DNA from: Haliotis cracherodii
Taxonomy: Eukaryota
Assembly (NCBI RefSeq): GCF_022045235.1
Contig: NW_027266286.1
Location: 12,214,001-12,278,000, forward strand
Length of the DNA: 64,000 bases
Direction of reading: 5' to 3'
Shown: positions 1-64,000 of the stretch, piece by piece
Layout: every line of letters begins with the position of its first letter
How positions within the stretch are numbered: position 1 is the stretch's first letter
Position numbers and translations under genes: made by a program
The notes under the pieces: generated by a model
Seen by the model: only the letters and a program-made list of their open reading frames with translations
The model's database searches: none
Told to the model about the DNA's origin: nothing

Positions 1-809
1 CCTACTAAGCTTCCGTAAACCATCGAGGGGGAAAAACGATTTTTTTTGCAGTCCGCAAAATTGGTGTTTTTAGGGAAGCACGTTATATTAACGTCAAATA
101 TATTTCGTAAAGACGTCATAGTATAATTGTATCCTAGCACCCATAAGGTCCCCTTTCTCCTGGTGGGTCACAATTGTTTCTAAAACAAGCCGAATGTTTC
201 ATTCATAGCCAGTGAACAACAAATATTTCATCGCCCAACATTAGGTTACTATTAGAAATCAGCTGTTTCAATCAGAGGTTTTTTATTGTGATTTGAAACC
301 TCTGACTGACAAATCTAAATCTAACATTTTCCAAACTTATGGCAGAATATACAGTTGCATAAATATGGTTAATATACCACGGGCATAAGGTAACCAGTTC
401 TTGAAATATGTGAAAAAGGGAAACGAAATGGGATCACAGAGTTGGACTAGTCTTTTTTAGTACCGTAGTGTGTATAGATGTTGTCCCACTAAATAAACCC
501 ATGGTTGATTATAGGTACAGGCACCTAAGTGAAAGGCAATTAGAAACACCAATCGCAAATTTTCACAAGCATCTGCCATTTGTATGTTCATCTCCATACG
601 TACCACTCCTTTTAATAAATATGTTTCCGCCCTTTGAAGTAAAACACCAGTATCGACATCTTGCACCACAAGATGCGTGACATGTAAAATGCCTTGAGCT
701 GACATCACGAGGATGGGCTGACTTTCTTGGAATGGCGCAATCTGATGGCGGTCGGGACGCTATTTTGAAAAGGCTTCTTCGTGAAGTTACACATCTTTGT
801 CAAAATGTA

Positions 810-1260
810 TACCCATGGTCAACACGGCATGACTGTCGTCTGTCTGTCCGTCCGTCCGTCCGTCCGTCTGAAATCATTTCGTTTCCGGAGCGTAACTCAA
901 AAACCGTTCAATATGTGTCAACAAAACTTGGCAGTTATATCAAACAGATCAATTAGAAGTGGTGCCTTATGTTATTTACGGATTTTGACATTTGTATTTT
1001 TCTCGATTTCCATGTTAATCTCAAAAGGATCAGGGTAGGTGTCGTTTCCGGAAAACAACTTGAAAACCAACCGTGAAAGATGTTTCATCTTAACCTAGTA
1101 CATGTTTTAATCCAGGGCTAAAGTGGTGCCTTTTGCTGTTTTGGATGTTTTCAAAATTTGATTTTTCCCTGTTCATATGAAAAAAATGTTAGACTTAGCT
1201 GAAATGGAGGTAGGTGTCGTTTCCGGGCCAGAACTTATAAAAACTATTCAACATTTTTCA
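810..1260 (+). mobile_element. Non-autonomous Helentron/HINE-like fragment (GTCY microsatellite followed by degenerate ~170-bp core repeats)
   Basis: (GTCC/GTCT)n at ~835-870, then recurring TCGTTTCCGG...AACT..AAAAC and GTGGTGCCTT blocks. The same core motifs recur at 28680-29170. Termini not resolved. Confidence 0.4.
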
Positions 1261-1262
1261 AG

Positions 1263-1378
1263 CTTCAACCAATTCTTGCCGTACAAGGCGACTATGTTTG
1301 TCGTAAGAGGCGTCTAACGGGACCGGCTGGTAAGGTTCGCCGTCTTGGCGTTAAACAACAAACAAACAAACAAACAAA
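1263..1378 (+). mobile_element. SINE-like family B fragment, internally deleted, with (CAAA)n tail
   Basis: Shares TTGCCGTA.AAGGC / TTGTCGTAA.AGGCG.CTAACGGGA with the copy at 15533-15784 and ends in (AAAC)n. Confidence 0.55.
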
Positions 1379-1519
1379 TGAAATTAAGATAATTTATGTG
1401 TGCCCTTAAACAAAGCGAACTCTCCTATTTTACGAATATGTGTAATAAGTATCTGAAACTCTATGTTTCCTAAAAGTTTGATAGAGGATACCATTTGCCA
1501 TCAACCTGCTATATAAAGC

Positions 1520-2175
1520 AATGTGTCCGGATATTATCAAATATAGTTAACAAAATGTGTCTTAACAGGATTCAAGTAAATGTTTAAGTAACTGATAATG
1601 AATATGATTAGCACCTGTAGTAGTATCATGAACTTGCCCTAAGGCCCTATGCAGCTCATGAATGGAAATCATTATAATCCTCACCATTATCAGAATTAAA
1701 ATCAATTTTATTTTATTTTCTTGTTATTCTTTATATTTTTTATATTTGGTGTATTATTTAATGAGGAAGAATGTTTAGCTTAAGTTTTTCCTAGTCTGTT
1801 TGCTATATCACTTTCATCGGTTAATAATGTGCCACCCTCCTTAAGATGGTGAACACTAGATTTGGATCCTTTACCCTATATCCTTTGCATCATATTCCAA
1901 ACCTTAGAACAAGGGGTTTTGGAATTTATTTTAGAAACATAGTTCCTGTCAACAGTGGCGTTTAGTTTATTTAAACCTGCGACGAGCTTTTGCATATAAT
2001 ATTTAAAATTTATTTAAATCATAGACAGTTGGGTGATGGCGGACATATTTCCTGCCTTTGTCCTAGCTCTCTTAGCTTGTTTACATCGGTATTAAACAGT
2101 GATTTACGAGTATACGTGAATTTGTAGGGGACTAAGGGATATATGCATCAGTAATCTCATTAAAAACGCCAGAAA
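1520..2175 (-). pseudogene. LINE ORF2 remnant (linker between endonuclease and RT); 3'-most recognisable piece of the interrupted host LINE
   Basis: Minus-strand translation across stops and frameshifts gives NYVSKINSKTPCSKVWNMMQRI, DIANRLG, DFNSDNGEDYN and IHYQLLKHL, typical of I/Nimb-like ORF2 just upstream of RT. It joins the 3361-3594 piece once the BEL insertion is removed. Confidence 0.7.
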
Positions 2176-2213
2176 CAGCCTGGTACAAATGATGAAGAGA
2201 AGGCAAACAACAA

Positions 2214-2831
2214 ATGATGGACTTTGCATTGCTGCACAGAATCAATTGGAAGTTCATCACGCCTTTGAGCCCACACCAAGGTGGAATCTATGAAAGTTTG
2301 ATTAAACAAGTGAAAAGATCTCTTAAGGTCATCATCGGTCAACAGATTCTCAGCTGGAATGAGTTATCAACTGCATTTGCAGAAGTGAAAGGTTTGCTGA
2401 ACGCAAGACCATTGTATTATACAGCACAGGATCCTAATGATCCACAAGCCCTAACACCCAACCACTTCCTGTTAGGGAGAGCTTCCATAAATGTTCCACA
2501 AGGACCGTTCCAGGAGACAAAGAACCTACATGAAAGGTTTGAATATGTGCAGATGCTGGTGAAGCAGATTTGGAAGAGGTTTCTACGAGAGTATCTACCA
2601 ACTCTCATGCGTAGGAGCAAGTGGCTTACACAGGGGAGACAACTCCAGATAGGAGATATTGTTCTGCTCATGGACAACAATGCACCAAGAGGAAAATGGG
2701 ACTTGGCAAGAATCGTTGATTTATTTCCAGGAAAGGATGGTATTATCAGAAATGTCAGAGTTCGCACCAAGAACGGTGAATACAACAGATCAGTACAGAA
2801 ATGCTGTCTGATCCTGGAATATTTCACATAG
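2214..2831 (+). pseudogene. BEL/Pao integrase C-terminal part (DDE third acidic residue plus C-terminal domain)
   Basis: Motifs WKFITPLSPHQGGIYESLIKQVK, LNARPL, LTPNHFLLG, W..EYLPTL..RSKW, GDIVL and GKDGIIRNVRVRT are characteristic of BEL/Pao pol. 5' truncated. Confidence 0.9.
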
Positions 2832-2869
2832 ACTGTTTTCAGATGGCACTTGGTTGCCCCCGGAGGATT

Positions 2870-3355
2870 TGGTTGAAATGACATTTGAATCTAAAATAAC
2901 TAATAATTAATTTCATTTATGCCAAGAAAGACATATTTTAGTTTGCCGGTTTGATCAAGCCGTTTTGGTATATGTACTGTGCTCCAAAATAATGATGACT
3001 CCCTGTTGTGTTTTGCGAGCTCCAGCGATGAGCGTGAGTGACCCGCGATGGTCAAATGTGTGAGAATTTCTGTGTGTTGCAGAGACTTAGCGGCTGAGCA
3101 CTAATCTTCAGGTATGAAATACTGTTTTTTGTTTAAAATATTGTCATGTCATAAATGCAAGTTTAGGAAATACGTCAACTTTATTGATAATTCATTTTGC
3201 ATTTTTCAAAGCGCGTGTTGTTCGATTTTCAATCATCTTTGAGTGCTCAAAATATATGCTGGAAGTATTTATAATGTTTTCAAGTACTTTGATATCCCCT
3301 AAATGGTATAACTATTCTTTGTTGCGTAAATATCTTCTCTTCATCATTTGTACCA
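2870..3355 (+). repeat. BEL/Pao 3' LTR (~486 bp)
   Basis: Follows the pol stop and a short purine run (GGAGGA). Begins TGGTTGAAATGA and ends TCATTTGTACCA (imperfect inverted termini). Confidence 0.65.
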
Positions 3356-3360
3356 CAGCC

Positions 3361-3594
3361 TGAACAGGATCATCAACTTCACTGAAACACTCAGGTCTGA
3401 GTTTATTTGTGCATAAATCTGAACCAAAGACCACTTAGCTTTTATAAAATTCCATCTCGTCAGACTGATCTACTGATGAAAGGATAGCTGGAAAATGATC
3501 ACTTCCACAAAGGTCATTGTTCAGTTAGAGACAAATCTTAAGTGCCAGTGGCATGATGCAAATAAGTGTTCGAGTGATCATTAAAGATACATAG
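3361..3594 (-). pseudogene. LINE APE endonuclease C-terminal piece
   Basis: Minus strand reads LCIFNDHSNTYLHHATGT ... NDLCGSDHFPAI ... RWNF. Contains the APE SDH motif. Confidence 0.8.
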
Positions 3595-6500
3595 TAGTAG
3601 AGTCATATCCCTGGAATCCGTGACCACTTTGTTCCTACTTTTTGTATTATGGATTTGTTTAACTGACATCTTAAACTAAAAACTTAGCCCCCATGACCCT
3701 CTGGAAAATGACTCTTACTCTGCCAGAACGCAAAATTCAAAATGGCCGTCGACGCCAATAGTATATATCTGTAGGAATATCAGCCACAGGCACATATAAG
3801 GTGTCAAATTCCACTAATTTGAACATGATAAATTCATTGAAATCGGGTTTTTTTACATTAGAAGCAATTCTGACCTTGAATTCCAAGATGGCCATCGGCT
3901 GCCATCTTGAAAAACAGAACATATCATATCTCAAATACAAGATGGGCTACGAGAGCAAATGAGGTGTCTTATTTCACTAATTTTAACATGATAAAACTAT
4001 TGGAATGGTTAATTTTATCCTTGGGATCATATTTATCTCAATATTCAAAATGGTCACTATATATGAAATTTTTGGGGTGTTTGAAGTCATAATTATATGA
4101 GGAGGTAATACTGTACTAAGAACTACAGAACGCAAGTAAAAATATGCTTTGGAAACTCCTTACACTTATTCACTACATGATTCATTGCATGAGCTCTCAT
4201 CCCTGCCGTCATCAGAATCACTAGATAGATCACTGTCATTATCGTCTACTGGTGAGATTGCAGGTAAGGTAATTGTTGAAGGTAAAGCAGGCTGTGTGTA
4301 ACGATCAGGCAGGTAAAGGCCAGGATCCCAATGCCAAGCATGACCTATTGGAGAGGGGTGTTCTCTACCCAAACTTGTTAGCAGGTTCTGTGCTTCTTCA
4401 GAATGCTGGATGCGATGGACAATACTCTTCTTGCCAATCCGATAGACACCAGAGTTATGGTCGCATCCAGTAAGCACATGAATTGGTGTAATGCATTCTG
4501 CCATTTCCTCGTCACACAAGCATCTAGCAGAGATCAGTTGGTGTTTCTTTTTGATACACATCAGATGTTTTTTTAGCAACATATGGACCATTGTTTCATA
4601 GAAGAGGTACAGACATCGTACACCACGATTGAAATGTTTTGCTCGGAGTGCTTGATCTACCGACCCTTCTGCAATTACGCCTGCTGCCACTAACACATCA
4701 GAAATACCTGAACCCTTAAACCTCTTGTAAATCGCATAGATGAATGACATTTGGATGCGGAAGGGTGCCATGAATGGAAAAATTTTGCTGAACTGAACCT
4801 CCTTCTCACTTTTCAACTCCAGTAAGTAAAAGTAGACCGGATTATCACCTAAAATGATTGCGAAATGATTGACTTAGCAAGTTTGCACATCACACTATAG
4901 AGGATGGTCTTACTAGGCAGGTCAGAATATGTCATGTGGTATATTGCGCGGCTCTTGACATGGTTGTGACATGTTAGCTGTTTTCACCAGGCACTTGCTG
5001 TTCTTCTGGCTTTGGTCTTGAGAAGTCATCTTGGGCTCTGGCCAGTGCATGAATAACACCACGTGTCCTCGGAGTAGATGTGTCCAAAAGAATACTGTTG
5101 TTGTCTGTCTCTGTCCTGATGGATGGCTCTCCACGCTTAACTGTCTTGTATGGATCAATCCTCTGCATTTCACTTCAAAGTTCCTTGAGAAAGGCAGAGA
5201 GAGTTGAGGCCAGTTTTGCACTGGGAACTGGACAAGTTTCATGACTCTCCAACGGTTCCGAATCAAAAGTTCTGGTTGAACAAACATCGCGTTAGTGCGG
5301 TGAGGTTGATCAGCAGTAGCAAGTGTGTCACTCTTGAAGTCATCATTGTCTACTATAGCCACAGCAGGTTTGCCTTCAGCAAGCTCGAAAGGACAATTCA
5401 ATGAATGCTTTAGGTCAGTCGCTACCCAGAAATCCCGAAGCATAAGAACACATTTGTAGGTGATGCCCAAACCATCTTTGTGCATTACATTCATGATCTC
5501 CCTACTTTTTGTCAGTCCATGTAGCAGGATTGACATATTCGTCTCAAATGCAGTGTGTTTTCTGGTGATGTAACTTGTGATGAACGGACAGTTGGACAAT
5601 CATCAATGACAGCCATCTTTGGATGCTTCATCCAGGTGATCATCTTCAACTGAAGTTCACTCAGTTCTTCTTCTCTCTCGAATTCATGGATGTATGGAGG
5701 CCAGGGGTCAGTGTTAATGCTCATGACTTGCTCCTTGAGTCGTGCTGCAACATTCATAGCTAGCTGATCATTGCTGACACCAAGTGAATATATTGCAGCC
5801 TCAACATATGTTCCTTCTGCTGTGGTATGACCATAGACCAATTTACTCTGATTCCTCTGATTGCGTTCATGAAATCCGATGCTTTCACCAAATTCTTTGA
5901 TCAGAAGTTCTTGAAGTAGCTTGATTTAACTATTGAATTTTGCCCAAAATTTTAGATGATGCGCTTGTTATCATTCAGGAGACTGTGTACGGTACGGAAT
6001 TTATGATATTTGAGAATTACTTGATGAACATGATTGAAGAAAATACTCTGTGCTTCTCGGAGGTTCACACGCTGAAGATGCTGAGCGCTTTCATCAGTAC
6101 TATCCTTATGGTCACTATTACCAATCACTACTACGCTATCACTTAGCTTTATTTAGATCTATTACTACAATGCAGTGACTAATAGGCACCTGATACCGAA
6201 ACAAATATAACAAAATGTTTTCCTTGGCATCTGGAAATAATATATTCTTTGCAGAATTTATTATACTTACCTTAGCATTAATTATTTGCTTTAACATTCA
6301 AAATCAGTTTTAGGCTGTTGATGTTGTGCTTCAAACAAATTGTTGAGGTCAAACAAAAAAATTTCCCCTCAATCCTTAGATATTGACCAATATCACATTA
6401 CACTAGCACTGGATGGAGATGACAGTCAGATATAATATACAACTCTGTGCATTAAAATTCAAACCAAGATCATTACAATCGGTTTATCATTTCTTAAGGT

Positions 6501-7180
6501 ACGACAATACTATACCCAACTGCTAAAGAAACACATTACATACTTTAGCATGATCAATCTTGGTAGATTTGTTACATTCAACATTTTAGCTTTAATCTCC
6601 TACAAAAAATATCTTTCAAGCTCATATAATTTCCAAGATTTAGCCCTCCGGCATGTGCGTTTCTTTTGTAGTTGAAATATACTTTATATCCTACATTGTA
6701 GGTGAACATTTTGAATATTGAGATAAATATGATCCCAAGGATAAAAGTAACCATTCCAATAGTTTTATCATGTGAAAATTAGATAGATAAGACACCTAGT
6801 TTGCTCTTGTAGCCCATCTAGTATTCGAGATATGATATGTTCTGTTTTTCAAGATGGTAGCCGGCGGCCATCTTGGAATTCAAGGTCAGAATTGCTTCTA
6901 ATGTAAAAAATAACGATTCCTATGAATTTATCTTGGTCATATTAGTGGAATTGGACACCTTATATGTATCTGTGGCTGATATTCTTCCAGAAATATACTA
7001 TTTCATGCTATCAAAAATGGCGTCGACGGCTATTTTGAATTTTGCGTTCTGGCAGAGTTAGCTGTCATTTTCCAGAGGGTCATGGGGATTATTTTTTTAG
7101 GAAAACATGTTAGTTAACAAATCCTTAATAAAAAAGGTAGGAACAAAGTGGTCACGGATTCCAGGGATATGACTCTACTA
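3595..7180 (-). mobile_element. Academ (AcademX-like) DNA transposon, internally deleted
   Basis: TAGTAGAGTCATATCC termini. ~460-480-bp TIRs (3595-~4057 and ~6702-7180). Probable 3-bp TSD TAG/TGG with one mismatch. Internal Academ-type transposase motifs. Confidence 0.8.
4166..5841 (-). pseudogene. Academ transposase plus XPG/FEN-like nuclease remnant, frameshifted
   Basis: Fragments DNDDFKSDTL...H, PFRIQMSF..AIYKRFKGSGISDVLVAAGVIAEGSVDQALRAKHFNRGVR and HVLTGCDHNSG...IGKK (H3TH-like), spread over ORFs 5512-5841, 4922-5599 and 4166-4816. Confidence 0.75.
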
Positions 7181-7451
7181 TGGGTCATTATTTGATATGA
7201 AATCTTCTATTATTTTACTTTTACTATTATTGTGTGTACCACCCCAGAGTAGGCTATGACAATTCAAATCACCCATAATTATACAAGGCTTTGGAAGTTG
7301 ATCATAGAGAGATTGAAGATCAAACTGATGAAGAGTTGAGGAAGGCAGAATATATAGAGAGCTCAATGCAAAAGCAAAGTCGGAAAGCAACAGCTTGAAG
7401 GTTAGTTTTAATAATAACAGGGCTGTGGATGACATCCTGCCTCACAATTAT
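7181..7451 (-). pseudogene. LINE APE endonuclease middle piece
   Basis: IIVRQDVIHSPV..KTNLQAVA ... SLYILPS ... QLPKPCIIMGDLNCHSLLWG ... IIEDFISNND. Contains the APE GDxN motif. Confidence 0.85.
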
Positions 7452-7964
7452 CACAGCAAAAAAAGTGTAGGTTTCCGTCTTCCGGAAACCTTCCGGATAC
7501 CTTCCCATTTTGGATCCGGCCCGGATACCTTCCGGAAACCTTCCGGAAACCTTCCAAAAAAAATGTCAAAATTTGGGGGGTGCATTTTGTTCACTTAAGT
7601 GTGAAACACATAAAAAAATTAACTTGAAAATACCAAGCAATTTGAAGGTTGTTGAAGGCATCTGGAAGGTTTCCGGAAGGTTTCCGGAAGGTTTCCGGAA
7701 GGTATCCGGATGCAAATTTTCTTCATGACTTGCTTCTGGTAAATAATGTTAGCCTGTGCATTACAGATACCTGTTGTAATATTCTGTGTTATCTTAATGG
7801 TAAATATCCTCCTAAAACATTTTTGGAGAAGAAAATTGTTCAATTTCATATTTTGTCCTTTTCGGATGTTAATGGTATTTAATGAACAAACATCAGTTCT
7901 TGTATAATGATATCCTTAAATTTCATGTCCAGACTTCCAGTTTGTACTGAGAAAAAGAAAAAGT
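7452..7964 (+). repeat. Left TIR with CCTTCCGGAAA subterminal repeats in both orientations
   Basis: Reverse complement of 18726-19249. The ORF track shows mirror-image peptides at the two ends. Confidence 0.95.
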
Positions 7965-8059
7965 TACAGGTACCTGTTGTAATATTCTGTGTTATTTTAA
8001 TGGTAAATATCCTCTTCAAACTGAGATATGTGGGCATGCATTGTTCACAAGTTGTTTTG

Positions 8060-8155
8060 CGACATGGGTCCAATGTGTGAAGCTTATTGCTGGTGTCCGC
8101 CACCATGATATTGTTGCAATATTGCTAAAAGTGGCAAAACAGCATTCTCACTCAG
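8060..8155 (+). mobile_element. tRNA-SINE family A, degenerate 3' half
   Basis: CATGGGT.CAATGTGTGAAGC...GATATTG.TG.AATATTGCTAAAAG matches 16570-16714. Confidence 0.6.
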
Positions 8156-9419
8156 AAAAAAATGGAAAGTCATTGGCTATGTGCTTTGGCATTTGGCCCT
8201 GGTGAGATTAACAGATTAGTTTGGAATGGTATCAGTACTTGTTATATCGGGACAGTGTAGTTTCATGGGAATATAAAACAGAATACAATTGTCCCAAATT
8301 GGTGCATAAGACTAATGGCATCCATAGAAAACACCTAAATAAAGTACAGAAAAAATATCAATGTCATTTGTCTACTAAGGTGGAACTACAACTTTTGTTA
8401 AGTATTTATAGTAGGAAAACATTCAGGGCATTAGTACATTTCATATTTGTTCAGCACCTATGTTATGGCTGATCAGTATTATATATCTTTATGCTAATGA
8501 AGCAAAACAAATCATGTTTTTGGAAAAAAATCTTATTTATTGATTATATGGCATTTCATTGGTACATATCACAAATTGAAATTTGATCAAGCAAGAAGAG
8601 GAACTAGCATAAAGTAACCAGTGGTGTTTGCAAGGCCTTACAGAACAGACGCTTCAATGCCATTTTCTAAATAAACAAATTAGTCAAATCTCAGAAGAAT
8701 TTTATTGAAGAAGAATATCTAAAGTCAATTATGTTTCTGCAGTAAACCACAAAAGTCATTCAGATTTGTATGGTCAGCATCGGTGTACACAACCTGGACA
8801 TAGTCACAGTGCTTTGGCATAAATTCATTCAGACTTCATTAGTGTCATAATAAAACCACCTACAGTCACACTGATGTGGCATTATTCATTCAGAATCATC
8901 ACTTTCTGAGGTGAATCTGTTGCTTGTTATCAGGAGTACTGTTCATCTTCCGGCGAGTCCCTTGTCTGAATTGTGTGAGCAAGATCTTCTTAAATGTAGC
9001 TGGTGTCAGATTGTGAAATCCAGGTACCTGAAACATTTCATAACATCTTTAGAAACTTGTTAGTCAAAAGTTATGAAACACACACATATTTACAAATGTT
9101 TAAAGTTGTTTTCTCAAACAGTGAGGTATTGACAATTTATCTTGCAACTGATATTTAACCAATCTTTGAACATGTAAATAAGCCATTGCAAACAGAAAAG
9201 TGTTCAGAAAATACAAAAATGTATCCGGTCTTCTAAAACAATATCACAAGGTTCACCTAAATTTTGCTTGAATGTTTGCATTACATCAAAATGTAACGAA
9301 GGGTAAACAAGACTATGCAAAACTAAGTTACATAGGTTCTTATACATAAATACATAAATGCAACTATTCATAATTATCAAAACACATGTCATGTAAGTGA
9401 TCTCAAAATACAACATAAT

Positions 9420-9545
9420 GAGCGAGTGAGTTGGTATAGTTTCATGCAGCTTGTTAGCAATATTCCAGCTATGGGCTTCACACATTGTACCCATGTGGTG
9501 AATTGAACCCGGGTTTCAGAGACTGTTTCACCCACTAGGCTACCC
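9420..9545 (-). mobile_element. tRNA-SINE family A, degenerate
   Basis: GAGTGAGT tail, TTCACACATTGTACCCATG core and GAACCCGGG (B-box complement). Confidence 0.65.
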
Positions 9546-11009
9546 TTGCACACCAAATACAAAAGAAAGTATATTAGGAATTCAGACAATAGATATTCTC
9601 ACCAAATTCATTAATTCATTAATGGAAGCTATATTGAAATTCAAATTTTGACAAATTAGGATGAGACTGTAGAAGCATTTATCTAAGTTATTATGGATAT
9701 TAATTATCTACCGTTAATTGGTAGTCCATCATAGACAGTGATAAGAAATTCAACTGAAAAGTACAACCTGAACCATCAACTAAAAACTATGTATATTACA
9801 TTAAAGGGGCCGGTCATGTATTACCGGTATGTTCTCATTCATTTTTGACACAACCCTCCCTGAAAGAAAATGCAAAGCACTTTATATTTTATTGTCCATT
9901 TTGTCAAAAGTCTCCCCTAGAGACTCTCACATTTTGGGGTGACCCTCCCTGTTTGTTCTGATCTGAATTCAAATATTCATGACTCATTATCATATTTTAT
10001 CATTCATCCTATCTTTTTTGAAAATTAACTAAATGAAGATTAACAATAACATGCAAATCTGCCAAAATATTGGCCTGGCAAAGTTTAAATTAATCATAAT
10101 TACTGTTATAAAGTTTTGGATCCATCGTCTGTTTCTAAATACAGTGAAACCCAACTTTGACTTGTGTGGCATTGTTGAATCATCTACCCAATGTTCTTTA
10201 TGCATTGATATGCATCTGCACAGAGTGGTCAAAGTCTGTGTCTGACACATAGTGTGCTACAAGGGAGACATCAGTTTGTGTCTAGCCAAACTGTCTGATA
10301 ATCTCAAGGGCTGCCTTGGTAGCATCAAGGGATGTAGCTAATCCTAAATAAACATAAAACAAGTGACACCATCTCTTCTACAGAACACATGATCAAAGCC
10401 TGCCCCACCTTTGATGTTTATTACCTTGCTACTCTAAAAACAGCTAATTAGCAAAATGAACTCAATGTCAACTCATTGTGGACTAGGGATTAACAGGGCA
10501 ATTAGTGTCGGGTGGGTATTAGTACTTGCAATTGTCTGTTAATTACTTAATTGAGTAGTGACGGCTTAGTCAGTTGTGCCTTTACAACTGCTATACAACT
10601 TATCGAGTCAGTTTACTATGTAACATGCTTCTTGGGACCAAGGAAATGTATCTTGCTGGATAACAGTTTTTTTCTAATTTATCAGAGATCAGAAATAATA
10701 ATAATGACGTTTTTGATGTGCATTTCTTTGTTGTGTTCACTAGGATGATGGTGATGGTGTTTGAATTATTAGACACTATTTATTCCAAAAGAGGAATAGG
10801 GTTGGTGAAGAGGCAAAGCTTATTTGAACAACATATATATTGATATACAGAAACTGTACAACAAACAGATTAACTGTATCTACAGTTGAAACTATCATGA
10901 TGCAAATTTTCAATGAATCAAAGTCATATCTTTTCAAGACTCAGATCAGGTTGTAGTGATTGAAGGTCACATTAAACTTGCTAATTTCAAATCATTCATC
11001 CCACACTTA

Positions 11010-11230
11010 TGATTTGGTTTTCTGTTTTATGCCGCACTCAAGCAATATTCCGGCTATATGTAAATAATCGAGTCTGGACCAGACAGTCCAGTGATTGACA
11101 TCATGAGTATCGACCCACACAATTGGAATCAATGACATGCATCAACCAAGTCACCGAGTCTGATCGCCACCTGATGGCGTTAGTCAACTCTTTAGGCGAG
11201 CATTGTCGCCCGTAACGGAAAGTATTGGGT
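11010..11230 (-). mobile_element. SINE-like family B, degenerate copy
   Basis: GTAAATAATCGAGTCTGGACCAGAC...CCAGTGAT...CATCAACCAAGTCA matches 15533-15784. Confidence 0.65.
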
Positions 11231-11889
11231 TACAAATATCCCTTGTAAAACCTTTCAACATGTTCAAATGACACATCAAAAGGCCATTGTGAAAAATTGC
11301 ACCATGTTAGGATTCTTAAATACAGTTTCAGCTTGACATTGAGTACTTTAAACTTTAAAGTGAAAAATACATTCACAACAAGTGAGCTGTGTCTGCCAAT
11401 CAGAGTCGGTGAGTAAATTGGAGTAGGGGACTAATTTCGAAGGTAAACTTGTTTCAACGTTTAACAACTACATGCATTTGTGTTTGTATGAGACGACGTG
11501 TGTTTAATTCCATATATTTCACTTCAAAGCATGTTATCACAATAAATTGAGTCGGGTATAGGATAAGTTGGAGTAGAGGCTAATTTCTATTGTAAACTTG
11601 TTTTAACATTTCACAATTATTGGTCTTTGCAAGTTATCAATCCTAGTTTAATTTCATTCATTTTACCAAGGTAAAAAAAAAATAAGGTGTCATTTTCGTC
11701 AAGTAATAATCGCCGTTTTCGCTTTCGGCGAGTATTTCGCCAGTCAGTGCTGTTTTGCTAAGGTGTCATTTCAGCTATAACCCGCTTATTGCACATTATT
11801 AGTTTCAATTTATATTTATAATCATTTTAACCACTGTAATAAGTAAAAAATGAAATAAAAGTATATAGAAAATAAACAAGCACTTGTTA

Positions 11890-12140
11890 TAAAATGTGCA
11901 TTCGCAGGCAATATTTATAAGATAATCCTGCATGTAGCTGTGGCCATCACACTGAAGATGCACTTCACTTCTTTCTCATATGTCCAAATTACAATGATTT
12001 AAGACAGAATATGTACTATTATGTTAAGGGATATGATCTAAATTCAATTCTGTTAGGTAATCCTGAAAGGACGTCAAAAATAAACTTAGAAATTCTTAAA
12101 TCAGTAGAAGACTACATTCAGCTATCCAATAGGTTTTGTG
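11890..12140 (+). pseudogene. 3' end of a CR1/L2-group LINE ORF2 (C-terminal zinc finger)
   Basis: Translates as DNPACSCGHHTEDALHFFLICPNYNDLR ... ILLGNP ... VEDYIQLSNRF, the CxCG..ED..HFF..C..Y tail motif. Confidence 0.7.
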
Positions 12141-13466
12141 ATTGTACATAGCATCTTAAATTTATAATACTATTCCTTGCCGTATATTGCAGTACACTAT
12201 TACTACTAAAAATGCGACCTGACAGCGCCGACAACGTAGCTTCTATAATAAGAACATGTATATAATTGTATTCCTTGACTTTACTTTTGTCATATCATAT
12301 TGTATTCTAATTCTGGAGCGGTATTCAAATAAGTTTTTGCTTGTTTACCCATCCAGTTCACATATAAATGTTTAAAACAATATTTAGTAAACAAATAATT
12401 TAAACTCATGCAACAACATAGCGTGTGGAGACGATAGACCACTGAAAAGAGCATATATATGCACATCCAATGACCCCTGACATCACAAGGCATTGTTTTG
12501 CCAGTGTGTCAGGCAACAGAATACTACGAATTACATCACAGGGTACTGTGACCTGTTTGAAAAGTTAGGTACTGTATTCTAAAGGTAGGCCCAAAATTCT
12601 AGACAATCCAGTGATTGATATTGTGAACATCAATCCACACTGTTAGATGGTCACTGTCAGATGCCATGAACCAGGTCACCGAGCCTATCACCTGATCTAT
12701 TAGGTTATCTCTTATGGGTGAGGCTAAAACGGCACCTCAGCAAAATGTCACTGATTTCTCCAACGAAAACAGCACCTTGATTTGGCAAAAAGGGCTACTA
12801 ATTGTTGTCTGTTATCTGGAGAGACATGTTGATTCCTGGCCGAAATATATATAAATGAAATTTCTATAAAATAACTATTTATTTCCTACTTACTAAAATA
12901 AATATGACACATATAGTATACCTGTTGTCCAGTTTCTTGACATTTTCGCCAGACTCAGGTTCAGCTTGACATTGAGCTAATCTGAGTAAAGCTACTTAAA
13001 ACTTCAAAGCATGTGATCTTTCAATGATAAGTTTAGTTGCACCTCCCAATCAGAATCATGAGTAAATTTGAGCAGAGGCTGATTTCTAATGTAAACTATT
13101 TTTAGGTGACTAACATTTAACAATTATTTGTGTTTGCAAGTTTAATTGCATTTATTTTACTTCAAAGAAATCAAAGCATATTATATTTTCACAATAAGTT
13201 TAGTTGCATCTCCAAATCAGAGTCGGCAAGAAGATGCTATTTTTTAATGTAAACCTTTTTGAACATTTCTCAGTTATTTGTGTTTACAAGTGACCATGCA
13301 AGTTTAATTTCATGTATTCGGGCATATTCAGACCCAAGGTAAAAAAAATAACAAGGTGCTGTTTTCACCAGGCAATAGTAGGCGAGGTACTATTTCCCTT
13401 TATAGTATAACCCTCTCTTACAACTAGCATAGGTTGATGGGGACCAATTCCAACCCGGAATCCCCA

Positions 13467-13600
13467 AATGAGTGGGTATGGTTTTATGCTGTTTTTAGCA
13501 ATACCACGGCAAGGGACACCTGACATAGACTTCACACATTGTACCCATGACAAGAATCGAACCTTGGTCTTCAGCACTACAACCACTAGGCTACCCCACC
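13467..13600 (-). mobile_element. tRNA-SINE family A, degenerate
   Basis: TTTTAGCAATA...GGGACACC...TTCACACATTGTACCCATG...AATCGAACC...ACCACTAGGCTACCCCACCGCC. Confidence 0.7.
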
Positions 13601-15532
13601 GCCAAAATTCCCAACATAATAAACTTGTCATCACGGTATTCTTCAACAAGTGAAAATATCCATACCTTTCAAATGTCTTATCTTCCACTTCACAATGTTC
13701 ACTGTTGCAAAACTCCTGTCATTTAATTTGTTCTTGATTATTCACACCTGCAAAAGTAAGTTTATTCGGTACGGTATGAACTAAAAAAATGAGTCACTAT
13801 AGAGTTTCTAGATAAAGGAATATAAATAAGCAAACATATTTCTACATCATATACATTAGCAAGGATTAACATAAGTTAGGTAGATTGCTTATCCTACAAA
13901 AATTAAATCACACATTTACTAACATATGTAAAACAGAATAAGTGGCTTACAGAAGATAAAGAACTTTAATACGTGATCAATATTATTAACATATTCCTTA
14001 CCTGAATCAGAGACCATATAACAGTCTATGTATTATGGTCTCTGTCTGAATATGTCACATCTTCAGCTCCCTGCAATCGAGGTTGTGAAACATTTCTGCT
14101 GTAGGAATATTACATCCGCTGGGATATCCCTTGTCACACTGCCTGGCATGGTAGGCAAACGCATATTCCATACACCACATAGGTATACTTCCTAATACAC
14201 ACTGTCGAAATCCCCGCGGCTCCCAATATGGCCTGTATGAACTGTAATCGGCCAACCTCGTCTCTTTCCGTGACTGCTGCAGAAATGACCGCTCGTCATT
14301 CGTCACCACTCGCCCCTTTCCGTAACCTGCAAGTGACCAACTCGTGTTATTCCGGGACAAGCAAGTCTACCCATAATTCCCTGTATGGCCGAGGGCGCCA
14401 TTTTGGAACACAAATGTAAACAAACACTCAAACCTCGTGTAATCGATGTACACCGTGATGCTTGATTGCGATATGCTTACCTCGTGTATCGATACATTGT
14501 TCTCAATCACCTCTAACTCGGAAATCCCGGTCGAAATCCACCTGAGCCATCCACAACGAGGACGTCAAGTATTTCGAAAACTCGATTGACAGCCGAAGGA
14601 AGGAAGAGCAGCTTGCAGATGCCAGGTACGTAGCAGGGCTTCGAGACATAATGTTCCATGATTTCTATACAGAGATCTTATGAAATGGATTGATTTAGAT
14701 ATTTTCCTGATCTCCATGTTACTACTGTAAACGTCAAGGGCCTTTTAGTTTTGTTGTTTTCGGAAACCCTTTGTTATTATTATGATCAAGTGTTTGTTGT
14801 GACATGGTATTTCTATTTGGGATTGCATAAGAGCTACAGGTGCAGGACTTTTAAGGGTCGTGTCCTTATTCTCAACATAACGCTGGGATTTGATGATGAG
14901 GGTTAGTTACCAAGGGTATAAATCTGGCAAAGTGCATGTCAAACAAAACGTGGCATTCAATTCCAATCATGTGTTGCCACCTGAACCACCTGAAAGTGAG
15001 ATATGGATTACAATGAATAATGACAGCTTATCAATCTTTAACAAATTCACACTGAAACATTGAAAGGATAAAGACAAGTTAGTTGTTTTCTGTTTCAGCA
15101 TGTTCAGGGTTTCTGGGCAGGTTCACAGACATCCTCAGGGAGGATACCAAGTATTGAGTGAGTATTTTTGTTTGTGATAAATACAAACTACATGTATTCA
15201 TCATGGTATATTTCAATGTAATGTGAAACATCACACTCACAATAGTCCAGCTCTGTGATGGCAGCCTGTAAATAATTGAACATGGACCAGGCAATCTAGT
15301 GATTGTTATTTTCAGCCAAGATCCATGCCCTCAGAGTATGATGACAACCTAGTCTGACCACTCAATTCATTAGTTGATTAGTGTTTGCAGCGGTAGAAAC
15401 TAACACTTTCAGTCCACTAGTCCTAAAATGATAGCATATAGCAAAACCTTTAAAATGTCAAAATGACTAGTGCCAATTTCTAACCCTGGTGTTTGGATGT
15501 TGTGTTTGTGTGTGTATGTATGAGTGTATTTA

Positions 15533-15784
15533 GGTTGGTTTGTTGTTTAACGCCGCACTCAGCTATATGACGACGGTCTGTAAATAATGGAGTCTGGACC
15601 AGAAAACCCAGTGATTCATATCATGAGCATCGAGCCACGGAATTTAGATCAATGACATGCATCAACCAAGTCAGAGAGTCTGACCACCCAATCCCGTTAG
15701 TCGCCTTTTACGACAAGCATAATGGCCTTTTACGGCAAGCATGGGTTGCTGAAGACCTAGTCTACCCCGGAATCTTCACGGGTC
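15533..15784 (-). mobile_element. SINE-like family B, near full-length, with 11-bp TSD
   Basis: TSD GAGTGTATTTA at 15522-15532 and 15785-15795. 5' end GACCCGTGAAGA; (AACC/AAAC)n tail. Confidence 0.8.
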
Positions 15785-16569
15785 GAGTGTATTTAACTTA
15801 AATCATGAATCTTATACTTGTTTCTCTGTGCTTTTACAATGTAACCCAAATTTTCTCTGGAATAATAAAGTATTTTCTTATTTATATCATTTCTGAACAA
15901 AGTGTCATATCAAGGTTAGATCTCTGTCAAAACAGTGCCATGGAAAAGCCAAACAAATAGCCTAGAAATAAAAGTAAATACTGCATTGCATTAATCTGCA
16001 TTTCAAGAAAATGTGGCAATAATTCATGGAATGATATTCACCTCGGTGAGGATCCCTCTGCATTGTCGAACAAGTTATTTCCTATGTAATGTATGTGTTG
16101 AATGACCCTGACTTTGTTGTCAAAATATTGTTTTAACATTTGTTAAATATGGGGATAAATGTCATCTCTGAATGTTTGACATGAATTATTATGATTAGGG
16201 TAGTTCTAAGTCGGAATCACACCCGGGGTCTTTTCATTTGAATCAAATGTACAACATGTACAGTTTGGACATTTCTGTGATGTGAATGCTACTTATGTTT
16301 GTAGAATGTCCGGATGAATAAAAGAGACAGTCATCCGTGCAGCATCAATGCAAAGAAAGACCATAGAAGAGCAACAGTGAGTGGTAAATATTTTGAAATT
16401 ATTCTGTTTGGTTCATATGGTTATTTTGCAAATATGTCTTCAGTTTGTTCCTTATCGCTGTAGGCACGGATGTCCTATTATCTAAGGCACTACAATTTTC
16501 TGTGCAGAGTTGCATCTCTTGGGCTTAGCAGAAACCTATAGTCATGGGTTCAAATCCTGGTTCTCCCCG

Positions 16570-16714
16570 GGTTAAAGCGTTCGCTCGTCACGCCGAAGAC
16601 CCGGGTTCGATTCCCGACATGGGTACAATGTGTGAAGCCCATTTCTGGTGTCCCCCGCCGTGATATTGCTGGAATATTGCTAAAAGCGGCGTAAAACCAT
16701 ACTCAGTCAGTCAG
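16570..16714 (+). mobile_element. tRNA-SINE family A, 5'-truncated, with 12-bp TSD
   Basis: B box GGGTTCGATTCCC; (TCAG)n tail. TSD TGGTTCTCCCCG at 16558-16569 and 16715-16726. Confidence 0.85.
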
Positions 16715-18725
16715 TGGTTCTCCCCGATTATGTTGCTAGGTTTGTCAGCATTATACACATACTCGTGGGATTCATCAAAGACCTGCATCACTTAAGACTT
16801 TCTTCCCACATCAAACTAACATGCAGTGATATATCTGGAATACTGTTCAAAGCAGTGTTAAAGCCAAATCATTTATTTAACACTGCATCCAGCAAAAGTT
16901 TGGCTATATGACAAGGATTGTGAATATATATTTTTCCATGTTGATGAGTTGAAACAATCACTAAATGACATCTCTTAAAAAGATTCCCAGCATTCCAAGC
17001 CTAATTAATAGATAAGGTTGTGATTGAGTAGGCTCATTGATCACATGTAATCATACCACAGTGATGTGGGATATTGTCCATAATAGTTATCATCGGTTTG
17101 TCTGGACCGAGTTCATAACATTAGTCACTGGTTTGTCTGGTTGAGATTTGAGATGTGATTATCTTAAATGTTTAGCATATAACAAGACTCACATATGACA
17201 ACTTAAGTGATTTTGCTGCCTTCTATCTGTAAGTACATGTGGCAACAATTCTTTTTGATTGCTAAAATCTTTTTACATAATGCTGCAGAAACTGAAGTCC
17301 TGCTTGAGATCCCTGGATGAGTACTCCAGGTTGACAGTCTGGAAGGACCAGACAGCGATGATGAGGGTCCTGTTATTTCAATGGAGGCCGACCGAGAAAT
17401 TGTATGCCAAATGGTACTGGGACACACAAAGGCTGGTCTGGCTAATGTGAGAAGACCAACCAATGCCAAGCTGGAGTGGAATTCTTCCAGGACATTCAGG
17501 AAATTCTTGTAAACACTTGAAAGGAATGATAAATAGGACTTATTGTCTTTAAATGTGGACCCAAACACCAAATGGAAAGTTCACAATTCTACTAACACAA
17601 TGCAGCAGAGATAGAGTCTAACTGGTATCCCCTCATCCTGGTTCCTGTTCATCCATGGCAATATAGAAAGAAAAGGAGGATTGAGGGAAAGTAAGTTATC
17701 TGAACTGGTGAACATAATCCGTAGGTACTGTCAAGCGAACAGTTATCACACTCTGTTATGAGTATTGAAGAATAGGATGAAATTGCATTCTGCATCAGGA
17801 ACCATCATGTGGACACTGTTCAATGTGCGATATACTATAGGCATATGAATAAAAGAAATTGATAATTTGATTGTTGCTTATGTTTCATTTGCCAGCTGTG
17901 TAAATGGGGATGTTTCATGATTTTGCCTCAGTTTAATAGCCACACTTATCTTATGAAACCATGCATTGCTTGGGCATCTCAAGATAAATAACACATGTTT
18001 CCTTTGCTCTGAAAACGTCTGATGACACATTGATCTGTTATGTCAAAGGTTAAAGTCACAACCAGACAAAAAGTTTGTTTGTGGTCTAACTCTTCCTTTG
18101 GGCAGGGGTCGAAGTTGGAAAAAGGTCGTGTGTGATCTATATATACTACATTTTCCCTTAAATTGCCTTTTCTACAGAAGTCTTAGTAACTCTTATACAT
18201 ATACTGGTTACATTACTTCCATATTTTGGTCAATGATATGTTGAATTCTACCAAAGGACTGCATATTTGGTTTATGTGCTGGATAGCTCTTTGAAATGTT
18301 TTTGAAATATTTATCACTGATATTGAAGGTCAAATTCACACTCAAAAGTGATAATTCATGAGGGGTTGAAGTGTAAGATCAAGGCAACAGTGAAGGGGTC
18401 ATTCATAAAGTATTTCTGCAATTATAACTAAAATGCCTATTTCTGGAGATATTTGTGAAGTATTAAGCACATCGTTGTTATATTATTTGAATACACATAT
18501 ATGTGCAGTGGTTACAACTCAACTCAGTGTCAAATTAACTGTCAATCCCTTTTAATAAAATAATTCACAGTAACTGAGGAAGAGCTTACTGTAGTACCAT
18601 ACAACTAGGGTGAGGCAAATGTCAATGAAGTTAGTATTTTGAATATAACAAGTACATGTACCGTTACAAATAGTCTTATTATCATCTCACTAGGACCAAA
18701 GGCCCAAGTGAGCACATTGTCAATG

Positions 18726-19249
18726 ACTTTTTCTTTTTCTCAGTACAAACTGGAAGTCTGGACATGAAATTTAAGGATATCATTATACAAGAACTGATGT
18801 TTGTTCATTAAATACCATTAACATCCGAAAAGGACAAAATATGAAATTGAACAATTTTCTTCTCCAAAAATGTTTTAGGAGGATATTTACCATTAAAATA
18901 ACACAGAATATTACAACAGGTATCTGTAATGCACAGGCTAACATTATTTACCAGAAGCAAGTCATGAAGAAAATTTGCATCCGGATACCTTCCGGAAACC
19001 TTCCGGAAACCTTCCGGAAACCTTCCAGATGCCTTCAACAACCTTCAAATTGCTTGGTATTTTCAAGTTAATTTTTTTATGTGTTTCACACTTAAGTGAA
19101 CAAAATGCACCCCCCAAATTTTGACATTTTTTTTGGAAGGTTTCCGGAAGGTTTCCGGAAGGTATCCGGGCCGGATCCAAAATGGGAAGGTATCCGGAAG
19201 GTTTCCGGAAGGTTTCCGGAAGACGGAAACCTACACTTTTTTTGCTGTG
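18726..19249 (-). repeat. Right TIR (one extra 11-bp unit)
   Basis: Reverse complement of 7452-7964 with very few differences. Confidence 0.95.
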
Positions 19250-19348
19250 TATTGGAGATTCCTCGCGTAGCCCTATCACCCGGAGGAGAAAATGAATTGT
19301 ATGCAATGAACTGACGTAAGTTAAAATTATCTGTCTGCTTCAGACAGG
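19250..19348 (-). pseudogene. LINE APE endonuclease piece between the CMC and Gypsy insertions
   Basis: CLKQTDNFNLRQFIAYNSFSPPGDRATRG follows ...ET at 27970 and precedes IIVRQD at 7451. Confidence 0.75.
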
Positions 19349-20191
19349 TATCATGGAACTGTTCTGGGTGAACCATACCTTCCAAATGACGTGCTGGTTT
19401 TCTTGGGGAATTAGTCAGCAAAGAGCCAGAGTCACAGGAGACTAATCACAATTTTATTTACAAGAACAATTAACAATTTACAATTTATGCTTAGATAATA
19501 ACTGAGGGTGCCACAGAGAGTCGGTACACACTCTGGGCTGTGGGAGAGAGGTCTGCTTGGTAAGAGAGTCAAACCCCTTCTCTGCTAGAACTTGGCTACA
19601 GTATGTAAATGAAAGTTTGAACAATAGAAAGGAATGTGATTGGTTGATACACGATTGGTTGTGTCCTAAGCTAAATGGATGGCTAGACAGAGGGGAATAC
19701 TAAATCCTGTTTATCCTGTTGGACTGGCACTAATCTTGTTGACATATTTACTGGATGCTTTGAAAGAGATTAGGGTGTCACTGTAGATGAGCTTGTGTGG
19801 GAGCTAATCCTTAATGCCCTATAGACGAGCTTGTATGGGGGCTAATCCTTAATGCACTATAGACGAGCTTGTATGGGGGCTAATCCTTAATGAGTCTTAA
19901 TTGAAGTAATGTTATTCTAATATACCCCGGTAGGTGATGACAGATATACTTAAATAAATATCCTTTGTCTGGGAGATGGGATCTTGATACCTTAGGCTAG
20001 CAACCATCTAAAAAGCTATAACTGACACTACTGATATTTTATATATGCATTTTACCTGATGATAATTATTACTTGCTAAACTATAATTATATGAAATGGT
20101 GTATAAATATTACGCCATGATAACTCATAAAAGCACTTGATGTAGATCTAATTATTATAAGATAACTTAGTATAAATGTTGTACCATGATA
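19349..20191 (-). repeat. Gypsy 3' LTR (843 bp), TATCATGG...CCATGATA termini
   Basis: Direct repeat of 27120-27965. I saw two substitutions and one 3-bp indel. Confidence 0.95.
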
Positions 20192-20202
20192 ACTTCCCCT
20201 CC
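20192..20202 (-). other. Polypurine tract
   Basis: GGAGGGGAAGT on the minus strand immediately before the 3' LTR. Confidence 0.8.
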
Positions 20203-20970
20203 GTCTGAAAAAGTTTGGACCCCAAACGTGTAAAAATTAAAATAATTATGGCTTAGATGGACAATGTATTAAGTTAAACTGGTAGTATAGTAAATAACAA
20301 TTATTATAGCGTCTCTTTGATATGGAAACATGATATAAAAATGCTGTCATCAGGGAATCTGGATGTGGAGCTGGCTTGTCTTGGCACTCTGTACTGGTGG
20401 TTTTATGGGTGATGTAGGAGGCCTTGAGTTCCACATCCTGGATTGGGGTTGTAAGATAGTAGGCTGTGTCCATGGAGGTTTTACATGGAAACAAAGAAAA
20501 GAGAGTTAGCATGTTCAAATAATATGTCATATATAAATACTTCCTCAGTTTGTCTGTAATAACTAGAAAATAAAACAAATATGATAATTATGATGTAAAA
20601 GATCAGTACATAATTATTACTAAACGGTGTCATGGCCAGGAAGAATGTATTGGCGGCAAATTACAAAAGTATATCATGAGAAAAATAGTAATATCCTTCT
20701 ATTTTTGGATACAATCATTAGACGAATTATATATACATATATGTGCATGTGCATATAACAAGTGCATCGATTTATTACACTAATACGGTATACAAAAGGT
20801 GTTAGAAAGGTGTATATCCTTTTTAGAATTCTTTGTTAGTTTTCGTAACTGTTTGGTTTGCCTTTTCTTTGTTTTGGTTCATTTCGGTTGTTAAGTTTGC
20901 TTTATTTCAATTTGGTTTGTTTCGCTTTGATTTTCGTTCGGTTCAATGTGATAGGGTTTGGTTTATTTTG

Positions 20971-21513
20971 CTTCGGTACGGTTTGCTTCGCTTCGGTACG
21001 GTTTGGGTTCGATTCGCAGTATGGTTTGCTTCGCTTCGGTGCGGTTTGGGTTTCGATTCGCAGTACGGTTTGCTTCACTTCGGTGCGGTTTGGGTTTCGA
21101 TTCGCAGTACGGTTTGCTTCGCTTCGGTGCGGTTTGGGTTCGATTCGCAGTATGGTTTGCTTCGCTTCGGTGCGGTTTGGGTTTCGATTCGCAGTACGGT
21201 TTGCTTCGCTTCGGTGCGGTTTGGATTTCGATTCACAGTATGGTTTGCTTCGCTTCGGTGCGGTTTGGGTTCAATTCGCAGTATGGTTTGCTTCGCTTCG
21301 GTGCGGTTTGGGCTTCGATTCGCAGTACGGTTTGCTTCGCTTCAGTGCGGTTTGGATTTCGATTCAGAGTATGGTTTGCTTCGCTTCGGTGCGGTTTGGG
21401 TTTTGATTCGCAGTATGGTTTGCTTCGCTTCGGTGCGGTTTGGGTTTCTATTCGCAGTATGGTTTGCTTCGCTTCGGTGCGGTTTGGGTTTCAATTCGCA
21501 GTATGGTTTGCTT
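20971..21513. repeat. 43-44-bp tandem repeat (~12 copies) in the Gypsy 3' untranslated region
   Basis: Unit CGCAGTAYGGTTTGCTTCGCTTCGGTGCGGTTTGGGTTTCGATT, starting at 21015, 21059, 21103, 21146 and onward. Confidence 0.95.
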
Positions 21514-21670
21514 TGTGTCATTTCACTTCGCTTTTGAGATTGGTTGATCAGGTCAATGCTCAAAATTTGCTGTGATACAAATAACTCAGGTGATCAGGCT
21601 GATGCCATTTGTTCTCAACTGGCGACCCATAGTGAAAGGACTGGACACAAGAAAACATAACAAGATACAG

Positions 21671-24600
21671 CTATAAGCTGTATCGTGATTTGCACCGTTT
21701 ATTCAGGAGATTTTGTATTTTGATCAAGAATATGTTCAATTGGCAGCAATCGGTATATATGGGGAGTAGATCCTTGTATGGTCCATGGGGACTACTGTCT
21801 AAAATACGGTAGTTAAAGGTGTTGATGTTTCCAAAGTCTTTATGTGGAAAAATAACCCTTTTGGATTTATAAATTGGTGCTTCCTCTGGATCATATGGAG
21901 GATTATCTTCTAGACGGGACCAATTACAGAGATCGTTCCAGCTATCATCAAGGTAGCGCTGTATGAGGTGGGGAGGAACATTTTCAAAATGGCATGTGTG
22001 GACAGTATCAGGATGTTCTTTATATGAGACCTTGACATAGCAGTCTCCTTGAATAATTTCAATGCCCAGAACTCTTTCTATTATATGTTCTACTCTTCGT
22101 AGGTGTTTGGGAAAAAACGGATGTGGTTTGACATCTAATTCTATGCATGGTTTGGTGTTGTCTTGCTTGACATTTCCTGACATTGTATTCCCTGACAGAA
22201 CATTGACTGATTTATTGTCTTGTGCTGATTCCTTTTGGTCGAAAAACTTATGATTCTTCAGTGGACGTTTTCGTCGTTTTCCTGACATACTTCTTTTGAG
22301 GTGAAATTCTCTCCGAATGGAGTCTGGAATGCTGCTGCCATACTCCCATGTGTTTCCTCTTTCTGGATCCTTCCATTTTACTCTGTAGTACATTTTGCCA
22401 TTTGCTCTCTTGGAGCTAACAATTGAGTGGATGTCCTCTGGATTGAAGACTTGAGGGATATCTTTGGTTTGATTACCTGATGTTGGACTTGGAGGTTGTA
22501 CCTGGCTGTCGTCGGGTTGTTTTCTGGATTTGGGCTGGTGATGCTTACTATTCACTCCTCTTTTCCCTTTGTTTACCTTTTCATTTACCTTGGTTGGAGC
22601 ACTAGGACCTGGTGTGGCATGATTTTCCTTCATTGTTGCCGTGGGACTGGTAGGTTTTTCTGTTGTACTTGAAGTTGAAGCAGGGTTTTTCTTCTTTGTT
22701 GGGGTCTTTTGCTTCGAACTCTTGTTGCTGGAAGTGCCTGCCTTTGTTTTGGAATTGACCTTCTTACCTTTCTGTTGTGGAGGTGACTGATCAGTAGCCT
22801 GGTAAGTTGAACTTGTTGATGGGGAATTGTTGCTGTCAGGCTGTGAATCACTGACTGGTTCCTCATTGTCATCCATGACTCCTGAATCTATGTTACTGGT
22901 GTCATTGAGGTATGGTTCTGGAGGATACTGTGGACGATCAGCAGGATCAAAATATGGCTTCAGACGGTTGGCATGGACCAGTGGTTTGTGTATTTTGTCG
23001 TCAGAACTTCGGCGTAGTTTGTAGGTATAATTTGGACCTGTATGGACGATATAATAGCTACCATACCACTTTTTGGTTAATTTGTTGGAAAGGCCTTTTT
23101 CAACTTTTTGACAGTAAAGCCAAACTCTTTGACCTGGGGCGAATTCTGGTTCTTTAGCCTTTCTATTATATTGTTCTGAATACACCTCCTTAGCCCGAGC
23201 AGTGTTTTCAGCTGCGATTGTTCTAGTGATTTCAAGCTCCTCAAGCAAATTGGAAAGATAACTTTTGTTATTGTGGCCTAAATTTTCTTTTGGAATTAAT
23301 GCTACATCTTGTGGAGCTCTCATTTCTCGGCCGAAAAGCATAACATATGGGGATTTTTGAGTTGATGAATTTGGAGCCATCCGATAGGCCATCATGATGC
23401 CAGGAATGAAACGGGGCCAATCATTTTGAGACTTGTTACAATAGGCTCTTAGTGACTGATTGATATAGGAATTGAGCCTTTCTACACAGCTGTTTGTTTG
23501 AGGATGGTATGGGCTGGTATGGGTAAATTTAATTGCCAAAAGTTCACAAATTGCTTTGATAAGTTTGGACATGAAGTTCTGACCTCTGTCTGAAATTAAG
23601 GTCCGTGGTGCGCCATACCGACAAAATATTTCTCTGACGAGAACATCTGCTACTTCTTTGGCTTCTTGGGTGCGAAGTGGAAAAGCTTCACACCATCTAG
23701 ATGATGCATCTGTGATGACCAAAATGTACTTGTACTTATCTGGTGTTGTTGGCAGGGGACCGAGAATGTCAACGTGCCATCGGGTGAAGACCTCTTCTAC
23801 AGGTAGTGGACGAAGTGGTGCCTTCTTGCCATGGTAGTGCCTCTTGGTCTGTTGACATACCTCACATGTCTGGACATAAGTAGCAATATCGCTGTACATT
23901 TTGGGCCAGTAGTACTTAGGTCTCATGGTGTTGTGCATCCTTTCTTTCCCATGGTGGCAACCGCCAAACTCTGAGTCATGATAGGATTGCAGGACTTGAT
24001 TTCTGAGGGTTCTTGGGACTGCCAGCTGTTTAATGAACTTGTCTGCATGGCCTTTCTGTCTTTGTGGAACGAATCTGTATAGGATGCCTTCATCAATTTC
24101 AAAAGTATTGGCTTCGATAAGAATCTTTTGACGATCCTTTTCATTTTGTGGAAGGACATCATCCTCTTTGTAGTCAAAGATTTGGATGAAATCTGGACAA
24201 ATCCTTTGTAGGTGACGTAAATTTGGATGTTCTTTTATACTTACTTCAACCAATGCGTCTTGGGTAACATCAGCATTTGTAGCATGTAATGCTGCGACAA
24301 CATTAACTGGTACTGACTGATAATCCTCTTCATATTCAAAGGTGACTGACCAATGTGTTGTCTGTGTGTCTGATTCTAAGTGATTGACAATAGGTGTGCA
24401 AATATCCTCAGTCTGAGTTGTCTGTGTGACTTGTGTGGATGAATGGGTGTTTGGCAAGATTGTGGTACTGCTAGTTGATTTGCTTTGCTGAGTTGAAGTT
24501 ACTGAGAAGACTGTTTTCTCAGCATCTTCTTCTGTCTGATCATTACAGTTAATATTTTCCTCATATTCCCTACGTGAGAGAGCATCGGCATTCCCATTGG

Positions 24601-26848
24601 CTTTGCCGCTGCGGTGAACAATGTAAAAAGTGTAGGTAGAAAGTTCCAAAGACCATCGCCCTAACCTACCTGTGGCATCCTTGATTGATTTCAGCCATTT
24701 CAATGCTATATGATCAGTGTAGACTGTGAATTTGGAATTTGCAAGGTATGGACGAAAGGATCTAATGGCTTCAACTAGAGCTAAGCCTTCCTTTTCTGTA
24801 ATGCTCCAGTTCTTTTCGCTGCCATGTAGAGCTCTACCACCAAAAGCTATTGGATGTTCATTATTTTTCTCGTCTTTTTGACTCAAAACAAAACCTATGC
24901 TCATATCGCTGGCATCAGTTGCGAGAAGAAATTCTTTGTCAAAATTTGGATAAGCCAGAACAGGTGTATTACTCATAGCATGTTTGAGGGTGTTGAATGC
25001 CTGATCACACTCAAGTGACCATTGGAACTTTGGTTTCTTTCCTACTTCTGACTCTGAATGCTTTTTTAGCAAGACATTCAGTGGAAGCGCTATGTGAGCG
25101 TAATTTTTCACATACTTCCTGTAGAAGTTCGTGAGACCTAAGAAGGAGCGGATCTGCTTTTGTGATTTGGGCACTGGAAAGGTTCTAATTGCTTCAATCT
25201 TTTTGTCATCAACTTGAACACCTCCACATGATAAAACATGACCCAGAAAAGAAACTTTGTCCGTTGCAAAATTGCATTTGGATGGCTTTAGTGTCAATTT
25301 TGCCTGTTTCAGATAGTAAAATACTTGCTCCAGATGTTGGAGATGCTCTTCAAAATTTTTGCTGTAAATTATCAAATCATCAATGTAGATCAGCGCAACC
25401 TTAAAAAGCAATTTTCTTAGCACTTTGCTCATGAGCTGTTGAAAACAAAGTGGAGAATTTGTCAAACCTTGGGGCAAACGTTTGAATTGATAAAGGCCTT
25501 GATGGGTGACGAAAGCAGTTTTATGCTTTGAATCTTCATGGAATGGCACTTGGAAGAAGCCATTAGCAAGGTCTAAAGTTGAGAAGATCTTAGCTTGTGC
25601 ATTGGCTATGTTATCAACAACATCATCAAAAACTGGAATAGGCCATGACATTGGTAAAGTGACAGAATTCAACTTTCTGTAGTCACAAACAAATCTAAAT
25701 GAGCTATCACGTTTCTTGACTAGGATAATGGGAGCTGAATACATAGAAGTAGACTCCTCGATCAAATCATACTTCAGGAAATCATCTATAAGCTCTTCAG
25801 TGACTTTTTGGAGATGAGGGGATTGGCGATATGGTCTACACTTAACGGGTGGGTGGTCGCCAGTGTCAATGATATGCTGGTGCATGTCAGTCTTTCCTAA
25901 ATCTGCAAGACTCGTTGAAAACATGTCTCTATTTTGTCCCAAGAATCTAAGTAGTCTGTGTCGTTGGTCTGGAGTCAGTTGTGTATTGGTCAAATCAAAT
26001 CCTAATTCTTGTGCAATTTTAACATAATCCCTGGTGTCATTGTCTCTCTTCTCATTGTCAGTGTTAATGGTACTGATGAATGGTTGGTCAGAGTCGATTG
26101 CATAAACAGAGTCTTGGTCAATGTAACTAAATTTGCCTACAACTGTACCCTTGTCAAGAACTTTTTCTTCTTGGGAGGGATTCATAAGCCTAAATGTAGC
26201 AGTTTTGCATTTCACTTTGGAAAGAGTTCTACCACCTGCTACTTCAGAATGAGCAGTGAGGGAAGCAATGGGTTCAATGAGGATGAGGGAATCCTCTTTG
26301 GTCTCTGACAGTCTGACCTTGAAATGAATTTCACTCTGAGGGGGGATGTAAATCTGATCTATTGTTTTTGCTAATCCACTAATCTCTTGCATTGAATTGG
26401 CTATGAAATTGATATATTGCCTATCTGAGGTGCTGTTGTTAAGTATCAAGGAATGACAGCTATAATCTAATACTGCATCATTGTCATCAAGGAAGTTCTC
26501 GCCTAGTATCACTGCTTCTGGTAGTGTAGGCAGAACATAGAATCTTTGAGAAAATTCCTGATCCTCAATGACAAAATCTAACACAACTGAACCTAACACT
26601 TTATGCAATTCGCCGCCAACACCTTTAACCTGTGGAAAGGGTGAGTTTCCAAGAGTAAGGTTTTCAAAAGCTGTGCTCAGAAAAGCAGACGAAATACAAG
26701 AAATGGATGCCCCTGTATCTACTAAACAATTTGTTGTTTTTGTGCCAAATTTTGCCTGAATTACACTTTTGGCAAGGGGCGTAACTAAAGACACTGTTGG
26801 AATTTCACTTTCGAAGTTACTTTCCATACCAGACTCCATATTTGCCAT
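21671..26848 (-). CDS. pol: Gypsy Pol polyprotein (protease, RT, RNase H, integrase, C-terminal chromodomain-like region)
   Basis: Uninterrupted ORF; first ATG at 26848, open back to 26890. Motifs LVDTGAS, YIDD, TDAS/TDH/DALSR, HH..CxxC, HVDILG/SDRG/VER, WYGSY and YYRVKWK...TWE. Confidence 0.95.
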   Translation of the reverse strand: MANMESGMESNFESEIPTVSLVTPLAKSVIQAKFGTKTTNCLVDTGASISCISSAFLSTAFENLTLGNSPFPQVKGVGGELHKVLGSVVLDFVIEDQEFSQRFYVLPTLPEAVILGENFLDDNDAVLDYSCHSLILNNSTSDRQYINFIANSMQEISGLAKTIDQIYIPPQSEIHFKVRLSETKEDSLILIEPIASLTAHSEVAGGRTLSKVKCKTATFRLMNPSQEEKVLDKGTVVGKFSYIDQDSVYAIDSDQPFISTINTDNEKRDNDTRDYVKIAQELGFDLTNTQLTPDQRHRLLRFLGQNRDMFSTSLADLGKTDMHQHIIDTGDHPPVKCRPYRQSPHLQKVTEELIDDFLKYDLIEESTSMYSAPIILVKKRDSSFRFVCDYRKLNSVTLPMSWPIPVFDDVVDNIANAQAKIFSTLDLANGFFQVPFHEDSKHKTAFVTHQGLYQFKRLPQGLTNSPLCFQQLMSKVLRKLLFKVALIYIDDLIIYSKNFEEHLQHLEQVFYYLKQAKLTLKPSKCNFATDKVSFLGHVLSCGGVQVDDKKIEAIRTFPVPKSQKQIRSFLGLTNFYRKYVKNYAHIALPLNVLLKKHSESEVGKKPKFQWSLECDQAFNTLKHAMSNTPVLAYPNFDKEFLLATDASDMSIGFVLSQKDEKNNEHPIAFGGRALHGSEKNWSITEKEGLALVEAIRSFRPYLANSKFTVYTDHIALKWLKSIKDATGRLGRWSLELSTYTFYIVHRSGKANGNADALSRREYEENINCNDQTEEDAEKTVFSVTSTQQSKSTSSTTILPNTHSSTQVTQTTQTEDICTPIVNHLESDTQTTHWSVTFEYEEDYQSVPVNVVAALHATNADVTQDALVEVSIKEHPNLRHLQRICPDFIQIFDYKEDDVLPQNEKDRQKILIEANTFEIDEGILYRFVPQRQKGHADKFIKQLAVPRTLRNQVLQSYHDSEFGGCHHGKERMHNTMRPKYYWPKMYSDIATYVQTCEVCQQTKRHYHGKKAPLRPLPVEEVFTRWHVDILGPLPTTPDKYKYILVITDASSRWCEAFPLRTQEAKEVADVLVREIFCRYGAPRTLISDRGQNFMSKLIKAICELLAIKFTHTSPYHPQTNSCVERLNSYINQSLRAYCNKSQNDWPRFIPGIMMAYRMAPNSSTQKSPYVMLFGREMRAPQDVALIPKENLGHNNKSYLSNLLEELEITRTIAAENTARAKEVYSEQYNRKAKEPEFAPGQRVWLYCQKVEKGLSNKLTKKWYGSYYIVHTGPNYTYKLRRSSDDKIHKPLVHANRLKPYFDPADRPQYPPEPYLNDTSNIDSGVMDDNEEPVSDSQPDSNNSPSTSSTYQATDQSPPQQKGKKVNSKTKAGTSSNKSSKQKTPTKKKNPASTSSTTEKPTSPTATMKENHATPGPSAPTKVNEKVNKGKRGVNSKHHQPKSRKQPDDSQVQPPSPTSGNQTKDIPQVFNPEDIHSIVSSKRANGKMYYRVKWKDPERGNTWEYGSSIPDSIRREFHLKRSMSGKRRKRPLKNHKFFDQKESAQDNKSVNVLSGNTMSGNVKQDNTKPCIELDVKPHPFFPKHLRRVEHIIERVLGIEIIQGDCYVKVSYKEHPDTVHTCHFENVPPHLIQRYLDDSWNDLCNWSRLEDNPPYDPEEAPIYKSKRVIFPHKDFGNINTFNYRILDSSPHGPYKDLLPIYTDCCQLNIFLIKIQNLLNKRCKSRYSL

Positions 26849-27100
26849 GACACCTATTAGTATGTACCGTACTAAATTAAAGGAAGACAAGTAATCAACA
26901 ATGTAGTGCTTACAATATTTGAAGACTTTTTCTTCCTTTGTTGGTGTCTTTGGAGGAGTTGGTTGTCTTTAATCCAGTGTTGAGGTCAGAGGTAGATGCA
27001 GCTTGCTTGTTATTCCATCAGATGATCACGGTTGGACATGTCCTCCAATGGGTTCTTGTAGTTGGTTGTAGTTAGTTCCTGGACTCCGTGGTTCCGAAAA

Positions 27101-27116
27101 CGATGATTCTCCGCCA
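27101..27116 (-). other. Putative primer-binding site
   Basis: TGGCGGAGAATC begins 3 nt after the 5' LTR; TGG is complementary to the tRNA CCA end. Cognate tRNA not assigned. Confidence 0.7.
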
Positions 27117-27119
27117 AAT

Positions 27120-27965
27120 TATCATGGAACTGTTCTGGGTGAACAATACCTTCCAAATGACGTGCTGGTTTTCTTGGGGAATTAGTCAGCAAAGAGCCAG
27201 AGTCACAGGAGACTAATCACAATTTTATTTACAAGAACAATTAACAATTTACAATTTATGCTTAGATAATAACTGAGGGTGCCACAGAGAGTCGGTACAC
27301 ACTCTGGGCTGTGGGAGAGAGGTCTGCTTGGTAAGAGAGTCAAACCCCTTCTCTGCTAGAACTTGGCTACAGTATGTATTTAATGAAAGTTTGAACAATA
27401 GAAAGGAATGTGATTGGTTGATACACGATTGGTTGTGTCCTAAGCTAAATGGATGGCTAGACAGAGGGGAATACTAAATCCTGTTTATCCTGTTGGACTG
27501 GCACTAATCTTGTTGACATATTTACTGGATGCTTTGAAAGAGATTAGGGTGTCACTGTAGATGAGCTTGTGTGGGAGCTAATCCTTAATGCCCTATAGAC
27601 GAGCTTGTATGGGGGCTAATCCTTAATGCACTATAGACGAGCTTGTATGGGGGCTAATCCTTAATGAGTCTTAATTGAAGTAATGTTATTCTAATATACC
27701 CCGGTAGGTGATGACAGATATACTTAAATAAATATCCTTTGTCTGGGAGATGGGATCTTGATACCTTAGGCTAGCAACCATCTAAAAAGCTATAACTGAC
27801 ACTACTGATATTTTATATATGCATTTTACCTGATGATAATTATTACTTGCTAAACTATAATTATATGAAATGGTGTATAAATATTACACCATGATAACTC
27901 ATAAAAGCACTTGATGTAGATCTAATTATTATAAGATAACTTAGTATAAATGTTGTACCATGATA
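27120..27965 (-). repeat. Gypsy 5' LTR (846 bp)
   Basis: Direct repeat of 19349-20191. On the sense strand: three 38-bp repeats, two CCAAT boxes and AATAAA. Confidence 0.95.
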
Positions 27966-28628
27966 CAGGTTTCATCATTCAGAATGCAGAAGGCTTCAAA
28001 TCCTGGACTATTAGCTGTAATATCATTAAAATTAGCTCTTAGTCCACTGAATAATGTTCTTGGAATAAACTGCCTTGTCTGGGGATTTATTGGGGATCGA
28101 TCCCACACTTTCTTTGAGGGCGATAAGCTGTGTGCCCTAGGATTGATGTTTTCAGCCGCCACATCCTTGTCTTCAAGTGATCCAAATTTATTAAATAGTT
28201 TCATTGGATTTTCTGACCACTTTGATAGGTTTCTGGCATTGGTTTCAGTTTGCCTTTAACAATTTGTTGGACATTTGTTTCAGAGTGAGTGAGTGAGGTT
28301 TTACGCCGCTTTTAGCATTATTCCAGCAATATCACGGCGGGGGCCACCTCATATGGTCTTCACACATTGTACCCATGTCGGGAATCGAATCTGGGTTTTC
28401 GGCGTGAAGAGCGGACGCTTTAACCACTAGACTGCCCGACCACCCCCATTTGTTTCAGATACATGTTGTGGAACTGACTATGATGGCTTTTGTGCCTGTG
28501 CTGAATCCTCATCGCAAGATGACTCTGATTGAATTTGGGATGTGTTTGGAAGTGCTTCTGTAGTTTGTGTGGACTGAGCAAACCCCGAGGAGAATCCGTT
28601 TTCACCAATGTCCAATTTGTTTGACAGG
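27966..28628 (-). pseudogene. LINE ORF1 C-terminus and start of ORF2 endonuclease (split by a SINE)
   Basis: CQTNWTLVKTDSP ... KLFNKFGSLEDKDV...RAHSLSPSKK..RSPINP, then IQW/GLRANFND/LQLIVQDLKPSAF/ET (APE N-terminal motifs). Confidence 0.75.
28285..28446 (-). mobile_element. tRNA-SINE family A, full-length, with 13-bp TSD
   Basis: tRNA-like head (CTAGTGGTTAAAGCG...GATTCGATTCCC) and (CACT)n tail. TSD CATTTGTTTCAGA at 28272-28284 and 28447-28459. Confidence 0.9.
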
Positions 28629-29290
28629 TTTTTATCCCCCGCCACGAAGTGGAAGGTGAATATAGGAATGGGTCACATTTCGTTGCCGAAGCAGAACACA
28701 AAAAAACATGAGAGATATCTTAACCAAACGTGGCACATAGATAGGTCTAGCTGTGAACTGGTGCCTTCTGATAGTTTATGATTTTAATTATTTTATTTTT
28801 TTTCGAGTTTCCAACGACTTTGACTTAGACTGAAAATGGCAGTAGTCCCTGTTTCCTGAGCAGATCTTGAAAACAGTACAATATTTCTTCAAACTTGGCA
28901 CATAGATAGGTCTAGTGAAAAACTGGTGCCTTTTGATACTTTGGTATTTTTAAAAAAAGTTTTTCATGGCAACTATACAGTATACTTTGACTTTGAAAAT
29001 CACCCAACTTGGCACAAATCGTGACAACCGTACAATATTTCTTCCAAACTTGGCATATGAGTAGGTCTTGGGGTAAACTTGTTCCTTTTTAATAGTTTTT
29101 AGATTTTACGAATGTTTCCTTAGCAAGAGCTCGAGCATAACTCGGAAACCGTTCACATTTCTTCAAACACATCTACTCAGGGTTGTCTGAGAACCGTTAC
29201 CATAATTACCTTATTGAGATGGATACCACTTGACAAAGGAACTTGGTCAAGATATATGTTGATTTATTGTGAAAACAAAATTTACAAGTG

Positions 29291-29980
29291 GCACCCGAAC
29301 CAGCCTACTTCATTGCAGTGCATGGTGGTAACATGAACATAGCAATCGAACCAGCCTACTTCCTCACAGTGGGGCCAGTAACATGAACAGGGACACCCGA
29401 ACCAGCCTACATCCTCGCAGTGGGTAGTTGTAACATGAACAGGGACACCCTGAACCAGGGTACCAGTTACATTAATCGTGATGCCCGAACCAGCCTACTT
29501 CCTCGCAGTGTATGCCAGTAACATGAACAGGGACACCCGAACCAGCCTACTTCCTCGCAGCGTATGCCGGTAACATGAACAGGCACACCCGAACCAGACT
29601 GCTTCCTCGCAGTGTATGCCAGTAACATGAACAGGGACACCCGAACCAGCCTACTTCCTCGCAGTGTATGCCAGTAACATGAACAGGGACACCCGAACCA
29701 GCCTACTTCCTCGCAGCGTATGCCGGTAACATGAACAGGCACACCCGAACCAGCCTACTTCCTCGCAGTGTATGCTGGTAACAGGAACAGGGACACCCGA
29801 ACCAGCCTACTTCCTCGCAGTGTATGCCGGTAACATGAACAGGGACACCCGAACCAGCCTACTTCCTCGCAGTGTATGCCGGTAACATGAACAGGGACAC
29901 CCGAACCAGCCTACTTCCTCGCAGTGTATGCCGGTAACATGAACAGGGGCACCCGAACCAGACTGCTTCCTCGCAGTGTA
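29291..29980. repeat. 52-bp tandem repeat (~13 copies)
   Basis: Unit ACCCGAACCAGCCTACTTCCTCGCAGTGTATGCCAGTAACATGAACAGGGAC; period 52 (e.g. 29535, 29587). Confidence 0.95.
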
Positions 29981-29991
29981 AGTTTGTTGGT

Positions 29992-30510
29992 GTGCTTGAT
30001 GTTTTGTGTCTCACAGAAATACACATGAATGATTACAGTGAAAGAGACCTGCCAGAATATCAAGTCTATCTACTAGACACTACACATGGTATTGCAGAGT
30101 ATGTTTCAACAAATTTCAAGAACAGTGTCCAGCTATGTGATGTAATATCAACTCGCAGTATTGAACACATTTCCTTTCGTGTTGGCAAGTTCTGCATTGC
30201 TTGTGTGTATGTTCCTCCAAAAGTGTCATGGACACGGTTGTCACATTCACTTGCTCATTTATGCAGAAACTCCAGGATCTCTCCAAGCAGCATGAATGTG
30301 AGCATGTCCTAGTTACTAGGGATTTCAACTGTGATCTGAGTGAAAAGCTGTAACTTGAAGATTTCTTTAATGTGCGGTAAATGACTCATTCACTCTCGAA
30401 CTCACTGTCTTGGAGCTACACTGGACGTGTTGTTTACTGATCATGCCAGTGCTGTAGCATTGCAGACTCCAGTCTACTGCCCAGATCATCAGATGATTGG
30501 TGCTGTACTT
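29992..30510 (+). pseudogene. APE-type endonuclease remnant (Helentron C-terminal EN)
   Basis: DVLCLTE, HGIA.YV and CVYVPP, then after frameshifts RDFNCDL, TLDVLFT and VYCPDH. Confidence 0.65.
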
Positions 30511-30794
30511 CTCAGTACACCTCATGGTGACCCCTGCTCTCATTAATCTCTAAGAAAAGTAAGAACTTCCTTACTTCTCTGATTATTGTTCAAGTAATAA
30601 CGCAACTCATTCCTTAAACAGTTACATATTCTACCATAAACTGTAGATGGCAAAACAACACCAGTAATAACTTTTTAGTGCTGCAATTACGCCATTTACA
30701 AAAAGGTCCAGTGAACATAGTTCACAGGAGCTAATGCATTGCACACAACCGGACTTGTAATATTGGCGGGGCATATGAGTATTTCATGCTTGTT

Positions 30795-31530
30795 GAACAT
30801 GTGGTTACTGGCGAATTGGTTACTTTAGTGTGTGTTTCAGAAGGTGTTCTGGTGATAAAAGCATCAGTTTCTTTGGGTTTTTTGGGGTTTAGACAAGTTA
30901 TTTTGCATCAGCAAAACTAATATTGCTTGTGAATTTTATATAGTTTAATTCCATTTACTCTTTCCACAGTCTTTGACACTATTTTGAGAAAGACCAGTGA
31001 CTTCCTGAACAGTTTGTGCATTCTTTAAAACCATTATCACAATCTTGTCATCTGTGTTTTATCGCAACAGGCAAATCGAAATGTGTTCCATGGCCGTACT
31101 TTTTCGCATTTGACGCATCTGAGAGGATAGGGAATGTAGATTTCAACATTGTGGTTAGTGGAACCTACCCTTGGGAATTTGGGAGAACTAGGAGATGAAA
31201 ACGAAAAGGGGTAATCTTAAATTTCAGAGACAATAGATATTTCGGTCATGTCAGCAAACAACCGATCGTAGTCTCTCACGATTCCTTTGGTGTAAAGGGT
31301 GATGTGTGGAGAGACAACATTCGGGACCCTGACAAGCAAATTGTTGGGCAACAGATTGGTCGATTACATTCTATAAGTAAGAGAACCAGAACACAGTCGT
31401 CACCTTCTGTGCCATTTATACTTTTTGATACAGCAAATGGGGATACGTGGTATTCGATTGATTTGGACGGTCGTTTGTCATCATTATTGTCAAGAAGACA
31501 TTTAGGTTTCTTTGAAGGGGTTTCGTCACA
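30795..31530 (-). pseudogene. LINE ORF1 (gag-like, CCHC zinc knuckles), N-terminal part; 5' end of the interrupted LINE
   Basis: ETPSKKPK ... PFAVSKSING ... SGSLLIEC ... KGIVRD ... YIPYPLRCVKC(E)KYGHG ... CTNCSGSH ... NISFADAK. Confidence 0.8.
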
Positions 31531-32626
31531 TTCAACTCAAAATGACAAATGAAACAACTTTCGCCAATGCATTTAAATGAAGGCAATGTATTATTGATGT
31601 TAAAATAGCAATGTTTGATTTGCGTACGTCTGCTAACATCACGACACGGGAATGTTACATTCGTATATCGTAAATATTCAACCATAACACTTGAATTTAG
31701 GATTGGTGAAAATTAGGTTTCTATTCTCATTTACTTTTGAATAATTCATTTACTGAAATGGTTTATAACTTACCATTTCGCTGTTATTTACCAATAGAGA
31801 AAATCGAATTTTTACTCCGTTACAACTAAGATATCGGGGATATAATTATTGAAATCAATTTGCACAAACGTAACGATTTAAAACGGTTATTAACATGTAA
31901 CGCATACCACTACAATAACGTTATTCAGGTGAGTTCAAGAAAATGTACAAATGTTATATTCGCTTTGGCTTTCACCTTGGTATGAATGAAAACATCAGAA
32001 TATTTTTCTATAGCAATGTATAGTTTTCTATCAGGCATAAATGTGCAAAATATTTCTTCAATTGTCCCTTGTTTAAAGAAGCACCGGCTGTTTGCGATCA
32101 CATAGCCAACAGTAAGAACAATGTTGGGCCGAAATTATATTTCTTGTACAGTATACCCGCTGTTAACGACCAGAATGTGTGATTGATACCCACAATACAG
32201 ATACAATCTGTAAATACTTTAGAGCTGACAGCTTCCTTTGTCAAAGATATGCAAAAAAACAATGCCGCCGAAAGAACAATGTTGTCCCATACAACATGAA
32301 GCATACATCATGTAAATGGACGTATTACATATCAATAATCAATTCGGGCTAGGATGCTTTTATTCGATATCACAATTAATATCGGTGTGTACATGTTGCC
32401 TTTTATTCAATTGTGCGTGGATAATGAAGTTCCATTGGCGCAGGAGTAAGTCAACATGGCTGGCTGTGTGACAAATAAAAGTCAATACCCTTTGAATCGA
32501 TGACTTTCCTTGTTATCTATGGACAAATTCACCAAGACTACACATAAACAACTAGTCAATTGGTCTCTCTGTAGAAATATGTGTACATGTGGACCTTATT
32601 TTGTACAAAGCTGGTGACCAAGGAAG

Positions 32627-33866
32627 ATGCAGCTCCCGTCTGTGCTGATCTTGGTGTTGGTGGTATGTAGATCTGCTGCAGAAAATATTGAAGACATGAA
32701 AAGGCTGTACAGCGACCTGTTTCGGAACTACAGCACTAAACACAGACCCGTGAACAACCAGAGTCACCATGTTGACGTTCACAATACATTCAACCTGGTT
32801 GCCATAACTGAAGTTGATCAGGTACGACAGACCCTCCATAGCAACGTCTGGATGAATCTGACATGGATGGACGAGTTCCTTATCTGGACAAGATAAGAAT
32901 TACAACGGCATTAAGTCTATTCATCCTCCCTTGACTGACATTTGGAGACCCAAACTCATGGTTCCAGTGTCTCTGGAGGATCGGGACGTCTTTAAAGACG
33001 ACACATCCGGTATCACAGTTTACAGCGATGGCAAAGTCACTTGGACACCTGGAGCAAACTTTCTTACTGACTGTAAGTTAGACCTGACGTTATTCCCATT
33101 TGATGTTCAGACATGTGAGTTCCAATTTATCCCCATCAGCTATGATTCAAGTGAGGTAAAGATGGTCTCAGCTTTGAAGAGTGCAAACAGCCAATCCTTC
33201 ACAACTAACGGAGAATGGATTCTTCCAAGTTCCAGAGCTTTCACTCGCGAAAGGCGCATCGGAGAAGATTTAAGCTTATCTTTCCTTTACATTCAGATTG
33301 ATCTGGAGAGGCGTCCGGCGTTCTTCGTCCTCAATGTCATGCTACCTGTAGTGGTGCTTTCCTTTCTCAACATATTCGTGTTCGCACTGCCGTGTGACTG
33401 TGGCGAGAAGGTTTCGTATGGCATCACATGCCTTCTCTCTCTATCTGTATTCATGAGCATCGTGAGTGGACTACTTCCAAACTCGTCCGACAATATCCCG
33501 CTGGTCACCCTGTATCTTACATGTCTCTTCGGCATCAGCGTTTTGTCAGTTGTCACCACCATCTTAATCGTCATGATATCTACCAGGAAGATCAACAACA
33601 AGAATACACACTCACCTCTGTTTGTGATACCACGTTGTTGGTCGTTATCACTTCATGGACGTAAACGCAAGGTTATCGACGAGACTCAGCAGGAATCTAA
33701 AAACCATGGTTTGGCAGGCGATGGGAACCCCGGGGGTCGAGTGAAGGAAGGCTGGGGAAGTTCTGACTCTGGTGGATATTTGATATCAGCTGACTGTCTG
33801 TGTATGATTATATTCATGGCGGTTTGGCTGTGTGCGACTGGGGGATTCCTCATCAAACTAACATGA
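32627..33866 (+). pseudogene. nAChR-like Cys-loop channel subunit, copy 1, frameshifted
   Basis: CCTGAG of the other copies is replaced by AGATAAG at 32891-32897, giving a TAA stop and a +1 shift. The rest of the reading frame is intact to 33866. Confidence 0.9.
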
Positions 33867-36800
33867 TAAATGAAAGGTCCTTGTGCTATTCTACCAGTGT
33901 GAATCTTCAACGATCTATACTTCTTACGCTAAATGCTTGTCCCTGTGCTCTAGGGTCCTTTGGAAATTCAGAAATAAAACAATTGAGAACATTAACCACA
34001 GTATGTATGTACATTGGACGTTGAACTCACACAACAACATGTCCTCACAATTGGCACCTTCCTGGGTTGTTATTACGTTAATGAAATATGTATTGTTCAC
34101 TGGAGGAGGATATGCTCACTGTCAGCATCAAAGCGGTAAATTGTTATTCGAACCAATTCGAGCCGATTCGGGTGACTCAGTTGCTATGAAAACCAGATCT
34201 TTTCGGAATATTGAAAGAAGAACTGTCTCGTTAAACCATCTGCACTAACCGTAGTGAATTATCATTGAAGTGTATTCTGGTGGATCATCGCACTGTTTCT
34301 GGATCATAATGCAACAGAGTCATGACGTAATTTGGTTCTGCAATGCATCTTCATACCTTATGTGTAATAACAACTAACATGTCTGTGACATTGCACATTG
34401 GTCATGTTATTAGGATAGCGAACTACATATTGTGTAATGGAAAAAAGAGGATAAAATCACTGTCAGAACTATTTGAAATGTTGTTCTTACTGAAAGTGAA
34501 AATGGATTTTATCATCTCTTATCAAGAGCATGACACTTTACAGTGATTGCCATTTGAGTTTTTTTTAAATGGTGGTAACCATTAGTATTAAATAGGACAC
34601 TTTACCTATTCATGTTTGTCATTTGTTTCTATGTTGTACACTCACAGGTGAGGTTTTCTTGAACAAAAACAAGATGTATGGTTCATTGATAGCCAATGCA
34701 TAATAACCAAGCATTTCAACTTTCAGTTTCAGGCTACCATGAGGGTTAGGAGTAGGGTTAACGTTAGGGTTAGGGACATTAGACATGGCTTTCATTCAGA
34801 TGACACTCTGTCCAACAGCATATCTCCGAAAACTGGATGTTATTTTGATACTGCTGTGAGAAAAAATCTAATATAAAAGGCTTGGGTCCAGGAAATAGAT
34901 ATACTTTCTTTTGTCACCAGGTGGTAATTATGTTAATTAATTACGAAACAAATTTAAAATTAACTCTTAGGTGAATTATTCCATTATCTTATTCTCATTA
35001 GAGAAGGATGTGTCGCTCTCTCATATGTCGATTTATGTAGATTTCCGTCTTCTCCCGAACTCAATAAACACACTGACTCCAAAGCGCAGAGAGATACGAT
35101 GTATTGTGTATTGGTATCTGAAACTAAATACATGTCATGACCCTGCTCACAGAAAAAAACTAACTTTCAAGGCTTAGGACACTGGACAGAAAAGAAATAT
35201 CTACTATTTTATCATCTGGTGTTGTTTGTGTTTATACATCATGGAACAGTGTGGAAATTCAATATTTGCTCGTAAGTGGATCAGTCCATTATCATATTGT
35301 CATTAGAGAAGAAGTATGATAGTTCGATATCAGGAGAGAGACCATTTGTCTTCTCTCAAATTCAATAAATACACTGACACCAAAATAGCGTGAGGTATAA
35401 TGCATCGTGTATTGGTAATCATTTGAGACCATACGATCCTTCCTTGGTGTAAACTCCAATGCATTTGTGTATTCAATCTTATTGTGGTTACAGATATGGA
35501 TTATTGAGTTCATTAGGCCACACAAGTTAAGATAACCCTTGGAGCCCATGTGCAAAATAGAAGGGAAAGCACTTAATGACTACATGTATGTACCAACACC
35601 TCAATGCCTACTATTAGAGGATACACAGTACAAATTGACGACAGGTTATATGCGTTTCACCTTCTATCAACAACGTCCGTGTGTGATTGTCCAATACGGG
35701 AATTAAGGTAAGTTGAATATGATCCAAATTCTTTGAATTTATCAAACGTTGTCAGAAAAGGCTGAAAACCAGACATAACACAACATTACTAAATGTGTAA
35801 TTATACAACATGGAATTACAGTTATCGTGGCTATGGTACCACACACATCAAGGTGTCAGACTTAGAAAGCAATGACTTGTGAGTGCATGTATGCCACATG
35901 ACTATAGACTCATTTAACTAACTAAAGAATCACAGCAGATGTAGAGTCACAAGCAATAAAGAAGGATTCTTTCCGTATATCAAACATGAGGCTGGACCAA
36001 GCTTTGCAACCTTGCGTGAAGGAGACATATGATGTCCATCCCAAATTGAGGAATATACAACCGCACAGTTGAAAAGCTGTGGTTACTGGCACAAAACGTT
36101 GCCATATGGGAATTGTGATGAAGCATTTCTGTTGTCCCTGTGGTTTCCGCTACATCATTGATTGAAATGGCACCTATTTTCAGTACCAGATTGTGGGAGG
36201 GAACAATGTTTTACTTTGTGGCTCAGTGATGGATCGACAAAAGCGGAGACCACCTTTCATGCTGGAATTCCTTCATCAAATACTTAGTTCTGGCATATAA
36301 TGGGACAGCCTCTCCATAAACGGAATGCAACCGTCTCAGCAATATTCTTTAATTGACCCATTAGGGTAGACTATTTGCTGCCTGCTGTAACCTTAGTTTT
36401 GTCAGTTTTAACGCTACGGAGTAGTGTCGAAGTCAATTGTCAGTAAATGGCTCCACTGGGCACGCCAAATTGGGATATCATATTTGTGTACATCCCCTTG
36501 TATGTATTTGTTATCACGACGACATTTTGGCCTGTCTCAATACATAGAGCTTAAAAGTGAATTAAAGCAATTGAATTGATTGAAAGCATTGAATCTGTAA
36601 ACTATAATCACAACGCTCGTGTTGACGCTCACCGTATTAAGAAGTCTCAAGGGCTTTCAAGTATTTCATCTGTCCAGGTTTTATGTTGCTGTGGTTGTAT
36701 GTTCACAGCGCGACTCTAACTGTCCTTCATCTGGAGTCCTGTTCGTCATAATCTCACATTTAATGTGAAACACTGAAAATATTTATTTGGTACTTTATTG

Positions 36801-37758
36801 ATCAGCATGCACATCTCAGATACATGACTGTTATTCCTTTTTATTCAACGTCACATCGAATGGTGATCCTAATATATCAACAAAAGTTCAAATAAAAGAT
36901 ACCGAGAAACTGCGAATGTGGCGTGTTAATTCATCATCTAACCTTTCCAGGTCATGGGAGCACACAAAGTCAAAAGAATTAGATAGACGCCAATTGTATC
37001 GTCAAAGTCACATTGTTATTTCATATTAGTGGTGATTACTGATACTATGAAGTGATGTGTGTTTATTCCGGAGGTGACAAATTTACTGTTATTGTTTTGT
37101 AACGATAGATTATCAGCAGACTACCCCTGTCTGTGACATCACATCCGATGACCTTAGCACCTACTGAAATATTGCTGTCAGATTTCACGATCCTTTATTT
37201 CTTTTTTTCCTTGTCACATTGAACGCAAAATTACAAATGAAACAACCTTCGACAAAGATGATCAACTTTCGCCAATGCATGTATATGAAGGCAATGTATT
37301 CTTGATGTTAAAATAGCAATAAGTTATGCTGAGATCGGGCGAAACGCGCCATGTTTGATTTTCGTACGTCTTCATCACGACACGGGAATTGTACTTTCGT
37401 GTATCGTAAATATTCAATCAAAACACTTGAAATTAGGACTGGTGAATATTTATGAGTCATTATTTTTTTCCTGAACATTTATAACATGACAAGTTGCACT
37501 AATGTCCTTATTTCTGCAACTACCATGATGACCTCGAAAATTGGGCTTTTATTCTGTTTTACTTTTGGATAATTTTATTTACTGAAATGGTTTATAATTT
37601 ACCATCTCGCTGTTATTTACCAATAAAGAAAATCGAATTTATACTCGGTTACAATTACGATATCGCAGATATGATAATTGAAATCAATTTGCACAAACTT
37701 AACGATTTAAAACGGTTATTAACATGAAACGCATACCACCTTGAATAACGTAATTCAG

Positions 37759-38635
37759 GTAAGTTCAAGAAAATGTACAATTGTTATGTTCCTTTTGGCC
37801 TTAACCTTGGTATGAATGAAAACATCAGAATATATTTATATAGCAATATATAGTTTTCTATCAGGCATAAATTTGCAAAATATTACTTTAATTGTCCCTT
37901 GTTTAAAGAAGTACCGACTGTTTGAAACCGTTAACTAACTTTACAGCCAAAACACAGTTGTTAACATTGTATATCGTAGCAAAACATTGTAATATACCAG
38001 GATCGAAGTCCGTTATCTGTACGCTGCCGTGATTCACCTGCAACATTATTTGCATAAAACAACAACACTCACTTTATAATGGACCGATCACATAGCCTCC
38101 AATAAGTACAATATATGGCCGAAATTAGATTTCTTGTACAGTACACCCACTGTTAACGACCAGAATGTGTGATTGATACCCACAATACAGAAACAATCTG
38201 TAATCATTTAGAGCTGACAGCCTGCTTTGTCCAAGATATGCAAAAACAATACCGCTGGAAGAACAATGTTGTCCCGTACAACATGAAGGTTACCTCATGT
38301 AAATGGACGTATGATATATCAATAATCAATTCGGGCAGGTATGCCTCTACTCGACATTACAATTAATATCGGTGTGTACACATTGCCTTTAATTCAATTT
38401 CGTGGGTAAATGCATTGTGTGTGGATAATGAAGTTCCATTAGCGCCGGAATATGTCAACATGGCTGGCTGTGTGACAAATAAAAGCCAATGCTCAATACC
38501 CCTTTGAATCGATGACTGTCCTTGTTATCTGTGGAAATAATCACCAAGACTACACATAAACAACTAGTCAATTGGTCTGTCTCAGACACCCATTAAACTA
38601 TCAATTATGATATGTGGACCTTATTTTGTACAAAG
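37759..38635 (+). other. Predicted 5'-UTR intron of the receptor gene (shown for copy 2; present in every unit)
   Basis: CAG|GTAAGT donor at 37759 (CAG|GTGAGT in copy 1). Pyrimidine tract plus AG (TTATTTTGTACAAAG) 16 nt before the ATG. Confidence 0.45.
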
Positions 38636-38651
38636 CTGGTGACCGAGGAAG

Positions 38652-39893
38652 ATGCAGCTCCCGTCTGTGCTGGTGTTGGTGTTGGTGGTATGTAGATCTG
38701 CTGCAGAAAATATTGAAGACATGAAACGGCTGTACACCGACCTGTTTCGGAACTACAGCACTAAACACAGACCCGTGAACAACCAGAGTCACCATGTTGA
38801 CGTTCACAATACATTCAACCTGGTTGCCATAACTGAAGTTGATCAGGTCCGACAGACCCTCCACAGCAACGTCTGGATGAATCTGACATGGATGGACGAG
38901 TTCCTTATCTGGACACCTGAGAATTACAACGGCATTAAGTCTATTCATCCTCCCTTGACTGACATTTGGAGACCCAAACTCATGGTTCCAGTGTCTCTGG
39001 AGGATCGGGACGTCTTTAAAGACGACACATCCGGTATCACAGTTTACAGCGATGGCACAGTCACTTGGACACCTGGAGCAAACTTTCTTACTGACTGTAA
39101 GTTAGACCTGACGTTATTCCCATTTGATGTTCAGACATGTGAGTTCCGATTTATCCCCATCAGCTATTATTCAAGTGAGGTAAAGATGGTCTCAGCTTTG
39201 AAGAGTGCAAACAGCCAATCCTTCACAACTAACGGAGAATGGATTCTTCCAAGTTCCAGAGCTTTCACTCGCGAAAGGCGCATCGGAGAAGATTTAAGCT
39301 TATCTTTCCTTTACATTCAGATTGATCTGGAGAGGCGTCCGGCGTTCTTCGTCCTCAATGTCATTCTACCTGTAGTGGTGCTTTCCTTTCTCAACATATT
39401 CGTGTTCGCACTGCCGTGTGACTGTGGCGAGAAGGTTTCGTATGGCATCACATGCCTTCTCTCTCTATCTGTATTCATGAGCATCGTGAGTGGACTACTT
39501 CCAAACTCGTCCGACAATATCCCGCTGGTCACCCTGTATCTTACATGTCTCTTCGGCATCAGCGTTCTGTCAGTTGTCACCACCATCTTAATCGTCATGA
39601 TATCTACCAGGAAGATCAATAACAAGAATACACACTCACCACTGTTTGTGATACCACGCTGTTGGTCGTTGTTATCACTTCATGGACGTAAAGGCAAGGT
39701 TATGGACGAGACTCAGCAGGAATCTAAAAACCATGGTTTGGCAGGCGATGGGAACCTCAGGGGTCGAGTGAAGGAAGGCTGGGGAAGTTCTGACTCTGGT
39801 GGATATTTGATATCAGCTGACTGTCTGTGTATGGTTATATTCATGGCTGTTTGGCTGTGTGCGACTGGGGGATTCCTCATCAAACTAACATGA
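38652..39893 (+). CDS. Divergent nAChR-like Cys-loop ligand-gated cation channel subunit, copy 2 (413 aa, intronless CDS)
   Basis: Signal peptide, RP...W.D..L.W motif, Cys-loop CKLDLTLFPFDVQTC, NGEW, RRP, four TM helices and GEKVSYGITCLL M2. Confidence 0.95.
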   Translation: MQLPSVLVLVLVVCRSAAENIEDMKRLYTDLFRNYSTKHRPVNNQSHHVDVHNTFNLVAITEVDQVRQTLHSNVWMNLTWMDEFLIWTPENYNGIKSIHPPLTDIWRPKLMVPVSLEDRDVFKDDTSGITVYSDGTVTWTPGANFLTDCKLDLTLFPFDVQTCEFRFIPISYYSSEVKMVSALKSANSQSFTTNGEWILPSSRAFTRERRIGEDLSLSFLYIQIDLERRPAFFVLNVILPVVVLSFLNIFVFALPCDCGEKVSYGITCLLSLSVFMSIVSGLLPNSSDNIPLVTLYLTCLFGISVLSVVTTILIVMISTRKINNKNTHSPLFVIPRCWSLLSLHGRKGKVMDETQQESKNHGLAGDGNLRGRVKEGWGSSDSGGYLISADCLCMVIFMAVWLCATGGFLIKLT

Positions 39894-40114
39894 TAAATGA
39901 AAGGTCCTTGTGCTATTCTACCAGTGTGAATCTTCAACGATCTATACCTCTTATGCTAAATGATTGTCCCTGTGCTCTAGGGTCCGTTGGAAATACAGAA
40001 ATAAAACAACTGAGAACATTCACCACAGTATGTATGTACATTGGACGTTGATCTCACACAACAACATGTCCTCACAATTGGCACCTTCCTGGGTTGTTAT
40101 TAGGATAATAAAAT

Positions 40115-40540
40115 ATGTATTGTTCACTGGAGGATGATATGCTCACTGTCAGCATCAAAGCGGTAAATTGTTTTCGAACCAATTCGAACCGATTCGAGTG
40201 TCTCATTTGCTATGAAAACCAGATTATTACGGAATATTTAAAGAAGAACTGTCTCCGTCAACCATCTGCACTAACCATACTGAATTATCATTGAAGTGTA
40301 TTCTGGTGGATCATCGCAGGATAATAAAAGATGGATTGTTCACTGGAGGATGATATGCCCACTGTCAGCATCAAAGCGGTAAATTGTTATTCGAACCAAT
40401 TCGAACCGATTCGGGTGACTTAGTTGCTATGAAAACCAGATCTTTTCGGAGTATTGAAAGAAGAACTGTCTCCTTCAACCATCTGCACTAACCATACTGA
40501 ATTATCATTGACGTGTATTCTGGTGGATCATCGCACCGTT
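40115..40540 (+). repeat. 216-bp tandem duplication unique to the spacer after copy 2
   Basis: TGTTCACTGGAGGATGATATGC at 40121 and again at 40337. Largely explains the 6216-bp spacing. Confidence 0.85.
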
Positions 40541-43500
40541 CATAATGCAACAGAGTCATGACGTAATTTGGTTCTGCAATGCATCGTCATACCTTATGTG
40601 TAGTGACAACTCACATGTCCGTGACATTACACATTGATTATGTTATTAGGATAGCGAACTACATATTGTGTAATGGAAAAAGGAGGATAAAATCACTGTC
40701 AGTACTATTTGAAATGTTGTTCTTACTGAAAGTGAAAATGGATTGTATCATCTCTTATCAAGAGTATGACACTTTACAGTGATTGCCATTTGAATTTTTT
40801 AAAAATGGTGGTAACCATTAGTATTAAATTGGACACTTTACGTATTCATGTTTATCATTTGTTTCTATGTTGTACACTCACAGGTGAGGTTTTCTTGAAC
40901 AAAAATAAGATGTATGGTTCATTGATAGCCGATGCATAATAACGAAGCATTTCAACTTTCAGTTTCAGGCTACCATTGGGGTTAGGGTTAGGGACATTAG
41001 ACATGGCTTTCATTCAGATGACACTCTGTCCAACAGCATATCTCCGAAAACTGGATGTTATTTTGATACTGCTGTGAGAAAAAATCTAATATAATAAAAG
41101 GCTTGGGACCAGGAAATAGATATACTTTCTTTTGTCACCAGGTGGTAATTATGTTAATTAATTACGAAACAAATTTAAAATTAACTCTTAGGGGAATTAT
41201 TCCATTATCTTATTCTCATTACAGAAGGATGTGTCACTCTCTCATATGTCGCTTTATGTAGATTTCCGTCTTCTCCCGAACTCAATAAACACATTGACAC
41301 ATAAGCGCAGAGAGATACGATGTATTGTGTATTGGTATCTGAAACTAAATACATGTCATGGCCCTGCTCACAGAAAAAACTATCTTTCAAGGCTTGGGAC
41401 ACTGGACAGAAAAGTAATATCTACTAATTTATCATCTGGTGTTGTTTGTGTTTATACATCATGGAACAGTGTGGAAATTCAATAATTGCTCGTAAGTGGA
41501 TCAGTTCATTATCATATTGTCATGAGAGAAGAAGTATGATAGTTCGATATCTGGAGATAGACCGTTTGTCTTCTCTCAAATTCAATAAATACATTGACAC
41601 CAAAATAGAGTAAGGTATAGTGCATCGTGTATTGGTAATCATTTGAGACCATAAGATCCTTCCTTGGTGTAAACTCCAATGCATTTGTGTATACCGGGTT
41701 GTATTCAATCTTATTGTGGTTACTGATATGGATTATTGAGTTCATTAGGCCAGTTACACAAGATAAGATAACCCTTGGAGCCCATGTCTGACTACATGTA
41801 TGTACCAACACCTCAATGCCTACTATTAGAGGATACACAGTACAAATTGATGACAGGTTATATGCGTTTCACCTTCTATCGACAAAGTCCGTGTGTGATT
41901 GTTCAAATACGGGAATTTAGATAAGTTGAATATGATCCAAATTCTTTGAATTTATCAAACGTTGTCAGAAAAGGCTGAAAACCAGACATTACACAACAGT
42001 ACTAAATATGTAATTATACAACATGGAATTACAGTTATCGTGGCTATGGTACCACACACATCAAGGTGTCAGACTTAGAAAGCAATGACTTGTAAGTGCA
42101 TGTATGCCACATGTCTATAGCCTCATTTAACTAACTAAAGAGTCACTGCAGATGTAGAGTCACAAACAATAAAGAAGGATTCTTTCCGTATATCAAACAT
42201 GAGGCTGGAGCAAGCTTTGCAACCTTGCGTGAAGGAGACATATGATGTCCATCCCAAATTGAGGAATATACAACCGCACAGTTGAAAAGCTGTGGTTACT
42301 GGCACAAAACGTTGCCATATGGGAATTGTGATGAAGCATTGTTTCTATTGTCCATGGGGTTTCCGCTACATCATTGATTGAAATGGCAGCTATTTTCAGT
42401 TCCAGATTGTGGGAGGGAACAATGTTTTACTTTGTGGCTCAGTGATGGATCGACAAAAGCGGAGACCACCTTTCATGCTGGAATTCCTTCATCAAATACT
42501 TAGTTCTGGCATATAATGATACAGCCTCTCCATAAACGGAATGCAACCGTCTCATCAATATTCTTTAATTGACCCATTAGGGTAGACTATTTGCTGCCTG
42601 CTGTAACCTTAGTTTTGTCAGTTTTAACGCTACGGAGTAGTGTCGAAGTCAATTGTCAGTAAATGACTCGACTGGGCACGCCAAATTGGGATATCATATT
42701 TGTGTACATCCCCTTGTATGTATTTGTTATCACGACGACATTTTGGCCTGTCTCAATACATAGAGCTTAAAAGTGAATTAAAGCAATTGAATTGATTGAA
42801 AACATTGAATCTGTAAACTATAATCACAACGCTCGTGTTGACGCTCACCGTATTAGGAAGTCTCAAGGGCTTTCAAGTATTTCATCTGTCCAGGTTTTAT
42901 GTTGCTGTGGTTGTATGTTCACAGCGCTACTCTAACTGTCCTTCATCTGGAGTCCTGTTCGTCATAATCTCACATTTAATGTGAAACACTAAAATATTTA
43001 TTTGGTACTTTATTGATCAGCATGTACATCTCAGATACATGACTGTTATTCCTTTTTATTCAACGTCACATCGAATGGTGATCCTAATATATCAACAAAA
43101 GTTCAAATAAAAGATACCGAGAAACTGCGAATGTGGCGTGTTAATTCATCATCTAACCTTTCCAGGTCATGGGAGCACACAAAGTCAAAAGAATTAGATA
43201 GACGCCAATTGTATCGTCAAAGTCACATTGTTATTTCATATTAGTGGTGATTACTGATACTATGAAGTGATGTGTGTTTATTCCGGAGGTGACAAATTTA
43301 CTGTTATTGTTTTGTAACGATAGATTATCAGCAGACTACCCCTGTCTGTGACATCACATCCGATGACCTTAGCACTTACTGAAATATTGCTGTCAGATTT
43401 CACGATCCTTTATTTCTTTTTTTCCTTGTCACATTGAACGCAAAATTACAAATGAAACAACCTTCGACAAAGATGATCAACTTTCGCCAATGCATGTATA

Positions 43501-44867
43501 TGAAGGCAATGTATTCTTGATGTTAAAATAGCAATAAGTTATGCTGAGATCGGGCGAAACGCGCCATGTTTGATTTTCGTACGTCTTCATCACGACACGG
43601 GAATTGTACTTTCGTGTATCGTAAATATTCAATCAAAACACTTGAAATTAGGACTGGTGAATATTTATGAGTCATTATTTTTTTCCTGAACATTTATAAC
43701 ATGACAAGTTGCACTAATGTCCTTATTTCTGCAACTACCATGATGACCTCGAAAATTGGGCTTTTATTCTGTTTTACTTTTGGATAATTTTATTTACTGA
43801 AATGGTTTATAATTTACCATCTCGCTGTTATTTACCAATAAAGAAAATCGAATTTATACTCGGTTACAATTACGATATCGCAGATATGATAATTGAAATC
43901 AATTTGCACAAACTTAACGATTTAAAACGGTTATTAACATGAAACGCATACCACCTTGAATAACGTAATTCAGGTAAGTTCAAGAAAATGTACAATTGTT
44001 ATGTTCCTTTTGGCCTTAACCTTGGTATGAATGAAAACATCAGAATATATTTAAATAGCAATATATAGTTTTCTATCAGGCATAAATTTGCAAAATATTA
44101 CTTTAATTGTCCCTTGTTTAAAGAAACACCGACTGTTTGAAACCGTTAACTAACTTTACAGCTAAAACACAGTTGTTAACATTGTATATCGTAGCCTAAC
44201 ATTGTAATATACCAGGATCGAAGTCTGTTATCTGTACGCTGCCGTGATTCACCTGCAACAACATTTGCATAAAACAACAACACTCACTTTGTAATGGACC
44301 GATCACATAGCCTCCAATAAGTACAATATATGGCCGAAATTAGATTTCTTGTACAGTTCACCCACTGTTAACGACCAGAATGTGTGATTGATACCCACAG
44401 TACAGAAACAATCTGTAATCATTTAGAGCTGACAGCCTGCTTTGTCCAAGATATGCAAAAACAATACCGCTGGAAGAACAATGTTGTCCCGTACAACATG
44501 GAGGTTACCTCATGTAAATGGACGTATGATATATCAATAATCAATTCGGGCAGGTATACCTCTCTTCGACATTACAATTAATATCGGTGTGTACACATTG
44601 CCTTTAATTCAATTTCGTGGGTAGATGCATTGTGTGTGGATAATGAAGTTCCATTAGCGCCGGAATATGTCAACATGGCTGGCTGTGTGACAAATAAAAG
44701 CCAATGCTCAATACCCCTTTGAATCGATGACTGTCCTTGTTATCTGTGGAAATAATCACCAAGACTACACATAAACAACTAGTCAATTGGTCTGTCTGCA
44801 GACACCCATTAAAGTATCAATTATGATATGTGGACCTTATTTTGTACAAAGCTGGTGACCGAGGAAG

Positions 44868-46106
44868 ATGCAGCTCCCGTCTGTGCTGGTGTTGGTGTTG
44901 GTGGTATGTAGATCTGCTGCAGAAAATATTGAAGACATGAAAAATCTGTACAGCGACCTGTTTCGGAACTACAGCACTAAACACAGACCCGTGAACAACC
45001 AGAGTCACCATGTTGACGTTCACAATACATTCAACCTGGTTGCCATAACTGAAGTTGATCAGGTACGACAGACCCTCCACAGCAACGTCTGGATGAATCT
45101 GACATGGATGGACGAGTTCCTTATCTGGACACCTGAGAATTACAACGGCATTAAGTCTATTCATCCTCCCTTGACTGACATTTGGAGACCCAAACTCATG
45201 GTTCCAGTGTCTCTGGAGGATCGGGACGTCTTTAAAGACGACACATCCGGTATCACAGTTTACAGCGATGGCACAGTCACTTGGACGCCTGGGGCAAACT
45301 TTCTTACTGACTGTAAGTTAGACCTGACGTTATTCCCATTTGATGTTCAGACATGCGAGTTCCGATTTATCCCCATCGGCTATTATTCAAGTGAGGTAAA
45401 GATGGTCTCAGCTTTGAAGAGTGCAAACAGCCAATCCTTCACAACTAACGGAGAATGGATTCTTCCAAGTTCCAGAGCTTTCACACGCGAAAGGCACATC
45501 GGAGAAGATTTAAGCTCATCTTTCCTTTACATTCAGATTGATCTGGAGAGGCGTCCGGCGTTCTTCGTCCTCAATGTCATCCTACCTGTAGTGGTGCTTT
45601 CCTTTCTCAACATATTCGTGTTCGCACTGCCGTGTGAGTGTGGCGAGAAGGTTTCGTATGGCATCACATGCCTTCTCTCTCTAACTGTATTCATGAGCAT
45701 CGTGAGTGGACTACTTCCAAACTCGTCCGACAATATCCCGCTGGTCACCCTGTATCTTACATGTCTGTTCGGCATCAGCGTTCTGTCAGTTGTCACCACC
45801 ATTTTCATCGTCATGATATCTACCAGGAAGATCAACAAGAAGAATACACACTCACCTCTGTTTGTGATACCACGTTGTTGGTCGTTATCACTTCATGGAC
45901 GTAAACGCAAGGTCATGGACGAGACTCAGCAGGAATCTAAAAACCATGGTTTGGCAGGCGATGGGAACCCCGGGGGTCGAGTGAAGGAAGGCTGGGGAAG
46001 TTCTGACTCTGGTGGATATTTGATATCAGCTGACTGTCTGTGTATGGTTATATTCATGGCGGTTTGGCTGTGTGCGACTGGGGGATTCCTCATCAAACTA
46101 ACATGA
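44868..46106 (+). CDS. Divergent nAChR-like subunit, copy 3 (412 aa)
   Basis: Same motifs as copy 2; intact ORF. Confidence 0.95.
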   Translation: MQLPSVLVLVLVVCRSAAENIEDMKNLYSDLFRNYSTKHRPVNNQSHHVDVHNTFNLVAITEVDQVRQTLHSNVWMNLTWMDEFLIWTPENYNGIKSIHPPLTDIWRPKLMVPVSLEDRDVFKDDTSGITVYSDGTVTWTPGANFLTDCKLDLTLFPFDVQTCEFRFIPIGYYSSEVKMVSALKSANSQSFTTNGEWILPSSRAFTRERHIGEDLSSSFLYIQIDLERRPAFFVLNVILPVVVLSFLNIFVFALPCECGEKVSYGITCLLSLTVFMSIVSGLLPNSSDNIPLVTLYLTCLFGISVLSVVTTIFIVMISTRKINKKNTHSPLFVIPRCWSLSLHGRKRKVMDETQQESKNHGLAGDGNPGGRVKEGWGSSDSGGYLISADCLCMVIFMAVWLCATGGFLIKLT

Positions 46107-49100
46107 TAAATGAAAGGTCCTTGTGCTATTCTGCCAGTGTGAATCTTCAACGATCTATACTTCTTACGCTTAATGATTGTCCCTGTGCTCTAGGGTCCTT
46201 TGGAAATTCAGAAATAAAACAATTGAGAACATTCACCACAGTATGTATGTACATTGGACGTTGAACTCACACAACAACATGTCCTCACAATTGGCACCTT
46301 CCTGGGTTGTTATTAGGATAATGAAATATGTATTGTTCACTGGAGGATGACATGCTCACTGTCAGCATCAAAGCGGTAAATTGTTATTCGAACCAATTCG
46401 AGCCGATTCGGGTGACTCAGTTGCTATGAAAACCAGATCTTTTCGGAATATTGAAAGAAGAACTGTCTCCTTCAACCATCTGCACTAACCGTAGTGAATT
46501 ATCATTGAAGTGTATTCTGGTGGATCATCGCACTGTTTCTGGATCATAATGCAACAGAGTCATGACGTGATTTGGTTCTGCAATGCATCTTCATACCTTA
46601 TGTGTAATAACAACTAACATGTCCGTGACATTGCACATTGGTCATGTTATTAGGATAGCGAACTACATATTGTGTAATGGAAAAAAGAGTATAAAATCAC
46701 TGTCGGTACTATTTGAAATGTTGTTCTTACTGAAAGTGAAAATGGATTTTATCATCTCTTATCAAGAGCATGACACTTTACAGTGATTGCCATTTGAATT
46801 TTTTTTAAATGGTGGTAACCATTAGTATTAAATAGGACACTTTACCTATTCATGTTTGTCATTTGTTTCTATGTTGTACACTCACAGGTGAGTTTTTCTT
46901 AAACAAAAACAAGATGTATGGTTCATTGATAGCCAATGCATAATAACCAAGCATTTCAACTTTCAGTTTCAGGCTACCATGAGGGTTAGGAGTAGGGTTA
47001 GGGTTAGGGACATTAGACATGGCTTTCATTCAGATGACACTCTGTCCAACAGCATATCTCCGAAAACTGGATGTTATTTTGATACTGCTGTGAAAAAAAA
47101 TCTAATATAAAAGGCTTGGGACCAGGAAATAGATATACTTTCTTTTGTCACCAGGTGGTAATTATGATAATTAATTACGAAACAAATTTAAGATTAACTC
47201 TTAGGGGAATTATTCCATTATCTTATTCTCATTACAGAAGGATGTGTCACTCTCTCATATGTCGCTTTATGTAGATTTCCGTCTTCTCCCGAACTCAATA
47301 AACACATTGACACATAAGCGCAGAGAGATACGATGTATTGTGTATTGGTATCTGAAACTAAATACATGTCATGACCCTGCTCACAGAAAAAAACTATCTT
47401 TCAAGGCTTGGGACACTGGACAGAAAAGTAATATCTACTAATTTATCATCTGGTGTTGTTTGTGTTTATACATCATGGAACAGTGTGGAAATTCAATATT
47501 TGCTCGTAAGTGGATCAGTTCATTATCATATTGTCATGAGAGAAGAAGTATGATAGTTCGATATCTGGAGATAGACCGTTTGTCTTCTCTCAAATTCAAT
47601 AAATACATTGACACCAAAATAGAGTAAGGTATAGTGCATCGTGTATTGGTAATCATTTGAGACCATAAGATCCTTCCTTGGTGTAAACTCCAATGCATTT
47701 GTGTATACCGGGTTGTATTCAATCTTATTGTGGTTACTGATATGGATTATTGAGTTCATTAGGCCAGTTACACAAGATAAGATAACCCTTGGAGCCCATG
47801 TCTGACTACATGTATGTACCAACACCTCAATGCCTACTATTAGAGGATACACAGTACAAATTGATGACAGGTTATATGCGTTTCACCTTCTATCGACAAA
47901 GTCCGTGTGTGATTGTCAAATACGGGAATTTAGATAAGTTGAATATGATCCAAATTCTTTGAATTTATCAAACGTTGTCAGAAAAGGCTGAAAACCAGAC
48001 ATTACACAACAGTACTAAATATGTAATTATACAACATGGAATTACAGTTATCGTGGCTATGGTACCACACACATCAAGGTGTCAGACTTAGAAAGCAATG
48101 ACTTGTGAGTGCATGTATGCCACATGGCTATAGACTCATTTAACTAACTAAAGAGTCACTGCAGATGTAGAGTCACAAACAACAAAGAAGGATTCTTTCC
48201 GTATATCAAACATGAGGCTGGAGCAAGCTTTGCAACCTTGCGTGAAGGAGACATATGATGTCCATCCCAAATTGAGGAATATACAACCGCACACTTGAAA
48301 AGCTGTGGTTACTGGCACAAAACGTTGCCATATGGGAATTGTGATGAAGCATTTCTATTGTCCCTGTGTACATCATTGATTGAAATGGACCTATTTTCAG
48401 TTCCAGATTGTGGGAGGGAACAATGTTTTACTTTGTGGCTCAGTGATGGATCGACAAAAGCGGAGACCACCTTTCATGCTGGAATTCCTTCATCAAATAC
48501 TTAGTTCTGGCATATAATTGGACAGCCTCGCCATGAAATGAATGCAACCGTCTCATCAATATTCTTTAATTGACCCATTAGGGTAGACTATTTGCTGCCC
48601 ACTGTAACCTTAGTTTTGTCAGTTTTAACGACAAGGAGTAGTATCGAAGTCAATTGTCAGTAAATGACTCCACTGGGCACGCCAAATTGTGATATCATAT
48701 TTGTGTACATTCCCATTGTATGTATTTGTTATAACGACGACATTTTGGCCTGTCTCAATACGTAGAGCTTAAAAGTGAATTTAAGCAATTGAATTGATTG
48801 AAAGCATTGAATCTGTAAACTATAATCACAACGCTCGTGTTGACGCTCACTGTATTAGGAAGTCTCAAGGGCTTTCAAGTATTTTATCTGTCCAGGTTTT
48901 ATGTTGCTGTGGTTGTATGTTCACAGCGCGACTCTAACTGTCCTTCATCTGGAGTCCTGTTCGTCATAATCTCACATTTAATGTGAAACACTGAAAATAT
49001 TTATTTGGTACTTTATTGATCAGCATGTACATCTCAGATACATGACTGTTGTTCCTTTTTATTCAACGCAACATCGAATGCTGATCCTAATATATCAACA

Positions 49101-50873
49101 AAAGTTCAAATAAAAGATACCGAGAAACTGCGAATGTGGCGTGTTAATTCATCATCTACCGTTTCCGGGTCATGGGAGCAAACAAAGTCAAACGAATTAA
49201 ATAGACGCCAATCATATCGTCAAAGATACATTGTTATTTCCTATAAGTGGTGATTACTGATACTATGAAGTGATGTGTGTTTATTCCGGAGGTGATAAAT
49301 TTACTGTTATTGTTTTGTAACGATAGATTATCAGCAGACTACCCCTGTCTGTGACATCACATCCGATGACCTTAGCACTTACTGAAATATTGCTGTCAGA
49401 TTTCACGATCCTTTATTTCTTTTTTCTCTTGTCACATTGAAGGCAAAATTACAAATGAAACAACCCTCGACAAGGAAGATCGTCAACTTTCGCCAATGCA
49501 TGTATATGAAGGCAATGTATTCTTGATGTTAAAATAGCAATAAGTTATGCTGAGATCGGGCGAAACGCGCCATGTTTGATTTTCGTACGTCTTCATCACG
49601 ACACGGGAATTGTACTTTCGTATATCGTAAATATTCAATCAAAAGACTTGAAATTAGGATTGGTGAATATTTATGAGTCATCTATGTTTTCCTGAACATT
49701 TATAACATGACAAGTTGCACTAATGTCCTTATTTCTGCAACTACCATGATGACCTCGAAAATTAGGTTTTTATTCTGTTTTAATTTTGGATAATTTTATT
49801 TACTGAAATGGTTTATAATTTACCATCTCGCTGTTATTTACCAATAAAGAAAATCGAATTTATACTCGGTTACAATTACGATATCGCAGATATGATAATT
49901 GAAATCAATTTGCACAAACTTAACGATTTAAAACGGTTATTAACATGAAACGCATACCACCTTGAATAACGTAATTCAGGTAAGTTCAAGAAAATGTACA
50001 ATTGTTATGTTCGTTTTGGCCTTAACCTTGGTATGAATGAAAACATCAGAATATATTTATATAGCAATATATAGTTTTCTATCAGGCATAAATGTGCAAA
50101 ATATTACTTTAATTGTCCCTTGTTTAAAGAAGCACCGACTGTTTGAAACCGTTAACTAACTTTACAGCTAAAACACAGTTGTTAACATTGTATATCGTAG
50201 CCTAACATTGTAATATACCAGGATCGAAGTCCGTTATCTGTACGCTGCTGTGATTCACCTGCAACAACATTTGCATAAAACAACAACACTCACTTTATAA
50301 TGGACCGATCACATAGCTTCCAATAAGTACAATATATGGCCGAAATTAGATTTCTTGTACAGTATACCCACTGTTAACGACCAGAATGTGTGATTGATAC
50401 CCAAAATACAGAAACAATCTGTAATCATTTAGAGCTGACAGCCTGCTTTGTCCAAGATATGCAAAAACAATACCGCTGGAAGAACAATGTTGTCCCATAC
50501 AACATGAAGGTTACCTCATGTAAATGGACGTATGATATATCAATAATCAATTCGGGCAGGCATGCCTCTACTCGACATTACAATTAATATCGGTGTGTAC
50601 ACATTGCCTTTAATTCAATTTCGTGGGTAAATGCATTGTGTGTGGATAATGAAGTTCCATTAGCGCCGGAATATGTCAACATGGCTGGCTGTGTGACAAA
50701 TAAAAGCCAATGCTCAATACCCCTTTGAATCGATGACTGTCCTTGTTATCTGTGGAAATAATCACCAAGACTACACATAAACAACTAGTCAATTGGTCTG
50801 TCTGCAGACACCCATTAAACTATCAATTATGATATGTGGACCTTATTTTGTACAAAGCTGGTGACCGAGGAAG

Positions 50874-52112
50874 ATGCAGCTCCCGTCTGTGCTGGTGTTG
50901 GTGTTGGTGGTATGTAGATCTGCTGCAGAAAATATTGAAGACATGAAAAGGCTGTACAGCGACCTGTTTCGGAACTACAGCACTAAACACAGACCCGTGA
51001 ACAACCAGAGTCACCATGTTGACGTTCACAATACATTCAACCTGGTTGCCATAACTGAAGTTGATCAGGTCCGACAGACCCTCCACAGCAACGTCTGGAT
51101 GAATCTGACATGGATGGACGAGTTCCTTATCTGGACACCTGAGAATTACAACGGCATTAAGTCTATTCATCCTCCCTTGACTGACATTTGGAGACCCAAA
51201 CTCATGGTTCCAGTGTCTCTGGAGGATCGGGACGTCTTTAAAGACGACACATCCGGTATCACAGTTTACAGCGATGGCACAGTCACTTGGACACCTGGAG
51301 CAAACTTTCTTACTGACTGTAAGTTAGACTTGACGTTATTCCCATTTGATGTTCAGACATGCGAGTTCCGATTTATCCCCATCAGCTATTATTCAAGTGA
51401 GGTAAAGATGGTCTCAGCTTTGAAGAGTGCAAACAGCCAATCCTTCACAACTAACGGAGAATGGATTCTTCCAAGTACCAGAGCTTTCACACGCGAAAGG
51501 CACATCGGAGAAGATTTAAGCTCATCTTTCCTTTACATTCAGATTGATCTGGAGAGGCGTCCGGCGTTCTTCGTCCTCAATGTCATCCTACCTGTAGTGG
51601 TGCTTTCCTTTCTCAACATATTCGTGTTCGCACTGCCGTGTGACTGTGGCGAGAAGGTTTCGTATGGCATCACATGCCTTCTCTCTCTAACTGTATTCAT
51701 GAGCATCGTGAGTGGACTACTTCCAAACTCGTCCGACAATATCCCGCTGGTCACCCTGTATCTTACATGTCTGTTCGGCATCAGCGTTCTGTCGGTTGTC
51801 ACCACCATTTTCATCGTCATGATATCTACCAGGAAGATCAACAACAAGAATACACACTCACCTCTGTTTGTGATACCACGTTGTTGGTCGTTATCACTTC
51901 ATGGACGTAAACGCAAGGTTATCGACGAGACTCAGCAGGAATCTAAAAACCATGGTTTGGCAGGCGATGGGAACCTCAGGGGTCGAGTGAAGGAAGGCTG
52001 GGGAAGTTCTGACTCTGGTGGATATTTGATATCAGCTGACTGTCTGTGTATGATTATATTCATGGCTGTTTGGCTGTGTGCGACTGGGGGATTCCTCATC
52101 AAACTAACATGA
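50874..52112 (+). CDS. Divergent nAChR-like subunit, copy 4 (412 aa)
   Basis: Same motifs; intact ORF. Confidence 0.95.
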   Translation: MQLPSVLVLVLVVCRSAAENIEDMKRLYSDLFRNYSTKHRPVNNQSHHVDVHNTFNLVAITEVDQVRQTLHSNVWMNLTWMDEFLIWTPENYNGIKSIHPPLTDIWRPKLMVPVSLEDRDVFKDDTSGITVYSDGTVTWTPGANFLTDCKLDLTLFPFDVQTCEFRFIPISYYSSEVKMVSALKSANSQSFTTNGEWILPSTRAFTRERHIGEDLSSSFLYIQIDLERRPAFFVLNVILPVVVLSFLNIFVFALPCDCGEKVSYGITCLLSLTVFMSIVSGLLPNSSDNIPLVTLYLTCLFGISVLSVVTTIFIVMISTRKINNKNTHSPLFVIPRCWSLSLHGRKRKVIDETQQESKNHGLAGDGNLRGRVKEGWGSSDSGGYLISADCLCMIIFMAVWLCATGGFLIKLT

Positions 52113-55100
52113 TAAATGAAAGGTCCTTGTGCTATTCTGCCAGTGTGAATCTTCAACGATCTATACCTCTTATGCTAAATGATTGTCCCTGTGCTCTAGG
52201 GTCCTTTGGAAATTCAGAAATAAAACAATTGAGAACATTCACCACAGTATGTATGTACATTGGACGTTGAACTCACACAACAACATGTCCTCACAATTGG
52301 CACCTTCCTGGGTTGTTATTAGGATAATGAAATATGTATTGTTCACTGGAGGAGGATATGCTCACTGTCAGCATCAAAGCGGTAAATTGTTATTCGAACC
52401 AATTCGAGCCGATTCGGGTGACTCAGTTGCTATGAAAACCAGATCTTTTCGGAATATTGAAAGAAGAACTGTCTCCTTCAACCATCTGCACTAACCGTAG
52501 TGAATTATCATTGAAGTGTATTCTGGTGGATCATCGCACTGTTTCTGGATCATAATGCAACAGAGTCATGACGTGATTTGGTTCTGCAATGCATCTTCAT
52601 ACCTTATGTGTAATAACAACTAACATGTTCGTGACATTGCACATTGGTCATGTTATTAGGATAGCGAACTACATATTGTGTAATGGAAAAAAGAGTATAA
52701 AATCACTGTCGGTACTATTTGAAATGTTGTTCTTACTGAAAGTGAAAATGGATTTTATCATCTCTTATCAAGAGCATGACACTTTACAGTGATTGCCATT
52801 TGATTTTTTTTTAAATGGTGGTAACCATTAGTATTAAATAGGACACTTTACCTATTCATGTTTGTCATTTGTTTCTATGTTGTACACTCACAGGTGAGTT
52901 TTTTTTAAACAAAAACAAGATGTATGGTTCATTGATAGCCAATGCATAATAACCAAGCATTTCAACTTTCAGTTTCAGGCTACCATGAGGGTTAGGAGTA
53001 GGGTTAGGGTTAGGGACATTAGACATGGCTTTCATTCAGATGACACTCTGTCCAACAGCATATCTCCGAAAACTGGATGTTATTTTGATACTGCTGTGAA
53101 AAAAAATCTAATATAAAAGGCTTGGGACCAGGAAATAGATATACTTTCTTTTGTCACCAGGTGGTAATTATGTTAATTAATTACGAAACAAATTTAAGAT
53201 TAACTCTTAGGGGAATTATTCCATTATCTTATTCTCATTACAGAAGGATGTGTCACTCTCTCATATGTCGCTTTATGTAGATTTCCGTCTTCTCCCGAAC
53301 TCAATAAACACATTGACACATAAGCGCAGAGAGATACGATGTATTGTGTATTGGTATCTGAAACTAAATACATGTCATGACCCTGCTCACAGAAAAAAAC
53401 TATCTTTCAAGGCTTGGGACACTGGACAGAAAAGTAATATCTACTAATTTATCATCTGGTGTTGTTTGTGTTTATACATCATGGAACAGTGTGGAAATTC
53501 AATATTTGCTCGTAAGTGGATCAGTTCATTATCATATTGTCATGAGAGAAGAAGTATGATAGTTCGATATCTGGAGATAGACCGTTTGTCTTCTCTCAAA
53601 TTCAATAAATACATTGACACCAAAATAGAGTAAGGTATAGTGCATCGTGTATTGGTAATCATTTGAGACCATAAGATCCTTCCTTGGTGTAAACTCCAAT
53701 GCATTTGTGTATACCGGGTTGTATTTAATCTTATTGTGGTTACTGATATGGATTATTGAGTTCATTAGGCCAGTTACACAAGATAAGATAACCCTTGGAG
53801 CCCATGTCTGACTACATGTATGTACCAACACCTCAATGCCTACTATTAGAGGATACACAGTACAAATTGATGACAGGTTATATGCGTTTCACCTTCTATC
53901 GACAAAGTCCGTGTGTGATTGTCAAATACGGGAATTTAGATAAGTTGAATATGATCCAAATTCTTTGAATTTATCAAACGTTGTCAGAAAAGGCTGAAAA
54001 CCAGACATAACACAACAGTACTAAATATGTAATTATACAACATGGAATTACAGTTATCGTGGCTATGGTACCACACACATCAAGGTGTCAGACTTAGAAA
54101 GCAATCACTTGTGAGTGCATGTATGCCACATGACTATAGACTCATTTAACTAACTAAAGAGTCACAGCAGATGTAGAGTCACAAGCAATAAAGAAGGATT
54201 CTTTCCGTATATCAAACATGAGGCTGGAGCAAGCTTTGCAACCTTGCGTGAAGGAGACATATGATGTCCATCCCAAATTGAGGAATATACAACCGCACAC
54301 TTGAAAAGCTGTGGTTACTGGCACAAAACGTTGCCATATGGGAATTGTGATGAAGCATTTCTGTTGTCCCTGTGGTTTCCGCTACATCACTGATTGAAAT
54401 GGCACCTATTTTCAGTTCCAGATTGTGGGAGGGAACAATGTTTTACTTTGTGGCTCAGTGATGGATCGACAAAAGCGGAGACCACCTTTCATGCTGGAAT
54501 TCCTTCATCAAATACTTAGTTCTGGCATATAACGGGACAGCCTCTACATGAACGGAATGCAACCGTCTCATCAATATTCTTTAATTGACCCATTAGGGTA
54601 GACTATTTGATGCCTGCTGTAACCTTAGTTTTGTCAGTTTTAACGCTAGGGAGTAGTGTCGAAGTCAATTGTCAGTAAACGACTCCACTGGGCACGCCAA
54701 ATTGGGATATCATATTTGTGTACATCCCCTTGTATGTATCTGTTATCACGACGACATTTTGGCCTGTCTCAATACGTAGAGCTTTAAAGTGAATTAAAGC
54801 AATTGAATTGATTGAAAGCATTGAATCTGTAAACTATAATCACAACGCTCGTGTTGACGCTCACTGTATTAGGAAGTCTCAAGGGCTTTCAAGTATTTCA
54901 TCTGTCCAGGTTTTATGTTGCTGTGGTTGTATGTTCACAGCGCGACTCTAACTGTCCTTCATCTGGAGTCCTGTTCGTCATAATCTCACATTTGATGTGA
55001 AACACTGAAAATATTTATTTGGTACTTTATTGATCAGCATGTACATCTGAGATACATGAATGTTATTCCTTTTTATTCAACGTAACATCGAATGGTGATC

Positions 55101-56888
55101 CTAATATATCAACAAAAGTTCAAATAAAAGATACCGAGAAACTGCGAATGTGGCGTGTTAATTCATCATCTAACCTTTCCAGGTCATGGGAGCACACAAA
55201 GTCAAACGAATTAGGTAAGACGCCAATTGTATCGTCAAAGTCACATTGTTATTTCATATAAGTGGTGATTACTGATACTATGAAGTGATGTGTGTTTATT
55301 CCGGAGGTGACAAATTTACTGTTATTGTTTTGTAACGATAGATTATCAGCAGACTACCCCTGTCTGTGACATCACATCCGATGACCTTAGCACTTACTGA
55401 AATATTGCTGTCAGATTTCACGATCCTTTATTTCTTTTTTCTCTTGTCACATTGAACGCAAAATCACAAATGAAACAACCTTCGACAAAGAAGATCGTCA
55501 ACTTTCGCCAATGCATGTATATGAAGGCAATGTATTCTTGATGTTAAAATAGCAATAAGTTATGCTGAGATCGGGCGAAACGCGCCATGTTTGATTTTCG
55601 TACGTCTTCATCACGACACGGGAATTGTTCTTTCGTGTATCGTAAATATTCAATCAAAAGACTTGAAATTAGGATTGGTGAATATTTATGAGTCATTATT
55701 TTTTTCCTGAACATTTATAACATGACAAGTTGCACTAATGTCCTTATTTCTGCAACTACCATGATGACCTCGAAAATTAGGCTTTTATTCTGTTTTACTT
55801 TTGGATAATTTTATTTACTGAAATGGTTTATAATTTACCATCTCGCTGTTATTTACCAATACAGAAAATCGAAATTATACTCGGTTACAATTACGATATC
55901 GCAGATATGATAATTGAAATCAATTTGCACAAACTTAACGATTTAAAACGGTTATTAACATGAAACGCATACCACCTTGAAGAACGTAATTCAGGTAAGT
56001 TCAAGAAAATGTACAATTGTTATGTTCGTTTTGGCCTTAACCTTGGTATGAATGAAAACATCAGAATATATTTATATAGCAATATATAGTTTTCTATCAG
56101 GCATAAATTTGCAAAATATTACTTTAATTGTCCCTTGTTTAAAGAAGCACCGACTGTTTGAAACCGTTAACAAACTTTACAGCTAAAACACAGTTGTCAA
56201 CATTGTATATCGTAGCCAAACATTGTAATATACCAGGATCGAAGTCCGTTATCTGTACGCTGCCGTGATTCACCTGCAACATTATTTGCATAAAACAACA
56301 ACACTCACTTTATAACGGACCGATCACATAGCCTCCAATAAGTACAATATATGGCCGAAATTAGATTTCTTGTACAGTACACCCACTGTTAACGACCAGA
56401 ATGTGTGATTGATACCCACAATACAGAAACAATCTGTAATCATTTAGAGCTGACAGCCTGCTTTGTCCAAGATATGCAAAAACAATACCGCTGGAAGAAC
56501 AATGTTGTCCCGTACAACATGAAGGTTACCTCATGTAAATGGACGTATGATATATCAATAATCAATTCGGGCAGGTATGCCTCTACTCGACATTACAATT
56601 AATATCGGTGTGTACACGTTGCCTTTAATTCAATTTCGTGGGTAAATGCATTGTGTGTGGATAATGAAGTTCCATTAGCGCTGGAATATGTCAACATGGC
56701 TGGCTGTGTGACAAATAAAAGCCAATGCTCAATACCCCTTTGAATCGATGACTGTCCTTGTTATCTGTGGAAATAATCACCAAGACTACACATAAACAAC
56801 TAGTCAATTGGTCTGTCTGCAGACACCCATTAAACTATCAATTATGATATGTGGACCTTATTTTGTACAAAGCTGGTGACCGAGGAAG

Positions 56889-58127
56889 ATGCAGCTCCCG
56901 TCTGTGCTGGTGTTGGTGTTGGTGGTATGTAGATCTGCTGCAGAAAATATTGAAGACATGAAAAGGCTGTACAGCGACCTGTTTCGGAACTACAGCACTA
57001 AACACAGACCCGTGAACAACCAGAGTCACCATGTTGACGTTCACAATACATTCAACCTGGTTGCCATAACTGAAGTTGATCAGGTCCGACAGACCCTCCA
57101 CAGCAACGTCTGGATGAATCTGACATGGATGGACGAGTTCCTTATCTGGACACCTGAGAATTACAACGGCATTAAGTCTATTCATCCTCCCTTGACTGAC
57201 ATTTGGAGACCCAAACTCATGGTTCCAGTGTCTCTGGAGGATCGGGACGTCTTTAAAGACGACACATCCGGTATCACAGTTTACAGCGATGGCACAGTCA
57301 CTTGGACACCTGGGGCAAACTTTCTTACTGACTGTAAGTTAGACCTGACGTTATTCCCATTTGATGTTCAGACATGCGAGTTCCGATTTATCCCCATCAG
57401 CTATGATTCAAGTGAGGTAAAGATGGTCTCAGCTTTGAAGAGTGCAAATAGCCAATCCTTCACAACTAACGGAGAATGGATTCTTCCAAGTTCCAGAGCT
57501 TTCACTCGCGAAAGGCGCATCGGAGAAGATTTAAGCTTATCTTTCCTTTACATTCAGATTGATCTGGAGAGGCGTCCGGCGTTCTTCGTCCTCAATGTCA
57601 TTCTACCTGTAGTGGTGCTTTCCTTTCTCAACATATTCGTGTTCGCACTGCCGTGTGACTGTGGCGAGAAGGTTTCGTATGGCATCACATGCCTTCTCTC
57701 TCTATCTGTATTCATGAGCATCGTGAGTGGACTACTTCCAAACTCGTCCGACAATATCCCGCTGGTCACCCTGTATCTTACATGTCTCTTCGGCATCAGC
57801 GTTCTGTCAGTTGTCACCACCATCTTCATCGTCATGATAGATACAAGGAAGATCAACAACAAGAATACACACTCACCACTGTTTGTGATACCACGTTGTT
57901 GGTCGTTATCACTTCATGGACGTAAAAGCAAGGTTATGGACGAGACTCAGCAGGAATCTAAACACCATGGTTTGGCAGGCGATGGGAACCCCAGGGGTCG
58001 AGTGAAGGAAGGCTGGGGAAGTTCTGACTCTGGTGGATATTTGATATCAGCTGACTGTCTGTGTATGGTTATATTCATGGCTGTTTGGCTGTGTGCGACT
58101 GGGGGATTCCTCATCAAACTAACATGA
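56889..58127 (+). CDS. Divergent nAChR-like subunit, copy 5 (412 aa)
   Basis: Same motifs; intact ORF. Confidence 0.95.
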   Translation: MQLPSVLVLVLVVCRSAAENIEDMKRLYSDLFRNYSTKHRPVNNQSHHVDVHNTFNLVAITEVDQVRQTLHSNVWMNLTWMDEFLIWTPENYNGIKSIHPPLTDIWRPKLMVPVSLEDRDVFKDDTSGITVYSDGTVTWTPGANFLTDCKLDLTLFPFDVQTCEFRFIPISYDSSEVKMVSALKSANSQSFTTNGEWILPSSRAFTRERRIGEDLSLSFLYIQIDLERRPAFFVLNVILPVVVLSFLNIFVFALPCDCGEKVSYGITCLLSLSVFMSIVSGLLPNSSDNIPLVTLYLTCLFGISVLSVVTTIFIVMIDTRKINNKNTHSPLFVIPRCWSLSLHGRKSKVMDETQQESKHHGLAGDGNPRGRVKEGWGSSDSGGYLISADCLCMVIFMAVWLCATGGFLIKLT

Positions 58128-61100
58128 TAAATGAAAGGTCCTTGTGCTATTCTACCAGTGTGAATCTTCAACGATCTATACCTCTTATGTTAAATGATTG
58201 TCCCTGTGCTCTAGGGTCCGTTGGAAATACAGAAATAAAACAATTGAGAACATTCACCACAGTATGTATGTACATTGGACGTTGAACTCACAAAACAACA
58301 TGTCCTCACAATTGGCACCTTCCTGGGTTGTTATTCGGATAATGAAATATGTATTGTTCACTGGAGGAGGACATGCTCACTGTCAGCATCAAAGCGGTAA
58401 ATTGTTATTCGAACCAATTCGAGCCGATTCGGGTGACTCAGTTGCTATGAAAACCAGATCTTTTCGGAATATTGAAAGAAGAACTGTCTCCTTCAACCAT
58501 CTGCACTAACCGTAGTGAATTATCATTGAAGTGTATTCTGGTGGATCATCGCACTGTTTCTGGATCATAATGCAACAGAGTCATGACGTGATTTGGTTCT
58601 GCAATGCATCTTCATACCTTATGTGTAATAACAACTAACATGTCCGTGACATTGCACATTGGTCATGTTATTAGGATAGCGAACTACATATTGTGTAATG
58701 GAAAAAAGAGTATAAAATCACTGTCGGTACTATTTGAAATGTTGTTCTTACTGAAAGTGAAAATGGATTTTATCATCTCTTATCAAGAGCATGACACTTT
58801 ACAGTGATTGCCATTTGAATTTTTTTTAAATGGTGGTAACCATTAGTATTAAATAGGACACTTTACCTATTCATGTTTGTCATTTGTTTCTATGTTGTAC
58901 ACTCACAGGTGAGTTTTTCTTAAACAAAAACAAGATGTATGGTTCATTGATAGCCAATGCATAATAACCAAGCATTTCAACTTTCAGTTTCAGGCTACCA
59001 TGAGGGTTAGGAGTAGGGTTAGGGTTAGGGACATTAGACATGGCTTTCATTCAGATGACACTCTGTCCAACAGCATATCTCCGAAAACTGGATGTTATTT
59101 TGATACTGCTGTGAAAAAAAATCTAATATAAAAGGCTTGGGACCAGGAAATAGATATACTTTCTTTTGTCACCAGGTGGTAATTATGTTAATTAATTACG
59201 AAACAAATTTAAGATTAACTCTTAGGGGAATTATTCCATTATCTTATTCTCATTACAGAAGGATGTGTCACTCTCTCATATGTCGCTTTATGTAGATTTC
59301 CGTCTTCTCCCGAACTCAATAAACACATTGACACATAAGCGCAGAGAGATACGATGTATTGTGTATTGGTATCTGAAACTAAATACATGTCATGACCCTG
59401 CTCACAGAAAAAAACTATCTTTCAAGGCTTGGGACACTGGACAGAAAAGTAATATCTACTAATTTATCATCTGGTGTTGTTTGTGTTTATACATCATGGA
59501 ACAGTGTGGAAATTCAATATTTGCTCGTAAGTGGATCAGTTCATTATCATATTGTCATGAGAGAAGAAGTATGATAGTTCGATATCTGGAGATAGACCGT
59601 TTGTCTTCTCTCAAATTCAATAAATACATTGACACCAAAATAGAGTAAGGTATAGTGCATCGTGTATTGGTAATCATTTGAGACCATAAGATCCTTCCTT
59701 GGTGTAAACTCCAATGCATTTGTGTATACCGGGTTGTATTCAATCTTATTGTGGTTACTGATATGGATTATTGAGTTCATTAGGCCAGTTACACAAGATA
59801 AGATAACCCTTGGAGCCCATGTCTGACTACATGTATGTACCAACACCTCAATGCCTACTATTAGAGGATACACAGTACAAATTGATGACAGGTTATATGC
59901 GTTTCACCTTCTATCGACAAAGTCCGTGTGTGATTGTCAAATACGGGAATTTAGATAAGTTGAATATGATCCAAATTCTTTGAATTTATCAAACGTTGTC
60001 AGAAAAGGCTGAAAACCAGACATTACACAACAGTACTAAATATGTAATTATACAACATGGAATTACAGTTATCGTGGCTATGGTACCACACACATCAAGG
60101 TGTCAGACTTAGAAAGCAATGACTTGTGAGTGCATGTATGCCACATGGCTATAGACTCATTTAACTAACTAAAGAGTCACTGCAGATGTAGAGTCACAAA
60201 CAACAAAGAAGGATTCTTTCCGTATATCAAACATGAGGCTGGAGCAAGCTTTGCAACCTTGCGTGAAGGAGACATATGATGTCCATCCCAAATTGAGGAA
60301 TATACAACCGCACAGTTGAAAAGCTGTGGTTACTGGCACAAAACGTTGCCATATGGGAATTGTGATGAAGCATTTCTATTGTCCCTGTGTACATCATTGA
60401 TTGAAATGGACCTATTTTCAGTTCCAGATTGTGGGAGGGAACAATGTTTTACTTTGTGGCTCAGTGATGGATCGACAAAAGCGGAGACCACCTTTCATGC
60501 TGGAATTCCTTCATCAAATACTTAGTTCTGGCATATAATTGGACAGCCTCGCCATGAAATGAATGCAACCGTCTCATCAATATTCTTTAATTGACCCATT
60601 AGGGTAGACTATTTGCTGCCCACTGTAACCTTAGTTTTGTCAGTTTTAACGACAAGGAGTAGTATCGAAGTCAATTGTCAGTAAATGACTCCACTGGGCA
60701 CGCCAAATTGTGATATCATATTTGTGTACATTCCCATTGTATGTATTTGTTATAACGACGACATTTTGGCCTGTCTCAATACGTAGAGCTTAAAAGTGAA
60801 TTTAAGCAATTGAATTGATTGAAAGCATTGAATCTGTAAACTATAATCACAACGCTCGTGTTGACGCTCACTGTATTAGGAAGTCTCAAGGGCTTTCAAG
60901 TATTTTATCTGTCCAGGTTTTATGTTGCTGTGGTTGTATGTTCACAGCGCGACTCTAACTGTCCTTCATCTGGAGTCCTGTTCGTCATAATCTCACATTT
61001 AATGTGAAACACTGAAAATATTTATTTGGTACTTTATTGATCAGCATGTACATCTCAGATACATGACTGTTGTTCCTTTTTATTCAACGCAACATCGAAT

Positions 61101-62894
61101 GCTGATCCTAATATATCAACAAAAGTTCAAATAAAAGATACCGAGAAACTGCGAATGTGGCGTGTTAATTCATCATCTACCGTTTCCGGGTCATGGGAGC
61201 AAACAAAGTCAAACGAATTAAATAGACGCCAATCATATCGTCAAAGATACATTGTTATTTCCTATTAGTGGTGATTACTGATACTATGAAGTGATGTGTG
61301 TTTATTCCGGAGGTGATAAATTTACTGTTATTGTTTTGTAACGATAGATTATCAGCAGACTACCCCTGTCTGTGACATCACATCCGATGACCTTAGCACT
61401 TACTGAAATATTGCTGTCAGATTTCACGATCCTTTATTTCTTTTTTCTCTTGTCACATTGAAGGCAAAATTACAAATGAAACAACCCTCGACAAGGAAGA
61501 TCGTCAACTTTCGCCAATGCATGTATATGAAGGCAATGTATTCTTGATGTTAAAATAGCAATAAGTTATGCTGAGATCGGGCGAAACGCGCCATGTTTGA
61601 TTTTCGTACGTCTTCATCACGACACGGGAATTGTACTTTCGTATATCGTAAATATTCAATCAAAAGACTTGAAATTAGGATTGGTGAATATTTATGAGTC
61701 ATCTATGTTTTCCTGAACATTTATAACATGACAAGTTGCACTAATGTCCTTATTTCTGCAACTACCATGATGACCTCGAAAATTAGGTTTTTATTCTGTT
61801 TTACTTTTGGATAATTTTATTTACTGAAATGGTTTATAATTTACCATCTCGCTGTTATTTACCAATACAGAAAATCGAATTTATACTCGGTTACAATTAC
61901 GATATCGCAGATATGATAATTGAAATCAATTTGCACAAACTTAACGATTTAAAACGGTTATTAACATGAAACGCATACCACCTTGAATAACGTAATTCAG
62001 GTAAGTTCAAGAAAATGTACAATTGTTATGTTCGTTTTGGCCTTAACCTTGGTATGAATGAAAACATCAGAATATATTTATATAGCAATATATAGTTTTC
62101 TATCAGGCATAAATGTGCAAAATATTACTTTAATTGTCCCTTGTTTAAAGAAGCACCGACTGTTTGAAACCGTTAACTAACTTTACAGCTAAAACACAGT
62201 TGTTAACATTGTATATCGTAGCCTAACATTGTAATATACCAGGATCGAAGTCCGTTATCTGTACGCTGCTGTGATTCACCTGCAACAACATTTGCATAAA
62301 ACAACAACACTCACTTTATAATGGACCGATCACATAGCTTCCAATAAGTACAATATATGGCCGAAATTAGATTTCTTGTACAGTATACCCACTGTTAACG
62401 ACCAGAATGTGTGATTGATACCCAAAATACAGAAACAATCTGTAATCATTTAGAGCTGACAGCCTGCTTTGTCCAAGATATGCAAAAACAATACCGCTGG
62501 AAGAACAATGTTGTCCCATACAACATGAAGGTTACCTCATGTAAATGGACGTATGATATATCAATAATCAATTCGGGCAGGCATGCCTCTACTCGACATT
62601 ACAATTAATATCGGTGTGTACACATTGCCTTTAATTCAATTTCGTGGGTAAATGCATTGTGTGTGGATAATGAAGTTCCATTAGCGCCGGAATATGTCAA
62701 CATGGCTGGCTGTGTGACAAATAAAAGCCAATGCTCAATACCCCTTTGAATCGATGACTGTCCTTGTTATCTGTGGAAATAATCACCAAGACTACACATA
62801 AACAACTAGTCAATTGGTCTGTCTGCAGACACCCATTAAACTATCAATTATGATATGTGGACCTTATTTTGTACAAAGCTGGTGACCGAGGAAG

Positions 62895-64000
62895 ATGCAG
62901 CTCCCGTCTGTGCTGGTGTTGGTGTTGGTGGTATGTAGATCTGCTGCAGAAAATATTGAAGACATGAAAAGGCTGTACAGCGACCTGTTTCGGAACTACA
63001 GCACTAAACACAGACCCGTGAACAACCAGAGTCACCATGTTGACGTTCACAATACATTCAACCTGGTTGCCATAACTGAAGTTGATCAGGTCCGACAGAC
63101 CCTCCACAGCAACGTCTGGATGAATCTGACATGGATGGACGAGTTCCTTATCTGGACACCTGAGAATTACAACGGCATTAAGTCTATTCATCCTCCCTTG
63201 ACTGACATTTGGAGACCCAAACTCATGGTTCCAGTGTCTCTGGAGGATCGGGACGTCTTTAAAGACGACACATCCGGTATCACAGTTTACAGCGATGGCA
63301 CAGTCACTTGGACACCTGGGGCAAACTTTCTTACTGACTGTAAGTTAGACTTGACGTTATTCCCATTTGATGTTCAGACATGCGAGTTCCGATTTATCCC
63401 CATCAGCTATTATTCAAGTGAGGTAAAGATGGTCTCAGCTTTGAAGAGTGCAAACAGCCAATCCTTCACAACTAACGGAGAATGGATTCTTCCAAGTTCC
63501 AGAGCTTTCACACGCGAAAGGCACATCGGAGAAGATTTAAGCTCATCTTTCCTTTACATTCAGATTGATCTGGAGAGGCGTCCGGCGTTCTTCGTCCTCA
63601 ATGTCATCCTACCTGTAGTGGTGCTTTCCTTTCTCAACATATTCGTGTTCGCACTGCCGTGTGACTGTGGCGAGAAGGTTTCGTATGGCATCACATGCCT
63701 TCTCTCTCTAACTGTATTCATGAGCATCGTGAGTGGACTACTTCCAAACTCGTCCGACAATATCCCGCTGGTCACCCTGTATCTTACATGTCTGTTCGGC
63801 ATCAGCGTTCTGTCAGTTGTCACCACCATTTTCATCGTCATGATATCTACCAGGAAGATCAACAACAAGAATACACACTCACCACTGTTTGTGATACCAC
63901 GTTGTTGGTCGTTATCACTTCATGGACGTAAACGCAAGGTTATGGACGAGATTCAGCAGGAATCTAAAAACCATGGTTTGGCAGGCGATGGGATCCCCGG
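62895..64000 (+). CDS. Divergent nAChR-like subunit, copy 6 (cut by the window edge)
   Basis: ATGCAGCTCCCG at 62895; collinear with copy 4 and open to the end of the window. Absent from the ORF track because no stop codon falls inside the window. Confidence 0.9.
   Translation, partial: MQLPSVLVLVLVVCRSAAENIEDMKRLYSDLFRNYSTKHRPVNNQSHHVDVHNTFNLVAITEVDQVRQTLHSNVWMNLTWMDEFLIWTPENYNGIKSIHPPLTDIWRPKLMVPVSLEDRDVFKDDTSGITVYSDGTVTWTPGANFLTDCKLDLTLFPFDVQTCEFRFIPISYYSSEVKMVSALKSANSQSFTTNGEWILPSSRAFTRERHIGEDLSSSFLYIQIDLERRPAFFVLNVILPVVVLSFLNIFVFALPCDCGEKVSYGITCLLSLTVFMSIVSGLLPNSSDNIPLVTLYLTCLFGISVLSVVTTIFIVMISTRKINNKNTHSPLFVIPRCWSLSLHGRKRKVMDEIQQESKNHGLAGDGIP

Follow-up and report, generated by a model that had tools for sequence, protein, structure and literature searches.

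The closest described systems to the locus analyzed here include: (i) the expanded nAChR-like genes of molluscs, which are intronless and arranged in tandem (Jiao et al. 2019, PMC6896357) and of which divergent clades with binding-site substitutions are described (MolluscaGenes preprint, PMC13174522), (ii) the chemotactile receptors (CRs) of cephalopods (octopus CRT1 and squid CRB1; PDB 9e6b and 8eiz), (iii) Alpo4 of Alvinella pompejana (PDB 8bx5), an orphan lophotrochozoan nAChR-like protein that is not gated by acetylcholine (ACh) or serotonin (PMC10338036), and (iv) vertebrate alpha7. The published molluscan expansion centres on bivalves, with gastropods expanded 'to a lesser extent'. Expression of the expanded bivalve nAChRs is reported during early development and in stress and immune responses, and the intron-poor genes more often show no or low expression (PMC6896357). 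A chemosensory role is suggested for divergent gastropod clades in the MolluscaGenes preprint (PMC13174522), the text of which has zero mentions of Haliotis; the preprint also has a 'CR-like' clade that comprises gastropods, bivalves and chitons.

A gastropod array of nAChR-like genes is found in the window, the whole 64,000-nt stretch of Haliotis cracherodii (black abalone) DNA that was analyzed, in which the number of N runs is zero. By self-blastn, the array is arranged head-to-tail with a unit of ~6.0 kb, a repeat period of 6006-6216 bp and units that are pairwise 94-99.7% identical (differences of 0.3-6%). When one CDS is compared to the window by blastn, six gene copies are identified at 97.6-100% identity; four intact ORFs of 412-413 aa are listed within the window, while the window and genome together reveal five intact copies and one with a frameshift. 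No seventh copy is found in a genome search that includes the array end past the window. The ORFs span the signal peptide through the end of M4 and, thus, the coding part of each gene lies in a single exon, whereas the 5'UTR may contain an intron. These data agree with the first-pass annotation, which described near-identical, single-exon Cys-loop subunits of this length at a ~6-kb period, and refine its count of 'at least six' copies to exactly six.

Table 1. Features of the tandem array (positions are those of the window).
Feature	Position	Strand	Description
Tandem array	31708..64000	+	Defined by self-blastn; continues 1405 bp (~1.4 kb) past the window end
First array unit			5' truncation ~0.5-0.9 kb upstream of copy 1
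Copy 1	32627..33866	+	Pseudogene; 1-bp insertion near 32890 (alignment column 264)
Copy 2	38652..39893	+	Intact, 413 aa; loop C type RERRIGEDLSL
216/217-bp tandem duplication	40102..40535	+	Private to unit 2
Copy 3	44868..46106	+	Intact, 412 aa; loop C type RERHIGEDLSS
Probable 3'UTR of copy 3	46107..46775	+	Probable-RNA contigs stop here
Copy 4	50874..52112	+	Intact, 412 aa
Copy 5	56889..58127	+	Intact, 412 aa
Copy 6	62895..64000	+	Interrupted by the window end; full and intact in the genome (G000:C23:12276895-12278130)

The individual copies differ in several respects. The insertion in copy 1 shifts the reading frame after about codon 88 and, thus, renders this copy a pseudogene. The M3-M4 loop of copy 2 is longer by one in-frame codon, and the duplication downstream of this copy is found in unit 2 only; the units are, therefore, separate copies and not an assembly echo. 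Copy 3 served as the query and reference in all searches. The flanks of copy 5 are 99.9% identical to unit 3, while the second half of its CDS is ~3% different; this divergent half is a conversion tract. Two loop-C haplotypes are present among the array copies, RERRIGEDLSL in copies 2 and 5 and RERHIGEDLSS in copies 3, 4 and 6.

Contigs from four probable RNA runs, representing four related organisms, cover only the CDS and ~670 nt of the 3' flank; the 'RNA' label of these runs is a guess, the tissue is coded and the contigs are cross-species matches of 90-97% identity. The array genes are probably transcribed. An ATTAAA is located at 46827, past the probable 3'UTR of copy 3.

The array proteins are members of the Cys-loop pentameric ligand-gated ion channel (pLGIC) family, with a ligand-binding domain (Neur_chan_LBD, PF02931, E = 1e-44), a Cys-loop of 13-residue spacing and a membrane domain (Neur_chan_memb, PF02932, E = 8.5e-22) that includes M1-M4. 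The AF2 model (pLDDT 86.7) has the full pLGIC topology with M1-M4 present. Vertebrate alpha7 is the best match by sequence (top PDB match, E = 6e-53) and by structure (VIA Z = 30.5 for the AF2 model), and a Foldseek comparison to the PDB identifies vertebrate nAChRs only, among the matches listed, a result that has no bearing on the CRs. A protein atlas search likewise confirms the family. The M3-M4 intracellular loop spans ~63 residues in the AF2 model, is predicted to be disordered and is shorter than that of alpha7; a short loop (of ~70 aa) had also been read from the DNA at first pass. Residues were assigned by HMMER alignment to human alpha7 and by an alignment of 143 sequences. The pore motif GEKVSYGITCLLSL aligns to GEKISLGITVLLSL of alpha7 (HMMER alignment), and the two proteins share the M2 motif of GEK with E-1', T6' and L9', of which E-1' is found in all copies. 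At position 20', the array proteins have Gly, whereas alpha7 has Glu. Thus, the pore is predicted to be of the cation-selective pLGIC type, with Glu at -1', Leu at 9' and no Pro-Ala anion motif.

By contrast, the array proteins are missing all of the principal-face agonist residues of alpha7. The loop A Tyr is replaced by Pro, the loop B Trp is replaced by Ile, and Tyr188, Cys190-Cys191 and Tyr195 of loop C are missing from the array sequence RERH/RIGEDLSS/L, in which the positions aligned to Tyr188 and Tyr195 hold Ile and Ser/Leu. The array proteins, thus, do not have the Cys-Cys pair and aromatic cage of a canonical ACh-gated alpha subunit. The loop D Trp and both cysteines of the Cys-loop are retained. 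In five H. rubra and H. asinina members of the subfamily, Leu or Met stands in place of the loop D Trp. Both alignments bear out the residues that the first-pass annotation listed as lost (the loop A Tyr, the loop B Trp and the Tyr/Cys-Cys of loop C) and as retained (the loop D Trp and the GEK/E-1'/T6'/L9' pore). The loss of the ACh site is common to the whole divergent clade (126 sequences) and to the other sampled paralogs of the genome and, judged by these alignments, is not peculiar to the array.

The array genes cluster within a Haliotis-specific subfamily (support 100%) that is nested among divergent nAChR-like genes of gastropods, a clade with a support of 97-99. This divergent clade is apart from the canonical nAChRs, including the alpha, beta/non-alpha and abalone alpha-like 1 proteins (support 94-97), and a joint clade with the canonical alpha/beta nAChRs is rejected (33 sequences, AU test p = 0.0005). 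A grouping with canonical beta/non-alpha nAChRs, which the first-pass annotation named as the result that would overturn its reading, is, thus, not observed. The closest relatives outside of Haliotis are all gastropod (37-45% identity); the 30 relatives for which names were retrieved include no cephalopod, and word-indexed protein searches with a single-protein query and with a 60-sequence profile likewise yield none. In the H. cracherodii genome, the Haliotis subfamily has eight members, namely the six-copy array and two older neighbours, all within ~100 kb of one chromosome, and in other abalone species it has 4-11 members. The genome has at least 101 long single-ORF paralogs (scored from 367 candidates), which are distributed over many arrays and many contigs, and species- and genus-specific clades are apparent in the tree of divergent nAChR-like genes.

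The array is a member of the molluscan nAChR expansion that is already published (Jiao et al. 2019 and the MolluscaGenes preprint). Common to both are a single-exon CDS, tandem arrays, lineage-specific amplification, more than 100 copies per genome and the absence of the vicinal Cys and other agonist-contact residues. In the literature searched, neither the Haliotis subfamily nor the six-copy, conversion-homogenised array was found described, and nothing specific was found on abalone nAChR-like genes in settlement, tentacle or rhinophore chemosensation.

The array and the cephalopod CRs are both nAChR-derived, intron-free and clustered in tandem, and both have a cation-type pore and a short intracellular loop and are without the ACh cage. 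The array protein is also similar in fold to CRT1 and CRB1 (Z = 23.2 and 22.9, respectively). Despite this likeness, to which the first-pass annotation drew attention, no special kinship is detected by structural-alignment identity and PDB profile ranking, the two measures on which kinship is judged here. The array protein is 26% identical to CRT1 and 25% to CRB1, compared to 29% for alpha7 and 26% for Alpo4, and CRT1 and CRB1 are absent from the best 60 PDB matches of a profile of the gastropod divergent clade (alpha7 at 339 bits, the last listed match at 262 bits). A sensory role is demonstrated for the CRs and is a conjecture for the array. Parallel evolution inside one superfamily is the preferred reading of the likeness. 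Alpo4 (Z = 26.1) is likewise without the loop C Cys-Cys; however, Alpo4 retains the loop A Phe, the loop B Trp and the loop C tyrosines (PMC10338036), an aromatic cage that is lost from the abalone proteins.

The array copies have a synonymous divergence of 1-5% (dS 0.01-0.05) and differ by 27 nonsynonymous and 20 synonymous changes, where 77% nonsynonymous is the neutral expectation (binomial p = 0.002). Pairwise omega ranges from 0.24 to 0.69 among copies; positive selection among them was looked for and not found, with omega below 1 in every pair. When the array is compared to paralogs of 72-74% identity (split at dS 0.4-0.5), omega is 0.29-0.41. By these estimates, the copies are under mild purifying selection. 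Between units, the coding parts are no more alike than the non-coding parts and, therefore, conservation within the array is mostly a matter of youth or conversion and not of selection. Unit 3 and unit 5 differ at 31 sites within 1 kb and at only 5 sites in the remaining 4.7 kb; such mosaic differences are attributed to gene conversion or unequal crossing-over, processes that likewise maintain the similarity of the copies. The first-pass annotation viewed the cluster as 'young, still-amplifying'. Recent amplification holds, but 'still amplifying' is only one reading of a mosaic that fits conversion or unequal crossing-over. Across the subfamily, loops B, F and C have a mean entropy of 0.65-0.86 (compared to 0.16 for the Cys-loop and 0.23 for M2) and are the fastest-evolving extracellular segments.

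The locus is likely to be a recent, still-homogenising tandem array of divergent nicotinic-like Cys-loop subunits, which belong to a Haliotis-only subfamily and would form cation channels that are not gated by ACh. The array genes are probably functional. From family membership, the subunits are predicted to assemble as pentamers, alone or with array paralogs, and these pentamers would be cation channels opened by some ligand other than ACh. A predicted contact of extracellular domains is to be expected for any Cys-loop subunit and, thus, would not discriminate between homomers and obligate heteromers. The putative ligand pocket would be remodelled and charge-rich and would be built of loops B, C and F. 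Both the production of the copies and their continued likeness are ascribed to unequal crossing-over and gene conversion. The physiological role may be sensory, immune or stress, or developmental.

A chemosensory role of the array is speculative. The proposal that the array encodes the abalone equivalent of the CRs, i.e., environmentally gated receptors of the tentacles, epipodium, osphradium, foot or competent larvae, is doubtful, although the CR-like set of features noted above and the high variability of the pocket loops B, F and C among paralogs are in its favor. The omega of 0.3-0.4 is also within the usual range of chemoreceptor families, for which such values are typical. Similarly, a role of this type is the one put forward for divergent gastropod clades in the MolluscaGenes preprint (PMC13174522). 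However, identical features are found in the more than 100 paralogs of the genome and in the bivalve expansions, the reported expression of which is in early development and immune/stress responses (PMC6896357). CRT1 and CRB1 are, moreover, no closer to the array than is alpha7. The charge-rich loop C (RERH/RIGED) is unlike the pocket of CRT1, which is described as greasy. Rather unlikely is the more specific scenario in which the Haliotis subfamily is an independent recruitment of peripheral chemoreceptors, parallel to the CRs, with the recent amplification and the two loop-C haplotypes as signs of ongoing tuning to cues from algae, biofilms or conspecifics. Were environmental sensing true, the conversion of nicotinic receptors to chemoreceptors would be a recurrent theme among molluscs rather than an invention of the cephalopods, and the array would provide receptor candidates for abalone settlement and feeding cues.

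The reading of the array as divergent, non-ACh-gated channels is also to be weighed against less specialized explanations. Neutral amplification of a 6-kb block by unequal crossing-over, in which the genes have little or no function and the ORFs are intact because they are young, is improbable. The nonsynonymous deficit among copies (p = 0.002), the lineage omega of 0.3-0.4 since the paralog split at dS 0.4-0.5 and the probable-RNA contigs over the CDS and 3'UTR from four related organisms argue against this explanation, as does the paucity of CDS length changes (only the copy 1 frameshift and one in-frame codon) compared to the 24-bp and 216-bp indels of the non-coding DNA. It does account for the similar coding and non-coding identity between units, the low dS of 0.01-0.05, the copy that is already frameshifted and the bivalve precedent of intron-poor nAChR genes that more often have no or low expression (PMC6896357). 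Slighter still is the chance that the proteins are accessory (structural or complementary-face) subunits that function solely within ACh-gated heteromers with canonical alpha subunits. While the array copies do conserve the complementary-face loop D Trp and the pore, the subfamily is positioned outside of the canonical alpha and beta/non-alpha clade (AU p = 0.0005), the loop D Trp is replaced in the five H. rubra and H. asinina members, and five near-identical intact copies would be unexpected for a stoichiometric subunit. Near-identical tandem repeats are easily mis-assembled and, thus, invite the suspicion of a single gene falsely expanded to six. Such an assembly artefact is rejected as extremely improbable based on the unit divergence of 0.3-6% and the private changes per unit, including the frameshift of copy 1, the extra codon and 216-bp duplication of unit 2 and the two loop-C haplotypes.

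The array of divergent channel subunits represents a clean case of a known process in which intron-free nAChR-like genes are born and die, the signs of which are two pocket haplotypes, conversion tracts and five intact copies beside one pseudogene. Being nearly identical, the copies provide a compact set of natural variants for probing the ligand of a nicotinic channel that is without the ACh site. For a channel, an omega of 0.3-0.4 is a high value that would also fit relaxed constraint.

The array comprises six units (6006-6216 bp each; 94-99.7% identity between units), each with one nAChR-like gene. A listing of ORFs in the window returns four intact genes of 412-413 aa on the + strand, while blastn with one CDS as the query finds six copies at 97.6-100% identity, which bears out the multi-copy, ~6-kb-period array proposed in the first-pass annotation. 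Its structural reading of these genes as non-cholinergic, intron-free, tandem and young is likewise supported. No seventh copy is present in the surrounding genome sequence (1.18 Gb assembly, in which the window lies at C23:12214001-12278000), where homology to the unit ends 1405 bp beyond the window. In the 4.8 kb of a unit outside the CDS, ORFs do not exceed 115 aa, and the window has no runs of N.

Features of the array and its neighbourhood (window coordinates)
Feature	Position	Strand	Remarks
ORF	2214-2831	+	205 aa; DUF5641 (E = 1e-29) and integrase core trace
Neighbouring ORFs	4166-5599	-	no Pfam match
Ty3/gypsy-type LTR retrotransposon	19349-27681		4 kb upstream of array
LTRs of the element	19349-19907 and 27120-27681		~560 bp each, 100% identical
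Minisatellite	20976-21513		44-bp unit x ~12, inside LTR element
ORF of the element	21671-26890	-	1739 aa, uninterrupted; protease, reverse transcriptase, RNase H and integrase domains
Minisatellite	29359-30084		52-bp unit x ~10, between LTR element and array
Copy 1	32627-33866	+	1-bp insertion near 32890, frameshift after ~codon 88
Copy 2	38652-39893	+	intact ORF
Tandem duplication	40102-40535		216 bp, private to unit 2
Copy 3	44868-46106	+	intact ORF
Copy 4	50874-52112	+	intact ORF
Copy 5	56889-58127	+	intact ORF
Copy 6	62895 onward, past window end	+	complete and intact at genome level

The encoded protein, represented by copy 3, has the Pfam domains Neur_chan_LBD (E = 1e-44) and Neur_chan_memb, and its closest solved structures are alpha7 nAChRs (E = 6e-53, HMMER). 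The AlphaFold model (mean pLDDT 86.7, from a 75-sequence alignment) is ordered as a signal/N-terminal helix, beta-sandwich, M1-M3, a disordered loop of ~63 residues and M4, and superposes on alpha7 with Z = 30.5 (VIA-align). Residues were checked on an alignment to alpha7 and on a 143-sequence alignment, and the predicted loss of the ACh site holds in full: (i) loop A has Pro in place of Tyr, (ii) loop B has Ile in place of Trp, and (iii) loop C is without Tyr188, the Cys-Cys pair and Tyr195. Retained, also as predicted, are Trp in loop D and, in M2, GEK with E-1', T6' and L9'; both Cys-loop cysteines are present as well. A further difference, absent from the earlier list, is at 20', where alpha7 has Glu and the abalone proteins have Gly. 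All copies also carry an unusual Cys-Asp/Glu-Cys triplet at residues 256-258, immediately N-terminal to GEK at the cytoplasmic mouth of M2. The triplet and the Gly could each alter conductance or divalent-ion permeability. The most likely product is a pentameric cation channel, assembled from these subunits, in which a putative ligand other than ACh would gate the pore from a remodelled pocket of loops B, C and F. Within the Haliotis subfamily (the array, two older neighbours and relatives in other abalones), loops B, F and C are the most variable extracellular segments (mean entropy 0.65-0.86, compared to 0.16 for the Cys-loop and 0.23 for M2).

When 1.84 billion representatives are scanned in full with HMMER, the Haliotis subfamily appears as one 50%-identity cluster, followed by single-domain relatives at 37-48% identity. 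Trees by FastTree (143 rows) and IQ-TREE (64 rows) agree on three points: (i) canonical nAChRs (alpha7, alpha4, beta, alpha9/10-like and abalone alpha-like 1) group together, (ii) all other rows form one divergent clade (support 94-97), and (iii) the Haliotis subfamily is monophyletic (support 100) and nested in a gastropod clade (support 97-99). Grouping with canonical nAChRs, which the first-pass annotation held to be incompatible with its reading, is not found, and the AU test rejects the joint tree (lnL difference 59, p = 0.0005). In the IQ-TREE analysis, the named relatives in the 32-row gastropod clade are gastropods only (Babylonia, Pomacea, Biomphalaria, Candidula, Elysia, Aplysia and Patella); more distant relatives include Littorina, Physella, one bivalve and one nemertean. 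The vicinal Cys pair is absent in 126 of 126 divergent rows of the 143-sequence alignment, the loop A Tyr in all but three, and the loop B Trp in a 72-row gastropod subclade. ACh-site loss, as aligned, is thus common to the divergent clade and no peculiarity of the array.

The black abalone genome has at least 101 long single-ORF matches among 367 candidates, nearly all stop-free, distributed over at least 10 contigs in many tandem clusters. Eight belong to the Haliotis subfamily: the six array copies and two at 72-74% identity, 48 and 68 kb upstream. Further, larger tandem arrays of single-ORF nAChR-like genes, with up to ~15 copies, are located at C56:12.05-12.15 Mb, C23:68.10-68.28 Mb (the contig of the window), C3:15.0 and 35.1 Mb, C12:71.84-71.90 Mb and C9:20.85-20.88 Mb, and their sampled members likewise are without ACh-binding residues. 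In some paralogs with otherwise intact ORFs, the Cys-loop disulfide is gone: Phe takes the place of the second Cys in the locus L008 (C23:12177733-12178935), its H. rufescens orthologue P0007 and the protein P0008, and both cysteines are substituted in the loci L013 and L014 (contig C8).

Massive nAChR expansions are reported in molluscs (Jiao et al. 2019, PMC6896357), and the array is a further member of this published gene expansion. The MolluscaGenes preprint (PMC13174522) resolves 15 molluscan nAChR clades, reports divergent clades with ligand-binding residue substitutions, and assigns the cephalopod chemotactile receptors (CRs) to a clade made up largely of cephalopod sequences, next to which stands a broader 'CR-like' clade. 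Such receptors are explicitly suggested there to possibly serve gastropod chemosensory organs. Structure-based alignment gives the abalone protein an identity of 26% with octopus CRT1, 25% with squid CRB1, 29% with alpha7 and 26% with Alpo4, an orphan lophotrochozoan relative with a solved structure (PMC10338036). Against a profile of 60 divergent-clade sequences, alpha7 scores 339 bits, and the CRs are not among the best 60 PDB sequences, the last of which scores 262 bits. Judged by these identities and this ranking, there is no sign of special kinship to the CRs; parallel evolution is the preferred explanation of the resemblance, and a chemosensory role would be by analogy.

Array copies differ by a dS of 0.01-0.05 (pairwise dN/dS 0.24-0.69), compared to 0.38-0.51 (dN/dS 0.29-0.41) against the two older paralogs; thus, the lineage has evolved under moderate purifying selection, and the amplification is at least 10x more recent than the divergence from the two neighbours. 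The minimum counts over the six copies are 27 nonsynonymous and 20 synonymous substitutions, where 77% nonsynonymous is expected under neutrality (binomial p = 0.002). Coding identity between units (97.7-98.8%) is not above non-coding identity (97.1-99.7%). Unit differences are strongly mosaic in alignment: between units 3 and 5, 31 differences fall in columns 500-1500 (the latter half of the CDS plus the beginning of the 3' flank) and 5 in the remaining 4.7 kb, with near-identical blocks elsewhere in other pairs, a pattern typical of gene conversion or unequal crossing-over. Along the array, loop C alternates between two haplotypes, RERRIGEDLSL with Ser273 (copies 1, 2 and 5) and RERHIGEDLSS with Thr273 (copies 3, 4 and 6). 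Unequal recombination is proposed to make the copies and homogenise them.

Transcription was approached through 16 runs with assemblies of 48-106 Mb, which are RNA by guess only, as no record labels them so; these hold 8-36% of the gene's words, compared to 43-45% in runs of ~1 Gb. Contigs of four smaller runs (four organisms, four studies), aligned to 42500-48499, cover 44884-46775 at 90-98% identity, corresponding to the CDS and ~670 nt downstream, with no coverage in 44300-44880 or 46900-48499. As DNA is expected to cover both flanks alike, this asymmetry fits, as indirect evidence, transcription of orthologues in related abalones. At 42900-44300, and at the equivalent place in each unit, all four runs have short, high-depth, part-matching contigs with loose ends, which suggests dispersed, transcribed repeat fragments within the unit.

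The ORF with the DUF5641 domain probably represents what is left of another retroelement, and the Ty3/gypsy-type element appears to have inserted very recently.
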